From assembly GCA_033723415.1 (NCBI GenBank), contig JAWVXD010000004.1:128001-192000 (forward strand): a stretch of 64,000 nt of DNA, in the 5' to 3' direction. This DNA comes from Sulfurospirillaceae bacterium (GTDB lineage: Bacteria > Campylobacterota > Campylobacteria > Campylobacterales > Sulfurospirillaceae). A program made the translations under genes and the position numbers. Under the pieces are notes generated by a model. That model had not been told where the DNA came from. It ran no database searches and saw only the letters and a program-made list of their open reading frames with translations. This document shows, in pieces, positions 1 to 64,000 of this stretch (position 1 is the stretch's first letter; each line of letters starts with the position of its first letter).

Positions 1-301
1 TTTTTTTACCGCTTTCCACGCCCTCATCATAATAACTTGCGGTATCTCTGATCGTTCGTGTTTCCGGATTATGAAAAATATCGTCATATTCATCGGCAAG
101 TCTTTCTAGGCCGCGCTCTTCTATAAATTCTTTAACTTCTTTTAACGCTTCACAAGAATTTTCATCCAAAGGATTTGCTATCAATATATCCAATGCTTCA
201 ACTACACCTTCATAACGATCCTCTTTTGTCGTAAATACAAACATTTTACTCATAAGACCATAATATATAGATCTAGCCGGATTCACTGATTCATGATTCA
301 T
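1..301 (-). CDS. TorD/DmsD-family molybdoenzyme chaperone, probably formate dehydrogenase-associated (5' part; runs off window start)
   Basis: Hand-translated open frame from ATG at 301 (MNHESVNPARSIYYGLMSKMF...EYDDIFHNP...TASYYDEGVESGKK) with a GAGAGG SD. The RSxYY, EYxxIF and ASYY motifs are typical of TorD/DmsD. It lies next to a polyferredoxin and selAB. Confidence 0.75.
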   Translation of the reverse strand, partial: MNHESVNPARSIYYGLMSKMFVFTTKEDRYEGVVEALDILIANPLDENSCEALKEVKEFIEERGLERLADEYDDIFHNPETRTIRDTASYYDEGVESGKK

Positions 302-562
302 AAATTTCTTCCTCTCTCTCAAGGTTCTATTGCTTGACTCAAAATGTGTATTTAGATTTTAATACATCTTCTACAATTTGGTCAACTGTTATTTTCCAAT
401 TATAAGTTTATAACCTTTAAAGTTTTATTAATTTTTTAACTGGAATATCGTTTTAAAGGGAGCTTAGAGTGAGTTTTGAGTTATTTTTTGTGGTAAATTT
501 TATTGGTAAAAATAATTTTTTATTTTTTGTTTTTTTTGTTTTGCCCATCTTGTCGAGCGTTC

Positions 563-589
563 ATTAATATGCAAAAATTGCATATTAAT
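563..589. promoter_or_regulatory. Perfect 12-bp inverted repeat (candidate operator or terminator)
   Basis: ATTAATATGCAA-AAA-TTGCATATTAAT in the 363-bp intergenic region upstream of the chaperone gene. Confidence 0.45.
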
Positions 590-664
590 TTTCAATATAT
601 AAAATTTGTCCACAACATTTTTTAGAACATTATGGACAAATTTACACAAAAGATTCATAAAATC

Positions 665-2350
665 TTATGCATTACTCCTAAGTTTCATTTGTTCATCGAG
701 TCTTGCTTGCAAAAGTATTTTTGGTTTACACTCGGCGCAGCAATAGAGTGTTCTTATCTTCAGCTCATCACCTTTGAACATCGGAGTCATCATCTCAGCT
801 ATTTTATTCACGGCTTTTGTAGGTGCAAACTCTTTTCCACACTCAACGCAAGCAAACAATTCATCTTTTGCCATGATATTTTGTTTAAAGTATGACGGAT
901 TCAGTGATATTTCATCTCTTATGACGCTAAGACAGTCATTTTCAGGACAACTCACCTCACAATACGTACAATTGGTACAAATGGAAGGATTAAATCTTAG
1001 AGAATTATCTTCAGGATGTGCGGTTAGTGCTCTGACATTACAAGCTCCCACGCAACTAAGACACAGTGTACAATTGGCTTCGTTGATCACGACATTTCCA
1101 TAGTGTATGTGTTCTCCTGTTTTGACCACGCCTAGATCATCATCGCCGACTAGGTGAGCAAGTCTGGCTGAAAAGATCTCTCGCTTTCTCAAGCCCTCTT
1201 CATTGATACCGTATTTACACTCTGGTATGGATTGCATTTTTGAAAAAATCTCTTCCAGTCCCTTAGTATCTTCACAAATGTATATAGCTGTTTTATGGTA
1301 TTTTCGCTCAAATATTTCATTAACGATCCGAATAGCATCTCCGGTACCTTTTGATATGAAGTCCGTATAAAAGATGACAGGATTACCGCTTGTCTGAAGC
1401 AGTGTCATTAGATGCGCTTCATGTAGATATTTTTCACCCTCTATCATAAAAGGTAAAACATTTTCACTCAGCTGTACATCTATAGCATCCAGATTCATTT
1501 TTGAAGGGATCATAAGTGCAATACTATCTTCAAAATAAGAGCTTATCTTGGTAAATGCAAGACGAGGCATCTGGGTATAATCAAGTGCTCCACTCGGGCA
1601 GACACTGATGCATCCCCCGCATCCATGACAGTCAATATGAGAGAATGCCAAATGCTTGGTTTCATCTTCTTTTAAAATCGCAACGGTAGGACATACCTCA
1701 GCACATTTACCGCAGATCTCTTCTCTTCGCTCATGATATTGACAGATAGATGAATCATAAGTTATAAAGTTTTTATATTTATATCCGTCAAGATTATTCA
1801 AAGTTATTGTGAGAGCTTCATCGAATCCTAAAATATTTGGATCATAAGTACCGCTTTGTTTCATCGCAAAACCAGGTGCATCTCCCCAGACAATCTGGTC
1901 GCACTCGATCACGTACTCTTCATCATTTTTTTGTATAGTTACGGTTAATTTTCCTATATGCCCCTCAACATCAGTGATCATCTCCGGAGCCAAAGTAATC
2001 GCCGTAAAATTTTCATTTTCTAAAAATTTTGCATACTTTTCTTGATTTTCATCGCTTGTAACTATTAGTAACTTTGTACCTACTTTTTCTTCATAATCAA
2101 TATATTGGGCAAAATCAAAATTATCAGCTCTAATATCGTAAAGCTTTGTTATATTTGCAATCTTTTTGCTGATGTCATCTGCAGAATTTTTGATATAGAA
2201 GTTGATCTCCGGAGCATAGATTTGAGTATTATTGATCGCTTCATTTGATACTAAATAATCACTTTCATCACTCTCATTCAATACTGTTATACTTTCATCT
2301 AGTGGGAAATCCAACTTTTCTTTTGTGAGAAATAAATATTCGTTTTGCAT
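665..2350 (-). CDS. 4Fe-4S cluster-binding polyferredoxin (formate dehydrogenase/selAB-associated type)
   Basis: 561 aa; CGKCAEVCP, CHGCGGCISVCP, CTLCLSCVGAC and CTNCTYCEVSCP motifs plus C-terminal CVEC...CCAEC. Confidence 0.85.
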   Translation of the reverse strand: MQNEYLFLTKEKLDFPLDESITVLNESDESDYLVSNEAINNTQIYAPEINFYIKNSADDISKKIANITKLYDIRADNFDFAQYIDYEEKVGTKLLIVTSDENQEKYAKFLENENFTAITLAPEMITDVEGHIGKLTVTIQKNDEEYVIECDQIVWGDAPGFAMKQSGTYDPNILGFDEALTITLNNLDGYKYKNFITYDSSICQYHERREEICGKCAEVCPTVAILKEDETKHLAFSHIDCHGCGGCISVCPSGALDYTQMPRLAFTKISSYFEDSIALMIPSKMNLDAIDVQLSENVLPFMIEGEKYLHEAHLMTLLQTSGNPVIFYTDFISKGTGDAIRIVNEIFERKYHKTAIYICEDTKGLEEIFSKMQSIPECKYGINEEGLRKREIFSARLAHLVGDDDLGVVKTGEHIHYGNVVINEANCTLCLSCVGACNVRALTAHPEDNSLRFNPSICTNCTYCEVSCPENDCLSVIRDEISLNPSYFKQNIMAKDELFACVECGKEFAPTKAVNKIAEMMTPMFKGDELKIRTLYCCAECKPKILLQARLDEQMKLRSNA

Positions 2351-2506
2351 TTTTCTTATCGCCTTTGGTCAAAGTTTATTGACTAAATTGTAAATCTTTT
2401 TGAATTAATACCTCCTTAAAAAGATAATCATCATCCTTTTCGAATCAATGCTATTTAAAAAATTTTAAGCTATAATAATTTTCATCGTTTCCAAAGGAAA
2501 GTAATT

Positions 2507-3664
2507 TTGGTAAAGAAAAGTTATATAGCCTTTTTATTGTTCTTTATTGTATTGATCAGTTTTATCGGATACATTTTCATTGCTAAAACACAAGAACCTC
2601 ATGAAATCAAGCTGGGTGCTTCCTTACCACTTAGTGGCATCAACCAAAATTTAGGTGAAGAAATCGTTGTGGGAGCAAACACTTACTTTCACTATATCAA
2701 TAAAAAAGGCGGCATCAACGGTAAGAAAATAAAGTTCATCTACTATGATGACAAATACGAACCTGAAATCACTTGGTCAAACACAGAAAAACTTATAAAT
2801 AAAGATAAAGTATTTGCACTGTTTGATTTTGTAGGGACTCCTACAGTAAAAAAGATTATGCCGATTATCGAGCAGAGTAATATCCCTTTTATCGCACCAT
2901 ATACCGGTGCTTCCTTTTTAAGAAATCCAAACATAAAAAACATTGTAAATTTCAGAAGTTCCTATCAAGAGGAGATCAATGCACTTGTAGATTATTTGGT
3001 AAAAAACAAGATGTTTACAAAATTTTCTATATTTTATCAAAATGATGATTATGGGAAAGAGGGATATATCGCTTTATTAAATGCTTTAAAACAAAAAGGC
3101 TTGGATCTTCTCAGCGAAGGGACATATAAAAGAAATACACTATTTATAAAACAAGCTATCTACGATATAAAAGCAAAAGAACCTGAAGCTATCATACTCG
3201 TAGGTGCCTACAAGCCAACGGCAAGATTTATAAGAAAAGCCAGAAAAGACGACAGCTTTAAAGATACAATATTTTGTCCTATCTCCTTTGTAAATGCCAA
3301 TGCACTGACCCAGGAGTTACACAATAATGGTAAAAATCTACTCTTTTCTCAAACCGTTCCAACCTATACAAATAACACGCCGCAAGATCAAGAGTACTTA
3401 AGACTCCTAAGTATTTATTATCCAAATCATTCACCTACTTTTGCTTCATTTGAATCATTTTTGGCGGCTAAAGTGCTTGTCAACGCACTGAGTAAAATCA
3501 AAGGCGATATAAGCGCAAAAAAATTTTTGGAGAACATAAAAAGTTTGAATAGTACAACTTTAGGTGACATCAAGATACACTATAAAAATTCACAACTGTT
3601 AAATAGCGTATATCTACTGAAATTTGAAGACGAAAAATTTAAAACAATTTGTGAGACACAATGA
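2507..3664 (+). CDS. Periplasmic ligand-binding protein, type 1 (branched-chain amino acid ABC-like fold), likely a sensor component
   Basis: N-terminal TM anchor; IKLGASLPLSG, GGINGKKI, YDDKYEP and FVGTPT motifs; no ABC permease or ATPase adjacent. Confidence 0.8.
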   Translation: MVKKSYIAFLLFFIVLISFIGYIFIAKTQEPHEIKLGASLPLSGINQNLGEEIVVGANTYFHYINKKGGINGKKIKFIYYDDKYEPEITWSNTEKLINKDKVFALFDFVGTPTVKKIMPIIEQSNIPFIAPYTGASFLRNPNIKNIVNFRSSYQEEINALVDYLVKNKMFTKFSIFYQNDDYGKEGYIALLNALKQKGLDLLSEGTYKRNTLFIKQAIYDIKAKEPEAIILVGAYKPTARFIRKARKDDSFKDTIFCPISFVNANALTQELHNNGKNLLFSQTVPTYTNNTPQDQEYLRLLSIYYPNHSPTFASFESFLAAKVLVNALSKIKGDISAKKFLENIKSLNSTTLGDIKIHYKNSQLLNSVYLLKFEDEKFKTICETQ

Positions 3665-5262
3665 AGTCTTTTATAGAACACGTAAATCAAAAATTAGAAA
3701 AAATAGCGTTTTCAAGTAAAACTAAAATTTTAATAATCACTATATTTGGCGGGACTCTTATAATCGGATTTTTGATGTTTATCTCTATATTTGCTCTCAA
3801 ATATGATTTTGAGGTTCTTTTCCAAAAACATACCGCTCCGCAAGTAAAACTAGAAGATATCAAAGATATCTACCAAGTCAATATCAAAGAGACCCTGAGT
3901 GCTGTCAAAAATCATCAAATCAGCAATCAAGAGGGTATCGAAGTCATACTTCTGGCAACACAAATCATCAAAAGACAATGGAGCGAATACAAACTCCAAT
4001 CCCAAAAAAAAATAGGTGGATTGCCTGAGTTTGCAAACAATTGGCTAAATTTCTTTTTGCCATCAAATGACGACTTAAAAAAGAGCGAATTTCAATCCAG
4101 GATCATTGATAATATCGAGAAGAAAATCAAAAGTATCGATGAGAAAACAGGGGCGTTGATACACTTTCTAAGAGAAAAACACAAACAAGGGATCTTGGAG
4201 AAAAAGATCGATGATATTATCTTGGAAACAAACTCCATAAGTATCTATCTCTCAAGCCTTATTACAAATAATCTACAAAGAGCCATCTCCAAAAAAGAAG
4301 CAAATGACAGACTTTTTACAACAAGCATATATATGCTTGCTCTGCTTATCGGTTTTACTTTTGCATTTGTAATTCTCGTATCTATTCTCATCATAAATAA
4401 CTTCAAGCAGTTACACTATTCACTTGAGGAAAATATACTACGAAAGACAAAAGAATTAAGACTTCTCAACAGTTCCCTAGAGAGTAGAATAAAAAGAGAA
4501 GTCGAGAATAGCAGAAAAAGAGACAATATCATGTTTCAACAAGCAAGACTTGCCAGGATGGGAGAAGTCCTACAGAACATTGCGCATCAGTGGAGACAGC
4601 CTTTGGGAGCGTTGATGATGATAGTGCAAGGTTTTCAAAGCAAATATCAGGCTGGAAAACTAGATGCCGAATTTATAGAAAGCAGAGTGGAAGATGCCCA
4701 AAAGATAGGAAAAAATATGTCTGATACTTTGGAGGATTTTAGAAACTTCTTTATGCCTAATCGAACCAAACAGATATTTGACGTAAATGAAGCAATCCAA
4801 AAAGCCATAGATCTCTCAAAGTACCAATTACAAAAAGAGTACATAGAGTTAACAAGCAAAATATCTGGTTCTATAAAACTGTACGGCTTTAAAAACGAAC
4901 TGATCCATGTAATACTAAATCTCATAAGCAATTCAAAAGACTCGCTCATAGCTCAACAGGATTTGAAGGAAAAAAAGATACTGATAATTTTAAAACAAAC
5001 AAGAAAAAACATAATCATAAGCGTTATAGACAATGGCGGCGGTATAAAAGATGATATAATATCCAAGATTTTTGACCCGTATTTCACGACAAAACACAAA
5101 AGTATCGGTACGGGAATCGGTCTTTACATGTCCAAGCAATTGGTTGAAAAACATATGAACGGTAAGATCAACTGCAAGAACATCATACATAGATTTGGGC
5201 AGAAAAAGTTTTTTCAATGCGCAATATTCAGCGTAGAACTACCGTTAAAAGGAGAGGAATAG
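3661..5262 (+). CDS. Sensor histidine kinase
   Basis: Two TM helices flanking a helical periplasmic domain; H-box NIAHQWRQPL, N-box NLISNSKD, DNGGG, FDPYFTTK and GTGIGL. Confidence 0.92.
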   Translation: MKSFIEHVNQKLEKIAFSSKTKILIITIFGGTLIIGFLMFISIFALKYDFEVLFQKHTAPQVKLEDIKDIYQVNIKETLSAVKNHQISNQEGIEVILLATQIIKRQWSEYKLQSQKKIGGLPEFANNWLNFFLPSNDDLKKSEFQSRIIDNIEKKIKSIDEKTGALIHFLREKHKQGILEKKIDDIILETNSISIYLSSLITNNLQRAISKKEANDRLFTTSIYMLALLIGFTFAFVILVSILIINNFKQLHYSLEENILRKTKELRLLNSSLESRIKREVENSRKRDNIMFQQARLARMGEVLQNIAHQWRQPLGALMMIVQGFQSKYQAGKLDAEFIESRVEDAQKIGKNMSDTLEDFRNFFMPNRTKQIFDVNEAIQKAIDLSKYQLQKEYIELTSKISGSIKLYGFKNELIHVILNLISNSKDSLIAQQDLKEKKILIILKQTRKNIIISVIDNGGGIKDDIISKIFDPYFTTKHKSIGTGIGLYMSKQLVEKHMNGKINCKNIIHRFGQKKFFQCAIFSVELPLKGEE

Positions 5263-5263
5263 A

Positions 5264-5947
5264 ATGCAAAAAAGAAACCTTGATCTATTGGGTAATTTTA
5301 ATTTAGTTTATCTGGAAGACGAACCTGAACTATTAAAGCACACTTTCTCGGCACTCGAAGATTTTGTGGGTGCGATATTTCCGGCTCCTACTTGTGCTGA
5401 AGCACTCAAGATAATAAAAACAAACAAGATCGACATAATCGTAGCCGACATCAATCTAAAATATGAAAACGGCATAGAATTTCTAAGATCACTCAAATAC
5501 GATCACGGCTATGAGATCCCGGCGATCCTCACGACTGCGTTCACTGACACCGAATACCTGCTCGATGCGATCAAACTAAAAGTAGAAGATTACATCGTAA
5601 AACCTATCAATGTAAAAGATCTGCTAAATTCCATACATGACACGCTTTTGCCTAAGATGCAGCAAAAAGAGATAGAGCGATCTTACAACATGATCAAGAC
5701 CATCTCTGCCATTAGTGACGGTAAACAGATAGAACTCATCAAATTTATAATCAGAAATCTAGACGATGAGCATATGTTTAACTACTCTTATGGCGATATC
5801 ATGGCGCGCGTAGACGTGAGCAAACCTACCGTCATAAAAGTATTTAGACAGTTAGCGGAGAAAGAGATACTGGTAAAGATACAAAATAAAAAGTATTTTT
5901 TTGATGAAAACAAACTACCAAACCCGAACGAGGATAGATATGAATAA
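5264..5947 (+). CDS. Response regulator with C-terminal HTH
   Basis: Receiver motifs LEDE, VADINL, LTTAF and YIVKP; C-terminal VSKPTVIKVFRQL helix-turn-helix. Confidence 0.88.
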   Translation: MQKRNLDLLGNFNLVYLEDEPELLKHTFSALEDFVGAIFPAPTCAEALKIIKTNKIDIIVADINLKYENGIEFLRSLKYDHGYEIPAILTTAFTDTEYLLDAIKLKVEDYIVKPINVKDLLNSIHDTLLPKMQQKEIERSYNMIKTISAISDGKQIELIKFIIRNLDDEHMFNYSYGDIMARVDVSKPTVIKVFRQLAEKEILVKIQNKKYFFDENKLPNPNEDRYE

Positions 5948-7277
5948 TCTTCTAAGAGAAATCCCAAAAATCGACAAAATTGCTCAAAATCCACTCTTTG
6001 ACGGATTCAATGAAGCTTTAGTGATAAAAATAGCAAAAGAGAAGATAGAAGCCTTGCGACACGGTATATTAAACGGGAAAATTCAAGATTTTGATGAATC
6101 CCTACTCTTAGACGAGATAAAAGACACGTACCAAGATATCTTTGCCCCCTCACTCAAACAGCTCATCAACGCAACCGGCGTTATCTTACATACGAACATG
6201 GGAAGAAGTCTCATCAGCGAAGAACTCGTCAAAAGAGCGCTTCCTTTGATCTGCAACTATTCAAACTTAGAGTACGATCTGGACAAAGGCTGTCGCGGTG
6301 AGCGGTATGAACATGTCAGCAGGCATCTCATAAACCTCTTGGGTGTCGAGGATGTTTTGGTCGTGAATAACAACGCCAGTGCCGTATTTTTGATTTTGAA
6401 CACCTTTGCAAGAGATAGAGAAGTCATCGTCTCAAGGGGCGAACTGGTCGAGATCGGCGGAAGTTTTAGGATTCCCGAAGTCATGAGCCAAAGCGGTGCG
6501 ATCTTGCGAGAAGTGGGCGCTACGAATAAAACAAAATATAGTGATTATGAAAATGCTATCAACGAAAATACCGTGATGCTCATGAAAGTACATCAATCAA
6601 ATTTCTCCATAGAAGGTTTTAGCGAAGACACCTCTTATGCCGACATCAGAGATTTGGCTGAAAAGAACAATCTGCTGGATTATTACGATCTTGGAAGCGG
6701 CTATATCCCGAATTTGCCTTATCATCTAGGGCAAAGGGAACACTCCTTGCCCGAAATACTCAAAACCAACCCTTCGCTCATCAGTTTCAGCGGAGACAAG
6801 CTTTTTGGAAGTGTGCAAGCGGGTATCATCGCCGGAAGAAAAGAGCTCATCGAAGAGCTCAAAAACAACCAACTCTTAAGGATGCTGCGAGTCGATAAGA
6901 TCACGCTCTCTCTTTTGGAAGAGACTATCAAAGCCTATCTGAGAGAAGAGTTTGAATACATCCCGACACTTCATATGCTTTTCACAAGCACCGATGAACT
7001 AAGGGAGCGAGCAAGTTTGATGCAAAAAGAGATCGGCGAAGATTTGTGCGAGATCATCGAAAGCACCACCGTTATGGGTGGCGGAACCCTGCCAAATAGA
7101 GAGTTTCCAACCATAGCCCTACACATCAAAGGTAAAGCCGAAGCACTAGAGAAAAAGTTCAGAAAACACCACATCATAGGAAGGATCGAAAACGACAAAT
7201 TCCTACTAGATCTCAGAAGCATCCTAGCAAGAGTGGATGATGAATTGATAGAAAAAACAAAAGAGATATTGGGGTGA
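5940..7277 (+). CDS. selA: L-seryl-tRNA(Sec) selenium transferase
   Basis: INATGVILHTNMGRS, VVNNNASA, SRGELVEIGGSFRIP and FSGDKL (PLP Lys). Start moved to ATG 5940, which follows an AGGA SD. Confidence 0.96.
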   Translation: MNNLLREIPKIDKIAQNPLFDGFNEALVIKIAKEKIEALRHGILNGKIQDFDESLLLDEIKDTYQDIFAPSLKQLINATGVILHTNMGRSLISEELVKRALPLICNYSNLEYDLDKGCRGERYEHVSRHLINLLGVEDVLVVNNNASAVFLILNTFARDREVIVSRGELVEIGGSFRIPEVMSQSGAILREVGATNKTKYSDYENAINENTVMLMKVHQSNFSIEGFSEDTSYADIRDLAEKNNLLDYYDLGSGYIPNLPYHLGQREHSLPEILKTNPSLISFSGDKLFGSVQAGIIAGRKELIEELKNNQLLRMLRVDKITLSLLEETIKAYLREEFEYIPTLHMLFTSTDELRERASLMQKEIGEDLCEIIESTTVMGGGTLPNREFPTIALHIKGKAEALEKKFRKHHIIGRIENDKFLLDLRSILARVDDELIEKTKEILG

Positions 7278-7324
7278 AAAAAACAATTATAAGCTTTATA
7301 GATTATGAAAAGAGACAATAAGAT

Positions 7325-9160
7325 ATGAGATACACGATAGTCGGAACAGCGGGTCATGTCGATCATGGCAAAACCGCACTCATCGAGGCGTTGAGTGGAT
7401 TTAGAGGGGATAGTTTAGAAGAGGAAAAACGCAGAGGGATCACCATAGATCTGAGTTTTTCGCATTTGCAAAATGACGATACAAACGTGGCGTTCATCGA
7501 CGTACCGGGGCATGAGAAGCTTTTGAAGAACATGATAGCAGGGGCTTTTGGTTTTGATGCCGCTCTTGTCGTAGTCGATGCTAACGAAGGGCTGATGCCT
7601 CAGACCATCGAGCATCTGGAGATCTTAAATCTGCTTCATGTAAAGAACATCATCCTAGCACTCACCAAGAACGATTTGGCATCTGAAGAGACACTTTCAC
7701 AAAGAGAAAAAGAGCTTCGAGATTACATCAAAACACTAAAAAATTTAGCGATATTTGATCTGCTACGTGTCAGTATCTACGACAAAGACTCGATCGAAAA
7801 ACTAAAGACCACACTCTTTTCACTGCCGATTGTGGAGAAAAAAAGCAACGGGCTTTTTAGATACTATATCGATCGATCGTTTTCACTCGCGGGAGTCGGT
7901 CAGGTCGTCACGGGAACCGTGCTAGACGGTAGCATCAAAGTCGGAGACAAGATTTACGCACCGGAGCTGAATCAAGAATTTAAGATCAAGAATCTACAAG
8001 TACATGACACAGATGTGCAGAGTGCCTTTAGCTCTCAGCGAACGGCGATCAATCTGCAAGGCAGTCCAAAATCACCACTGAAACGCGGTACGCTTCTTTG
8101 CAAAAAAGGCTTCATCAAAGGGTTCAATACTATAGACGTCTGGGTTGAGGGTATCTCCGGTCACAAGATCAAACACGACTCCTCTCTTAGTATATTTGTC
8201 GGGACAAAACAAGTCGAAGCAAAGATACTCCTTTTAGAAGGAGTAGAACCTATAGAGAAAGGTTTTGCAACTCTTTGTTTTAAACAAAAACTGTTTTTGG
8301 TGCATAACGAACCTTTTATACTCTCAAGCAGTGGACGAACCATAGGCGGCGGACGTGTGCTAAATCCTATCAACGATCCTATAAAAAAGAAAACTAAGAT
8401 AGAGTTGTTGAACTCTCTAAAAGATGATGATTTTAAGAGTACATTTTCGCTTCTTACTTCCATACATAAAAGAGGATTTGGTTTGATATCCTCAAACCAA
8501 AGGTTTGGACTAAATCATGAAGAGGCCATAGAGATAGCAAATGACCTAGATGATGTTTTTGTAGATGAAAAAGGTCTTGTCATCTACCCTATAGGTATCA
8601 AAACAGAGCTTAGAGAGAGCGTAAAAAAGATATATGAGAAAAATCAATATGCCCTGCTTTCTCCTGCTTCATTATCTTTGAAAATAAAATGGGCAAGTAT
8701 CTCCTTGCTTCATGACATACTCTCAGAGCTATGCGATGAAGGATTTCTCAAGCTGGAGAACGGAATATATAAAAATGCTGCTGTTGAGATCAAAGATGTC
8801 GGCAAGCTCATGGAAGAACGAATATTTGAGATATTAGACAAATCTGCACTGACTCCTGACGCGCCTTATAACATTTATGACGATCTGGATATTGATAAGC
8901 AAATCGGAGACAATGCTCTAAAAAGTCTAACAAGAGCTAGAAAAGTAGTGAGATTGGCGCACAATCTATTTGTAGAGTCAAAGGCCCTCAGTCAAATAGT
9001 AGCAAAGATGAGAGAGATCATGACAAAAGAAGGCTATATAGATATCGCTTCTTTCAAAAAACATTTTGAGATAAGTAGAAAGTATTTGGTGGCCTATCTT
9101 GATTATTTAGACCATTTTGATGATGTAAAGAAACAAGACAACAGAAGATATCTGGCATAG
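7325..9160 (+). CDS. selB: Selenocysteine-specific translation elongation factor
   Basis: GTAGHVDHGKT, EEKRRGITIDL and DVPGHEK; C-terminal winged helix SRKYLVAYLDYLD. Confidence 0.96.
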   Translation: MRYTIVGTAGHVDHGKTALIEALSGFRGDSLEEEKRRGITIDLSFSHLQNDDTNVAFIDVPGHEKLLKNMIAGAFGFDAALVVVDANEGLMPQTIEHLEILNLLHVKNIILALTKNDLASEETLSQREKELRDYIKTLKNLAIFDLLRVSIYDKDSIEKLKTTLFSLPIVEKKSNGLFRYYIDRSFSLAGVGQVVTGTVLDGSIKVGDKIYAPELNQEFKIKNLQVHDTDVQSAFSSQRTAINLQGSPKSPLKRGTLLCKKGFIKGFNTIDVWVEGISGHKIKHDSSLSIFVGTKQVEAKILLLEGVEPIEKGFATLCFKQKLFLVHNEPFILSSSGRTIGGGRVLNPINDPIKKKTKIELLNSLKDDDFKSTFSLLTSIHKRGFGLISSNQRFGLNHEEAIEIANDLDDVFVDEKGLVIYPIGIKTELRESVKKIYEKNQYALLSPASLSLKIKWASISLLHDILSELCDEGFLKLENGIYKNAAVEIKDVGKLMEERIFEILDKSALTPDAPYNIYDDLDIDKQIGDNALKSLTRARKVVRLAHNLFVESKALSQIVAKMREIMTKEGYIDIASFKKHFEISRKYLVAYLDYLDHFDDVKKQDNRRYLA

Positions 9161-9191
9161 AGAACTCTTTGTGAATTACAAAGAGTTCTCT
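9159..9191. terminator. Bidirectional terminator hairpin between convergent genes
   Basis: AGAGAACTCTTTGT-GAATT-ACAAAGAGTTCTCT, a 14-bp perfect stem. Confidence 0.75.
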
Positions 9192-9206
9192 CTTGGTATA
9201 TGTATA

Positions 9207-9923
9207 TCAACGAGGACTGACGACTATATATATCTCTCTACCGTCTTTTACCGTTTTGGAAAAATAGTGTCCCTCAAACCAGTAGTATGAAACTCCATTT
9301 AGTATTCTTTGTGTCGCTCCTGCCGGTAATTTGTAAAAAATATTTCCGGGGGCATATTTACTATCAACCGGAACCGAGTTGTTGATAACAGGACCCTGGT
9401 CTATGATTATATTCTGGGGTACACTTGGATCAACTACTCTATAACCGTTATAAGAGGGAGCCCATTCATAGTATGTATTGTCATAATAATAATAGTTTCT
9501 TCCATAAATACTGACTACTGAACAACCTATAGGCAATACAGGAACGATAGCACCAATTGGCGGCATGACTATAATAAAGTTTCCATTGTAAGGTCGATAA
9601 AAGATCCCATTGTCATAGTAATACCCTAACCCGCCAAAACTAAAGAATATTGATGAAACAGGCCTTCTATAGATCACCCTGCCCCATCTACGATCAGCCG
9701 GTATCGGCTTATGATACTTTGGTACGGTATTATAATAGCGTCTTGTTTCTATTCGGTTTTCATGTCGATTTTCATATCTTTCTCTTATTTCATAGCGCTT
9801 AGTTTCTTTTTTGACGTTTTGATGACCTCTATCATCATATTTGTCTTGCCAAGATCTAGCATTTAAAGATACTCCGACAAATGATAAAAGTACAAATGAT
9901 ATTGTTAATATTCTATAATTCAT
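9207..9923 (-). CDS. Secreted Tyr/Pro-rich protein (DUF6515-like)
   Basis: Signal peptide; repeated YYYDNGIFYRP, PPIGAIVPVLP and YYYYDNTYY modules. Confidence 0.6.
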   Translation of the reverse strand: MNYRILTISFVLLSFVGVSLNARSWQDKYDDRGHQNVKKETKRYEIRERYENRHENRIETRRYYNTVPKYHKPIPADRRWGRVIYRRPVSSIFFSFGGLGYYYDNGIFYRPYNGNFIIVMPPIGAIVPVLPIGCSVVSIYGRNYYYYDNTYYEWAPSYNGYRVVDPSVPQNIIIDQGPVINNSVPVDSKYAPGNIFYKLPAGATQRILNGVSYYWFEGHYFSKTVKDGREIYIVVSPR

Positions 9924-10078
9924 TATTTCCTCCTAACTTTAAAATATTCTTTAATCCAAGCTACTTTATTATTATATCACTTCAAACGTTACAAGTGTTA
10001 ACCGATCACAAACAGATTAATAAAATATTTAATTAATTTGAGTAAAATAGCGCAGAAATAAACCCAAGGATCCAATAG

Positions 10079-10783
10079 ATGAAAAAAAGTTTGATCTTAT
10101 CTTTCATACTGATTGCAAGTGTTGCCTTCAGTGCAACAAATGAAGAGATTATAAAACACTTTAAAGCACAAATCCCGATAGCGAATATACAAATAAAAGT
10201 AACTTCAAGGAAACAAATATCAAAAGATCTAGATTTTGTATCTTTGTATATAACAGACGGTAAAGACAGCCAAAGTGTTTCTATATTTACCAATGGAGAG
10301 TATATTTTCCCGGATGCGATCAATGTCAAAACAAACGTAAGTTTAAAAGACGAGATGAGAAGAGTTCAGATAAACAAGAACATATCAGAAGTCTACAAAA
10401 AAGAAGACAAAAAGAACATAATCTCAATAGGTCATGATCCAAAAAAAGAGACTCTTGTGATCTTCTCAGACCCAGAATGTCCCTTCTGCAAGAAAGAGTT
10501 GGACAATATAGAAAACGAACTTACAAAATACAACGTCAAGATGATCTTTACACCAGTCCATGACAGAAACTCATTGGCAAAATCTTACCTGATATACAAA
10601 TACATAAAAAATGCAAAAACAGACAAAGAAAAAATTGCTACGATCAGAAAGTATTTTGACTCAGAAACAGATGAAAAAGTCAGTGATGCAAATGTGAAAA
10701 AGATAGATGATCTAAGACAGAAGTATTTTGCTGCAGGCATTAACGGCACACCTTATAAGGTCATGGAAAAAGAAATAGAATAA
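10079..10783 (+). CDS. DsbC/DsbG-like periplasmic thiol:disulfide interchange protein
   Basis: Signal peptide; FSDPECPFC active site; GINGTP cis-Pro loop. Confidence 0.85.
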   Translation: MKKSLILSFILIASVAFSATNEEIIKHFKAQIPIANIQIKVTSRKQISKDLDFVSLYITDGKDSQSVSIFTNGEYIFPDAINVKTNVSLKDEMRRVQINKNISEVYKKEDKKNIISIGHDPKKETLVIFSDPECPFCKKELDNIENELTKYNVKMIFTPVHDRNSLAKSYLIYKYIKNAKTDKEKIATIRKYFDSETDEKVSDANVKKIDDLRQKYFAAGINGTPYKVMEKEIE

Positions 10784-10848
10784 AACTTTGTTTTTATTAA
10801 TATATTGATGATATAATATACTTCATCCTGTTATAAAAAGGTTTCAAG

Positions 10849-12891
10849 ATGGAGTATGAAAATATACAAGTGGCTCTCTTAGCCACGCTATTTTTACTCC
10901 TTGTCTATTTGCTTCTCAAGGCGAGGGGAAAGATTGCAAGCTTAGAAAAACGATTACATGACGAAGTCGAATACAAAAGTTTCATGGATTTTTTGCCGTT
11001 TCCTGTTTTTTATGAAAAAAAAGATATAAAATCAATATATACGAACAAAGCTTTCGACATACAATTCAATACCAACAAAAAACCGACTATAGAAACTTTA
11101 TCAAATTCTTACCTCCGTCCAGTAGAAAAGATGGAATTGATGTACGACAATGACATCAAAAGACAAGTCATGGTCTACTCTTCAAATATCTTCAATGAGA
11201 ACAAAGATGTTATAGCAACGATAAGATCCATAATAGACGTCAATACTCTTCAAGTGTTAATACACAGTTTATTGGAAAACAAACAAAGATATGAACTCTC
11301 TGTCGATAACTCTCTTTTTGGTGTATGGGATTGGGATATCAAAAAGGATCATTTCTATGTTTCCCCGCAATGGAAAAGGATCATGGGATACAAAGGAGAT
11401 GAAACTCCTAAAAATTTAAATTTTTGGTTAAACTTGGTTGATCCAAAAAATATGGCAAATATAAATCAAGCGATCAACAGACACCTCGAAGGCAGATCAG
11501 ATATATTCGCAGAAGAGCATGAAATAAAAATAAGCGGAGAGACAAGATGGATAAGTGTCACGGGAAAAGCCATATTTGACAGTAACAAGAAAGCCGTCAG
11601 ATTTTCCGGTTTGATCTTTGACATAAGTGATAGAAAACAAAGAGAAGCAATCAACAGTAGAAGCCAAAGACTCTTTGCTTCCTTTATGGATAACCTCCCT
11701 GCAATTGCTTTCATCAAAGATAAAAAAAGCCGATACGTTTATCTAAACAGCTTTTACCAAAACTATATAGGATTTAAAGAGTGGAAAAATAAAACACCTC
11801 TTGATATCTTTGATAAAGAAATAGCTAAAAACATTATGGAAAACGATAGAAAGGCTTTTTATGAAGGATCAAAAGAGCATGAAGAGCTCATCCCGAATGT
11901 AGAAGGCATACCTAAATATTTTGAAGCATATAAATTTCCTATAGATGCAGGAAACGATGAACAATTTATCTGTGGTTTTGCGATAGACATAACGCAAGAA
12001 AAGATGTATTTAGACAAAATCAATATGTATGCCAAGATATTTAACAACACAACAGAAGGAATCCTTATAACGGATGAAAATTTTAACATCATAGCTACCA
12101 ATAAAGCTTTTGAAACAAATATGGGATATAGTGAAAAAGAAGTCATAGGTAAAAATCCAAGCTTGTTAAAACCTCCTGAGCAGAGCAATGATTTTTATAA
12201 CAATTTATATCAAATCCTCAAAAAAGAAAATAAATACTCAGGCGAGATATTAATAGCAACAAAAGAAGGTGTCGTGATACCGGAGCTCATAAATATAAAC
12301 TGTATTAAAGATGCCAAAGGCAAAATAGTAAATTATTTTGCCATTTATCAGAACATAGCCGAACAAAAAAAACTTGAGAGGAAATTGACAAAACTAGCCC
12401 AATATGACACCTTGACGAAGCTTCCAAATAGATTTTTATTTAAATTCAAACTAGTAAATGCTCTGGATAGAGTAGAAAAGAACAATATAAAAGTAGCTTT
12501 GGTATTTGTTGATCTGGATGATTTTAAAAATATAAATGACACTTTAGGACATGATGCCGGAGATGTTGTTTTAGTGCATACGGCACAGCAATTACTCTTA
12601 AGCGTTCGTGAAAATGATGTAGTTGCTCGTCTTGGAGGGGATGAGTTTGTGATAATACTAGATGATATACAAAATATCGAAAATTTACAACATATATGTG
12701 AAAAGATATTGAAAAACTTAAATCAGCCATTTAAGCTTCTAAATACTAAATACAGTATAAATGCAAGTCTAGGCGTAAGTATAAGTCCAGATCATACTAA
12801 AAACTATCATGATCTCCTAAAGTATTCGGATAAAGCTATGTACCAAGCAAAGAACAGCGGCAAAAATAAAATAGTAATACATGAAGTTTGA
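10849..12891 (+). CDS. Multi-PAS diguanylate cyclase
   Basis: N-terminal TM; several PAS domains (GVWDWD); DLDDFKNINDTLGHDAGD and RLGGDEF. Confidence 0.92.
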   Translation: MEYENIQVALLATLFLLLVYLLLKARGKIASLEKRLHDEVEYKSFMDFLPFPVFYEKKDIKSIYTNKAFDIQFNTNKKPTIETLSNSYLRPVEKMELMYDNDIKRQVMVYSSNIFNENKDVIATIRSIIDVNTLQVLIHSLLENKQRYELSVDNSLFGVWDWDIKKDHFYVSPQWKRIMGYKGDETPKNLNFWLNLVDPKNMANINQAINRHLEGRSDIFAEEHEIKISGETRWISVTGKAIFDSNKKAVRFSGLIFDISDRKQREAINSRSQRLFASFMDNLPAIAFIKDKKSRYVYLNSFYQNYIGFKEWKNKTPLDIFDKEIAKNIMENDRKAFYEGSKEHEELIPNVEGIPKYFEAYKFPIDAGNDEQFICGFAIDITQEKMYLDKINMYAKIFNNTTEGILITDENFNIIATNKAFETNMGYSEKEVIGKNPSLLKPPEQSNDFYNNLYQILKKENKYSGEILIATKEGVVIPELININCIKDAKGKIVNYFAIYQNIAEQKKLERKLTKLAQYDTLTKLPNRFLFKFKLVNALDRVEKNNIKVALVFVDLDDFKNINDTLGHDAGDVVLVHTAQQLLLSVRENDVVARLGGDEFVIILDDIQNIENLQHICEKILKNLNQPFKLLNTKYSINASLGVSISPDHTKNYHDLLKYSDKAMYQAKNSGKNKIVIHEV

Positions 12892-12954
12892 TTAAGGTCT
12901 CATTCACATTTCCGTGATATGATTTGTAATCATACCCAAATAAGGAGGCAGAGT

Positions 12955-13629
12955 TTGAAAGCAAATCTTTTAATGATAGAAGATGACACTGAACTAGCAG
13001 ATTTATTATGTGCTTTCCTCTCAAAATACAATATAAACGTTACAAATTATGAAGATCCGTTTATTGGGATCAGTGCTTTGAATATCGGTAAATTTGACTT
13101 GGTTATATTAGATTTATCATTGCCAGGACTTGATGGTTTGGAGATTTGCAAAGAGATCAGACAAACATCAAATATACCTATAATCATCTCATCGGCTAGA
13201 AGCGATGTAGAAGACAAGATCATAGGTCTGATGCTGGGAGCAGATGATTATCTGCCAAAGCCATATGAGCCAAAAGAGTTATATGCACGCATTATCAGTG
13301 TTCTAAGAAGATATAAAGTAAACTTTGAAGAGAAAGAAAAAGCAGAGATCTTTCATCTGGATAAGGATGCCATGACTATAACTTTCATGGGTGAAAAATT
13401 ACAATTGACAAAGGCTGAATATGAAGTATTGAGCTATCTTATAGAGCGAAGAAATTGTGCGATCACAAGGACTGAGCTGATAAATCACTCTTTATCTCTT
13501 GACAGTGAAAACGAAAGCAGAAGTCTAGACGTACTAATAAGCAGAATAAGACAAAAACTGGGAGAATCTTCAAAACATCCAAAATACATACACTCTATAA
13601 GAGGAATGGGGTATAGGTTACAAATTTGA
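12955..13629 (+). CDS. OmpR-family response regulator
   Basis: IEDD, ILDLSLPGLDG, GADDYLPKP, RSLDVLISRIRQKL and IRGMGY. TTG start at 12955 follows AGGAGG. Confidence 0.92.
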   Translation: MKANLLMIEDDTELADLLCAFLSKYNINVTNYEDPFIGISALNIGKFDLVILDLSLPGLDGLEICKEIRQTSNIPIIISSARSDVEDKIIGLMLGADDYLPKPYEPKELYARIISVLRRYKVNFEEKEKAEIFHLDKDAMTITFMGEKLQLTKAEYEVLSYLIERRNCAITRTELINHSLSLDSENESRSLDVLISRIRQKLGESSKHPKYIHSIRGMGYRLQI

Positions 13630-14888
13630 AATGGTATAACTCTATAATTACAAAAATATCTCTAATCTTCATATTTGCTCTCATGGGCATAGGAACCGTA
13701 TTATTTTTATTTGTTAAACATGAAAGACAAAAAGAACTGGACAATGTTGAAGGCTACGCTAGATACGCTCTTCACTACTCTTTTAACAGGATGACAAGAA
13801 AATTGAATTTTGACAATCTGGACAATCTAGGTCTCGTAATTTTGAAAGATCCTAGATTAAGAGATAAGATACTAGAGCAAAAGCAATATTTTGACACCCA
13901 GAGGATGGGCCCTCATATGATGATGAGACAGGCTCTCGGCTCTAGTATAAGTGCTGTGCCTTTTGATAAAAAGATATATATTGTTTTAGATAGAAGCGAT
14001 TCTCAAGATCTCGTTTTTTCTACTCCGTATAAAAAAGAGGTTCTAGCTACAGTAATATATCCTTTGATCTTCATATTGCTTATTATTTTGCTTTATATTG
14101 CTATCATTAAAAATATTCTTCCTTTATATAGTTTGAGACGCAAGATCAAGCAATTTGCCAATGGAAATTATGAAATCGAGTGTAAAAGCGAACACAAAGA
14201 TGAGATAGGAATATTGTCAAACGACTTTGACTATGCCGTCAAGAAGATCAAAAAACTAAGAGACTCCAGACAGCTGTTCTTGCGAAATATTATGCATGAG
14301 CTAAAAACTCCTATAACCAAGGGTAAATTTGTCACAGAACTGGCAAATGAAGAAAATCTAAAAAAGTCTCTAAACAACATATTTTTACGACAAGAAACCC
14401 TTCTCGAAGAGTTTTCAAGAATAGAGAAATTAAATGCAAACGAACTAAAGATCAACAAACAACCTTACTTACTCGAAGATGTTTTTGATTTTGCGGCCGA
14501 TATTTTAAGTCATGATGTCAGCAAAGTCGAAAAAAACTTAACTCCTGTAAAAATAAATGTAGATTTTGAACTATTTGGTACGGCTCTAAAAAATTTATTG
14601 GACAACGGCATCAACTATTCGGATGATTCAAAAGTATCCATAACAAATGATGAATCAAAAATAATCATATCAAATATCGGGAAAAAGCTAGAATTTCCAC
14701 TGCAAAATTACAAAGAACCTTTTCATTTAGATGGAGAAAAACAAAAAAGTTCGCGTGGACTAGGCTTTGGGCTATACATAACCTTGCATGTCATAGAGTT
14801 GCACAATATGTCCTTAGAATACAAAAGAGAAGGCAACCAAAATAATTTTATTATCCATCTAAAGAATGAATCTATAAAAATAGTCTAA
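13626..14888 (+). CDS. Sensor histidine kinase with HAMP (epsilonproteobacterial ArsS/CrdS-like class)
   Basis: Two TMs, HAMP, LRNIMHELKTPITKG, NLLDNGINYS and GLGFGLYI. Confidence 0.9.
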   Translation: MKWYNSIITKISLIFIFALMGIGTVLFLFVKHERQKELDNVEGYARYALHYSFNRMTRKLNFDNLDNLGLVILKDPRLRDKILEQKQYFDTQRMGPHMMMRQALGSSISAVPFDKKIYIVLDRSDSQDLVFSTPYKKEVLATVIYPLIFILLIILLYIAIIKNILPLYSLRRKIKQFANGNYEIECKSEHKDEIGILSNDFDYAVKKIKKLRDSRQLFLRNIMHELKTPITKGKFVTELANEENLKKSLNNIFLRQETLLEEFSRIEKLNANELKINKQPYLLEDVFDFAADILSHDVSKVEKNLTPVKINVDFELFGTALKNLLDNGINYSDDSKVSITNDESKIIISNIGKKLEFPLQNYKEPFHLDGEKQKSSRGLGFGLYITLHVIELHNMSLEYKREGNQNNFIIHLKNESIKIV

Positions 14889-15763
14889 TTGTCATTGCAA
14901 TTTTCATACTCTACCTGCCAAGTAGTATGACTTATCCCAAAATCGTTTTTAGCGATCTTCGTAAGTTCTCTCATAATATCATTTGATTCACTAATATTCA
15001 AATTTTCATTCAAACTCACATGAGCTTCTATAAACACATTCTTGTCATCCAACTGCCAAAGGTGTACATGATGTATATCTTTGATCTGAGGGTTTTTCTT
15101 TAACTTATTTTTCAATGCATTTGTATCCAAATCTCTAGGGCTGTGCTGCATAAGTATCTCAACACTTTGTTTGACGATATCGTAAGACATATAAATAAGA
15201 TAAAATGCTATCAAAAGAGTGATAGCAGAATCAATCCAATATATATGCCAAAACATCATGACAAGCCCGCCTATCAAAACAGCGACTGAAGTCGCTACAT
15301 CACTAAGTAGATGAAGGTAAGCTGATCTGATATTTAGATTGTGGTGAGAATCTTCTTTTATCAATATAACACTTACAAAGTTCAAAACTATACTCAAAAT
15401 AGCCAGAAAGATAACCCAAGAAGATTTAATTTCTACAGGATTGATAAATTTACTGATCGCTTCAACAACAAGATATAATCCAATTCCTATCAAGACCGTT
15501 GCATTGAACAATGAAGCCAGTATCTCAGCTCTTTTGTATCCAAAAGTCTTTGTCTCTGTTCTTGGTTTTTTAGATATTTTATTTGCCGTATAACTCAACA
15601 AAAGTGCGATAACGTCACTAAAATTATGCAAGGCATCACTAAGCAAAGCCAAAGAGCCTGACACTATTCCTCCCACTATTTGAGCGATAGTAATGATTAT
15701 GTTTAACACTATGGTTATAAAAAGATTTTTACCGCTTACTTCGTGGTGGTGATGTTCTGACAT
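14885..15763 (-). CDS. Cation diffusion facilitator (CzcD-like Zn/Co/Cd exporter)
   Basis: His-rich N-terminus; SLALLSDALHNFSD, TFGYKRAE, HLLSD and IHHVHLW. Confidence 0.92.
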   Translation of the reverse strand: MSEHHHHEVSGKNLFITIVLNIIITIAQIVGGIVSGSLALLSDALHNFSDVIALLLSYTANKISKKPRTETKTFGYKRAEILASLFNATVLIGIGLYLVVEAISKFINPVEIKSSWVIFLAILSIVLNFVSVILIKEDSHHNLNIRSAYLHLLSDVATSVAVLIGGLVMMFWHIYWIDSAITLLIAFYLIYMSYDIVKQSVEILMQHSPRDLDTNALKNKLKKNPQIKDIHHVHLWQLDDKNVFIEAHVSLNENLNISESNDIMRELTKIAKNDFGISHTTWQVEYENCNDN

Positions 15764-15819
15764 AACTTTGACCTTTACTTATATATGAGAAGTATTTTAC
15801 CTAAAATATCTATCAAATA

Positions 15820-16065
15820 TTAACTCTTGGCAGAATTTTCCAATATAGCTATAACTTCATCTTTGCTCAATACTTTTCCGGTTGATTTTACTTCACCCTC
15901 AACCACGAGAGCCGGCGTATTCATAACACCATAATCCATGATCTTTTGAATATCTTCTACTTTTTCCACACTGTGAAATCCCCCGATCTGTGCAACCGCA
16001 TCTTTTACGATTTTCTCAAGTGTTTTGCATTTTGCACAACCTGTTCCTAGTACTTCTATTTTCAC
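15820..16065 (-). CDS. Small redox-active disulfide protein (MTH895/thioredoxin-like), ars-associated
   Basis: IEVLGTGCAKC and YGVMNTPALVV. Confidence 0.88.
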   Translation of the reverse strand: MKIEVLGTGCAKCKTLEKIVKDAVAQIGGFHSVEKVEDIQKIMDYGVMNTPALVVEGEVKSTGKVLSKDEVIAILENSAKS

Positions 16066-16079
16066 GTTAACTCCTTTAT

Positions 16080-17024
16080 TTATAAAATTGCATTAAATAT
16101 ATAACCTATGGCGATGATACCAAGCCCAACGATTCCGAAAAACAGACTTATTAGTCTTATATGTAATATTCTTTTCAATATCATGGCCTCAGGCAGACTC
16201 AGAGCAGTAACTGCCATCATAAAGGACAATGCCGTGCCAAGGAGCATTCCTTTTGAGGTCAAGACTTGAACCAAAGGCATAATGCCTGCTGCATTTGAAT
16301 ACATAGGTATACCCATCAAAACAGCGATCAATACAGCGTAAGGATTGCTTCCTCCTGCATATTTTGCTATAAAATCAGCAGGAACGTATCCGTGGATGAA
16401 AGCTCCGACACCGACACCTATCATAACATAGATATAGATCTTTTTGAAGATATCTACCGTATAATCCCAAGCTTCTTTTACTCTTTGTTTTAAGGTCAAC
16501 TTTATCTTGACTTCGTCTAATTCACCTTCCATCAGTTTGACATCAAGTAAGATATATTTTTCCATATTCATGCGACCTATGAAAAATCCTCCAAGAATTG
16601 CCACAAGAAGACCAAATCCTATATAAATAGCCGTAATCTTCCAACCAAAAAGACCAAACAACAGCGCTATTGCTATCTCATTGTTCATAGGAGAGCTGAT
16701 GAGAAAACTAAAAGTCACCCCAAGAGGAATTCTCGCTTGAATAAATCCTAAGAAAAGAGGTATGGCACTACAACTGCAAAATGGCGTTATGATACCAAAA
16801 ACAGCGGCCAGAACATTGCCGTAAAATTGTGATTTTCCCTGCAAATGAGCTCTGACATACTCAGTATTAAAATGCGTTCTGAGATATGAAACTACAAATA
16901 TGATCACAACAAGCAAAAACCAAATCTTAATAGTGTCATAAATAAAGAAATTTACCGTTTCATTTACTCTGCCGCTTAAACCCAATATGTCAACTGTTAG
17001 AAAATCAACTGTCTCTTTCCACAT
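16080..17024 (-). CDS. ArsP/DUF318-family permease
   Basis: TPFCSCSAIP, SFLISSP, GIPMYSNAAG and ALSLPE; located in the ars operon. Confidence 0.85.
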   Translation of the reverse strand: MWKETVDFLTVDILGLSGRVNETVNFFIYDTIKIWFLLVVIIFVVSYLRTHFNTEYVRAHLQGKSQFYGNVLAAVFGIITPFCSCSAIPLFLGFIQARIPLGVTFSFLISSPMNNEIAIALLFGLFGWKITAIYIGFGLLVAILGGFFIGRMNMEKYILLDVKLMEGELDEVKIKLTLKQRVKEAWDYTVDIFKKIYIYVMIGVGVGAFIHGYVPADFIAKYAGGSNPYAVLIAVLMGIPMYSNAAGIMPLVQVLTSKGMLLGTALSFMMAVTALSLPEAMILKRILHIRLISLFFGIVGLGIIAIGYIFNAIL

Positions 17025-17026
17025 CT

Positions 17027-17428
17027 TTACTCCAATATCTCTTTAATTTTTGGCAGTAATACTGCTTCGATCTCGCTATACAGCTTCTCAAATGCTTCGT
17101 ACCCTTCACCATCAGGATCTACAAATCCAACATGTATCTTTTTCACTGCTCTTGGAAACATCGGACACGTCTCTTTGGCATTATCGCAAACCGTAATCAC
17201 GAGGTCGAAGTCTTCATCAAACACTTCATCTAAAACTTTCGAGCGGTATTCATCTCTCCAAATACCGTGCTCTTCTAATACTTTTTTCGCATATTGGTTC
17301 ACTTTTCCGCTTGCCTTTACGCCGCTACTTTTTGCTTCAACACCATCTAAAAATGCGTTTATTTGGGCTTCTGCAATGATACTTCTGCAACTATTTCCGG
17401 TACATAGAACCAATACTTTTTTTATCAT
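17027..17428 (-). CDS. arsC: Arsenate reductase, thioredoxin-coupled (LMW-PTP fold)
   Basis: CTGNSCRS, TVCD...CP and DP motifs; located in the ars operon. Confidence 0.92.
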   Translation of the reverse strand: MIKKVLVLCTGNSCRSIIAEAQINAFLDGVEAKSSGVKASGKVNQYAKKVLEEHGIWRDEYRSKVLDEVFDEDFDLVITVCDNAKETCPMFPRAVKKIHVGFVDPDGEGYEAFEKLYSEIEAVLLPKIKEILE

Positions 17429-17509
17429 TTAACTATCTCCTTTATCTTGGAACTCGTCCCAAGTTAAATTCCTCTCACTAAAGCTAACGCTTCGCGTAGA
17501 ATATTTCAT
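17429..17509 (-). repeat. Two-hairpin intergenic repeat element, copy A, with 26-aa ORF MKYSTRSVSFSERNLTWDEFQDKGDS
   Basis: Homologous to 33033-33119 and 44858-45019. Structure: ACGC-GAA-GCGT, 16-nt linker, TTAACTTGGGAC-GA-GTTCCAAGATAA, then AAAGGAGA SD. The ORF stop directly abuts the arsC ATG. Confidence 0.85.
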
Positions 17510-17521
17510 TAATTGTCTCCT

Positions 17522-18775
17522 TTAAACTAAGCTCAATAGTACGATCAGTAGCACCGGAGGTGTGACCAAAAGACCAAATTTACTATACTGCCAAAATCCT
17601 ATCTTTATCCCTTTTTTTGCCAAGACATGAAGCCAGAGCAGTGTTGCCAAAGATCCAAACGGTGTCATCTTCGGACCTAGATTGCAGCCTATGATATTAG
17701 CATAAGCAAGGGCATGATTTTGTACGTGCTGCAAAGCTATATCCATTATCATAACCGTTGGCATATTGTTCATGATGGCACTTAGAAACGCAGATATAAA
17801 GCCTGTTCCTACGATAGCTACAATGTCACCTTTTTTACTAAGTTCATGCAAAATGATTGCCAAATGATCCGTCAAACCTGCATTTTTCAAACCGTAGACT
17901 ACGATATAAAGACCTATGCTAAACCATACAACCTGCCAAGGGGCATTTTTTATAGTAAGCCATGCTTTTGCGCTTTTTGTATAACTGGCTATTGCCAGGA
18001 AGACCAAGCCGCCTCCTAGCGCAAAAAGACTGATCGGAAGATGAAAATGATCCCCTATAAAATACCCGATCAACAATAAGCTCAGGAAGAACCAGCTAAA
18101 TTTAAACAATGTTTTATTTTTTAGTACGTCATCTTCATTTTTCAACAAACTTATATCTACGCTCTTTGGTATATCTTTGCGTAAGATAATCCAAAGTACC
18201 GCAATAGAAACAATCGTGCTGATAAAATATGGGAAGATCATATGTTGTAGGTACTCTAAAAATCCTATATGAAAGTAATTTGCCGTTACGATATTTGTCA
18301 AATTTGAAAATACAAAAGGCAGGGATGCACTGTCACTTATAAATCCACCCGCCAAGATAAAAGCTAAAATCGTCTTTGCATCTAACTTGAGGATTCTCAT
18401 CTTTGCCAACAAAATAGGCGTCAAGATCAATGCCGCACCATCATTTGCAAACAAAGCAGATACAAATGAACCAAGAGCCAGAGAATAAACAAACATAAGA
18501 TGTCCGTTGCCCTTTGACAGTTTTGCCATCTTTATAGCACACCATTCAAAAAAACCTATCTCATCAAGGACCATCGACAGTATGATAATCCCGACAAAAG
18601 CCAATGTGGCATCCCAAACTATTCCTGTGACTATCGCTATATCATTAAAACTTACAACGCCCAAAACCAAAGCGACTATTGCCCCAATGATGGCAGTAGT
18701 TCCTATCTGCAAGCCACGAGGTTGCCATATCACAAAAATAAGTGTTATTAAAAACAGACTACTTGCCAGTATCAT
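17522..18775 (-). CDS. arsB: Arsenite efflux pump
   Basis: WQPRGL, ALFANDGAALILTP, SNLTNIV, MNNMPTV and LGPKMTPFGSLATLLW. Confidence 0.95.
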   Translation of the reverse strand: MILASSLFLITLIFVIWQPRGLQIGTTAIIGAIVALVLGVVSFNDIAIVTGIVWDATLAFVGIIILSMVLDEIGFFEWCAIKMAKLSKGNGHLMFVYSLALGSFVSALFANDGAALILTPILLAKMRILKLDAKTILAFILAGGFISDSASLPFVFSNLTNIVTANYFHIGFLEYLQHMIFPYFISTIVSIAVLWIILRKDIPKSVDISLLKNEDDVLKNKTLFKFSWFFLSLLLIGYFIGDHFHLPISLFALGGGLVFLAIASYTKSAKAWLTIKNAPWQVVWFSIGLYIVVYGLKNAGLTDHLAIILHELSKKGDIVAIVGTGFISAFLSAIMNNMPTVMIMDIALQHVQNHALAYANIIGCNLGPKMTPFGSLATLLWLHVLAKKGIKIGFWQYSKFGLLVTPPVLLIVLLSLV

Positions 18776-19082
18776 CTACAACACACACATTATTAAGTTT
18801 TGGAATATTTAATTCTAAGTAGCTTATCTCTTCTAAGATAGCTTGCCTAAAAGCATCTAGTGGTTTTCTTATACTGTAATACGCCCATCTCCCTCTACGT
18901 TCAACTCTCAAAAAACCTGCATCTTTTAGAATTTTCAGATGTCTGGAAATACGAGATTGGATCATATCAAAGGAACTTTCTATGTCACATACGCATACTT
19001 CACCGTAAACGTCTATAAATCTAAGAATTTGTACTCTGGTTTCGTCATTTATCGCACCGGCAGTTTTTAAAAATATATCCAT
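18759..19082 (-). CDS. arsR: ArsR/SmtB-family repressor
   Basis: EVCVCDI metal site, QSRISRHLKILK and RRGRWAYY; first gene of the ars operon. Confidence 0.92.
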   Translation of the reverse strand: MDIFLKTAGAINDETRVQILRFIDVYGEVCVCDIESSFDMIQSRISRHLKILKDAGFLRVERRGRWAYYSIRKPLDAFRQAILEEISYLELNIPKLNNVCVVDDTGK

Positions 19083-19116
19083 ATACTTGCCTTCTTTTGA
19101 AAAATTTTTAGCAGTA

Positions 19117-19172
19117 TATCATAATTATTACAACATATCAAGATATATTGATATGTTGTAATAATTATGATA
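19117..19172. promoter_or_regulatory. Perfect 25-bp inverted repeat, probable ArsR operator
   Basis: TATCATAATTATTACAACATATCAA-GATATA-TTGATATGTTGTAATAATTATGATA, about 35 bp upstream of arsR. Confidence 0.7.
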
Positions 19173-19256
19173 ATTTATTAAGTCTTTTTAAATACTAATA
19201 AAAGTATTATACGATTTAAAATTTATATTCTCTCCAGATGCTAAAAGGATAATTCT

Positions 19257-20945
19257 ATGAAATTAGCTACCAAAACGTTACTTGTTGTTTTATTATTTTT
19301 AACACTAACAGCTTCATCTATAGTCGCTATTTCTGCGTACTTCAGTTATAGAGACACAAGAACATTCAGCCATAATTTTGAAGCACAGATACATAAACAA
19401 ACGCGAGAAAAGGTTAAAACCGAGATAGATATAGCCATAAGTACAGCTCAGACTATTTATGATAAAGAAACAAAAGCCGGAGTCAAAGATGAAGAGATCA
19501 AAAAGAATATCAAAGATGCACTAAGAGGTATCACTTTTGACAACGGAGTAGGATACTTTTTTGCCTATGCGCATAACGGAGATAGAGTTTTTCACAATAA
19601 ATTACCGGCAACTGAAGGAAAAAATTATATCAACCTTGAAGATTCACATGGTACACAGATCGTTAAAGAATTAATAAAAGCTGCACAAAACGGCGGAGGA
19701 TTCGTTACATATTATTTTCCTAAAGAAAAAGGAGGAACTCCTTATCCAAAACTTAGCTATACAAAAGATTTCAAACCTTACGGCTGGGCGATCGGTACAG
19801 GAGAATACATAGATGGTATTGACGCAAAGATGAAAAAAGTTGATGCAAATGCACAAGAATCATTTTTGCATAATATGTATGTCTTCATCTCTATAATTAT
19901 TATCTGTGCAATTTTTGGATCTATCGTTATTTATTTCTTGCTAAAATTCATCCTGTCAAAACCTCTATTTGAATTAGCAGAAACCACTAAAGACTTAGCA
20001 AGCGGCGATGGAGATCTAACAAAAAAATTAAAAATCAAAGGCAATGATGAGATATCAATAGCCAGCAAAGAGATAAATAACTTTATAGAAAAAGTAAGAG
20101 TCATGACAGAAAATGCAAAATCTCTCTCAGCTGAAAATTCATCTATATCCAATGAGCTCTCAAATACATCTTTAGAAGTCGGAAAACTAGTAGAAAATTC
20201 AACAAAACTTGTAAATACCACTACTGAAAAAGCAAGCCTTATCTATAAAGATATGTCAGAAAGTATAGAAGAAGCGAAAGTAGCAAAAGAAGATTTGGAA
20301 AATGCCAATACTTCTCTAGGCGGTGCAAGCGAAGCCATCTTGAAACTCACTAAAGACATCCAAGACAGTGCTGCACTAGAGATAGAAATGGCAGAGAAAA
20401 TTCAACAATTAAGCACTGATGCAGAACAGGTAAAACAAGTTTTAAGCGTGATTAGCGATATAGCCGAGCAAACAAATCTTCTAGCGCTAAATGCAGCCAT
20501 TGAAGCAGCTCGTGCAGGTGAACACGGTAGAGGCTTTGCCGTAGTTGCCGATGAAGTAAGAAAACTGGCAGAGAGAACACAAAAATCATTATCAGAAATA
20601 AATGCTACCATCAATGTCATAGTTCAGGCTATAACAGAATCTAGTCACCAGATGACACTAAATTCAAAAAATGTAGAAGAGCTTAGTCAGACTGCTTTTG
20701 GTGTAGAAAAGAAGATCAATGACCTGTCTGATGTTATGGTAAAAGCAAATAACATGGCTGAAAACAGTGTCGATAAATATATTCAAAGCGGCAACAGCAT
20801 CAAAGAGATCATAGGAAATATAGAAGAAGTAAATAAGATCTCAACGAAAAATACAAGAAGCATAGAAGAGATAGCGAGTGCAGCAGAACATATGAATGAT
20901 ATGACAGAAACACTCAAGAACAAATTATCAGAATTTAGAACTTGA
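19257..20945 (+). CDS. Methyl-accepting chemotaxis protein with Cache sensor domain
   Basis: GYFFAY...[21 protein letters not shown]ache domain; [42 protein letters not shown]. Confidence 0.95.
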
Positions 20946-20953
20946 TAAGAGTT

Positions 20954-21376
20954 TTATAGATTAGTTAAATTTTTAAATATTATCTTGAGAGCTTTTATAT
21001 TAGCTCTCAACATATCATCACTTACTCCTGATAATATCTCTTTTCGTAAATTATTTAAAACGATTTTTGAATCTTCAAATTTTTCCTGCCCGTTTTTTGT
21101 AAAATGCACTATTTTTGCCCTTTTGTCGGTAGGATGCTCCATTCTCTCGATCCATCCGTCTTCTTCTAAAGTATTTAACAATCTTGCAAGTGTAGAATTT
21201 TCTATTGAGAGAAATTTAGCTAATTCATTTTGAACAATTCCGTCTTTATGGCGACTAAGTAACAACATAGCTGACCATTTTGCATAACTCAACCCTAAAG
21301 GCTTCAGTCTTTCACTTAAAGACATCTTCCATAATCTAGCAGTATCGCCCATCAATTGACCAAATTCTTCTTTCAT
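20954..21376 (-). CDS. MarR/SlyA-family transcriptional regulator
   Basis: QNELAKFLSIENSTLARLLNTLEEDGWIER...DKRAK. Start trimmed to ATG 21376 after a GGAG SD; divergent from emrAB. Confidence 0.9.
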   Translation of the reverse strand: MKEEFGQLMGDTARLWKMSLSERLKPLGLSYAKWSAMLLLSRHKDGIVQNELAKFLSIENSTLARLLNTLEEDGWIERMEHPTDKRAKIVHFTKNGQEKFEDSKIVLNNLRKEILSGVSDDMLRANIKALKIIFKNLTNL

Positions 21377-21443
21377 TTTGCATTCTCCAATTTTTCTTAA
21401 ACAATATTTTACATAAATAATGCTAAAATCCAGTTTTAATTTA

Positions 21444-21458
21444 GTTAGCAATGCTAAC
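21444..21458. promoter_or_regulatory. MarR/SlyA-type operator palindrome
   Basis: GTTAGCA-A-TGCTAAC between the divergent marR and emrA starts; resembles the SlyA box TTAGCAAGCTAA. Confidence 0.6.
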
Positions 21459-21476
21459 AATATACAAGGATTTAAA

Positions 21477-22622
21477 TTGTCTGAAAAAGAAATCAAAAAC
21501 AACAAAAAAAGAAATAATATCTTAATATTCTTAGCTTTATTTTTTATCTCAGCAGGTATAGGATATAGCATATATTACTATCTATACGCACAATTTTATG
21601 AATCGACCGACAATGCTTATGCCAAACAAAACATAGTATATGTAACACCTCAGATCAGCGGTATTGTGGACAAAGTATACGTAAATGAAACTCAATATGT
21701 CAAACGAGGACAATTGCTGGCAAGGCTTGACGATAGAGATCTAAACTTGACATTTGAACAGGCAAAGACAAATCTTGCAAATACGGTAAGAGATATCAGT
21801 AAACTTTATAAACAAAAAGAATCGGCTCTCTCTTCGTTAAAGCTGGCAAAGATCAATTTGCAAAAAGCAACCGATGATTTGAGAAGGAAAGAATATCTCA
21901 AAAAATCTCATGCGATTTCCGATGAAATGTATCAAGATTTCAAATATGCTTATGACAAAGCTTCGCAAAATCTGGATATTGCACAAAAACAAGTTGCAGA
22001 GTTAAACTCTATTTTGAAAAATGACAATATATATGATGATCCACAAATCAAAAAAGCAGCTGTTGAAGTCGAGCGAAGTTATTTAAATCTTAAAAGAAGT
22101 AATATAATGGCCCCAACTAGTGGGATCATAGCTCAAAAAAGACTGAGTGATGGAGAGTATGTCGGCGTATCATCAACACTGTTTGCAATAGTTCCCACAA
22201 ATGGATTTTGGGTAGATGCTAACTTTAAAGAAACTCAATTGAACCATATAAGGATAGGTCAAAGTGTCAAACTATACTCCGATCTATACGGTGAGAAAGT
22301 GGAATATCATGGCAAGGTCGAGGGTATAAATCCAGGTACAGGAGCAGTCTTTTCACTTATTCCTGCACAAAATGCTACCGGCAATTGGATCAAGATCGTA
22401 CAGAGGATTCCGGTTCGTATAAAACTAGATCCGAAAGAGTTGGCAAAACATCCTCTTCATGTAGGAAATTCAATGCAGGTTACAGTTGATGTTCACAATC
22501 AAAAAGGTGCAATTTATAGTACGACATCAAGTAACTCACATAATTCTTCATCGAGACTTTATCAAGATTCTATAAAAGAATCCAATGTGATAGTAAATAA
22601 AATTATTAAGCAAAATTTGTGA
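21477..22622 (+). CDS. emrA: EmrA-like multidrug efflux membrane fusion protein
   Basis: ESTDNAY, WVDANFKETQL and FSLIPAQNATGNWIKIVQRIPVRI. TTG start at 21477 follows AAGGA. Confidence 0.9.
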   Translation: MSEKEIKNNKKRNNILIFLALFFISAGIGYSIYYYLYAQFYESTDNAYAKQNIVYVTPQISGIVDKVYVNETQYVKRGQLLARLDDRDLNLTFEQAKTNLANTVRDISKLYKQKESALSSLKLAKINLQKATDDLRRKEYLKKSHAISDEMYQDFKYAYDKASQNLDIAQKQVAELNSILKNDNIYDDPQIKKAAVEVERSYLNLKRSNIMAPTSGIIAQKRLSDGEYVGVSSTLFAIVPTNGFWVDANFKETQLNHIRIGQSVKLYSDLYGEKVEYHGKVEGINPGTGAVFSLIPAQNATGNWIKIVQRIPVRIKLDPKELAKHPLHVGNSMQVTVDVHNQKGAIYSTTSSNSHNSSSRLYQDSIKESNVIVNKIIKQNL

Positions 22623-24136
22623 ATAAATACGAACAGTTCCCGATACCGCTTCTTGCAGTCTTAACACTATTTTTAGCACTTGCTACATTTATGCAGGTGC
22701 TTGATACGACTATTGCAAATGTCTCGATACCAACGATAGCAGGAGATCTAGGAGTTACTCCTACCAAGGGTACTTGGGTTATCACAGCCTTTGCGGTATC
22801 AAATGCAATAGCCATGCCCCTTACCGGTTGGTTGGCAAAACGTTTTGGAGAAGTGAGACTTTTTGTATTTTCAACAGGACTGTTCTCCCTCACCTCTATG
22901 TTATGCGGAATGGCTCCAAATTATCAGCTGCTCATATTCGGAAGAGTTCTTCAAGGTGCAGTCGCAGCTCCTATGATGCCTCTGTCTCAAAGTTTATTGT
23001 TGTCAAATTACCCTGCACATAAAAAAGGTTTGGCTCTTGCTTTTTGGTCTATGACGGCAACTTTAGGACCGATCGCAGGTCCGCTTTTGGGTGGATATAT
23101 AACCGACAATTTTACCTGGCCTTGGATTTTTTATATCAATGTACCTATAGGGTTGCTAAGTGCATTTATAGTCTGGCAGATGCTAAAAGACAGAGAAACA
23201 AAAATAGCTAAATTCCCTATAGATTATATTGGGCTAGGACTTCTTATAGTAGGTGTAGGCTGTCTGCAGATCATGCTCGATAAAGGCAATGAGCTTGACT
23301 GGTTCTCATCTCCGACAATCATAATACTTTGCGTCATAACCGTCATTTCCATATCCTTTTTTATCGTTTGGGAACTTTTTGACAAACATCCTGTCATAGA
23401 TCTTATGTTATTCAAAAGCAGAAACTTTACAATAGGCGCCATATCTCTAAGTCTGGGATACACTATCTTTTTGGGAGGAGGAGTAGTTTTTCCGTTGTGG
23501 CTTCAAACACAGCTTGGGTACACTGCTTTCTGGGCAGGTTTTGCCTCAGCAACAGTCGGAATTTTTGCTTTTTTATTTTCTCCTATAGTCGGAAGCAATA
23601 TGCATCGCCTTAACTTGAGGGTGCTTGTGACTATCAGCTTTATACTTTTTGGGATAAGTTATTATTGGATGTCAAACTTTACGACAGAGATAGATCTTTT
23701 CCATGCATCGGTACCTAGACTTCTTATGGGAGCGGCTATGAGTATGTATTTTGTACCTTTGACCGCTATCATATTGTCAGAACTTGATCAAGCACACACC
23801 GCATCTGCCATGGGACTCGTAAATTTCTTGAGAATTTTAGGTGGTGGTCTTGGAACTTCCATAGCCGTTACGTTTTGGGAGAGATGGGGCAAATATCACC
23901 ATGCTATCCTTTCAGAACAGATAAATATGTTCTCACATACTACACAGACTGCACTCACTGCTATAAAACATGCTTCTGTCCCGGCATTGCCGATCATAGA
24001 TCATCTTATAACGCAGCAAGCAATGACTAGGTCAAATGATGATATTTTATTACTCTCAAGCTATGCATTTGGCGGACTTATTTTATTGATATGGTTTGCT
24101 AAACCGCCGTTTATGCCTTCACATCCTAAGCGCTAA
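22619..24136 (+). CDS. emrB: EmrB-like DHA2 MFS efflux permease
   Basis: ATFMQVLDTTIANVSIP, WPWIFYINVPIG and LQIMLDKGNELDWF. Confidence 0.92.
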   Translation: MNKYEQFPIPLLAVLTLFLALATFMQVLDTTIANVSIPTIAGDLGVTPTKGTWVITAFAVSNAIAMPLTGWLAKRFGEVRLFVFSTGLFSLTSMLCGMAPNYQLLIFGRVLQGAVAAPMMPLSQSLLLSNYPAHKKGLALAFWSMTATLGPIAGPLLGGYITDNFTWPWIFYINVPIGLLSAFIVWQMLKDRETKIAKFPIDYIGLGLLIVGVGCLQIMLDKGNELDWFSSPTIIILCVITVISISFFIVWELFDKHPVIDLMLFKSRNFTIGAISLSLGYTIFLGGGVVFPLWLQTQLGYTAFWAGFASATVGIFAFLFSPIVGSNMHRLNLRVLVTISFILFGISYYWMSNFTTEIDLFHASVPRLLMGAAMSMYFVPLTAIILSELDQAHTASAMGLVNFLRILGGGLGTSIAVTFWERWGKYHHAILSEQINMFSHTTQTALTAIKHASVPALPIIDHLITQQAMTRSNDDILLLSSYAFGGLILLIWFAKPPFMPSHPKR

Positions 24137-24144
24137 GAGTAAAA

Positions 24145-25287
24145 ATGAAAAAGAGAGAATTGGCAATTTTAGTTTATATTATAACTATCTCTCTTTCCGT
24201 CATGTACGCAACACAGCCTCTTCAGCCTCTTCTTGCAAAAGTATTTAAAGTTGATGTCGTAAAAGCATCCGCATTTACAGCCGTCATGCTCTTTTCATTG
24301 GCGATTGCTCCTATCATATATGGATATATTTTAGAGAGTTTTTCGGCAAAAAAGATGCTCCAACTTGCTACTACTATACTTTTTGTCACAAACATATTTC
24401 TAGGGTTAAGCAATAATTATGAAACATTTCTGGCTATAAGAATAATCGAGGGTTTAGTAATACCTGCTATTCTGACTTCTGTCATGAGCATCTTGGCAAA
24501 CTTAGATAAAGAAAATGTAAAATTTAATATGTCAGTTTATGTCGCTTCGACTGTTTTTGGAGGTATCATAGGAAGAGTAGCATCAGGTTTCATAGCAACA
24601 AATTTTGGATGGAGAATCGTTTTTATATCACTCTCCGTGGAGCTGTTATTTGCGCTTTATTTTGTGCATAAGATCAGCTATAGCGGTGAAGCTAAACTTG
24701 TTAGAGCCAACATATCAGATGTCATCTCAATCCTGAAAGACCGAAGATTTACAACCGTTTATCTGTTGATGTTTACTATATTTTTTGTATTTGGAGGTCT
24801 TTTAAATATTTTACCTTTTAGGATTAAAGAGATAAATCCAAACAGCACAGAAGCTCAAATAGGTCTAATGTACCTTGGATATAGTACAGGTATAGTAGTC
24901 TCTTTGTTTTCTCATAAAATCGTAAAGTTTTTTAAAACAGAAATAAGAACTATTATCGCGGCTACTTTATTTTTTAATGTTATCGTTATATTTTTTGCTA
25001 CTAGAAACACTACTGTTATATTTTTACTCTTATTTATATTTTGTGTGGGAATGTTTACTATACACTCTATCTCTTCAGGTTTGGCAAACTCCATACGTGC
25101 AGACAAAAGATCTATCACTTCCGGCATGTATTTGACCTTTTATTATATAGGTGGTTCTCTTGGCTCAATAGTACCTGCTATGATCTATCAAAATCTGGGA
25201 TGGAATACTACGATATTTATATTTGCCGCTATTTTATTTTTTATTTTCATGTTTGTTGTCTATAGCAGAAAATATTTCAGACAGTAA
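24145..25287 (+). CDS. MFS transporter (YnfM-like)
   Basis: MYATQPLQP, GGIIGR and GMYLTFYYIGGSLG; about 12 TMs. Confidence 0.82.
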   Translation: MKKRELAILVYIITISLSVMYATQPLQPLLAKVFKVDVVKASAFTAVMLFSLAIAPIIYGYILESFSAKKMLQLATTILFVTNIFLGLSNNYETFLAIRIIEGLVIPAILTSVMSILANLDKENVKFNMSVYVASTVFGGIIGRVASGFIATNFGWRIVFISLSVELLFALYFVHKISYSGEAKLVRANISDVISILKDRRFTTVYLLMFTIFFVFGGLLNILPFRIKEINPNSTEAQIGLMYLGYSTGIVVSLFSHKIVKFFKTEIRTIIAATLFFNVIVIFFATRNTTVIFLLLFIFCVGMFTIHSISSGLANSIRADKRSITSGMYLTFYYIGGSLGSIVPAMIYQNLGWNTTIFIFAAILFFIFMFVVYSRKYFRQ

Positions 25288-25565
25288 AAATACTATATTC
25301 TCCTTCTACAGCTCCTTTTAAGTAAAAATTAAGTAAAATGCTTGCCAATTCAGAACTTCTTATGGAACTTCTTCAAAACCTGCCGAGATTTGGTTAATAC
25401 CGAGCGAGTATGTAGGTTTTTGCATACTAGTTTACCGGGTTAACAAAACACAAAATAACTCAAAATTTTTATGTAGTAAAGTATTGCTTTACAAATATAT
25501 TCTTTAATATAGTTTTGAAAAATAAAACACATGAAAAAATAAGATTTTTTCAAATAGGAAACAAA

Positions 25566-27035
25566 ATGGCAACAACCTTCGAAGAATTTAACTTGGACCC
25601 AAATATCTTAAAAGCTGTAGTAGATGCAGGTTTTAGAGAACCGAGTCCCGTACAAGAGATGGCTATACCGCTTATTATGTCAGGAAATGACATCGTAGCT
25701 CAAGCACAAACAGGAACAGGTAAAACAGCAGCATTCGGTCTATCTACTATGAGTATGATAAACCCTGAAGAAAATAGAGTACAGATACTAGTAATAACTC
25801 CGACAAGAGAACTCGCAACTCAAGTCAGTGATGAACTTTTTTTATTAGGAAAATATAGAAATATAAAAACAGTAACGATTTACGGAGGCAGCTCATACGC
25901 AAGACAACTATCTTTGATAGATAGAGGTGCAAGCGTTGTCGTAGCAACACCGGGCAGGATGCTAGATCTTCTGAAAAATGATAAGCTAAGAAACTTCGCT
26001 CCTTCAATAGTCGTACTAGATGAGGCAGATGAGATGCTAGACATGGGCTTTTTGGAAGACATAGAAAATATCTTGAAATTTTTACCTGCAGAGAGACAGA
26101 CTTTACTCTTTTCTGCAACTATGCCGGATCCTATCAAAAGACTCGCTAAAAAAACACTAAAAGATCCAAAATTTGTCAGTATAACTCCAAAAGAACATAC
26201 AACCAATGAAGATATAGATCAGCTTTACTACGTGATTGAAGAACAAGAGAGAGACAACGCTCTTGTGAGACTTTTGGACTCATTAGAACCAACTAAATCT
26301 ATAGTATTTTGTAGAACAAAAAAAGAAGTGGATAGAGTTTCTACACAACTTATGGCAATCGGATATCCTGCAAAAGGATTACATGGGGATATGGAACAAA
26401 ACCAAAGAGAAACTGTTATAAAAGCTTTTAGAGCTTCTCAGATCGAGATACTTGTAGCAACGGATGTTGCAGCTCGCGGTTTAAACGTAGCCGATATTTC
26501 ACATGTGTTTAACTTTCATATGCCATTTGACCCTGAAAGTTATGTACACAGGATAGGTAGAACGGGAAGAGCAGGTAAAAAAGGTACTGCGATCACTTTG
26601 GTAACTCCTATGGAATATCACAGCATGCAAAGAATCGCAAAAAAAGTCGGTACAAATATACAATTTAAAATGGTACCAACTTTAAGTGACGTAAAAGAAT
26701 CACAATTAGATAAATTTGCACAAGAGATAGAAAAAGCAGAATTAAATGAAAATGCACAAAAGATTTTAGACATTTTAGGTGACGATATAAATCTAAGCAA
26801 AATTTCACTAAAACTAATATCTATGCTTTTAAACAAAAATTCTTTGCAAGGTCCAAACAAGATTGGCTTCGATCATAAGTCATTATCAAATATTATAAAA
26901 AGAATAGAAGAAAGAAGCAATAGAAATGGTCGTGACAGAGATAGAGGGAGAAATAGTAACAGAAGCAGAAACAGAGATTCTAGCAGTAGAAATTCTTCAA
27001 GCAGCAGAAGACCTAGAAATCGAAGCAGAGGCTAA
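25566..27035 (+). CDS. DEAD-box RNA helicase
   Basis: AQTGTGKT, PTRELA, DEAD, SAT and HRIGRTGRAG; Arg/Ser-rich tail. Start at ATG 25566 after AGGA. Confidence 0.95.
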   Translation: MATTFEEFNLDPNILKAVVDAGFREPSPVQEMAIPLIMSGNDIVAQAQTGTGKTAAFGLSTMSMINPEENRVQILVITPTRELATQVSDELFLLGKYRNIKTVTIYGGSSYARQLSLIDRGASVVVATPGRMLDLLKNDKLRNFAPSIVVLDEADEMLDMGFLEDIENILKFLPAERQTLLFSATMPDPIKRLAKKTLKDPKFVSITPKEHTTNEDIDQLYYVIEEQERDNALVRLLDSLEPTKSIVFCRTKKEVDRVSTQLMAIGYPAKGLHGDMEQNQRETVIKAFRASQIEILVATDVAARGLNVADISHVFNFHMPFDPESYVHRIGRTGRAGKKGTAITLVTPMEYHSMQRIAKKVGTNIQFKMVPTLSDVKESQLDKFAQEIEKAELNENAQKILDILGDDINLSKISLKLISMLLNKNSLQGPNKIGFDHKSLSNIIKRIEERSNRNGRDRDRGRNSNRSRNRDSSSRNSSSSRRPRNRSRG

Positions 27036-27138
27036 ATCATAAATATTATATAGCCGGCAAGGTGACGAAATTGACGAAAAAAATACTTGAAATATTTTTA
27101 TAAAATTGTATAATAAATAAATTTTATAAGGAGCAATA

Positions 27139-28296
27139 GTGAAAAAAGTCGTTTTATTAGCGTTAAGCGCATCTCTCTTGCTGGCAACCAATGGTGATAA
27201 CCTTATAGGTCTAGGAGCAAAATCCAGAGCTATGGGTGGAGTTGGTATAGCAGCTTTCTTTGGGGCAGAGAATGTTCTCTCAAACCCCGCTTTAATCTCG
27301 CAAAGTAAAGGTACCGAGATCAATTTCGGAGCAACTTTATTTATGCCTGATGTAAAAGCAAATGGAGTCAAAAGCTCTGCAGACAAAAATGTCATCCCTG
27401 AGGTATCATTGTCTCAACAGATCAATGACAATTGGACTTTTGGTATCGGTATGTTCGGATCTGCCGGTATGGGTGTCGACTACAGAGGTAACCCTTCATT
27501 GATGGATGCGAGAACCAATCTTCTTTTAATGAAATTTGCTCCGGCACTTTCTTATCACAAAGATAAATTTTCTTTTGGATTTGCGCCTGTTATGCAGTAT
27601 GGATCACTTGATATCGCTTACAACATGCATGGTATGGGCGGTATCAATCAAGTCGGAGAAGGCTCAAGCGACAATTTCGGACTGGGTTATGAATTAGGTG
27701 CTGCATATGACATCACAAAAGATCTCAAACTGGGACTTGTCTACAAATCAAAAATTTCTATGACATATAAACATACACTAAGTGTTGCATCTGCTCCATT
27801 TGTCACTCTTGGAGTTTTCCCAGGTGCATTTGCAGATGATCTGGAACAACCGGCTGAATACGGAGTGGGCCTATCTTATAATTATGGTCCTTTCAATATT
27901 TCAACTGATTATAAAAAAATCAAATGGGGAAGTGCAAAAGGATATAAAGATTTTGGCTGGAAAGATCAAGATGTCTATGCGATAGGTGCAAAATATGAAA
28001 AAGACGGTACCTGGTATGGTATCGGATACAATCATGCAAAAAATCCAATACCTAATCTTGCAGGAACAAATGCTGTTAATACGGCGATGAATCTTTTTAA
28101 TTATCTTATGTTTCCGGCAACGGCAGAGAATCATTACAGTATAGGAGCAGGTACAAAAATAAGTAAAAATCTATCTGTAGATTTTGATATCTTATACGCT
28201 CCAAAAGTCACTGTAACTACTGCAACAACAATTGGAGCTTTGAAAGTAGAACATACTGAAACATCTGTAGCATTTTCAATGAGATACGATTTTTAG
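27139..28296 (+). CDS. OmpP1/FadL-family outer membrane transporter
   Basis: Signal peptide; TNGDNLIGLGAKSRAMGG, SNPALI and AGMGVDY; C-terminal YDF. Confidence 0.88.
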   Translation: MKKVVLLALSASLLLATNGDNLIGLGAKSRAMGGVGIAAFFGAENVLSNPALISQSKGTEINFGATLFMPDVKANGVKSSADKNVIPEVSLSQQINDNWTFGIGMFGSAGMGVDYRGNPSLMDARTNLLLMKFAPALSYHKDKFSFGFAPVMQYGSLDIAYNMHGMGGINQVGEGSSDNFGLGYELGAAYDITKDLKLGLVYKSKISMTYKHTLSVASAPFVTLGVFPGAFADDLEQPAEYGVGLSYNYGPFNISTDYKKIKWGSAKGYKDFGWKDQDVYAIGAKYEKDGTWYGIGYNHAKNPIPNLAGTNAVNTAMNLFNYLMFPATAENHYSIGAGTKISKNLSVDFDILYAPKVTVTTATTIGALKVEHTETSVAFSMRYDF

Positions 28297-28306
28297 TCTT
28301 TCTTTA

Positions 28307-28333
28307 TAGTATGTGAGAATTTCTCACATACTA
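28307..28333. terminator. Bidirectional terminator hairpin
   Basis: TAGTATGTGAGAA-T-TTCTCACATACTA between convergent genes. Confidence 0.7.
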
Positions 28334-29446
28334 ATTTCTGTTTCTATAATCCTCATATTTAAACTCTTTGACTACTTGAAACTCTCCATCTTTTTTAATC
28401 ACGGCAAGACTTGGTAGTTTTATCCCGTTGAAAGTTGTATTTTTCACTATCGTATAATGTATTTGATCCTCAAATATGATCTTATCTCCTATTTTTAAAG
28501 GTTCGTCAAAAGAGTAATCGCCCATAATATCACCTGACAAACAACTATTTCCTGTGAGTTTATAAGTATATTTTTTCTCCCCAGCGATTCCTGCTCCTCG
28601 AACCTCTGCGCGATAAGGCATGGCTAGAGTGTCTGGCATATGAGCTTCTGCGGAGGCATCCAAAATAGCTACTTGCATATTGTTATATATAATATCTTGC
28701 ACACTAGCAACCAAAACACCGACTTCCCATCCAACTGCTTCACCAGGTTCAAGATAAACATCAACATTATATCTTGCTTTAAATTCGCAAACCAATCTTA
28801 TCAACTTTTCTATGTCATATCCGGCTTTTGTTATATGATGCCCGCCTCCAAAGTTTATCCATTTCATCTTTGATATATACTTGCCGAATTTCTCTTCAAA
28901 TGCCCTAAGGACTATTTCCAATTCATCGGCACCCTGCTCACAAAGCGCGTGAAAATGCAATCCTTCCAAACCATCTAGAAGCTCTTCTTTAAACTCTTTT
29001 ACAGTCACACCGAATCTACTGTGCAATCCGCAAGGGTTATATAACTCAACCGGTGCACAAGAGACTTCCGGATTGACTCTTAATCCGCAAGATGTTTTGT
29101 TGATGGCTTTTTCTTTGTATTTTTCCCACTGTGCAAATGAGTTGAAAACTACATGATGAGAAAAGTCCAATATCTCATCGATCTCATCTTCTTTAAAAGC
29201 AGGTGAATATGTGTGGGTTTCCCCTCTAAATTCATTGTGCGATAATTTTGCTTCCCACAGCCCGCTCGCACAGCATCCATCCAGATATTTTGATACAAGC
29301 GGTTCTAAATGATAAAAGGAAAAACCTTTGAGTGCCAACAGTATTTTGGCACCGCTCCTTTCTTTTACATACGCGAGCGTCTTTAAATTTTTTTCTAGCA
29401 GTTCTTCAAAACATACATAACTGGGAGTTTTTATATTTTCAAACAC
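28331..29446 (-). CDS. nspC: Carboxy(nor)spermidine decarboxylase
   Basis: TPSYV, LLALKGF, LHFHALCEQ, NFGGGHHIT, LEPGEA, HMPDTLAMPYR and YTIVKNTTFNGIKLP. Confidence 0.93.
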   Translation of the reverse strand: MFENIKTPSYVCFEELLEKNLKTLAYVKERSGAKILLALKGFSFYHLEPLVSKYLDGCCASGLWEAKLSHNEFRGETHTYSPAFKEDEIDEILDFSHHVVFNSFAQWEKYKEKAINKTSCGLRVNPEVSCAPVELYNPCGLHSRFGVTVKEFKEELLDGLEGLHFHALCEQGADELEIVLRAFEEKFGKYISKMKWINFGGGHHITKAGYDIEKLIRLVCEFKARYNVDVYLEPGEAVGWEVGVLVASVQDIIYNNMQVAILDASAEAHMPDTLAMPYRAEVRGAGIAGEKKYTYKLTGNSCLSGDIMGDYSFDEPLKIGDKIIFEDQIHYTIVKNTTFNGIKLPSLAVIKKDGEFQVVKEFKYEDYRNRN

Positions 29447-30257
29447 TTTTTAACACCTTATCTAATATTTTTGTACTCAAAATCCTTTTTAAGAACCAAA
29501 ATAAAGTCGTAGGAATCGTCACTCTGTAACGGGGTTTCGGATCTTTTGATCTGATTATTTTCTCCAATACTTTATACACGGCATCTTCGCCTAAGGTAAA
29601 TATATCATCATCGCTTGATTCAAATCTTTTTATGGCTTTTGTATACTCTTTCTCATAAAAACTTCCATCAACTCTTATATGCTTTTTAAATTTTTCATAG
29701 GCATTTTTTCTAAAAGCGCTCCGTATAGGACCGGGTTCGATCAAGCACACCTTAATACCAAAAGGTGCCAGTTCAAGCCTTAACGTGTCGCTTAAACCTT
29801 CTATTGCATACTTACTTGCATTATACGCTCCTCGGTATTTTAGAGAGATAAATCCAAGTACTGAACTGTTTTGTACGATCTTTGGACTTTTAGATCTTCT
29901 AAGTAATCGCAAAGCCTCTATTGTCAGAGCAAAATTACCAAAGACATTGGTTTCAAACTGTTCTTTGAGTGCTTCTACGCTCAAATCTTCCAAAGCCCCT
30001 GGCTGTCCATATCCTGCATTATTGAAGAGTATATCGAGTCTTTGATGCTTTATCTCTAAAAAATTGATAGCACTTTTTATATCTTCTTCTTTTGTAACAT
30101 CAAGCTTAAAACTCATCAACCCTTCACTTTTCAGCCTTTGCACGTCTGCTTCGTCTCTGACCGTAGCATAAACGATATGTCCTACTCTTTGTAACTCTTT
30201 TGCACAAAAATAGCCTATGCCGGAAGAACAGCCGGTGATGAGAATGATCTGGTTCAT
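29439..30257 (-). CDS. Short-chain dehydrogenase/reductase
   Basis: TGCSSGIG, NNAG and YNASK. Confidence 0.92.
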   Translation of the reverse strand: MNQIILITGCSSGIGYFCAKELQRVGHIVYATVRDEADVQRLKSEGLMSFKLDVTKEEDIKSAINFLEIKHQRLDILFNNAGYGQPGALEDLSVEALKEQFETNVFGNFALTIEALRLLRRSKSPKIVQNSSVLGFISLKYRGAYNASKYAIEGLSDTLRLELAPFGIKVCLIEPGPIRSAFRKNAYEKFKKHIRVDGSFYEKEYTKAIKRFESSDDDIFTLGEDAVYKVLEKIIRSKDPKPRYRVTIPTTLFWFLKRILSTKILDKVLKSV

Positions 30258-30604
30258 GAAAGGATTTTTATTTCATCTTGCACGTTTGGCACTAAACATA
30301 AAAATTCATAATCTTCATCTCCGATCACTTCATAAGAGTGTGCTGTACCTGCGGGTATAAACAATACGTCATCTTTGGTAGCGATTGTTTCTTTATCTCC
30401 TATCACCACTTTTGCACTGCCCCCAAGCACATACTGCTCATGCTCAACACTATTTGTGTGTAAGGGCATAGAACCGCCTTGCTTTATGATGAACTTTCTC
30501 ATAGCAAAATTGGGTGCTTTGTCGTTTCCTATCAAAACACTCATAGAACCGCCTTTACCTGCTTCAAGATCCGTGAATTTATATTGACTAATATTTTTTA
30601 TCAT
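30254..30604 (-). CDS. Cupin domain protein
   Basis: MPLHTNSVEHEQYVLGG and FIPAGTAHSY. Confidence 0.88.
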   Translation of the reverse strand: MIKNISQYKFTDLEAGKGGSMSVLIGNDKAPNFAMRKFIIKQGGSMPLHTNSVEHEQYVLGGSAKVVIGDKETIATKDDVLFIPAGTAHSYEVIGDEDYEFLCLVPNVQDEIKILS

Positions 30605-30666
30605 CTTTATTCCTTTTTTTTAATATTTTATTATATAATTTTAAAATATTAGATAAAGAGTAAATT

Positions 30667-31227
30667 TTGAATATAAATAAATTGATCTTAATAGGTGCAT
30701 CAACAGGCGGACCCGGGCAAATACATAAAATCATAAGATCTTTAAGAGAAGATTTTGATGGTGCAATGGTCATAGCTCAACATATGGAACACACTTATAT
30801 ATCGAGCTTTATGGATTATTTGCACAACAATGCCCCTTTGGATGTGGTACAAGCCAAAGACGGACTTACTATAGAAAATAAAAAAATATACCTACTTTCG
30901 CAAAGTACGGAAATCAAAACTCAGCTCTCTTCTTTATATTTTCTGCAAAATAATGGAGAATTTAATTATAATCCAAATATCGATCTACTTTTGAATTCGG
31001 CAATGGAGATATCAAAAAAAATTCATGTCATGTGTATCATCCTAACAGGTATAGGAAATGATGGAGCCTGCGGAGCTTTAAACCTATATAATTCAAATGC
31101 CATCTGTATAGCTGAAGACGAAAAAAGTTCCATAGTATACGGTATGCCAAAAGCGGCGATTGAACTAAATCCTAAGATGAAACAAGCAAGTATCGATGAG
31201 ATTTGCGAAGCGATAAATAGGTTTTAG
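30667..31227 (+). CDS. cheB: CheB methylesterase (catalytic domain only)
   Basis: GASTGG, AQHM, LTGIGNDGA and SIVYGMPKAA; no receiver domain. Confidence 0.9.
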   Translation: MNINKLILIGASTGGPGQIHKIIRSLREDFDGAMVIAQHMEHTYISSFMDYLHNNAPLDVVQAKDGLTIENKKIYLLSQSTEIKTQLSSLYFLQNNGEFNYNPNIDLLLNSAMEISKKIHVMCIILTGIGNDGACGALNLYNSNAICIAEDEKSSIVYGMPKAAIELNPKMKQASIDEICEAINRF

Positions 31228-32007
31228 ATGTTTAACATATTTAAAAAAAAGAAGAAAGAGGTTATTACTCTAAAAGTACAACCTGTAGAAAATTTTACCA
31301 ATATAGATAACTTTATAAAGTATTTCAGAGAAGATACCGGAATAGATTTTTCAAACAAAAAAGAAATAGTCAAAAATAAGCTCATTATTTTTTGCAGAAG
31401 CCATAATATTCACAATTTTGATGAATGTCTAGCAAAAGTTAAAAATAACGAATCAATAAAACAAGAATTAATAGATACGTTTGCAGTTAACGAAACATAC
31501 TTTTTCAGAGAGCTAAAACAGATCCAAGAAGTGATAAAGAAAGCTAAAAACATAAAATCCAAGATAGAGATCCTTTGCGCGCCAAGCTCATCTGGAGAAG
31601 AACCCTACTCTATAGCTATATTGCTTTTAGAAGAAGGTTTTAGCGCAGATACTTTTCATATAGTCGGTATTGACATAAGCGACAAGGTCATCACAAAGGC
31701 GAGGGAAGCAATCTACAGTAAAAGAAGTCTACATCGTGTAGATCAAAGCCTCATTAACAAATATTTTACCCTCACAGAAGACAAATATATACTTAAAGAT
31801 ATTGTCAAAAGACAAGTGTCTTTTAGACGAGTCAATATATTTGATGTAGGCTTTAACAATCTAAGAAAGTTTGATTATATTTTTTCAAGAAATATGATGA
31901 TCTACTTTGACGACGAGACAAAAAAGAGAGCAAAATCTATCTTGCAAAAACTTCTTAAAGATCCGCAAGAACCGATATTGTTTGGTCATGCGGATATGTC
32001 ACATTGA
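31228..32007 (+). CDS. cheR: CheR chemoreceptor methyltransferase
   Basis: NETYFFRE, SSSGEEPYSIA, GIDIS, FSRNMMIYFD and FGHAD. Confidence 0.93.
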   Translation: MFNIFKKKKKEVITLKVQPVENFTNIDNFIKYFREDTGIDFSNKKEIVKNKLIIFCRSHNIHNFDECLAKVKNNESIKQELIDTFAVNETYFFRELKQIQEVIKKAKNIKSKIEILCAPSSSGEEPYSIAILLLEEGFSADTFHIVGIDISDKVITKAREAIYSKRSLHRVDQSLINKYFTLTEDKYILKDIVKRQVSFRRVNIFDVGFNNLRKFDYIFSRNMMIYFDDETKKRAKSILQKLLKDPQEPILFGHADMSH

Positions 32008-32018
32008 TATAAAAATCT

Positions 32019-32678
32019 CTATTCTTGAGTTGTGGTCTCACCTATCGGTAGAAATTCCATTTTATCATCATCGTAAAATTCTATCTCACCGCTTTCGATG
32101 CGATAATACCATCCTCTTATAGATAAGGTTCCGGCATTTACTTTTTCAAGGACAGTTGGATAAGAGAGAAGATTTTGTAAAGAAAAAACAACAGAAATTT
32201 GTTCAGTCATCTCTAACTTTTGCCTTGGACTAAACTCTTCTACTTTGTCGATATTTTCAATCACTTTTTTAGCTTTTTCTCCAAGTTCCAGCCATTTTTT
32301 TACATGGATCATAGAATCAGGATCTATCTTGTCTCTTTGATAAACTCCTTCAATAGCTCCACAATGAGAGTGCCCGCATACTATGATGTCTGTTACTCCC
32401 AGCATCGAAACCGCATACTCTATAGCAGCAGCCGTTCCGTGAAAATCGACATCAGGCTTAAAAGGAGGAATAAAATTGCCTATATTTCTGACAACAAAAA
32501 GATCTCCCGGATTTGAATTTGTTATCAAACTAGGTACTACTCTTGAATCACAACATCCGATAAAAAGAGCTTTGGGACTTTGTCCTTTTTTTACCAAGTC
32601 TATATATCTCTCTTTATGTTTTTTAAAACTTTGTTTTTTAAAATCTTCAGTCCCCTGCATCAACTCAGATATACCCAT
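32019..32678 (-). CDS. Beta-class carbonic anhydrase
   Basis: GQSP, GCCDSRV, RNIGN, AIEYAV and GHSHCG. Confidence 0.94.
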   Translation of the reverse strand: MGISELMQGTEDFKKQSFKKHKERYIDLVKKGQSPKALFIGCCDSRVVPSLITNSNPGDLFVVRNIGNFIPPFKPDVDFHGTAAAIEYAVSMLGVTDIIVCGHSHCGAIEGVYQRDKIDPDSMIHVKKWLELGEKAKKVIENIDKVEEFSPRQKLEMTEQISVVFSLQNLLSYPTVLEKVNAGTLSIRGWYYRIESGEIEFYDDDKMEFLPIGETTTQE

Positions 32679-32697
32679 AAATACTCCTATGTAATGA

Positions 32698-33036
32698 TTA
32701 AAATGTCAAGATCGGCTTACCTGATTTTAGCCAATCACTTAACAGCACACCGGTATAAAAAACCTCTACTCCGCAACTTTGCAGAGCATCTTTGATCTCC
32801 AGATTTTCACTGCATTTTTGACAGGCTTGCACTTTGACTCCTACGTCACTCATCTCTTTTATTTTTGCTTGAATCTCTTTATCTTCACTTAAAATTTTTT
32901 GCGATGCACCCCAAATGAGGAGCGTGACCTCATCAAACCAACCTTTTAGTTTTGCATTTAGAGTGTAGAGAAAAACCATATTGTGTATCGTTTCTTTGTT
33001 GTCAGTCGTCCAAACTACCATCAGTTCATTTTTCAT
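32698..33036 (-). CDS. DsrE-family protein
   Basis: GWFDEVTLLIWGAS and GVKVQACQKCS. Confidence 0.8.
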   Translation of the reverse strand: MKNELMVVWTTDNKETIHNMVFLYTLNAKLKGWFDEVTLLIWGASQKILSEDKEIQAKIKEMSDVGVKVQACQKCSENLEIKDALQSCGVEVFYTGVLLSDWLKSGKPILTF

Positions 33037-33119
33037 TTTATTTCTCCTTTAATTTGAGACAAGTCCCAAATTAAATTCCTCTCACTAAAGCTTTCGCTTT
33101 GCGAAGAAATTTTGTGTCT
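33033..33119 (-). repeat. Two-hairpin intergenic repeat element, copy B
   Basis: TTCGC-AAA-GCGAA, linker, TTAATTTGGGAC-TT-GTCTCAAATTAA, then AAAGGAGA. The frame RHKISSQSESFSERNLIWDLSQIKGEIK follows the upstream stop in frame and ends in an ATGA overlap with the dsrE start. Confidence 0.85.
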
Positions 33120-34337
33120 TTATTCCTTCACTTCGTATGTTTCATCCGGTTTCATCTCAATCACTTTCCAAGGTAACCCTTGAACATTTAACTCATCCAT
33201 AAAAGGTTTGGCATCAAAATTTTCCATATTGTATACACCTTTGCCGCTCCATTTGCCCTCCAAGATCATCTTTGCACCGATCATTGCAGGAACTCCCGTC
33301 GTATAGCTGATAGCTTGAGCACCAGTTTCTCTAAAACAAGCTTGGTGATCGCAAACATTGTAAATATATACTTTTTTCTTCTTTCCGTCTTTGATCCCCT
33401 CGATCACACAGCCGATATTTGTCTGCCCTACCGTTCTGGCTCCCAGACTCGCAGGATCAGGTAAAAGTTTTGCCAAAAGCTCCATAGGCACTACTTTGAC
33501 ACCGTTTACCTCTACTTCATCTATCCTTAACATCCCGACATTTTCCAAGCATTTCATGTGAGTGAGGTAACTCTGTCCAAAGGTCATAAAAAATCGAATC
33601 CTTTTCAAGCCTTTTATATTTTTACAAAGTGATTCCAGCTCTTCATGATATAAAAGATAGCTGTCTTTTGGACCGATCTCAGGATAATCCCAAACCATCT
33701 TGATCTCCATCGGTTTTGTCTCGACCCATTTGCCCTCTTCCCAATATCTGCCGTTTGAGCTTACTTCTCGCAGATTGATCTCAGGATTAAAGTTTGTAGC
33801 AAAGGGATAGCCATGATCTCCGGCATTACAATCGAGTATATCAATAGAGTTGATCTCATCAAACAAATACTGCTGTGCATAAGCACAAAAAACATTTGTA
33901 ACGCCCGGATCAAATCCGCTTCCGAGCAATCCCATGATCCCGGCTTCTTTAAATTTTGCATCTCTTGCCCATTGCTCTTTGTATTCAAACTTAGCCAGGT
34001 CAGGATGTTCATAATTTGCAGTATCAAGATAGTCAACTTTAGTTTTTGCACAAGCATCCATGATAGTCAAATCTTGGTAAGGCAAAGCGATGTTCATGAC
34101 AAGCTCAGGTTTTACTTTTTCTATTAATTCAACCAACTCTTGAACATTGTCCGCATCGACTTTTGCGGTATTTATCACGACGCCTAGATCATCTTTTATC
34201 TCTTTGGCTATTTGATCACATTTTGATTTTGTTCTGCTAGCCAGTGTAATTTGTGTAAATACATCGCTATTCATTGCACACTTTTTCGTGACGACTCTGC
34301 TAACACCGCCTGCGCCTATAATCAATACATTTGCCAT
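33120..34337 (-). CDS. Carboxy(nor)spermidine dehydrogenase/synthase (saccharopine dehydrogenase family)
   Basis: IIGAGGV, ALPYQDLTIMDAC, YLDTANYE, GSGFDPG and FATNFNPEINLRE; nspC is nearby. Confidence 0.92.
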   Translation of the reverse strand: MANVLIIGAGGVSRVVTKKCAMNSDVFTQITLASRTKSKCDQIAKEIKDDLGVVINTAKVDADNVQELVELIEKVKPELVMNIALPYQDLTIMDACAKTKVDYLDTANYEHPDLAKFEYKEQWARDAKFKEAGIMGLLGSGFDPGVTNVFCAYAQQYLFDEINSIDILDCNAGDHGYPFATNFNPEINLREVSSNGRYWEEGKWVETKPMEIKMVWDYPEIGPKDSYLLYHEELESLCKNIKGLKRIRFFMTFGQSYLTHMKCLENVGMLRIDEVEVNGVKVVPMELLAKLLPDPASLGARTVGQTNIGCVIEGIKDGKKKKVYIYNVCDHQACFRETGAQAISYTTGVPAMIGAKMILEGKWSGKGVYNMENFDAKPFMDELNVQGLPWKVIEMKPDETYEVKE

Positions 34338-34340
34338 TTT

Positions 34341-34934
34341 TTACCTTTTTAAAATTTTTAATATAATCTTCGCCAGCTCCAAAGCTTTCGAGCGATGCGA
34401 AATATCCTCTTTTATACCATCATCCAATTCACCCAAAGTCTTATCATAGCCAAGCGGTATAAATATCGGGTCATACCCAAAGCCGTTTTCACCTTTTTTT
34501 TCATCTATCACATTACCATGCATCCACCCATGGACACAAAATTCATTGCCTTTATACACTAAAGCGATCGCTGCTGTATAAAATGCTGGTGTACTCTTGA
34601 GATTATTTTGTTTCAGTACCGATATAAGCTTGTCTAGATTTTGTAGAGAGGTAGCACCTTCTCCTGCATATCTTGCACTGTAAATCCCGGGTTCGCCACC
34701 CAGTGCATCGACACTGATACCGCTGTCATCTGATAAAACGATCGCGTCTTTGTCATCTAATCTTTCATAAACGGATCTTGCTTTGATCAATGCATTCTCT
34801 TTGAAACTAGATCCGTCTTCTATGATCTCAAACGGCTCCATCACTTCTTCAAAGGAAAAAACATCAAAATCTTTCATATATGACTTAAATTCTTTTATCT
34901 TGCCTTTATTTGCAGTTGCCAAAATTATCTTCAA
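34341..34934 (-). CDS. rdgB: Non-canonical purine NTP pyrophosphatase
   Basis: [31 protein letters not shown] and SHR. Confidence 0.95.
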
Positions 34935-35031
34935 TATAATCCTTTGTACATTTAAAGAAAAATTTTACCTATTTTTTGTTTAAAATCTATATATACGAAT
35001 TTAAAATTCTCGTCCAAAGTAGATAAAATAG

Positions 35032-36114
35032 CTAGCGTTTTGATATTTTGGCAAATTTTTTCAAATACTCTTTAAATAAAAAGTAAAATATAAATATCCA
35101 TAAAATTACACTGCTTATAACCGATAACCACCCTAGATTTTCAGCTACCTGCGTTAAAGATCGAGGATCAATATTTGCTATATCAAAAATATAATCAAGA
35201 CCCAAACCAAACACTATACTTCCGATCACAATGCTCAGAAGATAGATGTAAAGCGATTTTTTGCCTAGTATCTTTTTGACGACACCCATTGTCACTATAT
35301 TTGTAGCAGGTCCCGCGCACAAAAATACAAAGGCTGCTCCGGCACTGACTCCTGAGAGCATCAAAGAAGCGGCAATCGGAAGTGAAGCAGTTGCACAAAC
35401 ATACATAGGTACGGCTATTGCAATAGAGAGTATATATGAAAGCCAAGAATATTGTATCAAGATGTCACTCAGACTCTGAGGAATAGCTACACTAATAACG
35501 GCTCCTACCACAAGACCTATGAAAAGCGGTTTTGCTATATCTCCAAGAAGTGTTATAAATCCGTATCTAAGAGCATTTATGATGGAAAATTTTTTATTTG
35601 TCACATTCTCTTGAGGTATTGTCGTAAAAGATGTTGCTCTAAACGTTTTTGTTTTTAGAGTATTGTTTTGCATAGAGAACATTGGCTCTTTTATCGGAGC
35701 ACTTTTATCAAATAAATTTGCAAAAATACCGGCAAACAATGCTATGACCATAGATGCAAAAACACGGTAAATAGTAAATAAAAAACCGAACATTCCATAA
35801 GTTGCCAAGATCGAATCGACCCCGGTTATAGGAGTTGAGATCAAAAATGACAAAGTTGCGCCTTTGCTTGCTCCGCTTTTTTTGATACTAGTAGCTAAAG
35901 GTACGACTCCGCAAGAACAAACTGGAAGCGGAATACCAAAGACCGTGGCTTTGATAACTGAAAAAATATTGTCTTTCCCTAGATGTTTTGTCACTAAGCC
36001 CTCAGGAACTGCTTCATGTAAAATTCCTGCAAATATCAATCCAAACAAAATATATGGGGCCATAGCGTTACTTAAAGAAGCTAAAGCTTCAAAAAAACTA
36101 TATAAAATAGACAT
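35032..36114 (-). CDS. DUF318/SO_0444-type metal efflux permease
   Basis: GIPLPVCSCGVVP, SFLISTP, PMYVCATASLP and AGPATN. Confidence 0.85.
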   Translation of the reverse strand: MSILYSFFEALASLSNAMAPYILFGLIFAGILHEAVPEGLVTKHLGKDNIFSVIKATVFGIPLPVCSCGVVPLATSIKKSGASKGATLSFLISTPITGVDSILATYGMFGFLFTIYRVFASMVIALFAGIFANLFDKSAPIKEPMFSMQNNTLKTKTFRATSFTTIPQENVTNKKFSIINALRYGFITLLGDIAKPLFIGLVVGAVISVAIPQSLSDILIQYSWLSYILSIAIAVPMYVCATASLPIAASLMLSGVSAGAAFVFLCAGPATNIVTMGVVKKILGKKSLYIYLLSIVIGSIVFGLGLDYIFDIANIDPRSLTQVAENLGWLSVISSVILWIFIFYFLFKEYLKKFAKISKR

Positions 36115-36205
36115 TCTTTAACCTTTTAATTTAAAATCCGTTTTTATTAACACAGTATAATCTATTTATAATAATATTAATATTAATTATCAATAAGGTT
36201 TAGAT

Positions 36206-37762
36206 ATGAAAAAAAACTTACAAATTATTTTTGATTATCATGAGGAGACAAAACACTCTTACTCAAGATATGCCAGGTCTTTAGGATATATGGATTGGGC
36301 AAATCAGCCAAATCCATACCGCTCATACAATGGCGCTAAAAACATAAAACTGCCTATCATGTTAGATTCCAAAACTCCGACATATAGTGAAATTTTTACC
36401 GATTCACTTCCAAATGCCGCACTCTGCATAAACTCCATATCAAAATTTTTACAATTTTCTCTAGGATTAGCCGCTATCAAAACAGACGGATACAACGAAT
36501 GGGCGCTTCGATGCAATGCATCAAGCGGTAATCTTCATCCGAGCGAAGCATATTTGATCTTGCCTCCGACTCCAGATATAAGTGCAAAAACGACCATCTC
36601 TCACTATGCGCCTAAAGACCACAGTCTGGAGATCATAGGAGAGCTTGATATTGATATTTGGCAAAAACTTCCAAAAGAATCTTTTTTTATATGCGTCTCT
36701 TCAATCGTCTATAGAGAGGTCTGGAAATACGGAGAACGCGCATTTAGGTACTGTTTGTTAGATGCAGGTCATGCTATGAGAGCTATTCAGATAAGTGCTA
36801 AGATTTTAGGCTGGAGATATAATCTTATTGGCGATATAGAAGATCACCGACTATCAAAAATATTTGGTTTTGAGAACAAGGATCGTTTTAATGAAAATGA
36901 GACAGAAGTTCCGGAAATGATGCTTCTAGTGACGCCATTCAGCGAAAAAGATGAGTATATCTATGAAAACATACTAAAGGATTTATATCCAAATCTTGAC
37001 ACCATTGCGAACAACATAGCACAAAATTACCAATCATGGCCGCTCATAGATCTAATCGAGGAAGCAACCAACTCAAATATGCAAAAAACCAAAAACTATA
37101 ACATTCCAGAGGCAAAGAGATCTTGTAAAAAAGAAGCAAAAGATGTTGTATTGCAAAGAAGAAGCGCACAGATCATGGATCATAACAACAGCAACATCGC
37201 CTACCGAGAATTTTACACGCTCTTGCAAAGCTCAGATGACAGTTTTAGTCTTCCCTCAAATGTAGTCAATCTTGTCATCTTTGTACATGGTGTCGAAGAT
37301 CTACAACAAGGTCTATATATTTATATGCGAAACCAGGAACTCCAAGATGAATTAAAAACCTCTTTGGATGCATCGTTTTTATGGGAAAAGATAGATGAAA
37401 AATTATATCTACTAAAAGTTGGCGATTTTAGAAATACTGCCAGAAATATTTCATGTTCACAGGCAATTGCAAGTGATTCAGCATTTAGTTTGGGAATGCT
37501 GACACGATTTTCCGATGAAATCTTGCAAAACGGAGCTCACAGATACAAAGAATTATACTGGGAATGCGGGGCAATAGGTCAGCAACTCTATCTCGAAGCG
37601 ACATCTTTAAACTTGAGTGCCACAGGTATCGGATGCTTCTTAGATGATATTTTTCATAATATTTTAGGACTAAGATCAAACAATTACCAATCCTTGTATC
37701 ATTTTACGATAGGACGGGGATTTAAAGACGACAGAATAACTACAAAAAAACCTTATAGCTAA
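36206..37762 (+). CDS. SagB/ThcOx-type tandem nitroreductase-domain flavoprotein
   Basis: YHEETKH, DWANQPNPYR, LRCNASSGNLHPSE, WKYGERAFRY and QQLYLEA...ATGIGCF. Confidence 0.82.
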   Translation: MKKNLQIIFDYHEETKHSYSRYARSLGYMDWANQPNPYRSYNGAKNIKLPIMLDSKTPTYSEIFTDSLPNAALCINSISKFLQFSLGLAAIKTDGYNEWALRCNASSGNLHPSEAYLILPPTPDISAKTTISHYAPKDHSLEIIGELDIDIWQKLPKESFFICVSSIVYREVWKYGERAFRYCLLDAGHAMRAIQISAKILGWRYNLIGDIEDHRLSKIFGFENKDRFNENETEVPEMMLLVTPFSEKDEYIYENILKDLYPNLDTIANNIAQNYQSWPLIDLIEEATNSNMQKTKNYNIPEAKRSCKKEAKDVVLQRRSAQIMDHNNSNIAYREFYTLLQSSDDSFSLPSNVVNLVIFVHGVEDLQQGLYIYMRNQELQDELKTSLDASFLWEKIDEKLYLLKVGDFRNTARNISCSQAIASDSAFSLGMLTRFSDEILQNGAHRYKELYWECGAIGQQLYLEATSLNLSATGIGCFLDDIFHNILGLRSNNYQSLYHFTIGRGFKDDRITTKKPYS

Positions 37763-37769
37763 AAATAGC

Positions 37770-37806
37770 TACAACAATATGATTACTTTTTAATCATATT
37801 GTTGTA
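37770..37806. promoter_or_regulatory. Perfect 16-bp inverted repeat upstream of urtA (operator or terminator)
   Basis: TACAACAATATGATTA-CTTTT-TAATCATATTGTTGTA, immediately followed by TATAAT. Confidence 0.55.
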
Positions 37807-37877
37807 TTATAATAATAGTTTATATTGTATACTCCTAATTAGAAATTCGTTTTCTAAAAAAATATTAGGAGAAAAAC

Positions 37878-39161
37878 ATGGTAAAGATGCTTTCAAAATG
37901 CTTATCTATACTTGCTATAGTAGGCATGAGTATGACTATGCAAGCTGCAGGTACGATCAAGATCGGAGTATTGCACTCTCTATCCGGTACAATGGCGATT
38001 TCAGAGACTGCATTAAAAGATACAGTTCTTATGTTGATTGCTGAGCAGAACAAAAAAGGCGGCGTATTGGGCAAGAAATTGGTACCAGTAGTAGTTGACC
38101 CTGCATCTAATTGGCCATTATTTGCTGAAAAGATGAGAGGGCTTTTAACCAAAGACAAAGTTGCCGTGACATTTGGTTGTTGGACATCAGTTTCAAGAAA
38201 ATCTGTTCTTCCTGTAGTTCAAGAATTAGACGGCATTTTATTTTATCCTGTACAATATGAAGGCGAAGAATCTTCTAGAAATGTATTTTATACGGGAGCT
38301 GCACCAAATCAACAAGCGATCCCTGCCGTTGATTATCTTATGAACGAAGTGGGCGTTAAAAGATGGGTACTAGCCGGAACAGACTATGTTTATCCAAGAA
38401 CTACAAACAAAATCTTAAAAGCATATTTGAAATCAAAAGGCGTAAAAGATAGTGACATTATGGTGAACTATACGCCATTTGGGTATTCAGATTGGCAAAG
38501 TATTGTCTCAAAAATCAAAAAATTCGGAAGTGCCGGTAAAAAAACAGCGGTTGTTTCTACTATAAACGGAGATGCAAACGTTCCTTTTTACAAAGAACTT
38601 GCAAACCAAGGCATCAGTGCAGAGAACATCCCTGTAGTCGCATTTTCAGTTGGAGAGCAAGAGCTTTCAGGACTTGATGCAAAACCTCTTGTAGGTCACC
38701 TTGCAGCTTGGAATTACTTTGAAAGCGTTGAAAGCCCGGCAAATAGTAAATTTATCGCAGAGTGGAAAAAATTTACTAAAAATCCAAAAGCTGTGACAAA
38801 TGATCCTATGGAAGCGACATATATCGGTTTTCATATGTGGGTAAAAGCAGTTGAAAAAGCGGGAACTACAAAACCAGATGCTGTCATAGACGCTATGGTA
38901 GGTATTTCTGTACCAAACTTAACAGGTGGAATTGCTACTATGATGCCAAATCACCACTTGACAAAACCTGTATTTATCGGTGAGATACAAGCAAACGGTC
39001 AGTTTGAAACAGTATGGAGGACACCGGGTGAAGTTGTCGGAGATGCTTGGAGTGACTTTTTACCGGGAAGTAAAGACTTGATCTCTGATTGGAGAAAACC
39101 TTTAAGTTGCGGAAATTACAACGTAAAAACAGGAAAGTGCTCAGGACAAAACTTTAAATAA
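37878..39161 (+). CDS. urtA: Urea ABC transporter substrate-binding protein
   Basis: LHSLSGTMAISE, DPASNWPLFAEK, FGCWTSVSRK and FYPVQYEGEE. Confidence 0.95.
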   Translation: MVKMLSKCLSILAIVGMSMTMQAAGTIKIGVLHSLSGTMAISETALKDTVLMLIAEQNKKGGVLGKKLVPVVVDPASNWPLFAEKMRGLLTKDKVAVTFGCWTSVSRKSVLPVVQELDGILFYPVQYEGEESSRNVFYTGAAPNQQAIPAVDYLMNEVGVKRWVLAGTDYVYPRTTNKILKAYLKSKGVKDSDIMVNYTPFGYSDWQSIVSKIKKFGSAGKKTAVVSTINGDANVPFYKELANQGISAENIPVVAFSVGEQELSGLDAKPLVGHLAAWNYFESVESPANSKFIAEWKKFTKNPKAVTNDPMEATYIGFHMWVKAVEKAGTTKPDAVIDAMVGISVPNLTGGIATMMPNHHLTKPVFIGEIQANGQFETVWRTPGEVVGDAWSDFLPGSKDLISDWRKPLSCGNYNVKTGKCSGQNFK

Positions 39162-39166
39162 CATAC

Positions 39167-39187
39167 AGACCGGGAGTCTCCCGGTCT
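39167..39187 (+). other. Intercistronic GC-rich stem-loop after urtA (partial terminator or mRNA stabiliser)
   Basis: AGACCGGGAG-T-CTCCCGGTCT. Confidence 0.6.
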
Positions 39188-39203
39188 TCAATATTGGATT
39201 AAC

Positions 39204-40808
39204 ATGGCAAAACTACTTTTAAAGATATTACTTTTTAATTTATTATTATTTTCTTCGCTTTACTCAAGCGATTTTGAGAGTGAACTAGGTCCGCTCACAA
39301 AAAGCTACGGCTTTAGGCAAAAAGAACAGACGATAGAGAAGATTTCACAACAATACGCAAACAATGAAGCACTACGTACTTTGTTAAACGCTCTACTCAA
39401 TGAAAATCTTTTTTTCGTTAAAGATAGCAAAAAATTTGTGGTAACGATCAAAAAAGATGGCGAAACTTATGAGGTTATAGATCTTATGACAAAAGAAAAG
39501 CTAAAACCTGTAAGCAAGTATCTACTGGAGAGAGTCAAAACAAATAATAAATTAAGAAGTATTGCAAGAGGTCGACTTGCAGATTTAAATCTTTTTTCCA
39601 AAGATCAAGAGATCCGACTAAGATCTGCAAAAAATATCTTAAAAAACTTAAATAAAAACTCGATTGTTCTAATCAATAAAGCATTAAAAAATGAAAAAGA
39701 TGCTGCAGTTATAAGAGTTTTGGGTGAAGCCAGAAGTATTTTAGAAGTGGATTACGGTACAAAAGCCGAGCGATTGATCGCTGTAGAAAAATTAGGTAAT
39801 TTTCTCTCACCTCAAGCTTTACAAGCTTTACAAAAGACTTATAATACAAGCACGGATCAGGATATTAAAAAATCTGCAGCTACCTCCATCGCTGCGATAA
39901 AATCTAAAAAATCTATCTATGCATTTATCGAAAAGGCCTTTTTTGGCTTGAGTTTGGGATCTATTTTGCTTCTTGCCGCGATCGGTCTGGCCATCACATT
40001 TGGAGTCATGAAGGTTATAAATATGGCCCATGGCGAGATGATGATGATAGGAGCTTATACTACGTATACTTTACAACAACTTTTACCGAACATGACTGAG
40101 TATTCTGTCATCTTGGCGATACCCTTAGCATTTATCGTAAGCGGACTTGTCGGTATCATACTAGAGCGCCTTGTAATAAGACATCTCTATGGAAGACCGC
40201 TTGAGACGCTTTTGGCAACTTTTGGGATAAGTTTGATATTGCAGCAACTTGTCAGGAGTATCTACTCTCCTCTAAACCAAGAAGTAAAAACACCACAATG
40301 GATGAGTGGAGCTTTGGAGATAAACGGCGCGCTGTCTTTAACATACAACAGACTCTATATCATCATTTTTGCCCTGCTTGTATTTGCGGGAATATTACTG
40401 CTTTTGAACAAAACGTCTCTTGGGTTAAAAGTACGTGCCGTCACACAAAACCGTGAAATGGCACAAGCCATGGGCATTCGAACCGGACTCATCGATGCAC
40501 TCACTTTTGGACTAGGTTCAGGAATAGCCGGAATTGCAGGAGTCGCTCTAAGCCAACTGACCAATGTCGGGCCGAATCTTGGACAATCCTATATAGTAGA
40601 TTCGTTTATGGTCGTGGTTTTTGGAGGAGTCGGCAATCTTTGGGGAACGCTTATCAGTGCCTTGACACTTGGAGAGATCAACAAATTCATCGAGCCAGTT
40701 GCCGGTGCTGTCTTGGCAAAGGTCATCATCCTCGTCTTTATCATTTTATTTATACAAAAACGACCTCGCGGACTATTTCCGCAAAAGGGTCGGGATGCAC
40801 AGGATTAA
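39204..40808 (+). CDS. urtB: Urea ABC transporter permease with long periplasmic N-terminus
   Basis: GLAITFGVMKVINMAHGE, LYGRPLETLLATFG and FIQKRPRGLF. Confidence 0.94.
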   Translation: MAKLLLKILLFNLLLFSSLYSSDFESELGPLTKSYGFRQKEQTIEKISQQYANNEALRTLLNALLNENLFFVKDSKKFVVTIKKDGETYEVIDLMTKEKLKPVSKYLLERVKTNNKLRSIARGRLADLNLFSKDQEIRLRSAKNILKNLNKNSIVLINKALKNEKDAAVIRVLGEARSILEVDYGTKAERLIAVEKLGNFLSPQALQALQKTYNTSTDQDIKKSAATSIAAIKSKKSIYAFIEKAFFGLSLGSILLLAAIGLAITFGVMKVINMAHGEMMMIGAYTTYTLQQLLPNMTEYSVILAIPLAFIVSGLVGIILERLVIRHLYGRPLETLLATFGISLILQQLVRSIYSPLNQEVKTPQWMSGALEINGALSLTYNRLYIIIFALLVFAGILLLLNKTSLGLKVRAVTQNREMAQAMGIRTGLIDALTFGLGSGIAGIAGVALSQLTNVGPNLGQSYIVDSFMVVVFGGVGNLWGTLISALTLGEINKFIEPVAGAVLAKVIILVFIILFIQKRPRGLFPQKGRDAQD

Positions 40809-40811
40809 AAA

Positions 40812-41945
40812 ATGAAAACAAGAAAACCTATATTATTACAAATATTTGATGGTGACAAGGGTGGGAAGATCGTGCTTTCTTTGCTGTTCTTCATCGTTGC
40901 CTATGTTTGTGTTACTAATCTATTTTTTTCTCATGATTCAATATTTTATTCATCTACATATTTAGTCACTTTGCTTGGGAAATACGTTGCTTTTGCACTT
41001 TTAGCACTTGCTTTGGACTTGGTATGGGGATATATCGGGATTTTGAGTCTCGGACACGGTGCATTTTTTGCTCTTGGGGGATATGGCATGGGAATGTATC
41101 TCATGCGACAGATCGGAGATCGTGGCGTTTATGGAAATCCTCTACTACCGGATTTCATGGTATTTATGAATTTAAAAGCTCTGCCTTGGTTCTGGCATGG
41201 ATTTGATAATTTCTTTTTTAGTATGTTTATGGTCGCCTTCATCCCGGGACTTTTGGCTTTCGTGTTTGGGTGGCTTGCTTTTAGATCACGAGTCACGGGA
41301 GTTTATCTCTCTATCATCACACAAGCCCTCACGTATGCTCTAATGCTGGCTTTTTTCAGAAATGATATGGGCTTTGGCGGCAATAACGGTTTGACGGATT
41401 TTAAAGATATCTTAGGGTTTAACCTAGATAATGATCATACAAGAGTTTCTTTGCTTATACTATCTTTTATAGCTCTTTTGGCAGGTTACATGATCAGCCG
41501 ATTTATTATCAATTCAAGGCTGGGTCGTGTTTGTATCGCAATTCGTGATTCTGAAAGCCGTGTTCGGTTCTTGGGTTACAAAGTACAGCAATACAAACTT
41601 TTTATATTTGTAGTCTCGGCTGTCCTAGCAGGCATCGCAGGAGCCCTTTATGTTCCGCAAGTCGGCATCATCAATCCAAGTCTCTTCTCCCCTCTATTTT
41701 CTATAGAGGTCGTGATTTGGGTTGCAGTTGGAGGAAGAGGAACACTATATGGTGCTATCATCGGTGCTTTTATAGTAAATTATGCAAGTACTTATTTTAC
41801 CTCTGCATTGCCTGAGATTTGGCTTTATGCTCTTGGCGGATTATTTGTGATCTCCACTCTTTTTTTACCAAAAGGTATCGTCGGATTTATGTCAAAATTA
41901 AATTTACGCAGAAGCAAAAAAAAGGTTTCCAATGTTCTTTCTTAA
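40812..41945 (+). CDS. urtC: Urea ABC transporter permease
   Basis: LDLVWGYIGILSLGHG, GVYLSIITQA, GGNNGLTDFK and VAVGGRGTL. Confidence 0.94.
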   Translation: MKTRKPILLQIFDGDKGGKIVLSLLFFIVAYVCVTNLFFSHDSIFYSSTYLVTLLGKYVAFALLALALDLVWGYIGILSLGHGAFFALGGYGMGMYLMRQIGDRGVYGNPLLPDFMVFMNLKALPWFWHGFDNFFFSMFMVAFIPGLLAFVFGWLAFRSRVTGVYLSIITQALTYALMLAFFRNDMGFGGNNGLTDFKDILGFNLDNDHTRVSLLILSFIALLAGYMISRFIINSRLGRVCIAIRDSESRVRFLGYKVQQYKLFIFVVSAVLAGIAGALYVPQVGIINPSLFSPLFSIEVVIWVAVGGRGTLYGAIIGAFIVNYASTYFTSALPEIWLYALGGLFVISTLFLPKGIVGFMSKLNLRRSKKKVSNVLS

Positions 41946-42720
41946 ACACAATAATGCCGACAATGTCGGTAAACTAGAAGGCGGAGAGAGGATCTTATAT
42001 TTAGACAATGTCACGGTGAGTTTTGATGGATTTAAAGCACTAAATGCACTGAGTTTAACTGTAGCTTATCGAGAACTTAGATGTATTATCGGAGCTAATG
42101 GAGCCGGAAAATCCACGATGATGGATGTGATTACAGGCAAAACAAAACCACAAAGCGGGGATGTCATCTTTGGGCGAGCCGTTAATCTGTTGGATATGGA
42201 TGAACCCTCTATAGCAGAAATAGGTATCGGCAGGAAATTTCAAAAACCGACTGTTTTTGGCGGACACAGTATTACAGAAAACCTAGAACTTGCGATGAAA
42301 GGGGACAAAAGATTTTTTAAAACCTTATTTGCCAAGATGAGTGGAGAAGAAAAAGAGAGAATAGAAAGAGTCATGGAGTTAATAGGACTTCAAGATTTTT
42401 ACAACAAGCAAGCCAGTATACTATCACATGGTCAAAAGCAATGGCTAGAGATCGGGATGCTGGTCATTCAAGAACCCAAACTTCTCCTTGTCGATGAACC
42501 GGTCGCCGGAATGACACCCGGGGAAGTTGAAAAAACAGGCGAAATCTTAACAAATCTTGCCAAAACAAACAGTGTCGTAGTAGTCGAACATGACATGGAA
42601 TTCATCCGAAGCATCGCAAAAAAAGTAACCGTTTTACATGAAGGCTCTGTTTTGGCTGAGGGTAGTATGGCGAGCATCCAAGAGAACGAAAAAGTCAGAA
42701 AAGTATATTTAGGTGAGTGA
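41932..42720 (+). CDS. urtD: Urea ABC transporter ATP-binding protein
   Basis: GANGAGKST, GRKFQKP, LSHGQKQWLEIGM and DEPVAGM. Confidence 0.94.
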   Translation: MFFLKHNNADNVGKLEGGERILYLDNVTVSFDGFKALNALSLTVAYRELRCIIGANGAGKSTMMDVITGKTKPQSGDVIFGRAVNLLDMDEPSIAEIGIGRKFQKPTVFGGHSITENLELAMKGDKRFFKTLFAKMSGEEKERIERVMELIGLQDFYNKQASILSHGQKQWLEIGMLVIQEPKLLLVDEPVAGMTPGEVEKTGEILTNLAKTNSVVVVEHDMEFIRSIAKKVTVLHEGSVLAEGSMASIQENEKVRKVYLGE

Positions 42721-43417
42721 TATGTTAAAAATAAACAAAGCCAATCAATTTTACGGTGAAAGTCATACTTTATGGGATTTAAGCTTAGAGATAGAGCCTG
42801 CTAAATGTACTTGTATCATGGGCAGAAACGGTGTAGGAAAGACTACTCTTACTAAAGTCATCATGGGATTATTACCCATCAAAAGCGGCGAAATTTTATA
42901 TGAAGGGCAAGACATATCAAAACTTAGCTCCGATAAAAGAGCCGGTTTAGGTATCGGTTATGTTCCTCAAGGACGCGAGATATTTTCCAATCTTTCAGTA
43001 AAAGAAAATCTTGAGATCGGGCTGCTTGGCAATCGCAACAATTTAAAAAAAGTTCCCTCAAAGATCTATGAACTATTTCCCGTTTTAAAAGAGATGTTGA
43101 AGCGAAAAGGCGGCGATCTTAGCGGCGGGCAGCAACAGCAACTTGCAATCGCAAGAGCTTTGTGTATCGAACCGAAGCTGTTGATACTAGATGAGCCATC
43201 TGAGGGAATCCAGCCAAATATCGTCCAACAAATCGGAGGCGTAATCGACTATCTTACAAAAGAAGAGAAACTCACCGTTGTGTTGGTAGAGCAAAAATTG
43301 CCCTTTGCCAGAAAACACGGAGATAGCTTTTATATCATAGAACGCGGGAGAAAAGTCGCAAACGGAGATATATCAGAGCTAAGTGATGAATTGATCAAGC
43401 AATTTTTGTCGGTATAA
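42713..43417 (+). CDS. urtE: Urea ABC transporter ATP-binding protein
   Basis: GRNGVGKTT, YVPQGREIF, LSGGQQQQLAIARAL and DEPSEGIQP. Confidence 0.94.
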   Translation: MSDMLKINKANQFYGESHTLWDLSLEIEPAKCTCIMGRNGVGKTTLTKVIMGLLPIKSGEILYEGQDISKLSSDKRAGLGIGYVPQGREIFSNLSVKENLEIGLLGNRNNLKKVPSKIYELFPVLKEMLKRKGGDLSGGQQQQLAIARALCIEPKLLILDEPSEGIQPNIVQQIGGVIDYLTKEEKLTVVLVEQKLPFARKHGDSFYIIERGRKVANGDISELSDELIKQFLSV

Positions 43418-43418
43418 G

Positions 43419-44168
43419 ATGAGTATTGCTCTAGCATTTAAAAACGATAGATTTAAGCTAAAGAAGCTAAAACTTCCTGCTAGATATTATCATTTTAATG
43501 CTAGTGAAAATTACATCAAACTACTCTGTATCGGAGAGGGAATCTTCCCAAAAGATAAGATTACCGTCCAGATAGATTTAGAGCATTCAAGCTCTATTTT
43601 TTCAACTGAATCTGCAACAAAAGTCTATCCGTCTACAAAAGAGTATAGCATCAATGCCATCACTATATCCCTAAAAAATTCAAATTGTGAATTTCTCAAT
43701 GATGAATTGATCCTTTATAAAAACTCAAAATTGATCCAGTTTTTGAAGATCAGATCAGACAGCAACTCAACGTTTTTCTACTCTGATATTTTGAGTTCCG
43801 GCAGAAGTTTTGAAAATTTTGATTTTACGTCGATGAGAATCAGGAACAGATTTTTTATAGATGGAAAATTAGAATATTATGAAAATTTTGACATAAGCGG
43901 AGATGGGATCAAAGAGTATCTGCAAAGAAACCATGCCAAAAAGTTGATCTTTGCAAAAATCTATATGAAAACAGGCGATAATGGTGATTTTTTAGATACT
44001 TTATCAGCACAAGGCCTTCGATCTTTTAGCTATACTAGAAACAAACAAATGATCATAGGCGTACTCAGCGCAGAGAATATGTATGTCATAAAAAATAAGA
44101 TAAATAGAATTTGGCATCTATACAGAAATAAACTCGATAAGAAACCGTTCAATCTGGGCAAACAATAG
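43419..44168 (+). CDS. ureD: Urease accessory protein UreD/UreH
   Basis: GEGIFPKD, TESATKVY and GR motif; position in the urease operon. Confidence 0.82.
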   Translation: MSIALAFKNDRFKLKKLKLPARYYHFNASENYIKLLCIGEGIFPKDKITVQIDLEHSSSIFSTESATKVYPSTKEYSINAITISLKNSNCEFLNDELILYKNSKLIQFLKIRSDSNSTFFYSDILSSGRSFENFDFTSMRIRNRFFIDGKLEYYENFDISGDGIKEYLQRNHAKKLIFAKIYMKTGDNGDFLDTLSAQGLRSFSYTRNKQMIIGVLSAENMYVIKNKINRIWHLYRNKLDKKPFNLGKQ

Positions 44169-44177
44169 GAGGATAAA

Positions 44178-44861
44178 ATGTTTTTGACAAACAGAGAACA
44201 AGAAAAATTGATGATCTATACGGCATCAAAGCTGGCATTTGAGCGCAAAAACAGAGGCTTGAAACTCAACTATCCAGAAGCCGTAGCCATCATAAGCTCT
44301 TTCATACTTGAGGGTGCACGCGATGGCAAAAGTGTGAGTGAGCTCATGGTAAGTGCCACACAAGTTTTAAGTGAAGATGATGTACTAGACGGGATTGCTT
44401 CTATGATGGAAACCGTGCAAACCGAAGCGACTTTTGATGACGGTACAAAACTTGTAACGGTTCACAACCCAATTCCTACAAAAAAATCAGAGACAACTCC
44501 CGGCGAATACTTCATAGATGAGGGAGAGATAGAGCTGAATGTAGGAAATGAAATCATCAGTATCGAAGTAGAAAACAAAGGTGACAGACCGATTCAAATC
44601 GGTTCGCATTACCATTTTTTCGAGGTCAATGCTTTTTTATCTTTTGATAGAGAAAAAGCCTATGGCAGAAGACTCGCTATCGCTTCCGGTACTTCTGTGA
44701 GATTTGAACCGGGCTCGGTTAAAAAGATAGAACTGGTCAATTTCAAAGGAAAACGATATATCAGTGGATTTAATGCTTTAGTCGAAGGGTACTTGGATGA
44801 TGAGAGCACAAAAGAAACCGCAATGAAGCGATTAGAAATCTTTTTGGGAGAAGTGCAATGA
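44178..44861 (+). CDS. ureAB: Urease gamma/beta fusion subunit
   Basis: [15 protein letters not shown] and [17 protein letters not shown], then [16 protein letters not shown] and GTSVRFEPG. Confidence 0.95.
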
Positions 44862-45019
44862 TAACTTTTTTGCAAAGCATTACAATAAGTCCGCGGAATT
44901 TATCTTGGGACTTGTTCCAAGTTAAAGAAGTCAGACTAAATTATTCTTGCCAAAGGCAAAGCTTTAGTGATAGGAATTTATCTTGGGACTTGTTCCAAGT
45001 TAAAGGAGACAGACAATGA
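44858..45019 (+). repeat. Tandem pair of two-hairpin repeat units forming a 53-aa ORF between ureAB and ureC
   Basis: Identical 33-mer GGAATTTATCTTGGGACTTGTTCCAAGTTAAAG at 44895-44927 and 44973-45005. [56 protein letters not shown] has ATGA overlaps at both ends. Confidence 0.88.
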
Positions 45020-46719
45020 AATTATCAAAACAAAAATATGCCTCGATGTACGGACCGACTACCGGGGATCGATTTAGACTCGCAGATACTTCTTTGATAG
45101 CCCGCATCGAAAAAGATTTTACGATCTATGGTGAAGAGAGCAAATTTGGAGGAGGGAAAACCATACGAGACGGTATGAGCCAATCTCCGAGGGCTACAAA
45201 CACAGCTGATCTGATCCTCACAAATGCCGTGATCATAGACTATAGCGGTATTTATAAAGCAGATATCGGCATCAAAGACGGCAAGATCTCGGCGATCGGA
45301 AAGAGCGGAAACCCTAACAATTGCGATGGTATCACAGAGGGCTTAGAGATCGGAGCAGAAACAGAAATACTCTCATGCGAGGGTAAGATCATCACAGCCG
45401 GAGGGATCGATGCACACATCCACTTCATATCTCCAGGACAGATAGATGAAGCGTTTTCAAGCGGAATCACTACGATGATCGGCGGAGGTACAGGACCAAA
45501 CACCGGAACCAATGCAACAACCTGTACACCGGGAGCTTGGAATATACACAAAATGATAGAATCAGTCGATGATATTCCACTAAATTTTGGTTTTATGGGA
45601 AAAGGAAACAGCAGTAACTATGAAGCTTTGAGGGCACAAGTCGAGGCCGGAGCTATGGGTTTGAAACTTCATGAAGATTGGGGCAGTACTCCAAAGGCAA
45701 TAGACACCTGTTTAAAAGCATCCGATGATTTTGATGTACAGACAGCGATCCACACAGACACGCTGAACGAATCTGGTTTTGTCGATAACACCATCAACTC
45801 TTTTAAGAACAGAACCATACACACCTTTCACTCTGAGGGTGCAGGCGGCGGGCATGCCCCCGATATCATGAAAGTTGCAGGACTCGAAAACATCTTGCCC
45901 TCTTCCACGAACCCTACCCTTCCTTATACAAAAAATACGATAGAAGAACATCTGGATATGTTGATGGTCTGTCATCACCTCAGTCCAAAGATTCCTGAAG
46001 ATGTCAGCTTCGCAGAATCAAGGATCAGAGGCAAAACGATCGCCGCTGAAGATGTTCTACATGACATCGGCGCCATCTCGATGACCAGTTCTGATTCTCA
46101 AGCCATGGGAAGAGTCGGAGAGGTTATCACCCGAACCTGGCAAGTAGCACACAGTATGAAAACGCAACGTGGGGCTTTAGAGAGTGATAACGAGCGAGAC
46201 GACAACAACCGCATCAAACGCTACATCGCAAAATACACGATAAATCCGGCGATCGCTTGTGGGATAAACGAGTATGTCGGCAGTGTAGAAGTGGGGAAAA
46301 TGGCAGACCTAGTGATGTGGGATCGAGCGTTTTTTGGAGTAAAACCTACGATCATCATCAAAGGCGGCTTTATAGCACTTAGTATCATGGGTGATTCAAA
46401 CGCATCAATACCGACACCTGAGCCAAATCTTTACAGACCTATGTTTGGAAGCTTAGGTAAAGCCGCTGCTAGGACAAGTGCTATCTTCGTTTCAAAAGCT
46501 TCATTAAATGCTGGACTTGAAGAGAAATTAAAGATCGATAAAAAGATGCTTGCGGTGAAAAATACGCGAAATATCAGTAAAAAAGATATGTTGCTCAATG
46601 ATTTTACGGGAACCATAGAGGTAGATCCTGAGACTTACGATGTCAAAGTCAATGGAGTATTAATCGAGTCAAATGCCATGGATGAACTCCCTATGGCAAA
46701 AAAATACTTTTTATTTTAG
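45016..46719 (+). CDS. ureC: Urease alpha (catalytic) subunit
   Basis: [37 protein letters not shown] and SSDSQAMGR. Confidence 0.97.
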
Positions 46720-46727
46720 GCCATGTC

Positions 46728-47162
46728 ATGATAAAAAAAGTCATCCAAATCACGAAAGAGACAGAAGCAAACGACAGCGTGGAATTAAGCTGGTTTGATA
46801 TGCAAAAACCAAACCTTAGTGCACTCACGAATCTGGGTGTAGCGTTTATTATCAAAGCAAAATTTACACACCTTCATGTGGGTGACATCTTGATTTGCGA
46901 GGATGGATATAAGATTGAAGTAAAAAAGACTCAGGATGAGATCTATATCTTAGAGTTTACCGATCATATAAAATTTGCAAAAATAGCTTATGAGATCGGG
47001 AACCGACACCAACCGATCACGATAGAAGACTATAAGATCACGGTTTTAGACGATCAATCAATCTCTGATATTATCTCAAATCTCACCTCTGATAAAGAGG
47101 TAAAAATAACTAAGACGAAAGGATATTTTCATCCCAATGGAAAATCACACCATTCGCACTAA
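46728..47162 (+). CDS. ureE: Urease accessory nickel chaperone
   Basis: AYEIGNRH and C-terminal HHSH. Confidence 0.88.
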   Translation: MIKKVIQITKETEANDSVELSWFDMQKPNLSALTNLGVAFIIKAKFTHLHVGDILICEDGYKIEVKKTQDEIYILEFTDHIKFAKIAYEIGNRHQPITIEDYKITVLDDQSISDIISNLTSDKEVKITKTKGYFHPNGKSHHSH

Positions 47163-47826
47163 AGCTCTGAGCAGGTTTGTGCAAATCTTTGACGGTTCAT
47201 TTCCATCAGGCGGGTTTGTACACTCATTTGGGCTTGAGCCGCATGTGCTTTTAGAAGTCGTGCATGATGAACAAAGTTTGAAAGATTATCTTCTAAACAT
47301 AATATTGGATCAATATCAAAAGTTTGAATTCGCTTATGTTGAAAAAGTGTTTAGCAATCTTCAAGACAACAAATTGGGGCAGATCATCAAAGAAGATGAA
47401 AAATTTGTATCGATGCTCTCGTATGAACTTTCAAAAGCAACTTGTGACTTGGGAAAAAACTATCTAAAGCATATAAATTTTGATATAAAGAAAAAAGTTG
47501 TAAAGGATTATTTCAACGCTGCTCATGCAGGAGAAAGCGCGGGAAATGAGTTGATGATCTTAAGTGCCTATGCGTATGAATTGGATGTTAATTGTGATAC
47601 TTTCTTGCTTTTGTGGTGCAAAAAAAATATCGTCAATATTGCCTACGCCTCGCTAAAGATCTCTCGCATCAAGCCATCAGAAGTCCAGAAGCTTCTTTTT
47701 GAATTTGATGACATACTGGAAGAGATGATAAGAAATAGCTCGAAAAGCATAAGCAATTTTAATCCAATATTTGAAGAAAATATTTTTCAACATAAAAATT
47801 TAGAACCAAAATTATTTACGACATAA
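47137..47826 (+). CDS. ureF: Urease accessory protein
   Basis: DGSFPSGGFVHSFGLE and C-terminal KLFTT. Confidence 0.88.
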   Translation: MENHTIRTKALSRFVQIFDGSFPSGGFVHSFGLEPHVLLEVVHDEQSLKDYLLNIILDQYQKFEFAYVEKVFSNLQDNKLGQIIKEDEKFVSMLSYELSKATCDLGKNYLKHINFDIKKKVVKDYFNAAHAGESAGNELMILSAYAYELDVNCDTFLLLWCKKNIVNIAYASLKISRIKPSEVQKLLFEFDDILEEMIRNSSKSISNFNPIFEENIFQHKNLEPKLFTT

Positions 47827-47834
47827 GGAACGAA

Positions 47835-48425
47835 ATGAGTGTAAAAATAGGCATAGCAGGACCGGTTGGAAGCGGTAAAACTTCTATCATCGAATCCTTA
47901 ACAAATTTGTTAAAAGATGAATATAAGATTGGCATAGTCACAAACGACATCTATACACTAGAAGATGCAAACTACCTAAAAAAGAGACTTGACATCAACA
48001 CTGAACTCATCACCGGCGTAGAGACAGGAGGATGCCCTCATACTGCGATCAGGGATGATATCTCGATGAATGACAAAGCCTGCAAAGAGCTTGAAGCAAA
48101 GTTTGATCCCGACATAATCTTTGTAGAAAGCGGAGGTGACAATCTATCGGCAACTTTTTCTTATGAATTAATTGATTACTATATCTATGTGATCGATGTG
48201 GCACAAGGAGGAGATATCCCGAGGAAAAAAGGTGCGGGACTACTGTTTTGCGATCTATTGGTCATCAACAAAACAGATCTTGCCCCTTATGTAAATGTAG
48301 ACTTGGAAATTATGGAAGAAGACGTAAAAGAAAACAGAAAAAACAAACCCTATGTTTTTATAAGCAACAAAGAAGAAAACACTCTTTTAAAAATAAAAAA
48401 ATGGATTTTAGCACTTATTGATTAA
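47835..48425 (+). CDS. ureG: Urease accessory GTPase
   Basis: GPVGSGKT, ETGGCPHTAIR, ESGGDNL and NKTD. Confidence 0.95.
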   Translation: MSVKIGIAGPVGSGKTSIIESLTNLLKDEYKIGIVTNDIYTLEDANYLKKRLDINTELITGVETGGCPHTAIRDDISMNDKACKELEAKFDPDIIFVESGGDNLSATFSYELIDYYIYVIDVAQGGDIPRKKGAGLLFCDLLVINKTDLAPYVNVDLEIMEEDVKENRKNKPYVFISNKEENTLLKIKKWILALID

Positions 48426-48496
48426 ATGCTTGACAAAAACTTTTCTAAAGTATAATTAGGTTAAAATTTCTCTTATTTCAAATAAGGTGAATTATT

Positions 48497-49822
48497 ATGA
48501 TGAAGACAATTATGCCAATTACCGCGATTATTGCCCTAAGATTTATGGGACTTTTTATCGTATTGCCTGTACTTTCTGTATATGCGCTAGGTTTAAAAGG
48601 CTCAAACGAATTTTTAGTAGGAATTACTATCGGCGGATACGCTCTAACACAAATGTTACTTCAAGTACCATTTGGAATGCTTTCAGACAAGATCGGAAGA
48701 AAAATAACGATCACAATCGGACTCGTTATCTTTATAATCGGATCACTGATCTGTGGATTTAGTACAGATATCTATACTCTAATGCTTGGTAGATTTATCC
48801 AAGGTGCCGGAGCTATAGGAGCTGTTGCCATCGCAATGATAAGCGATATGGTAAGAGAAGAAGTCAGAGCCAAAGCTATGGCAGTGATGGGAAGCTCTAT
48901 CGCTCTCTCTTTTGCATTTGCGATGATGGCCGGACCTTTGATAGGCGGTTATTGGGGTGTTGATAAGCTATTTTTTATCGTTGCAATCTTTACTATCGTT
49001 GCTATTATTATCCTTTTCGTAAAAGTTGAAAATCCTCCTACCATAAAACACAATTATGACAATAGTGAAAGACAACTTTTGGAAATACTCAAAAACAAAG
49101 ACCTTATGCGTATGAATATCACGAATATGCTGCAAAAAGGTATGATGACCTTGGCATTCTTGGTCATACCGATCATCATGCAAAAACAGTTTGGCTGGGA
49201 AAAGAAAGAACTTTGGATGGTCTATATTCCTGCTATGGTTTTTGGAATGATCGCGATGGTGCCGGCTGCTATCATAGGTGAAAAATACCATAAAGCAAAA
49301 GAGATACTGATGCTAGGTATAGGATTTTTTGCAGTAAGCTACTTGATCATGGGATATACTAGTTCTGCATTTTTATTTATCGTAGGAGTTATAGTATTCT
49401 TTATAGGATTCAATATGCATGAACCTCTTATGCAATCTATGGCGAGCAAATATCCAAGGATACACCAAAAAGGTACAGCACTTGGGATATTTAATTCTTT
49501 TGGCTATATAGGAACCTTTATCGGTGGTGTATTTGGTGGATATTTCTTACAAAACTACGGCATGAAAGAGATAGCAGTAGTTATTGTGGTTGTTGCCTTC
49601 GGATGGCTTTTTATAGTGAAAAGCATCACTAATCCTAGAATAAACAAAAATCTATATATCGATGCGGACAAGATCGATGCAGCACAGGCAGAAAAACTAC
49701 ATGACATAGACGGTGTGGTAGAATGGTACAAAAATGAAAATGAAAATACACTCATCGTCAAACACAATACTCTCAAAACAAACAAAGAAGAGATCGAAGC
49801 ATTTTTAGGTGTTAAACCATAA
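48497..49822 (+). CDS. MFS transporter (YajR-like)
   Basis: LRFMGLFIVLPV, LSDKIGRK and GRFIQGAGAIG. Confidence 0.85.
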   Translation: MMKTIMPITAIIALRFMGLFIVLPVLSVYALGLKGSNEFLVGITIGGYALTQMLLQVPFGMLSDKIGRKITITIGLVIFIIGSLICGFSTDIYTLMLGRFIQGAGAIGAVAIAMISDMVREEVRAKAMAVMGSSIALSFAFAMMAGPLIGGYWGVDKLFFIVAIFTIVAIIILFVKVENPPTIKHNYDNSERQLLEILKNKDLMRMNITNMLQKGMMTLAFLVIPIIMQKQFGWEKKELWMVYIPAMVFGMIAMVPAAIIGEKYHKAKEILMLGIGFFAVSYLIMGYTSSAFLFIVGVIVFFIGFNMHEPLMQSMASKYPRIHQKGTALGIFNSFGYIGTFIGGVFGGYFLQNYGMKEIAVVIVVVAFGWLFIVKSITNPRINKNLYIDADKIDAAQAEKLHDIDGVVEWYKNENENTLIVKHNTLKTNKEEIEAFLGVKP

Positions 49823-50238
49823 TAGCACTATTTTTTGTATGCTTAGGCGCTGCCACCTTATTACCGGGTGGCAGCGAAGTTTTTTTCTTATACAAAATCC
49901 ATCAATCACCTGACCTCAAATACATCTTTCTACTCGTTGCAACACTCGGCAATACTATCGGTTCATTTATCAACTACATACTAGGCAAATATCTGAGTGA
50001 ATTTGCACTCTCAAAATCCTACTTTGAAGCAAAATCCATCAAAAAAGCAACCACTCTTTTTGATAAGTACGGCTTTATCTCACTGCTCTTTGCTTGGTTG
50101 CCCATCATCGGCGATCCGATCACGTTTGTAGCGGGACTTTTCAAGTATAATTGGCTAAAATTTTTAGTACTTGTCACTATATCAAAATTCTTAAGATATG
50201 CCTTTCTTCTTTATATGTTTGAATTTGCCTCAAAATAG
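49819..50238 (+). CDS. YqaA/DedA-family membrane protein lacking a canonical start (ATA start or recent pseudogene)
   Basis: Hand-translated 139-codon open frame with ATLLPGGSE, LGNTIGSFINYILG and WLPIIGDPITFVAG. It begins with ATA overlapping the upstream TAA, with an in-frame stop just upstream. Confidence 0.75.
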   Translation: MIALFFVCLGAATLLPGGSEVFFLYKIHQSPDLKYIFLLVATLGNTIGSFINYILGKYLSEFALSKSYFEAKSIKKATTLFDKYGFISLLFAWLPIIGDPITFVAGLFKYNWLKFLVLVTISKFLRYAFLLYMFEFASK

Positions 50239-50296
50239 CAAGCATAACTTCATTACAATGTTATAATATAACTTAAAAAAACACGAAAGAGAAAAA

Positions 50297-50890
50297 ATGT
50301 TTGAAAACATCATACACTCACACACTTTTATAGTGTATGGGATACCGGTACTGATCTGTCTTGCGCGGATCACAGACGTAAGTATCGGAACTTTACGCAT
50401 CATCTTTGTCTCTAAAGGACTCAAATTTATAGCTCCTATTCTGGGATTTTTTGAAATCTCTATCTGGCTAGCTGCCATATCACAAGTTATGGCGCATCTT
50501 GACAGTCCTGCAAACTTTATAGCGTATGCCCTTGGTTTTTCTCTTGGAAATTATATCGGTATGTATATAGAGAACAAACTTGCCATCGGGCTCGTTGTCG
50601 TACGTATCATCACCAAAAGAGATGCACATGTTTTAGTGGAAAAACTCAGAGAATTAAAGCATAATGTCACCGTTGTAGATGCACAAGGAAACGAGGGAGA
50701 TGTCAATATCATATTTACAGCCGTAAAAAGATCCAAAACAAAAAAAATAATCCCGATCATACAGCATCACAATCCACAAGCAGTATACTCAATAGAAGAC
50801 ATAAGATATATAAGCGATCCAAATTTTCCTATAAAAACGCCAAGGAGCGCAAAAAAGTTCAGTCAGCTTTTAAGGCCTGTTAGAAAATAG
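50297..50890 (+). CDS. DUF2179/UPF0316-family membrane protein
   Basis: ARITDVSIGTLR, GFFEISIW, YALGFSLGNYIG and EKLAIG-like motif. Confidence 0.82.
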   Translation: MFENIIHSHTFIVYGIPVLICLARITDVSIGTLRIIFVSKGLKFIAPILGFFEISIWLAAISQVMAHLDSPANFIAYALGFSLGNYIGMYIENKLAIGLVVVRIITKRDAHVLVEKLRELKHNVTVVDAQGNEGDVNIIFTAVKRSKTKKIIPIIQHHNPQAVYSIEDIRYISDPNFPIKTPRSAKKFSQLLRPVRK

Positions 50891-50898
50891 ATAACAAA

Positions 50899-52188
50899 TC
50901 AAAGATGCAAATATGTAGATATCAAAAAGAGACAGAAAACATAAGCAACATACATCTTGAGCGTATAGCCGATATTGAGTTTAAAGATCCTAACTCCATC
51001 CAAATCGTATCTTGAGACCAAAGTGAGATTGACACCGCTAAACGGTGATGTGCAGACAGAAGTCGACCAAGCCATCAGTACCACAGCCGCCAAAAGCGTA
51101 TGATTGACATGACTTAGGATGCTACCGAGTGTTGCGATCGTGATGATCGGATGCACACCGATGAAAGATAGCACGATGAACATCGCAAGCAAACCGGACG
51201 CTGCGATCCAATCAAAATGCTCAAAAGGCAAAGCAACATGCACTCCTGCGAGTATCGAACCTGCAGACACCCCAAACATACCCGCTATCAAAAACAGTGA
51301 GATTTCGGATTTCATATTTGGCAACTCATGTAAGATATGGTTACTCAAAACATGAAGGGCTGAAGTCTCCCCTTTTTTTGCAAGCAAAACAAATAACACC
51401 AAGATAATAGAAAAAACAGGGATCAGGATGATGATCTTGATATGCGGGAAAAAGTGATTGGACACAAGCACCAAAACCGCTAAGGCAAACGGCAGATAAA
51501 GCGAATCATAAGACATCGGATAACCCAGAAATTTCTCGATCTCAAGCTTTGGATTTGTCACGATATCACGATAAGTTATCAAAAAACCCACGATAGCCAA
51601 GCCAAGTCCCGCAACCAAGATGATCGAAGTCTTTACATGAGGTGCATACGTGATCACAGCGGCAAATGCCACAAAAAACGGAGACCACAGCGCATCGGTT
51701 GCAAATGCTCTGGTCAAAAGAACGATCTGGGAGTTTGATAACGGCGATTTTTTATAGAGTTTATCACCCACCAGAATGATCGAAGACATATTGATGACCG
51801 AACCGAACAAATGAAGACTAAAGTAGGTCTTTAGAAATGATTGTTTACCCTGAGGAAGTTCGTTTGCAAAATCCTTTTTCGGGCTTGTGATCAATCTCAA
51901 AAAACCAACACCGATCAAAAGAGCCAAGAGGTACTGGTTCACGGTAAAAGCTCTGATGAAATCAATATAAAAGTGATTGTAATACGAGATTGAAAAATTA
52001 ATAACACTGAGTGCTAAAAAGATATTGAGCATCTTTTTCTTTTTCAGAGTCCCAAACATCATAACCAACGCTATCCACGCCATAATACCCGCTAAAATCA
52101 AATATTGCTGTCCTGCAAAATATGAAAAAATACTCAAAACAAAAGAAATAAATATAAATATTCCCGCTAATCGCAAGATCTTGTTCAT
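50899..52188 (-). CDS. Uncharacterised polytopic membrane protein (possible transporter)
   Basis: 429 aa with many hydrophobic segments; HLFGSVINMS and WSPFF. Confidence 0.6.
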   Translation of the reverse strand: MNKILRLAGIFIFISFVLSIFSYFAGQQYLILAGIMAWIALVMMFGTLKKKKMLNIFLALSVINFSISYYNHFYIDFIRAFTVNQYLLALLIGVGFLRLITSPKKDFANELPQGKQSFLKTYFSLHLFGSVINMSSIILVGDKLYKKSPLSNSQIVLLTRAFATDALWSPFFVAFAAVITYAPHVKTSIILVAGLGLAIVGFLITYRDIVTNPKLEIEKFLGYPMSYDSLYLPFALAVLVLVSNHFFPHIKIIILIPVFSIILVLFVLLAKKGETSALHVLSNHILHELPNMKSEISLFLIAGMFGVSAGSILAGVHVALPFEHFDWIAASGLLAMFIVLSFIGVHPIITIATLGSILSHVNHTLLAAVVLMAWSTSVCTSPFSGVNLTLVSRYDLDGVRIFKLNIGYTLKMYVAYVFCLFLISTYLHL

Positions 52189-52215
52189 TCTATAAAATCC
52201 TCAAATACTAAAATG

Positions 52216-52338
52216 TTATTTTAGTATATTTTCTTCAAAATGGTGTATGTTTATAACGATAAATTTATATGCCGCATAAATCAAAACAGGCCATGAGCAA
52301 AGCCACATGATACCTGAGATATGATCAACTGTCTGCAT
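52216..52338 (-). CDS. Small single-TM protein downstream of cydB (candidate cytochrome bd small subunit)
   Basis: MQTVDHISGIMWLCSWPVLIYAAYKFIVINIHHFEENILK (40 aa); AGGAG SD overlaps the cydB stop. Confidence 0.65.
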   Translation of the reverse strand: MQTVDHISGIMWLCSWPVLIYAAYKFIVINIHHFEENILK

Positions 52339-52346
52339 TGTTTCTC

Positions 52347-53471
52347 CTAATAGTGATGTGAATCAGCTTCAATCTCTGCTGAAGTGATCTTTTTTTTATC
52401 CATAGCTTTCCACACAAAATATATATAACCCAGTACAAACGGAACTCCCAAAGAGACATAGCTCATACTTGCAAGAGTGTAATGTGAGCTAGAACTATTT
52501 TGTATATTTAAAGAACTTTGCATATCAGCCAATGAGGGATAGATCGCCGTGGCGTTAAATCCCAACAGGCAAAGTAGACTTAAACTCACCATGACGACAC
52601 CTACTCCACTGTACCATATAGATTTTTTTGAACCTTTGAATATCGTTGCATATAAAGCAAACAGAACCGACAAAGTCCCGATCAAGAACAATGCTAACAA
52701 AATAGGGTTGGCTAGAAAATTCAATAAAAATTTATGGTGCTGGATAAAAAAACCATTTTTGCCATAAGAAAATCCATCTAGATTAAGCAACATGACGATC
52801 GTCACTACAAAAAAGCCTATAAAGAAAAGCGCATCATTTTTTAATTGTCGTATAGTATTTTTGACAATTGCTTCTTCATCAATATTATTCACAAAATACA
52901 TCGCAGCTTGAATACGAGCCAAAAATAAGAGCGTTAATCCCAAAGCTACATTGAACGGGTGTAAAACTCCCTCCAACCCATAAGCAGGTGATACCCAAGC
53001 AGATAAATTCATGTCTGTTCTTACAAAATTGCCTCCGGTAAAAAGCGTTCCAAGAGCTACCCCTATCAAGATAACTCCCAAGCTGCCGTTGATAAAAAGA
53101 AAGTATTCATAAGTTCTCTTACCTAGAAAATTATTTGGCTTGCTTCTGTATTCGTAACTCACAGCTTGGATGATAAAACAAAAGAGTATCGCCATCCAAA
53201 CATAATAAGCCCCTCCAAAACTGACAGAATAAAAAAGAGGAAAAGCAGCGAACAAAGCACCTCCAAACATCACTAAAGAAGTAAATGAAAGTTCCCATTT
53301 TCTCCCTAACGAAGCGATCAACACGTCTCTTTGTTTCTCATTCTTTCCGATTCTATACAAAAGTGTTTGTCCACCTTGCACAAAAGTAATAAAAACAAAA
53401 AGTGCTCCTATCAAAGAGACGAGAAACCACCAATACTCCTGCAGAGCCAATAGAGAAAGATTTTCAAACAT
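52347..53471 (-). CDS. cydB: Cytochrome bd ubiquinol oxidase subunit II
   Basis: LQEYWW, VQGGQ, GRKWE, GGALFAAFPLFY and SSSSHYTL; follows cydA. Confidence 0.92.
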   Translation of the reverse strand: MFENLSLLALQEYWWFLVSLIGALFVFITFVQGGQTLLYRIGKNEKQRDVLIASLGRKWELSFTSLVMFGGALFAAFPLFYSVSFGGAYYVWMAILFCFIIQAVSYEYRSKPNNFLGKRTYEYFLFINGSLGVILIGVALGTLFTGGNFVRTDMNLSAWVSPAYGLEGVLHPFNVALGLTLLFLARIQAAMYFVNNIDEEAIVKNTIRQLKNDALFFIGFFVVTIVMLLNLDGFSYGKNGFFIQHHKFLLNFLANPILLALFLIGTLSVLFALYATIFKGSKKSIWYSGVGVVMVSLSLLCLLGFNATAIYPSLADMQSSLNIQNSSSSHYTLASMSYVSLGVPFVLGYIYFVWKAMDKKKITSAEIEADSHHY

Positions 53472-54999
53472 GATGTTCTCCTTCAGGTCCGATTTTTATC
53501 TGTTTTAGCATTATCTTTATCTCCGCGATCATAAGAGCCGTAAAAACGAATGCAAACAAACCAAGCGTGATAGCAACAGATGTCGAATTTATATTTGACG
53601 AGGATATAAAAGTCGGCAGCATATCTTGAATCGCCCAGGGTTGTCTTCCAACCTCAGCGACGATCCAGCCGACCTCTCCGGCAAGATATCCAAGCGGTAT
53701 CGAAAATATTGCCGCAAAATACAAAGTCTTCTTATCATCTAGCTTTCCGATCATAGACAAATATAACACTATAAAGAACAATGCAACAAACCACGTGCCA
53801 AGTCCGACCATAATATGAAAACTGTAAAAAGTCAAACCTATAGGAGGGATGATGTCTTTTGGATTTTTCAAATAACCATATCCAAAAAATTTCTCATACT
53901 CCCTGAATTTTTTCAATGCCACAGTCGACTTTTGGATATCTCCAGTCTTCTTTGCTTGTTTATAATCCAGCAAAGCGCCTATAGCCTCCCTGCCTTTGTC
54001 TATCTTATTTTGTGCCGGTTCTATCCCTAGTTTTTTATTTCCCAGCACCAGATCATCGATGCCCGGGACAAATGAATCTATATTTCTAAAGCCCAAGAAA
54101 GAGAGCGCATAAGGGATCTTGATGGACCAGATAAACTCTTCTTGATCATCACCGATCTTTTTGTTACTGTTTAACTGACCTATAGCTATGATCCCGGCTC
54201 GTGATTCGCCCTTATACAAACCTTCCATAGCCGCTAGTTTTGTAGGCTGGCTTTGAGCTACTTGATATGCAGACTCATCACCCGTAAAGATCAAGAATAT
54301 CGAAGCGAGCAGACCGAATGAGGCGCCTACTATGATGCTTCTTTTTGCAAACAAAACATCTCTTTTCTTCAGCAAAAACCAGCAGCTGATACCGACGACA
54401 AAAAGCGAACCCATGACATAACCGCTTGCTATGGTGTGTAAAAATTTTGAGATGGCATTTGGGTTAAACAGTACATCAAAAAAGTTACGCATCTCAAATC
54501 TAGCACTGTCAAGATTAAATCGCATGCCTACAGGATGTTGCATCCAACCGTTTGCTACGAGTATCCACAAAGCTGAAAGATTGGATCCGATCGCTACCAG
54601 CCAAGTTGACAAGAGATGCATCTTTTTTGAGACTTTATCCCAGCCAAAGAACATGACTGCAAAAAATGTGGACTCCATAAAAAATGCCATGATCCCCTCG
54701 ATCGCAAGAGGTGCTCCAAAGATATCTCCCACAATCCAAGAGTAGTTTGACCAGTTGGTGCCAAATTCAAACTCCATGATGATTCCTGTCGCCAGTCCTA
54801 TAGCAAAATTTATCGCAAACAGCGTCATCCAAAACTTCGTTATTTTTTTCCAAGCTTCATCACCGGTTTTCACATAGATACTCTCCATGATGGCGATGAT
54901 AAAGGACAATCCAAGAGTCAATGGAACAAACAGCCAATGATACATAGCAGTTAATGCAAACTGAGCGCGTGATAATTCCACTAAAGTTCCATGATCCAT
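53464..54999 (-). CDS. cydA: Cytochrome bd ubiquinol oxidase subunit I
   Basis: SRAQFALTAMYHWLFVP, EFEFGTNW, KFLHT, QPTKLAAMEG, FHIMV and EVGRQPW. Confidence 0.96.
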   Translation of the reverse strand: MDHGTLVELSRAQFALTAMYHWLFVPLTLGLSFIIAIMESIYVKTGDEAWKKITKFWMTLFAINFAIGLATGIIMEFEFGTNWSNYSWIVGDIFGAPLAIEGIMAFFMESTFFAVMFFGWDKVSKKMHLLSTWLVAIGSNLSALWILVANGWMQHPVGMRFNLDSARFEMRNFFDVLFNPNAISKFLHTIASGYVMGSLFVVGISCWFLLKKRDVLFAKRSIIVGASFGLLASIFLIFTGDESAYQVAQSQPTKLAAMEGLYKGESRAGIIAIGQLNSNKKIGDDQEEFIWSIKIPYALSFLGFRNIDSFVPGIDDLVLGNKKLGIEPAQNKIDKGREAIGALLDYKQAKKTGDIQKSTVALKKFREYEKFFGYGYLKNPKDIIPPIGLTFYSFHIMVGLGTWFVALFFIVLYLSMIGKLDDKKTLYFAAIFSIPLGYLAGEVGWIVAEVGRQPWAIQDMLPTFISSSNINSTSVAITLGLFAFVFTALMIAEIKIMLKQIKIGPEGEHHV

Positions 55000-55010
55000 A
55001 CTCCGCTCCT

Positions 55011-55217
55011 TTATTTTGTAATATTTTCTATAACGTAATTTGCTCTATCATTATCATTTGAGAATTTTGTATATAAGATATTTGGGAAGAAGAATAATTT
55101 CAAAATTACAAAAATAATAAAAAGCTTTATCATGATAAGCACCCAAAGCTCTTTTCCTACTCTCATATTTTGAAATCCGTCAATATAAAAATGGGCAATT
55201 TTTCGAAAAATATTCAT
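55011..55217 (-). CDS. DUF4492-family small membrane protein preceding cydA
   Basis: FYIDGFQNMRVGKELW and KLFIIFVILKLFFFP. Confidence 0.8.
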   Translation of the reverse strand: MNIFRKIAHFYIDGFQNMRVGKELWVLIMIKLFIIFVILKLFFFPNILYTKFSNDNDRANYVIENITK

Positions 55218-55319
55218 ATTCCACCTCTATGATTTAGATTGTATAACATAATAATTTAAATAGCTGTTAAAATCATGATAATAAGGATATTACGTAAAAT
55301 CTTTAGTGGTCTCTATGGC

Positions 55320-56600
55320 TTATTTTTCAAACAACATTTTGGCGCGGATCATTTTGTACTTTTTGGACTGCATTTTTGCGATCTGCTCTTTTGTTAGAGG
55401 CGTCGCACCGACTAGGCGCATCGGCACTTTTAGTCTTAGTATCTCATTGTTTCCACGGTAAGGATCGGTTATGAGAGGATTGTCATGACAGCGCTCGCAA
55501 GATTTGGCGACTTTGCCTATAGTGTGCGGCGTATAGGGGATCCAAGCTTCTATCTTTCTGCCCTCTGTTTTACTCACATCATCCAAGATCATCGTCCCGT
55601 TTGCATCTCTATAACTGATACGGTATTGATACAGCGGCCGCAGGATCTTTATCTTGCCATCATCACTATTTCCAAGCACAAAATCTTCCCATCTTCTGTA
55701 TCGGTAGCCGCTATACCACACACCTTTTTTCAAACCGCCGCTCACCCAATCAGGCATCACTGGTTTGATCTTCTCTTTAGAGTTAAGGGCACGATGTAAA
55801 AAGTTGCTCAGATATTCATCTTCTTGCAGAGTCAGTTTTTTCCATTTTGCATAATCTGCCATGTCGTCTCGAAACACGGAAAGCTCGTATGAGCTGTTAT
55901 TCCAAGTTGCATGACACGAAACGCATGCAAGCTTTTTGTGATATGCTCTATGATTTTTGACACTCAAGGTTTTGTGACAATCCGTGCAGCTTATTTTCTT
56001 GCCTTCATGCATATCCGCACTCGTGTGACAACTCACGCAGGTCATGCCTTTTTGAAAATGCACATCCTGGCTTAGATGATGATAGTCGATGCCGTATTTT
56101 ACTTGCGGGAAATGTCCGTTTTTACTCAGCGGTGCACGATAACTCGCCTCTTCGTCTTTTGGGAAAAGCCCTTGAAAATCGCCGCCTACATAGTTTTTAT
56201 TGTGACAGCTCAGGCACTTATCCATAGCGATCTTACTCCTTTGGCATCTGCCGCTTGTTTGGTGTGGCTCATGACACGCAAGACAACTCAACCCTCGCTT
56301 GATTCCTGAGTCTTTGATATCGGTTTTGCTGTCTATATGGCACTTGAGACACTTTCGTCTCAAAAAATCATCGACCAGATCCTTTGGTTTTTTAACATCT
56401 TTTTTTGCTTGTGGCAGCGTTTGGTAAGTCACGTTGGAATCTTTCACACCCCAAGCCTCTCGTGTCATGTTGATCGCTTTACTGAGTGTGTAGTGGATAT
56501 TGTGTTTATAACCCAAGACCTCTTTTTTGTGGCACTGCACACAATTTTGCGCCATCAAAACAGAAGCGAAAAGCAAGGAGAGGATTATTTTTTGAAACAT
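55320..56600 (-). CDS. Periplasmic octaheme c-type cytochrome
   Basis: Signal peptide and 8 CxxCH (CVQCH, CLKCH, CLACH, CLSCH, CVSCH, CTDCH, CVSCH, CERCH). Confidence 0.88.
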   Translation of the reverse strand: MFQKIILSLLFASVLMAQNCVQCHKKEVLGYKHNIHYTLSKAINMTREAWGVKDSNVTYQTLPQAKKDVKKPKDLVDDFLRRKCLKCHIDSKTDIKDSGIKRGLSCLACHEPHQTSGRCQRSKIAMDKCLSCHNKNYVGGDFQGLFPKDEEASYRAPLSKNGHFPQVKYGIDYHHLSQDVHFQKGMTCVSCHTSADMHEGKKISCTDCHKTLSVKNHRAYHKKLACVSCHATWNNSSYELSVFRDDMADYAKWKKLTLQEDEYLSNFLHRALNSKEKIKPVMPDWVSGGLKKGVWYSGYRYRRWEDFVLGNSDDGKIKILRPLYQYRISYRDANGTMILDDVSKTEGRKIEAWIPYTPHTIGKVAKSCERCHDNPLITDPYRGNNEILRLKVPMRLVGATPLTKEQIAKMQSKKYKMIRAKMLFEK

Positions 56601-58348
56601 GACGTTTTCCCACTGTAAAAGAGCTTTTTCGATCGGTTGAAATCAACATAGATCGGATCGCTGTAAGTATCATGACAGATGATACACTTGTACGCACCTA
56701 TTATCTTATGAAGCTCTTTTTTGTTGAAACTTCGGGCATATTTTCTGGAGGTACTTTGAAATTGTTTGCCTTTGGCTGAGACGAAACTATCAAGCGGATA
56801 TGACACGGGTTGCCCGCTTTTAACGGAATCATAAAACGGCTGAAACTCGATGTGCCCTTTTTTGATATCCAGATTCCCTCGACCCAGTCCAAGGGATGCG
56901 GGTTTGAAGTGACAATCCACACACGTTCTACTCTTCTTTTGTGTAGTATGTGGATCCCAACCTGCCATCGCCAAAGAGTGAAAATGCTCTACTTTTTTAT
57001 TTTTAAACACCGTGCCGATCACTTGACAACCTGGAGCAAAAGGCATGATCTTTTTGTTATAACCAACCCCCAAAGAAGGCTCTTCAAACCTCAAAAAGCT
57101 GCGAAGCTCCTGCCACTGTCCCGGAGTCACTTTTTTGGCTACCCAATCAAACTGTTTGCCCTTATCAAAGTACACTTCATGACATCCATAACAACTCGGA
57201 GCCACGGGGGCATGACACGCACTGCAATCAAGTCGCTTGTGGATTGCAAGAGTATGGTAGGGTTTGTCGCTCATCATCGTGACGTCAAATCTTTTACCGT
57301 CTTTTTTACGGTACATCACAGCCTTGTCAAGTAGCTTTTGAACATGATAAAGTGGTGCGTGTTTTTTCAATGTATAAGCGATCGTTTTGGATTCCGGCAC
57401 GTGACCGTTTAGATCACTAAGCGTTTGAGCTAAAGAGTCTGATGGTGCAAAGTGCGGTTTATGGCAATCCTTGCATTTCACATCTTCGGCTTCTTCCATG
57501 TGAAAATGTTTGTGTCCATCTCCCATGACGCCGATTTCGCTGTGACAGTCGATGCAGCTCATCCCGGCTTTTGAGTGGTGGATGTCGGAGGGTAGATCGT
57601 AAAAAAATCTGCCGTCTTTCATCTTGTGTGTAAATTTTCCGTGTTTATAAGGCGTACCGTATCCTTCGCTTTCAAAGATACCAGTGTAGGCAAGTCCGAT
57701 TCGGTTTGATCGGTTATGGCACTTGGTACAATTTTGAATCGGGATGACTGAGCTAAATGTAGCGTGATGGTTGCCTTTGGTATCCGTTACTTTGTGGCAA
57801 TCCACACATCCACCGCCTCGCGCGATCTTTTGGTTTTGGAAGATTTTAGGATCTTGATTGACATGACAAGCCGCGCACAGTTTCCTAAAGTGACTCTCCG
57901 CCATCGAATCTGTGTTGATCTTACCTCTGATGTCTTGCACGCCGATCGTCGAGTTTAAGTCTTTGGATTCACCCCATTGGTATTTGAGAACATTTAAGAT
58001 GCCACTTTGTGAGTTCATCATGGAACCCGTGACACGCTTGATGATGTCGCTGTGGCATTTTCCGCAAAACAGCGGTGCATGATCTAAACTTGCGGGATTG
58101 AGTACGATGCCTTTATGCGCGTCTATCTTGTCGGTTGCAAATTTATTGCCTCCATGACACACTGCACAGCCAAATACTGCCTTGGGATGCGCATGATCGA
58201 TGTCGCTCATACCGGAGTGACAGCTGATGCATTGGTCTGGTCTTGTGATTTCGGACTTTGGTAGCGGCTTGTTTTGGAAGATCGATACCACCACAAACAC
58301 AAGTGATAGCACCACCGCTATAAAAAGAATATAAGTTTTTTTTACCAT
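56585..58348 (-). CDS. Membrane-anchored dodecaheme c-type cytochrome
   Basis: N-terminal TM from MVKK (ATG 58348); 12 CxxCH counted. Confidence 0.88.
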   Translation of the reverse strand: MVKKTYILFIAVVLSLVFVVVSIFQNKPLPKSEITRPDQCISCHSGMSDIDHAHPKAVFGCAVCHGGNKFATDKIDAHKGIVLNPASLDHAPLFCGKCHSDIIKRVTGSMMNSQSGILNVLKYQWGESKDLNSTIGVQDIRGKINTDSMAESHFRKLCAACHVNQDPKIFQNQKIARGGGCVDCHKVTDTKGNHHATFSSVIPIQNCTKCHNRSNRIGLAYTGIFESEGYGTPYKHGKFTHKMKDGRFFYDLPSDIHHSKAGMSCIDCHSEIGVMGDGHKHFHMEEAEDVKCKDCHKPHFAPSDSLAQTLSDLNGHVPESKTIAYTLKKHAPLYHVQKLLDKAVMYRKKDGKRFDVTMMSDKPYHTLAIHKRLDCSACHAPVAPSCYGCHEVYFDKGKQFDWVAKKVTPGQWQELRSFLRFEEPSLGVGYNKKIMPFAPGCQVIGTVFKNKKVEHFHSLAMAGWDPHTTQKKSRTCVDCHFKPASLGLGRGNLDIKKGHIEFQPFYDSVKSGQPVSYPLDSFVSAKGKQFQSTSRKYARSFNKKELHKIIGAYKCIICHDTYSDPIYVDFNRSKKLFYSGKTSCFKK

Positions 58349-58433
58349 ACGAAACTCATCACAATATCCCAAAACCCAAACGATAATAAGGGTGTTAATT
58401 TTTAGATAATTGTATCAAAATTCGCCTTAGCAA
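58342..58433 (-). pseudogene. Scar made of Rieske 3'-end-like and cytochrome b 3'-end-like sequence
   Basis: Hand alignment to about 63698-63738 and 62855-62914 (see findings). Confidence 0.6.
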
Positions 58434-58586
58434 GCGCCATATTTTCATGATACTCTAGGCGTCAAATCCATCGGTTTTGATATAAAATTTCTTACACGTC
58501 TTAAACAATAAATATTGCTGTACAATAGAATGATCTGCGATGCTACAACATTTCAGCTATTTAAAATTTAGAAACAGGAGTTCGAT

Positions 58587-58751
58587 ATGCAAAAAGGTTT
58601 AGCATTTATCATAGTTCTATTCGTGATACTCATGACGAGTGGTTGTTCGAAAACATGGGAAGGTATAAAACGAGATACGGCTAAAAATACCCAATGGAGC
58701 AAAGACAAGGTCAATCACGGAGCTAACTACGTAGAGAAAAAAACCGAGTAA
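58587..58751 (+). CDS. Small lipoprotein (entericidin EcnA/B-like)
   Basis: MQKGLAFIIVLFVILMTSGCSKTWEGIKRD...KKTE (54 aa); AGGAG SD; lipobox MTSG-C. Confidence 0.7.
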   Translation: MQKGLAFIIVLFVILMTSGCSKTWEGIKRDTAKNTQWSKDKVNHGANYVEKKTE

Positions 58752-58888
58752 TTCTAAGCTACAGTGGAATTTAAGTATATAAATTGGAAAAATTCCAAGA
58801 TACAATATCGGGTTTATGGGTTTACTTTATCATCAATCTTTGAGTAAGAAGTAAATCTTTGAGCCGTTAACTCCATGACTTTTTATTT

Positions 58889-60061
58889 TTATTTTCTTGT
58901 ATCTTTTCTAACAGATGTTAAAAACTGATAATAAAGATATCCTAGTGCAATCTTATTCAAAGTCATTACTGTATATGAATCATTAAAATTATCTACTTTA
59001 GAAATTAAATTTATAAATTTAAATATATTATTTACCGTAATATCACATCCTAAATATATATTTGTCAAGAAACTAACAATAAATATCAAGATTAAAGGCA
59101 ACCACCAATTGGTAGAATGATTAGAACTAATCCAATGTAGAAAAGAAACTATCCAAGTAGGAAACTTTTTTTCTTCCAAGAGGTTTTCTCTATTTTTACT
59201 GAGCTCTAATGAATGGTATTTATTAGCTTCTATTTTATTATTAATTTTTTCAAAACTATTTTTAAGAATTCGGTAGGTCTCTTGTGATGTTCCTTTTTTG
59301 TTAAGTTCAATATTATTAAAATTAGCTTCTTTGTAGAAAATAGAATCATCTAAATTTAGTCCCTCTTGAAAATGACATTTAGAAAAATTTACATATTCAT
59401 CAAAACTCACATCTTCAAAAACTACTTTTTCATTAAAAATAGACTTTTTAATGACAGTAATTCCTTTGAAATGAATTGTTTTGAAAGTGCTTTTATCTGT
59501 TGTCGAATTTTCTAATTTAAAATTTAAAAAATCACTATTTTGAATACTAATATTAATATTTGGTTGATTAAGAAGTTTTATATTTTGTATGTCTGAATTA
59601 TTTATATCTACACTATTGAGAAAAATGCCCAAATCAAATACTAACTCTTCACTAATAATTGAATCATTGATCTCTAATAATTTGATAGTATTCTTTTGAG
59701 TTTCATATCCAACAAAATAGTTTGTAAAGCCGTAATCAACAAAAAAAGTTCTGATATGATTAAATCTCAACTCATCAAAAGTACATTGAACAAATTCAAA
59801 TTTGTTGTTAAACAAATTTTTATATATTTCTGCAAAATAAAATAGTTCAAATTCACAATTATCAAAACATATAAACTTGCTATCACTTCTTCCTTTTAAA
59901 TCCTCTATAAATTCATCGATAAAGTTTTCATCAAAAATAATATTTTTAACTCTAATTCTTCTATCATTTTCTAAAATAAAATTTGATGTAGAAATTTCTT
60001 GATAATTATTCGTAAGAACAAATTGCTGAAAGTCATTTTTTATATCTTCATAATTTGTCAA
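58889..60061 (-). CDS. Pentapeptide-repeat-like protein with C-terminal membrane segment
   Basis: Phe-periodic repeats (FNEKVVFEDVSFDEYVNFSKCHFQEGLNLDDSIF); ETYRILK...EANKYHSLE; SSNHSTNWWLP then TM; very AT-rich. Confidence 0.65.
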   Translation of the reverse strand: MTNYEDIKNDFQQFVLTNNYQEISTSNFILENDRRIRVKNIIFDENFIDEFIEDLKGRSDSKFICFDNCEFELFYFAEIYKNLFNNKFEFVQCTFDELRFNHIRTFFVDYGFTNYFVGYETQKNTIKLLEINDSIISEELVFDLGIFLNSVDINNSDIQNIKLLNQPNINISIQNSDFLNFKLENSTTDKSTFKTIHFKGITVIKKSIFNEKVVFEDVSFDEYVNFSKCHFQEGLNLDDSIFYKEANFNNIELNKKGTSQETYRILKNSFEKINNKIEANKYHSLELSKNRENLLEEKKFPTWIVSFLHWISSNHSTNWWLPLILIFIVSFLTNIYLGCDITVNNIFKFINLISKVDNFNDSYTVMTLNKIALGYLYYQFLTSVRKDTRK

Positions 60062-60433
60062 TTATTATATTCCTTATATTATTATTTCGTTGGGAATTTG
60101 AATTTCTAAAATAAAAAAGAGGACAGGTAACTTTTCATCATGAACAAAAAGCAAACTGCTAACCCCATAATTATGATTTTTATATCTAATTAATACTTTA
60201 AATCTTTGAATTTCAACATTCTACACTTATTATCCTCCCTCAATTATAGTCCTCTACTACTTAGCATAGTATAAATATAAATCAAATATTTTTTTACGAG
60301 TTATAAAACATTTAAATAGTAACTCCCTTATCATATTCTTCCCCACTATTAAACCTTTATTAAAAAAAACTTTGTAAAATTGCAGCTGCTTTTCAAAATA
60401 TCCACAACTAGCTTGGGGAAACAAGGAAAAATA

Positions 60434-61633
60434 TTGTCTATTAAAAGATCATTTAGCAAGTTATCATATCTTACATTGGGTTTGTTCGTCTTTTTAACCA
60501 TCATTACTACAAAAATATATGCGCAAGAGATTCCATTGCCTCTGCCGCCGAGTATCGATGCCAAAAGCTGGGTGCTCCTAGATTATGACAGCGGGCGAGT
60601 TTTGATATCTAAAAACCCCGATGAGAGGCGAGCTCCTGCTTCGCTTACTAAGCTCATGACAGAGTACGTAGTAGCTTCACAGATAAAAATCGGTGCCATC
60701 CATATGAATGATCTCGTAAGGATCAGCAAACATGCTTGGCTTGGCGGAGGCGCTAAAACAGACGGATCGACTAGTTTTTTAAAGGTACACAGTGAAGTGT
60801 CGCTAGAAAATCTGCTTCACGGCATGATAATCCAATCTGGCAATGACGCAGCGATCGCTTTGGCAGAGCATGTCTCCGGTTCAGAAGAAGCATTTACTCA
60901 TCTCATGAACGCTTATGCTAAAAAGCTTGGCATGAAGAACACGCACTACTCTGATGCTTCTGGTTATCCTGTGGCAGATCACTATAGCAGTGCTAGAGAT
61001 ATAGCGATCCTATCACGTGCGTTGATCCATGATTTTCCGAAAGAGTATGCGATATCTTCGATCAAAGAGTTCAAATGGAACGGTATCAAGCAACGCAATC
61101 GCAATGCCCTTTTATGGCAAGATTCACGGATTGACGGGATAAAGACCGGACATACCGCAGCTGCCGGATATTGTCTCGATGCTTCAGAACTACGTGGGCA
61201 TTCGCGCCTGATCGCCGTCGTGCTTGGAGCCAGTACCAACAAAGCCAGAGCCGAATCTGCTATGAGCTTGTTGGAATATGGATTTCAGTATTTCAAAACT
61301 TACAAACTTTACGAGCCTTCCAAGCCGATCATCACTTCTCGTTTGTGGGAAGGTAAGAAAAAGACGCTTCAAGTCGGTGTACAAAAAGATGTCTTGGTGA
61401 CGATAGGAAAAGGAAGATACGGCGATATAAAAACGTATGTAAATCTTCCGACTTCGCTGATAGCTCCTTATAAAAAAGGAACTCCGATCGGCACTTTGAA
61501 GATAACGCTGGAGGGCAAAACTCTCAAAAGCGTTCCATTGGTAGCTTTGAGCGATGCACCAAGAGGCAGTTTTTTCTCTAGAGAATACGATAGTATCTTA
61601 CTGTGGTTTCACACACATCTGGGAAAATCTTAA
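60434..61633 (+). CDS. D-alanyl-D-alanine carboxypeptidase (PBP5/6 family)
   Basis: PASLTKLM (SxxK), SGNDA, GIKTGHT and a PBP5 C-terminal domain. TTG start at 60434 follows AAGGA. Confidence 0.92.
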   Translation: MSIKRSFSKLSYLTLGLFVFLTIITTKIYAQEIPLPLPPSIDAKSWVLLDYDSGRVLISKNPDERRAPASLTKLMTEYVVASQIKIGAIHMNDLVRISKHAWLGGGAKTDGSTSFLKVHSEVSLENLLHGMIIQSGNDAAIALAEHVSGSEEAFTHLMNAYAKKLGMKNTHYSDASGYPVADHYSSARDIAILSRALIHDFPKEYAISSIKEFKWNGIKQRNRNALLWQDSRIDGIKTGHTAAAGYCLDASELRGHSRLIAVVLGASTNKARAESAMSLLEYGFQYFKTYKLYEPSKPIITSRLWEGKKKTLQVGVQKDVLVTIGKGRYGDIKTYVNLPTSLIAPYKKGTPIGTLKITLEGKTLKSVPLVALSDAPRGSFFSREYDSILLWFHTHLGKS

Positions 61634-61764
61634 ACTCAAGAGGGTAGTCCGTATAACGATCAAGCACCCTTTTACTCGGGGATTCAGTATATATAGTTAG
61701 GTGGTTTTAGAATGATTGCATTTAAAGCTGTTAACCAGATTATAAAGATAACCAAGAACAAGGG

Positions 61765-62646
61765 TCAATCTACTTTTTTTTCTAAAACAGGTCTTTCTCT
61801 GTAAGGAAAGTTTTTCAAACGGATATCTCCTCGTTTATGAGGATTCGGTATGACTTTCGTTTTGTCGATCCAATCTTCCCATTTAAAGTTTTTGATGACC
61901 TCAGCCTGATAACTCTCACTCAGCGGATGACTCAGAACATCGTTGATATGCTTCCACTGATAATAACGCATAAGATCTACCTGATAAGGAGTAGGATTTC
62001 CTTTTGCGTTTTTGACGACTTTTTTCAGATCTATGACTTTGCGCATATCGACCTTTGTCTTCCATGTGATCTTACCGGGAAGCACGACGGGTTCACCAGG
62101 GATATTGTTGATCCCTTGTTTCCAGGTTGCCAAAACAGCGACTTTGGTATCTTCACGATATATGATAATCGCATGACTATACTTTTTATTTTTGAAGAAT
62201 CCTAAAGTACCGTACTGAAGACGCGCTCCTGTCAAAAAAGCCAATCCGTCAGACCAGCAGGGACTTGTTCCCGAGATACCCCTTAGAACACTTCGATCTA
62301 TGATCCCATCAGGGAAAAGTATCTTGAAAGCCACTTTAGCGCAATTTGCCACATGAGTTGTTCCCTCGCAGTCATGACCATGCCATTTGATCATGTCTTT
62401 TATCGTCACGGCATAAGTTCGCTGATAATATCGTCCTTGAGTACCTTTTGTCGCAAGCATTTCAAATACCGGGGCATACGGCATGGCAGCCATCGGAGCA
62501 TACCAAGTCGGAACTTTGTCAGGTTGAGTCACGCCGGTTTCAATAAAAGTATTGACACCCTCTTTTGGAATCGGCTCCTGACACCAAGATGATGAATATA
62601 TTAACGTTAAGATCATTAACAGTAAAGGAACTAGTTTAGTTTTCAT
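61765..62646 (-). CDS. Exported FmdE-domain protein (putative metal-binding)
   Basis: Signal peptide; KWHGHDCEG and SPCWSDGLAFLTGARLQYG resemble FmdE motifs. Confidence 0.65.
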   Translation of the reverse strand: MKTKLVPLLLMILTLIYSSSWCQEPIPKEGVNTFIETGVTQPDKVPTWYAPMAAMPYAPVFEMLATKGTQGRYYQRTYAVTIKDMIKWHGHDCEGTTHVANCAKVAFKILFPDGIIDRSVLRGISGTSPCWSDGLAFLTGARLQYGTLGFFKNKKYSHAIIIYREDTKVAVLATWKQGINNIPGEPVVLPGKITWKTKVDMRKVIDLKKVVKNAKGNPTPYQVDLMRYYQWKHINDVLSHPLSESYQAEVIKNFKWEDWIDKTKVIPNPHKRGDIRLKNFPYRERPVLEKKVD

Positions 62647-62854
62647 TTTTCACTCCTCCTTTTTAGTTAAAAATTTAAAAACAATATGATCCTAACCACC
62701 TCACTATTTTATAGATACATATATTATATTCCTGCGATACTTAACATGAAATAAATAAAAATGAACGTATATTTGCGCTAGATTTGCTACTTTCTACTCT
62801 CTAACCCATCGTGCGATCTATGTGATGTCGTTTGATGCGAACAGCTCTTTTTTT

Positions 62855-63655
62855 CTACCAAATCACACTCATCGTAAAATATCCAACAACCCAAGAGGCA
62901 ATGAGGATTTTGATGCTGTTTTTGTATTTGATATAAGGGATAAGTAGGAGTAAAGCAAAAGGGATCAATAAGATCAGATTGACCGTCAAAGAAGAGAAGT
63001 TGATACGCAGAAGATTTTCCGCACCCCAAAAAAACCAAGGTCCTTTGAGTGCATCTACTTTTTGAGTAAGCGCGATGTCAGGAGGCATCAAAAATGCCAA
63101 ATATCCGGCGATACTCAGACCGACTGCAATCGTGAGGTATTCTATCTTTACTTTTAAAGTGTTGACATGTCGAAGAATCGCATACGATAATACGATCGGC
63201 AAGAACACGATGTGCCAGATAAAAAATTTATAATAATACACACTATCGTCTTGAAAAAGTGGCAAAAAGTGACTAAGAAGCGGAGTGTTTTTCATAAGAT
63301 TATATGCCACGTCAGTCGCTGCTAGTGCGCTTTGATCTCCTTTGAGCACAAAACCCGTGAACATCAAGATCACCACGACTAAAAATCCTAAGACAGAATA
63401 ATTCCAAGAAGTGTTTGATATCTTTATCTTTTTTTTCAGTATCTCAAAGGATATATGCAACAGCAATACAAGCGTAAATGCTTCGGAACTAAAGTAATGA
63501 AGTGCTCTAAAAAGATGCCCGTAAGGGATGATAAAGGTCATCTTTTGAACGCTGTCATAGGCAAGTGAGGGATGATACACAAAAGCTACGATCAGACCGC
63601 TTGTCATGCTGACAAAGAACAATCCCATGCTAAGCCATGATACAAATTTAGACAT
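62855..63655 (-). CDS. Cytochrome b (b/b6 N-terminal domain plus short subunit IV-like segment)
   Basis: SG..VAFVYHP..AYDSV; heme His in ALHY, LLHI, IWHI and LRHV; FTGFVL; KGPWFF at the PEWY-equivalent position. Confidence 0.85.
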   Translation of the reverse strand: MSKFVSWLSMGLFFVSMTSGLIVAFVYHPSLAYDSVQKMTFIIPYGHLFRALHYFSSEAFTLVLLLHISFEILKKKIKISNTSWNYSVLGFLVVVILMFTGFVLKGDQSALAATDVAYNLMKNTPLLSHFLPLFQDDSVYYYKFFIWHIVFLPIVLSYAILRHVNTLKVKIEYLTIAVGLSIAGYLAFLMPPDIALTQKVDALKGPWFFWGAENLLRINFSSLTVNLILLIPFALLLLIPYIKYKNSIKILIASWVVGYFTMSVIW

Positions 63656-63673
63656 TTTCGACTTTCATCACAA

Positions 63674-64000
63674 TCAGCCTATATAGAGGGTTTTATTTTT
63701 AATTTTGTAGCTAATTGTATCTAAATTCCTCTTAGCAGGTCCTCTGAGTCTCACGCCTTCTATGCTAAATCTACTTTTATGACACGGGCAGTTAAAGACC
63801 TTGTTTTGTTTGTCAAAATTCAAGATACATCCCATGTGCGTGCAATGCGCATCGTAAACCGTGATCTTATCAGCCTCTTTATGGATGAAATATTCTTGTT
63901 TATTGATCTTGGTTATACCCTCACTGATATCTTTAAGCGCTATCGAGATTTTTCTGTTCGGTTTTTCGTCAAAAAAAGTAAATTTGTAGATAGGATAAGA
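63674..64000 (-). CDS. Rieske 2Fe-2S protein (3' part; 5' end outside window)
   Basis: Hand translation contains AHCTHMGC...FNCPCHKSRF...GPAKRNL; TGA at 63674-63676. Confidence 0.9.
   Translation of the reverse strand, partial: SYPIYKFTFFDEKPNRKISIALKDISEGITKINKQEYFIHKEADKITVYDAHCTHMGCILNFDKQNKVFNCPCHKSRFSIEGVRLRGPAKRNLDTISYKIKNKTLYIG

What the first reader, a model, noticed from the sequence alone, without database searches (positions are those of the whole stretch)
17429..45019. Dispersed two-hairpin element at operon junctions that carries its own SD and a conserved mini reading frame (4 units, 3 loci)
Seen directly: units lie at arsB|arsC (17429-17509, minus), CANSDH|dsrE (33033-33119, minus) and, as a tandem pair, at ureAB|ureC (44858-45019, plus). 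All are oriented with the host operon and share one geometry. Hairpin 1 has a 3-nt loop whose stem changes sequence but keeps pairing (ACGC-GAA-GCGT, TCGC-AAA-GCGA, TGCC-AAA-GGCA, TGC-AAA-GCA). A linker of exactly 16 nt (mostly xAGCTTTAGTGAxAGG) follows, then hairpin 2 with compensatory and G-U-preserving changes (TTAACTTGGGAC-GA-GTTCCAAGATAA, TTAATTTGGGAC-TT-GTCTCAAATTAA, TTATCTTGGGAC-TT-GTTCCAAGTTAA). At each locus the last unit ends in AAAGGAGA, which is the SD of the next gene. The same frame stays open in every unit (SFSxRNLxWDxxQxKG in three, [11 protein letters not shown] in the fourth) and stops at or overlapping the downstream ATG. A second SD-like sequence (AAAGGAGA, GGGAGA, AAGGAA) precedes each element. 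Inference: a small non-autonomous mobile element (REP/MITE-like) or cis-regulatory RNA that inserts just after a ribosome-binding site and avoids polarity by supplying a new SD and a translatable bridge. I do not recognise it as a named family.
Basis: partly seen in the sequence, partly recalled or inferred. Interest (0 to 1): 0.88.

Follow-up and report, generated by a model that had tools for sequence, protein, structure and literature searches.

The report
Mobile hairpin repeat at start codons
A small two-hairpin DNA repeat has spread to about 35-40 gene junctions in this bacterium by landing on ATG sequences and bringing its own ribosome-binding site and start codon, much as mycobacterial MIRU repeats do; in relatives it also sits in ribosomal-RNA leaders and inside RNase P RNA.

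Summary
The four units are real. They belong to a ~72-nt repeat with 34 copies at E<1e-3 in this genome (none in the reversed genome) and matches in 44 of 141 genomes of the order. Both hairpins covary; no Rfam family matches.

It is mobile: ureAB|ureC, arsB|arsC, parA|parB and hemB|argF are empty in relatives. At ureC and arsC the upstream 'second SD' and ATG are the host's original start; the repeat adds a new SD and RTG behind them. Where the old ATG is in frame the bridge stays open (32 of 33) and stops beside the new start (28 of 31), but the peptide is not conserved.

The target is an RTG(A) sequence, not a working start codon: copies end at ATG/GTG in 16S leaders, the rRNA spacer, RNase P RNA (10 of 30 family genomes, plus a separate insertion elsewhere) and once antisense between tRNAs. 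Seven of 216 copies carry 12-61-nt host duplications, fixed at the 3' junction. No mobilising enzyme was found; expression is untested. It works like MIRU: a new variant, not found in print.

The parts
17507..17523 (-). Host's original arsC SD, spacer and ATG, left upstream of unit 1; this ATG now opens a 26-codon bridge
   Evidence: The empty junction in G013 has the same SD-spacer-ATG directly before arsC; coordinates; translation
17484..17499 (-). Unit 1 hairpin 1 (4 bp + 3-nt loop, one bulged base, 2 further bp)
17469..17483 (-). Unit 1 sequence-conserved linker
17441..17468 (-). Unit 1 hairpin 2 (sequence-variable, pairing conserved)
17426..17443 (-). Unit 1 new SD (17436-17443), spacer, bridge stop TAA (17429-17431) and arsC ATG (17426-17428)
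33091..33106 (-). Unit 2 hairpin 1, 13 nt behind the CANSDH stop
33048..33075 (-). Unit 2 hairpin 2
33033..33050 (-). Unit 2 SD (33043-33050), spacer and ATGA (dsrE start overlapping the frame's TGA); no upstream in-frame ATG
   Evidence: the orthologous junction in G013 carries a diverged unit; no empty site found
44846..44861 (+). Host's original ureC SD (44846-44851) and ATGA (44858-44861); TGA is the ureAB stop, ATG now opens the 53-codon bridge
   Evidence: The empty junction in G013 has the same SD and a single ATGA overlap
44862..44935 (+). Unit 3 (inner tandem unit): diverged hairpin 1 and linker, hairpin 2 at 44899-44926, decayed SD
44936..45019 (+). Unit 4: hairpin 1 44946-44961, hairpin 2 44977-45004, SD 45002-45009, ATGA 45016-45019 (bridge stop overlapping the ureC start by 4 nt)

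Best explanation
A non-autonomous mobile repeat of free-living Campylobacterales that works like a MIRU. SHOWN: it is present or absent at orthologous junctions; its 3' end is SD + 4-9-nt spacer + RTG, mostly RTGA; the host's old SD and ATG often remain on its 5' side; it also ends at ATG/GTG in non-coding RNA genes. INFERRED: a copy is joined to a target RTG(A) by micro-homology at its own 3' end, and the 5' junction forms less precisely (from 1-2 nt lost to about 60 nt duplicated). Insertions inside genes or in reverse are mostly purged. Those at start codons survive because the new SD and start drive the downstream gene, and ribosomes starting at the old ATG read the open frame and stop beside the new start (translational coupling). 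In rRNA leaders and the variable helix of RNase P RNA it survives as a self-contained fold, and the SD decays. Mobilising route, NOT shown; my odds: single-stranded DNA copy-in using a HUH/Y1-type nuclease in trans with host repair 0.35; host template switching plus spread of filled alleles by recombination 0.30; RNA-templated target-primed insertion 0.20; IS110 or tyrosine recombinase 0.15.
For: Empty sites: ureAB|ureC in all 18 other ureC-bearing genomes of 201 searched (model scan of 14 of them negative); arsB|arsC 5 empty, 2 filled among the 7 of 30 loci with a direct junction; parA|parB 4 filled, 5 empty, 2 other inserts of 11; hemB|argF 14 filled, 29 empty, 3 other, 1 set aside of 47, interleaved on a gene tree; G045 filled and G046 empty with identical 66 and 75 nt flanks. 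Young subfamilies with uniform ends in G140 and G077. ATGA in 78 of 87 downstream ATG starts against 508 of 924 in the genome; 54 of 74 in metagenome contigs. Downstream gene co-oriented 40 of 41. SD intact in 121 of 121 units with a gene directly behind, 37 of 61 otherwise. Bridge open 26 of 27 against 64 of 124 without an in-frame ATG; replicate 17 of 19 against 51 of 97. Non-coding sites. Long duplications 7 of 216 against 0-1 in 30 permutations.
Against: No mobilising gene lies beside any copy: no significant model hit in 21 Y1 loci; 23 Y1/IS110/RT proteins hit none of 281 element-bearing loci (controls rang). Y1 genes occur in low-copy genomes too (4 of 5). Orthologous argF copies are 91-98% identical where four-fold sites are 39-53% identical, more than an idle passenger should keep; selection or allele exchange is needed. 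Only 33 of 182 copies keep an in-frame ATG. Youth could explain both a kept ATG and an open frame; stop avoidance in hairpin 2 was seen in frame 0 but also in frame 2. Copies and genomes are related, so the p-values overstate. The G045/G046 and G015/G330 pairs are replacements of 1-2 nt, not clean insertions. No expression data.
Confidence: 0.8

Rival explanations
1. A cis-acting RNA element kept for function: hairpins with a conserved linker mark a processing or protein-binding site that sets the stability or translation of the downstream cistron, and spreading is secondary.
For: Hairpin 2 has 177 G-U against 19 A-C oppositions on the sense strand; strong covariation; 91-98% identity of orthologous copies against 39-53% at four-fold sites; many sites lie in translation, ATP synthase and rRNA operons; in RNase P RNA the flanks pair to close a three-way junction.
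Against: Neighbouring genes share no pathway; essential operons are empty in most relatives; copy number runs from 0 to at least 35 among related genomes; one copy is antisense in a tRNA cluster; G-T is also the tolerated mismatch in single-stranded DNA (own knowledge).
Confidence: 0.12
2. A REP/REPIN or IS200/IS605-end derivative moved by a Y1 (RAYT) transposase with precise, duplication-free junctions.
For: All six high-copy genomes tested hold Y1 genes (the own one scores as REP-associated, below cut-off); the CTTYAG motif of the linker also forms hairpin loops next to Y1 genes; a 23-nt mini-insert occurs both in this element and in REP-like palindromes; in G140 the right-hand start is often GTG while the left is ATG, so it comes with the element.
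Against: No copy flanks any of 21 Y1 loci; those genes have other flanking palindromes; Y1 genes are in 4 of 5 low-copy genomes; copies are single or direct tandem, not inverted doublets; duplications of 12-61 nt do not fit precise Y1 junctions.
Confidence: 0.05
3. A family of genes for a conserved ~26-residue peptide.
For: Frame open in 29 of 34 own copies against 8 and 3 for the other frames; 118 of 182 overall.
Against: 34 synonymous against 172 non-synonymous linker changes; hairpin 2 length varies in all three phases (102:52:28); 129 of 182 have no ATG in the expected window; copies sit in non-coding RNAs.
Confidence: 0.03

Closest known systems
MIRU, mycobacterial interspersed repetitive units (Supply et al. 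1997; read only as summarised in PMC3184786 section 9 and one passage of PMC12548453)
   Same: 40-100 bp, some 40-50 copies, intergenic in operons, empty and filled sites with a tetranucleotide repeat, insertion at start codons, internal ORF coupled to the target gene with -4 spacing. All seen here.
   Different: Different phylum; two covarying hairpins and a conserved linker; own SD; no terminal inverted repeats seen; insertions in rRNA leaders, RNase P RNA and a tRNA spacer; variable 12-61-nt duplications. These were not in the passages I read. Sequence homology to MIRU was not tested.
Neisseria REP2 and Borrelia IR-A repeats (passages of PMC3184786)
   Same: Repeat directly upstream of genes, two internal stem-loops, ribosome-binding site and ATG.
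   Different: REP2 carries a promoter and marks co-regulated genes; here 37 of 41 copies lie between co-oriented genes, and a scan of the ure junction found promoter-like sites at chance level.
REP/REPIN with RAYT (abstract of PMC3116915)
   Same: Small, extragenic, hairpin-forming, non-autonomous; a CTTYAG motif shared with hairpins beside local Y1 genes; used as a landing site by an IS110 element.
   Different: Not inverted doublets, not randomly placed in extragenic space, not next to a RAYT, hairpin sequence highly variable.
Multi-copy candidate RNA motifs MAEB, TD-1, mini-ykkC (passages of PMC1950547)
   Same: Many copies per genome, covarying hairpins, 5' of diverse genes, tandem runs.
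   Different: No Rfam match; here empty sites and junction duplications show mobility.

Membership tests
MIRU | 40-100 bp repeat, tens of copies, intergenic within operons | tested here: met
   ~72 nt, 34 copies at E<1e-3, none of 41 hits wholly inside a called ORF, 37 of 41 between co-oriented genes; longer 110-140-nt subfamilies exist
MIRU | Empty and filled sites with a tetranucleotide direct repeat at a start codon | tested here: met
   ATGA on both sides at ureC and arsC with single-ATGA empty sites; ATGA/ATGA in 25 of 31 bridged copies; exceptions with lost or longer repeats
MIRU | Internal ORF coupled to the target gene with -4 spacing | tested here: met
   -4 overlap in 17 of 31, stop within -1 to +4 in 28 of 31, but only 33 of 182 copies keep an in-frame ATG; translation itself untested
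MIRU | Imperfect terminal inverted repeats | tested here: not met
   The ends of the young G140 and G077 subfamilies are not complementary (by eye); end pairing appears only in the RNase P copies
MIRU | Sequence homology to mycobacterial MIRUs | not tested
   No MIRU sequence was fetched; named records with the motif are all Campylobacterota
REP/REPIN | Inverted doublets spread at random in extragenic space | tested here: not met
   Single or direct tandem copies, 40 of 41 co-oriented with the next gene
REP/REPIN | Copies flanking a RAYT gene | tested here: not met
   No significant hit in 21 Y1 loci from six genomes, best E 0.019
MITE (DDE-mobilised) | Terminal inverted repeats and a fixed-length target duplication | tested here: not met
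   No TIR; junctions range from 1-2 nt lost to 61 nt duplicated
Neisseria REP2-like | Ribosome-binding site and start codon at the 3' end, two stem-loops | tested here: met
Neisseria REP2-like | Internal promoter | tested here: inconclusive
   2 promoter-like sites against 1.4 expected at the ure junction, the only junction scanned
Described Rfam cis-regulatory RNA | Match to a covariance model | tested here: not met
   No match over the units at gathering score or at E<=10 in 8 loci
Small-protein gene family | Synonymous bias and frame-preserving length changes | tested here: not met
Retroelement (target-primed) | A cognate reverse transcriptase and an RNA intermediate | tested here: inconclusive
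   RT domain in 2 of 5 high-copy genomes; the own one is retron-like; junction geometry fits; RNA intermediate not testable here

The most novel reading that the evidence does not exclude
A SINE-like element of bacteria: a processed transcript, or other single-stranded copy, whose 3' end is SD-spacer-RTGA primes its own insertion at genomic RTGA sites. That would give the fixed 3' junction, the variable duplications, the excess of 5'-truncated copies (8 against 2 of 40) and the sense bias even in rRNA operons. It has also been taken up more than once as a structural subdomain of RNase P RNA. The family, with datable filled/empty pairs, would then be a handle on how MIRU-type repeats move, which the two reviews I read leave without an enzyme.
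Probability: 0.2. Interest if true: 0.9.

Novelty: new variant of a known kind. Interest (0 to 1): 0.6.

Why it matters
Repeats that insert at start codons are described from mycobacteria, and the passages I read give no mobilising enzyme. This family gives the same behaviour in another phylum with material MIRUs were not reported to offer in those passages: insertions in non-coding RNAs that separate sequence targeting from selection for translation, hot spots hit repeatedly, young subfamilies with defined ends, and long junction duplications that constrain the mechanism. It rewires ribosome-binding sites of core genes (infB-rbfA, rplO-secY, atpH-atpA, nuoB-nuoC) and enlarges an essential ribozyme in a third of the family genomes examined. 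Practically, it lengthens RNase P RNA, creates spurious small ORFs and false N-termini, and breaks assemblies.

Tried and rejected
Mobilising enzyme: Y1, RT, IS110, all without a link; Y2/IS91 gave 0 of 5 but its control was silent, so it shows nothing. No autonomous version turned up among partial G140 copies. The IS110 found in G140 splits the element's SD and has different ends, so it uses the element as a target. Sequencing runs: no RNA holder listed, which is no evidence either way. Plasmids: no match. Viral contigs: one exact linker match without the hairpins, taken as chance. Lateral transfer of the filled argF allele: flank identity among filled genomes was not clearly above filled-versus-empty next to the junction (0.907 against 0.891 in the first 30 nt; 0.82 against 0.74 in one more distant window), so inconclusive. 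An intrinsic terminator was not found over the ure units. My first idea that the argF copy is ancestral family-wide fell with 29 empty sites. Alignment A2 had wrong coordinates and was not used. Literature: nine searches listed no description of this family; listings only, except the passages cited. The supplement of PMC5737381 could not be read, and Supply 1997 and ISfinder were not available; a prior description there cannot be excluded.
Full report
OBSERVATION. An iterated profile finds 47 hits at E<=5 in the 2.43-Mb genome, 34 at E<1e-3, and none in the reversed genome. Of 41 hits at E<=0.7, none lies wholly inside a called ORF, 40 point the same way as the next gene, 37 follow a co-oriented gene (background 411 of 662 intergenic regions), and 22 have an ATG 6-8 nt after the SD (my own simple ORF caller). 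Neighbours are unrelated, mostly core genes.

STRUCTURE. On 54 aligned copies the two hairpins have 88% of cells paired and 195 cells changed on both sides against 82 in shuffles; 0 of 500 shuffles reach this and slid controls fall far below (RNAalifold agrees). Hairpin 1 extends past a one-base bulge into the linker. A second subtype keeps that bulged shape with other bases. Hairpin 2 varies almost freely in sequence; G-U outnumbers A-C 177 to 19 on the sense strand. Rfam has no match over the units.

RANGE. blastn finds it in 22 of 24 genomes of the own family and 0 of 16 of other families. The covariance model finds it in 44 of 141 genomes and 11 of 24 families of the order, from 1 to at least 35 copies, some singletons weak; two large families gave 0 of 52 and 0 of 56. 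Named records with the motif include Sulfurimonas, Sulfurospirillum, Sulfurovum and Nitratifractor, so I place the host in Campylobacterales by inference.

MOBILITY. ureAB|ureC is empty in all 18 other ureC-bearing genomes; in G013 it is the same SD followed by one ATGA overlap. Here that SD and ATGA remain on the left and a second ATGA follows unit 4. arsB|arsC is empty in 5 and filled in 2 of the 7 loci (of 30) with a direct junction. For CANSDH|dsrE only one of five relatives keeps the junction, and it is filled. parA|parB is 4 filled, 5 empty, 2 other of 11. hemB|argF is 14 filled, 29 empty, 3 other inserts and 1 set aside of 47, interleaved on the tree; I corrected two script labels by eye. 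All 14 filled alleles start ATGA against 12 of 29 empty. G140 and G077 hold longer, near-identical subfamilies; in G140 the left end follows ATG and the right end is often GTG, so the new start comes with the element.

THE BRIDGE. At ureC the old ATG overlaps the ureAB stop, reads 53 codons through both units and stops overlapping the new start; at arsC it reads 26 codons and stops just before it; unit 2 has no ATG. Over 182 distinct copies, 33 keep an in-frame ATG and 32 of these are open; 28 of 31 with a located start stop within -1 to +4 nt of it. Outside the two young subfamilies the contrast is 26 of 27 against 64 of 124; metagenome contigs repeat it at 17 of 19 against 51 of 97. The SD is intact in 121 of 121 units with a gene directly behind and 37 of 61 others. 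The peptide is not conserved: 34 synonymous against 172 non-synonymous linker changes. Youth of a copy could produce part of this pattern, and stop avoidance was not specific to this frame.

NON-CODING SITES. In G017 full copies sit a few bases before both the 16S and the 23S genes, each followed by ATG. Among 15 genomes with 16S loci, 4 leaders carry a clear copy, 2 a degenerate one, 7 are empty, 1 is ambiguous and 1 too short; G046 has one filled and one empty operon, with differing leaders, which suggests allele exchange. Degenerate copies also end at ATG in the rRNA spacer. Ten of 30 family genomes carry the element within RNase P RNA, in the helix I identify from memory as P12, with decayed SD and paired flanks (one locus did not parse). 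One of five genomes from other families has it there too, ending at a GTGA in another register. In G065 a copy lies antisense between two tRNA genes and ends at an ATG that overlaps the complement of a CCA end. The target is therefore a sequence, and start codons are where insertions best survive (inference).

JUNCTIONS. Seven of 216 non-tandem copies have 12-61 nt of host sequence repeated on both sides, against 0-1 in 30 permutations; one of the seven may be a tandem remnant. In the longest cases the right copy begins at or near an in-frame ATG or GTG inside the upstream gene's tail, and the intact tail stands on the left. Other junctions lose 1-2 nt. In the own genome 8 of 40 hits lack the 5' part and 2 the 3' part, which selection for the SD could also explain. 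From general knowledge, this fits neither the fixed duplication of DDE transposases nor the precise junctions of Y1 enzymes, and resembles primed copy-in.

ENZYME. None found. Y1 genes are in six high-copy genomes but also 4 of 5 low-copy ones, and no copy flanks them. RT and IS110 are each in 2 of 5. Twenty-three such proteins hit none of 281 element-bearing loci.

AGAINST A PURE PASSENGER. Four orthologous argF copies are 91-98% identical while four-fold sites of the flanking genes are 39-53% identical (six pairs). Selection on the RNA or exchange of filled alleles could each do this; one search did not decide.

COMPARISON. It works like MIRU as described in PMC3184786 (section 9 read) and PMC12548453 (one passage); the original paper was not seen. 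It is not shown to be a MIRU homologue and fails REP/REPIN (abstract of PMC3116915) and MITE tests. REP2 (passages) and MAEB/TD-1 (passages) share anatomy only. Passages of 10.64898/2026.09.15.751765 had nothing relevant. Nine searches listed no description of this family; one supplement that might bear on it was unreadable. Earlier scan notes describe similar start-codon repeats in other phyla; I had reached the MIRU comparison before reading them and did not check them.

VERDICT. Real, mobile and apparently undescribed; a new variant of the MIRU kind. The class is known and seems common, which caps the score; the RNase P and rRNA insertions and the junction geometry raise it. Interest 0.6.

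Noticed in passing
L364:1620-1650 and L277 end (G140:C100); L348 (G140:C3): An IS110-family element has inserted in reverse into the SD of the repeat, at two loci of G140; a related IS110 in G077 has a similar end next to an SD-like site. Possibly an IS110 group that targets ribosome-binding sites.
   Followed up: partly
L015:2574-2681, L049, L088-L113: A ~23-nt two-hairpin mini-insert sits at the same CTTT junction inside this repeat and inside unrelated REP-like palindromes; its core is in 9 of 301 genomes. A second, smaller mobile unit.
   Followed up: partly
L483:1990-2060 (minus): The repeat is fused in frame to a pilin-like gene and appears to supply its N-terminal leader; two other copies also read in frame into the next gene.
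   Followed up: no
window 45161-45445 (minus): Rfam 5_ureB_sRNA match antisense to the 5' part of ureC, 84.8 bits; may only reflect coding-sequence conservation.
   Followed up: no
L414, L419, L427, L439, L433 (RNase P loci): Three genomes have 42-46-nt forms of the same RNase P helix that look like internal deletions of the repeat; G017 has a diverged 108-nt insert; G012 and G058 carry a different long palindrome family in this RNA.
   Followed up: partly
L065, L079 (G059 16S leader): The first ten bases of 16S are duplicated upstream around a single hairpin and an SD-like tract; possibly a remnant or relative of the repeat.
   Followed up: no
L247, L248 (hemB|argF), L222 (parA|parB): Other palindromic repeats, one resembling the flanks of a local RAYT gene, occupy the same junctions in some genomes, so these junctions are general hot spots.
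   Followed up: no
L060:1385-1670, L028, L119, L336: Tandem runs of the 5' half alone (46-57-nt period) or of whole units (74-79 nt) form VNTR-like arrays and coincide with assembly gaps and contig ends.
   Followed up: partly
L274 (G000:C1:79314-82874): The genome's only RT found is a 579-aa retron-like protein beside what looks like a small toxin-antitoxin pair.
   Followed up: no
window 19097-19192: A 48-bp-arm imperfect inverted repeat upstream of the arsR-arsB-arsC operon, probably the ArsR operator and promoter region.
   Followed up: no
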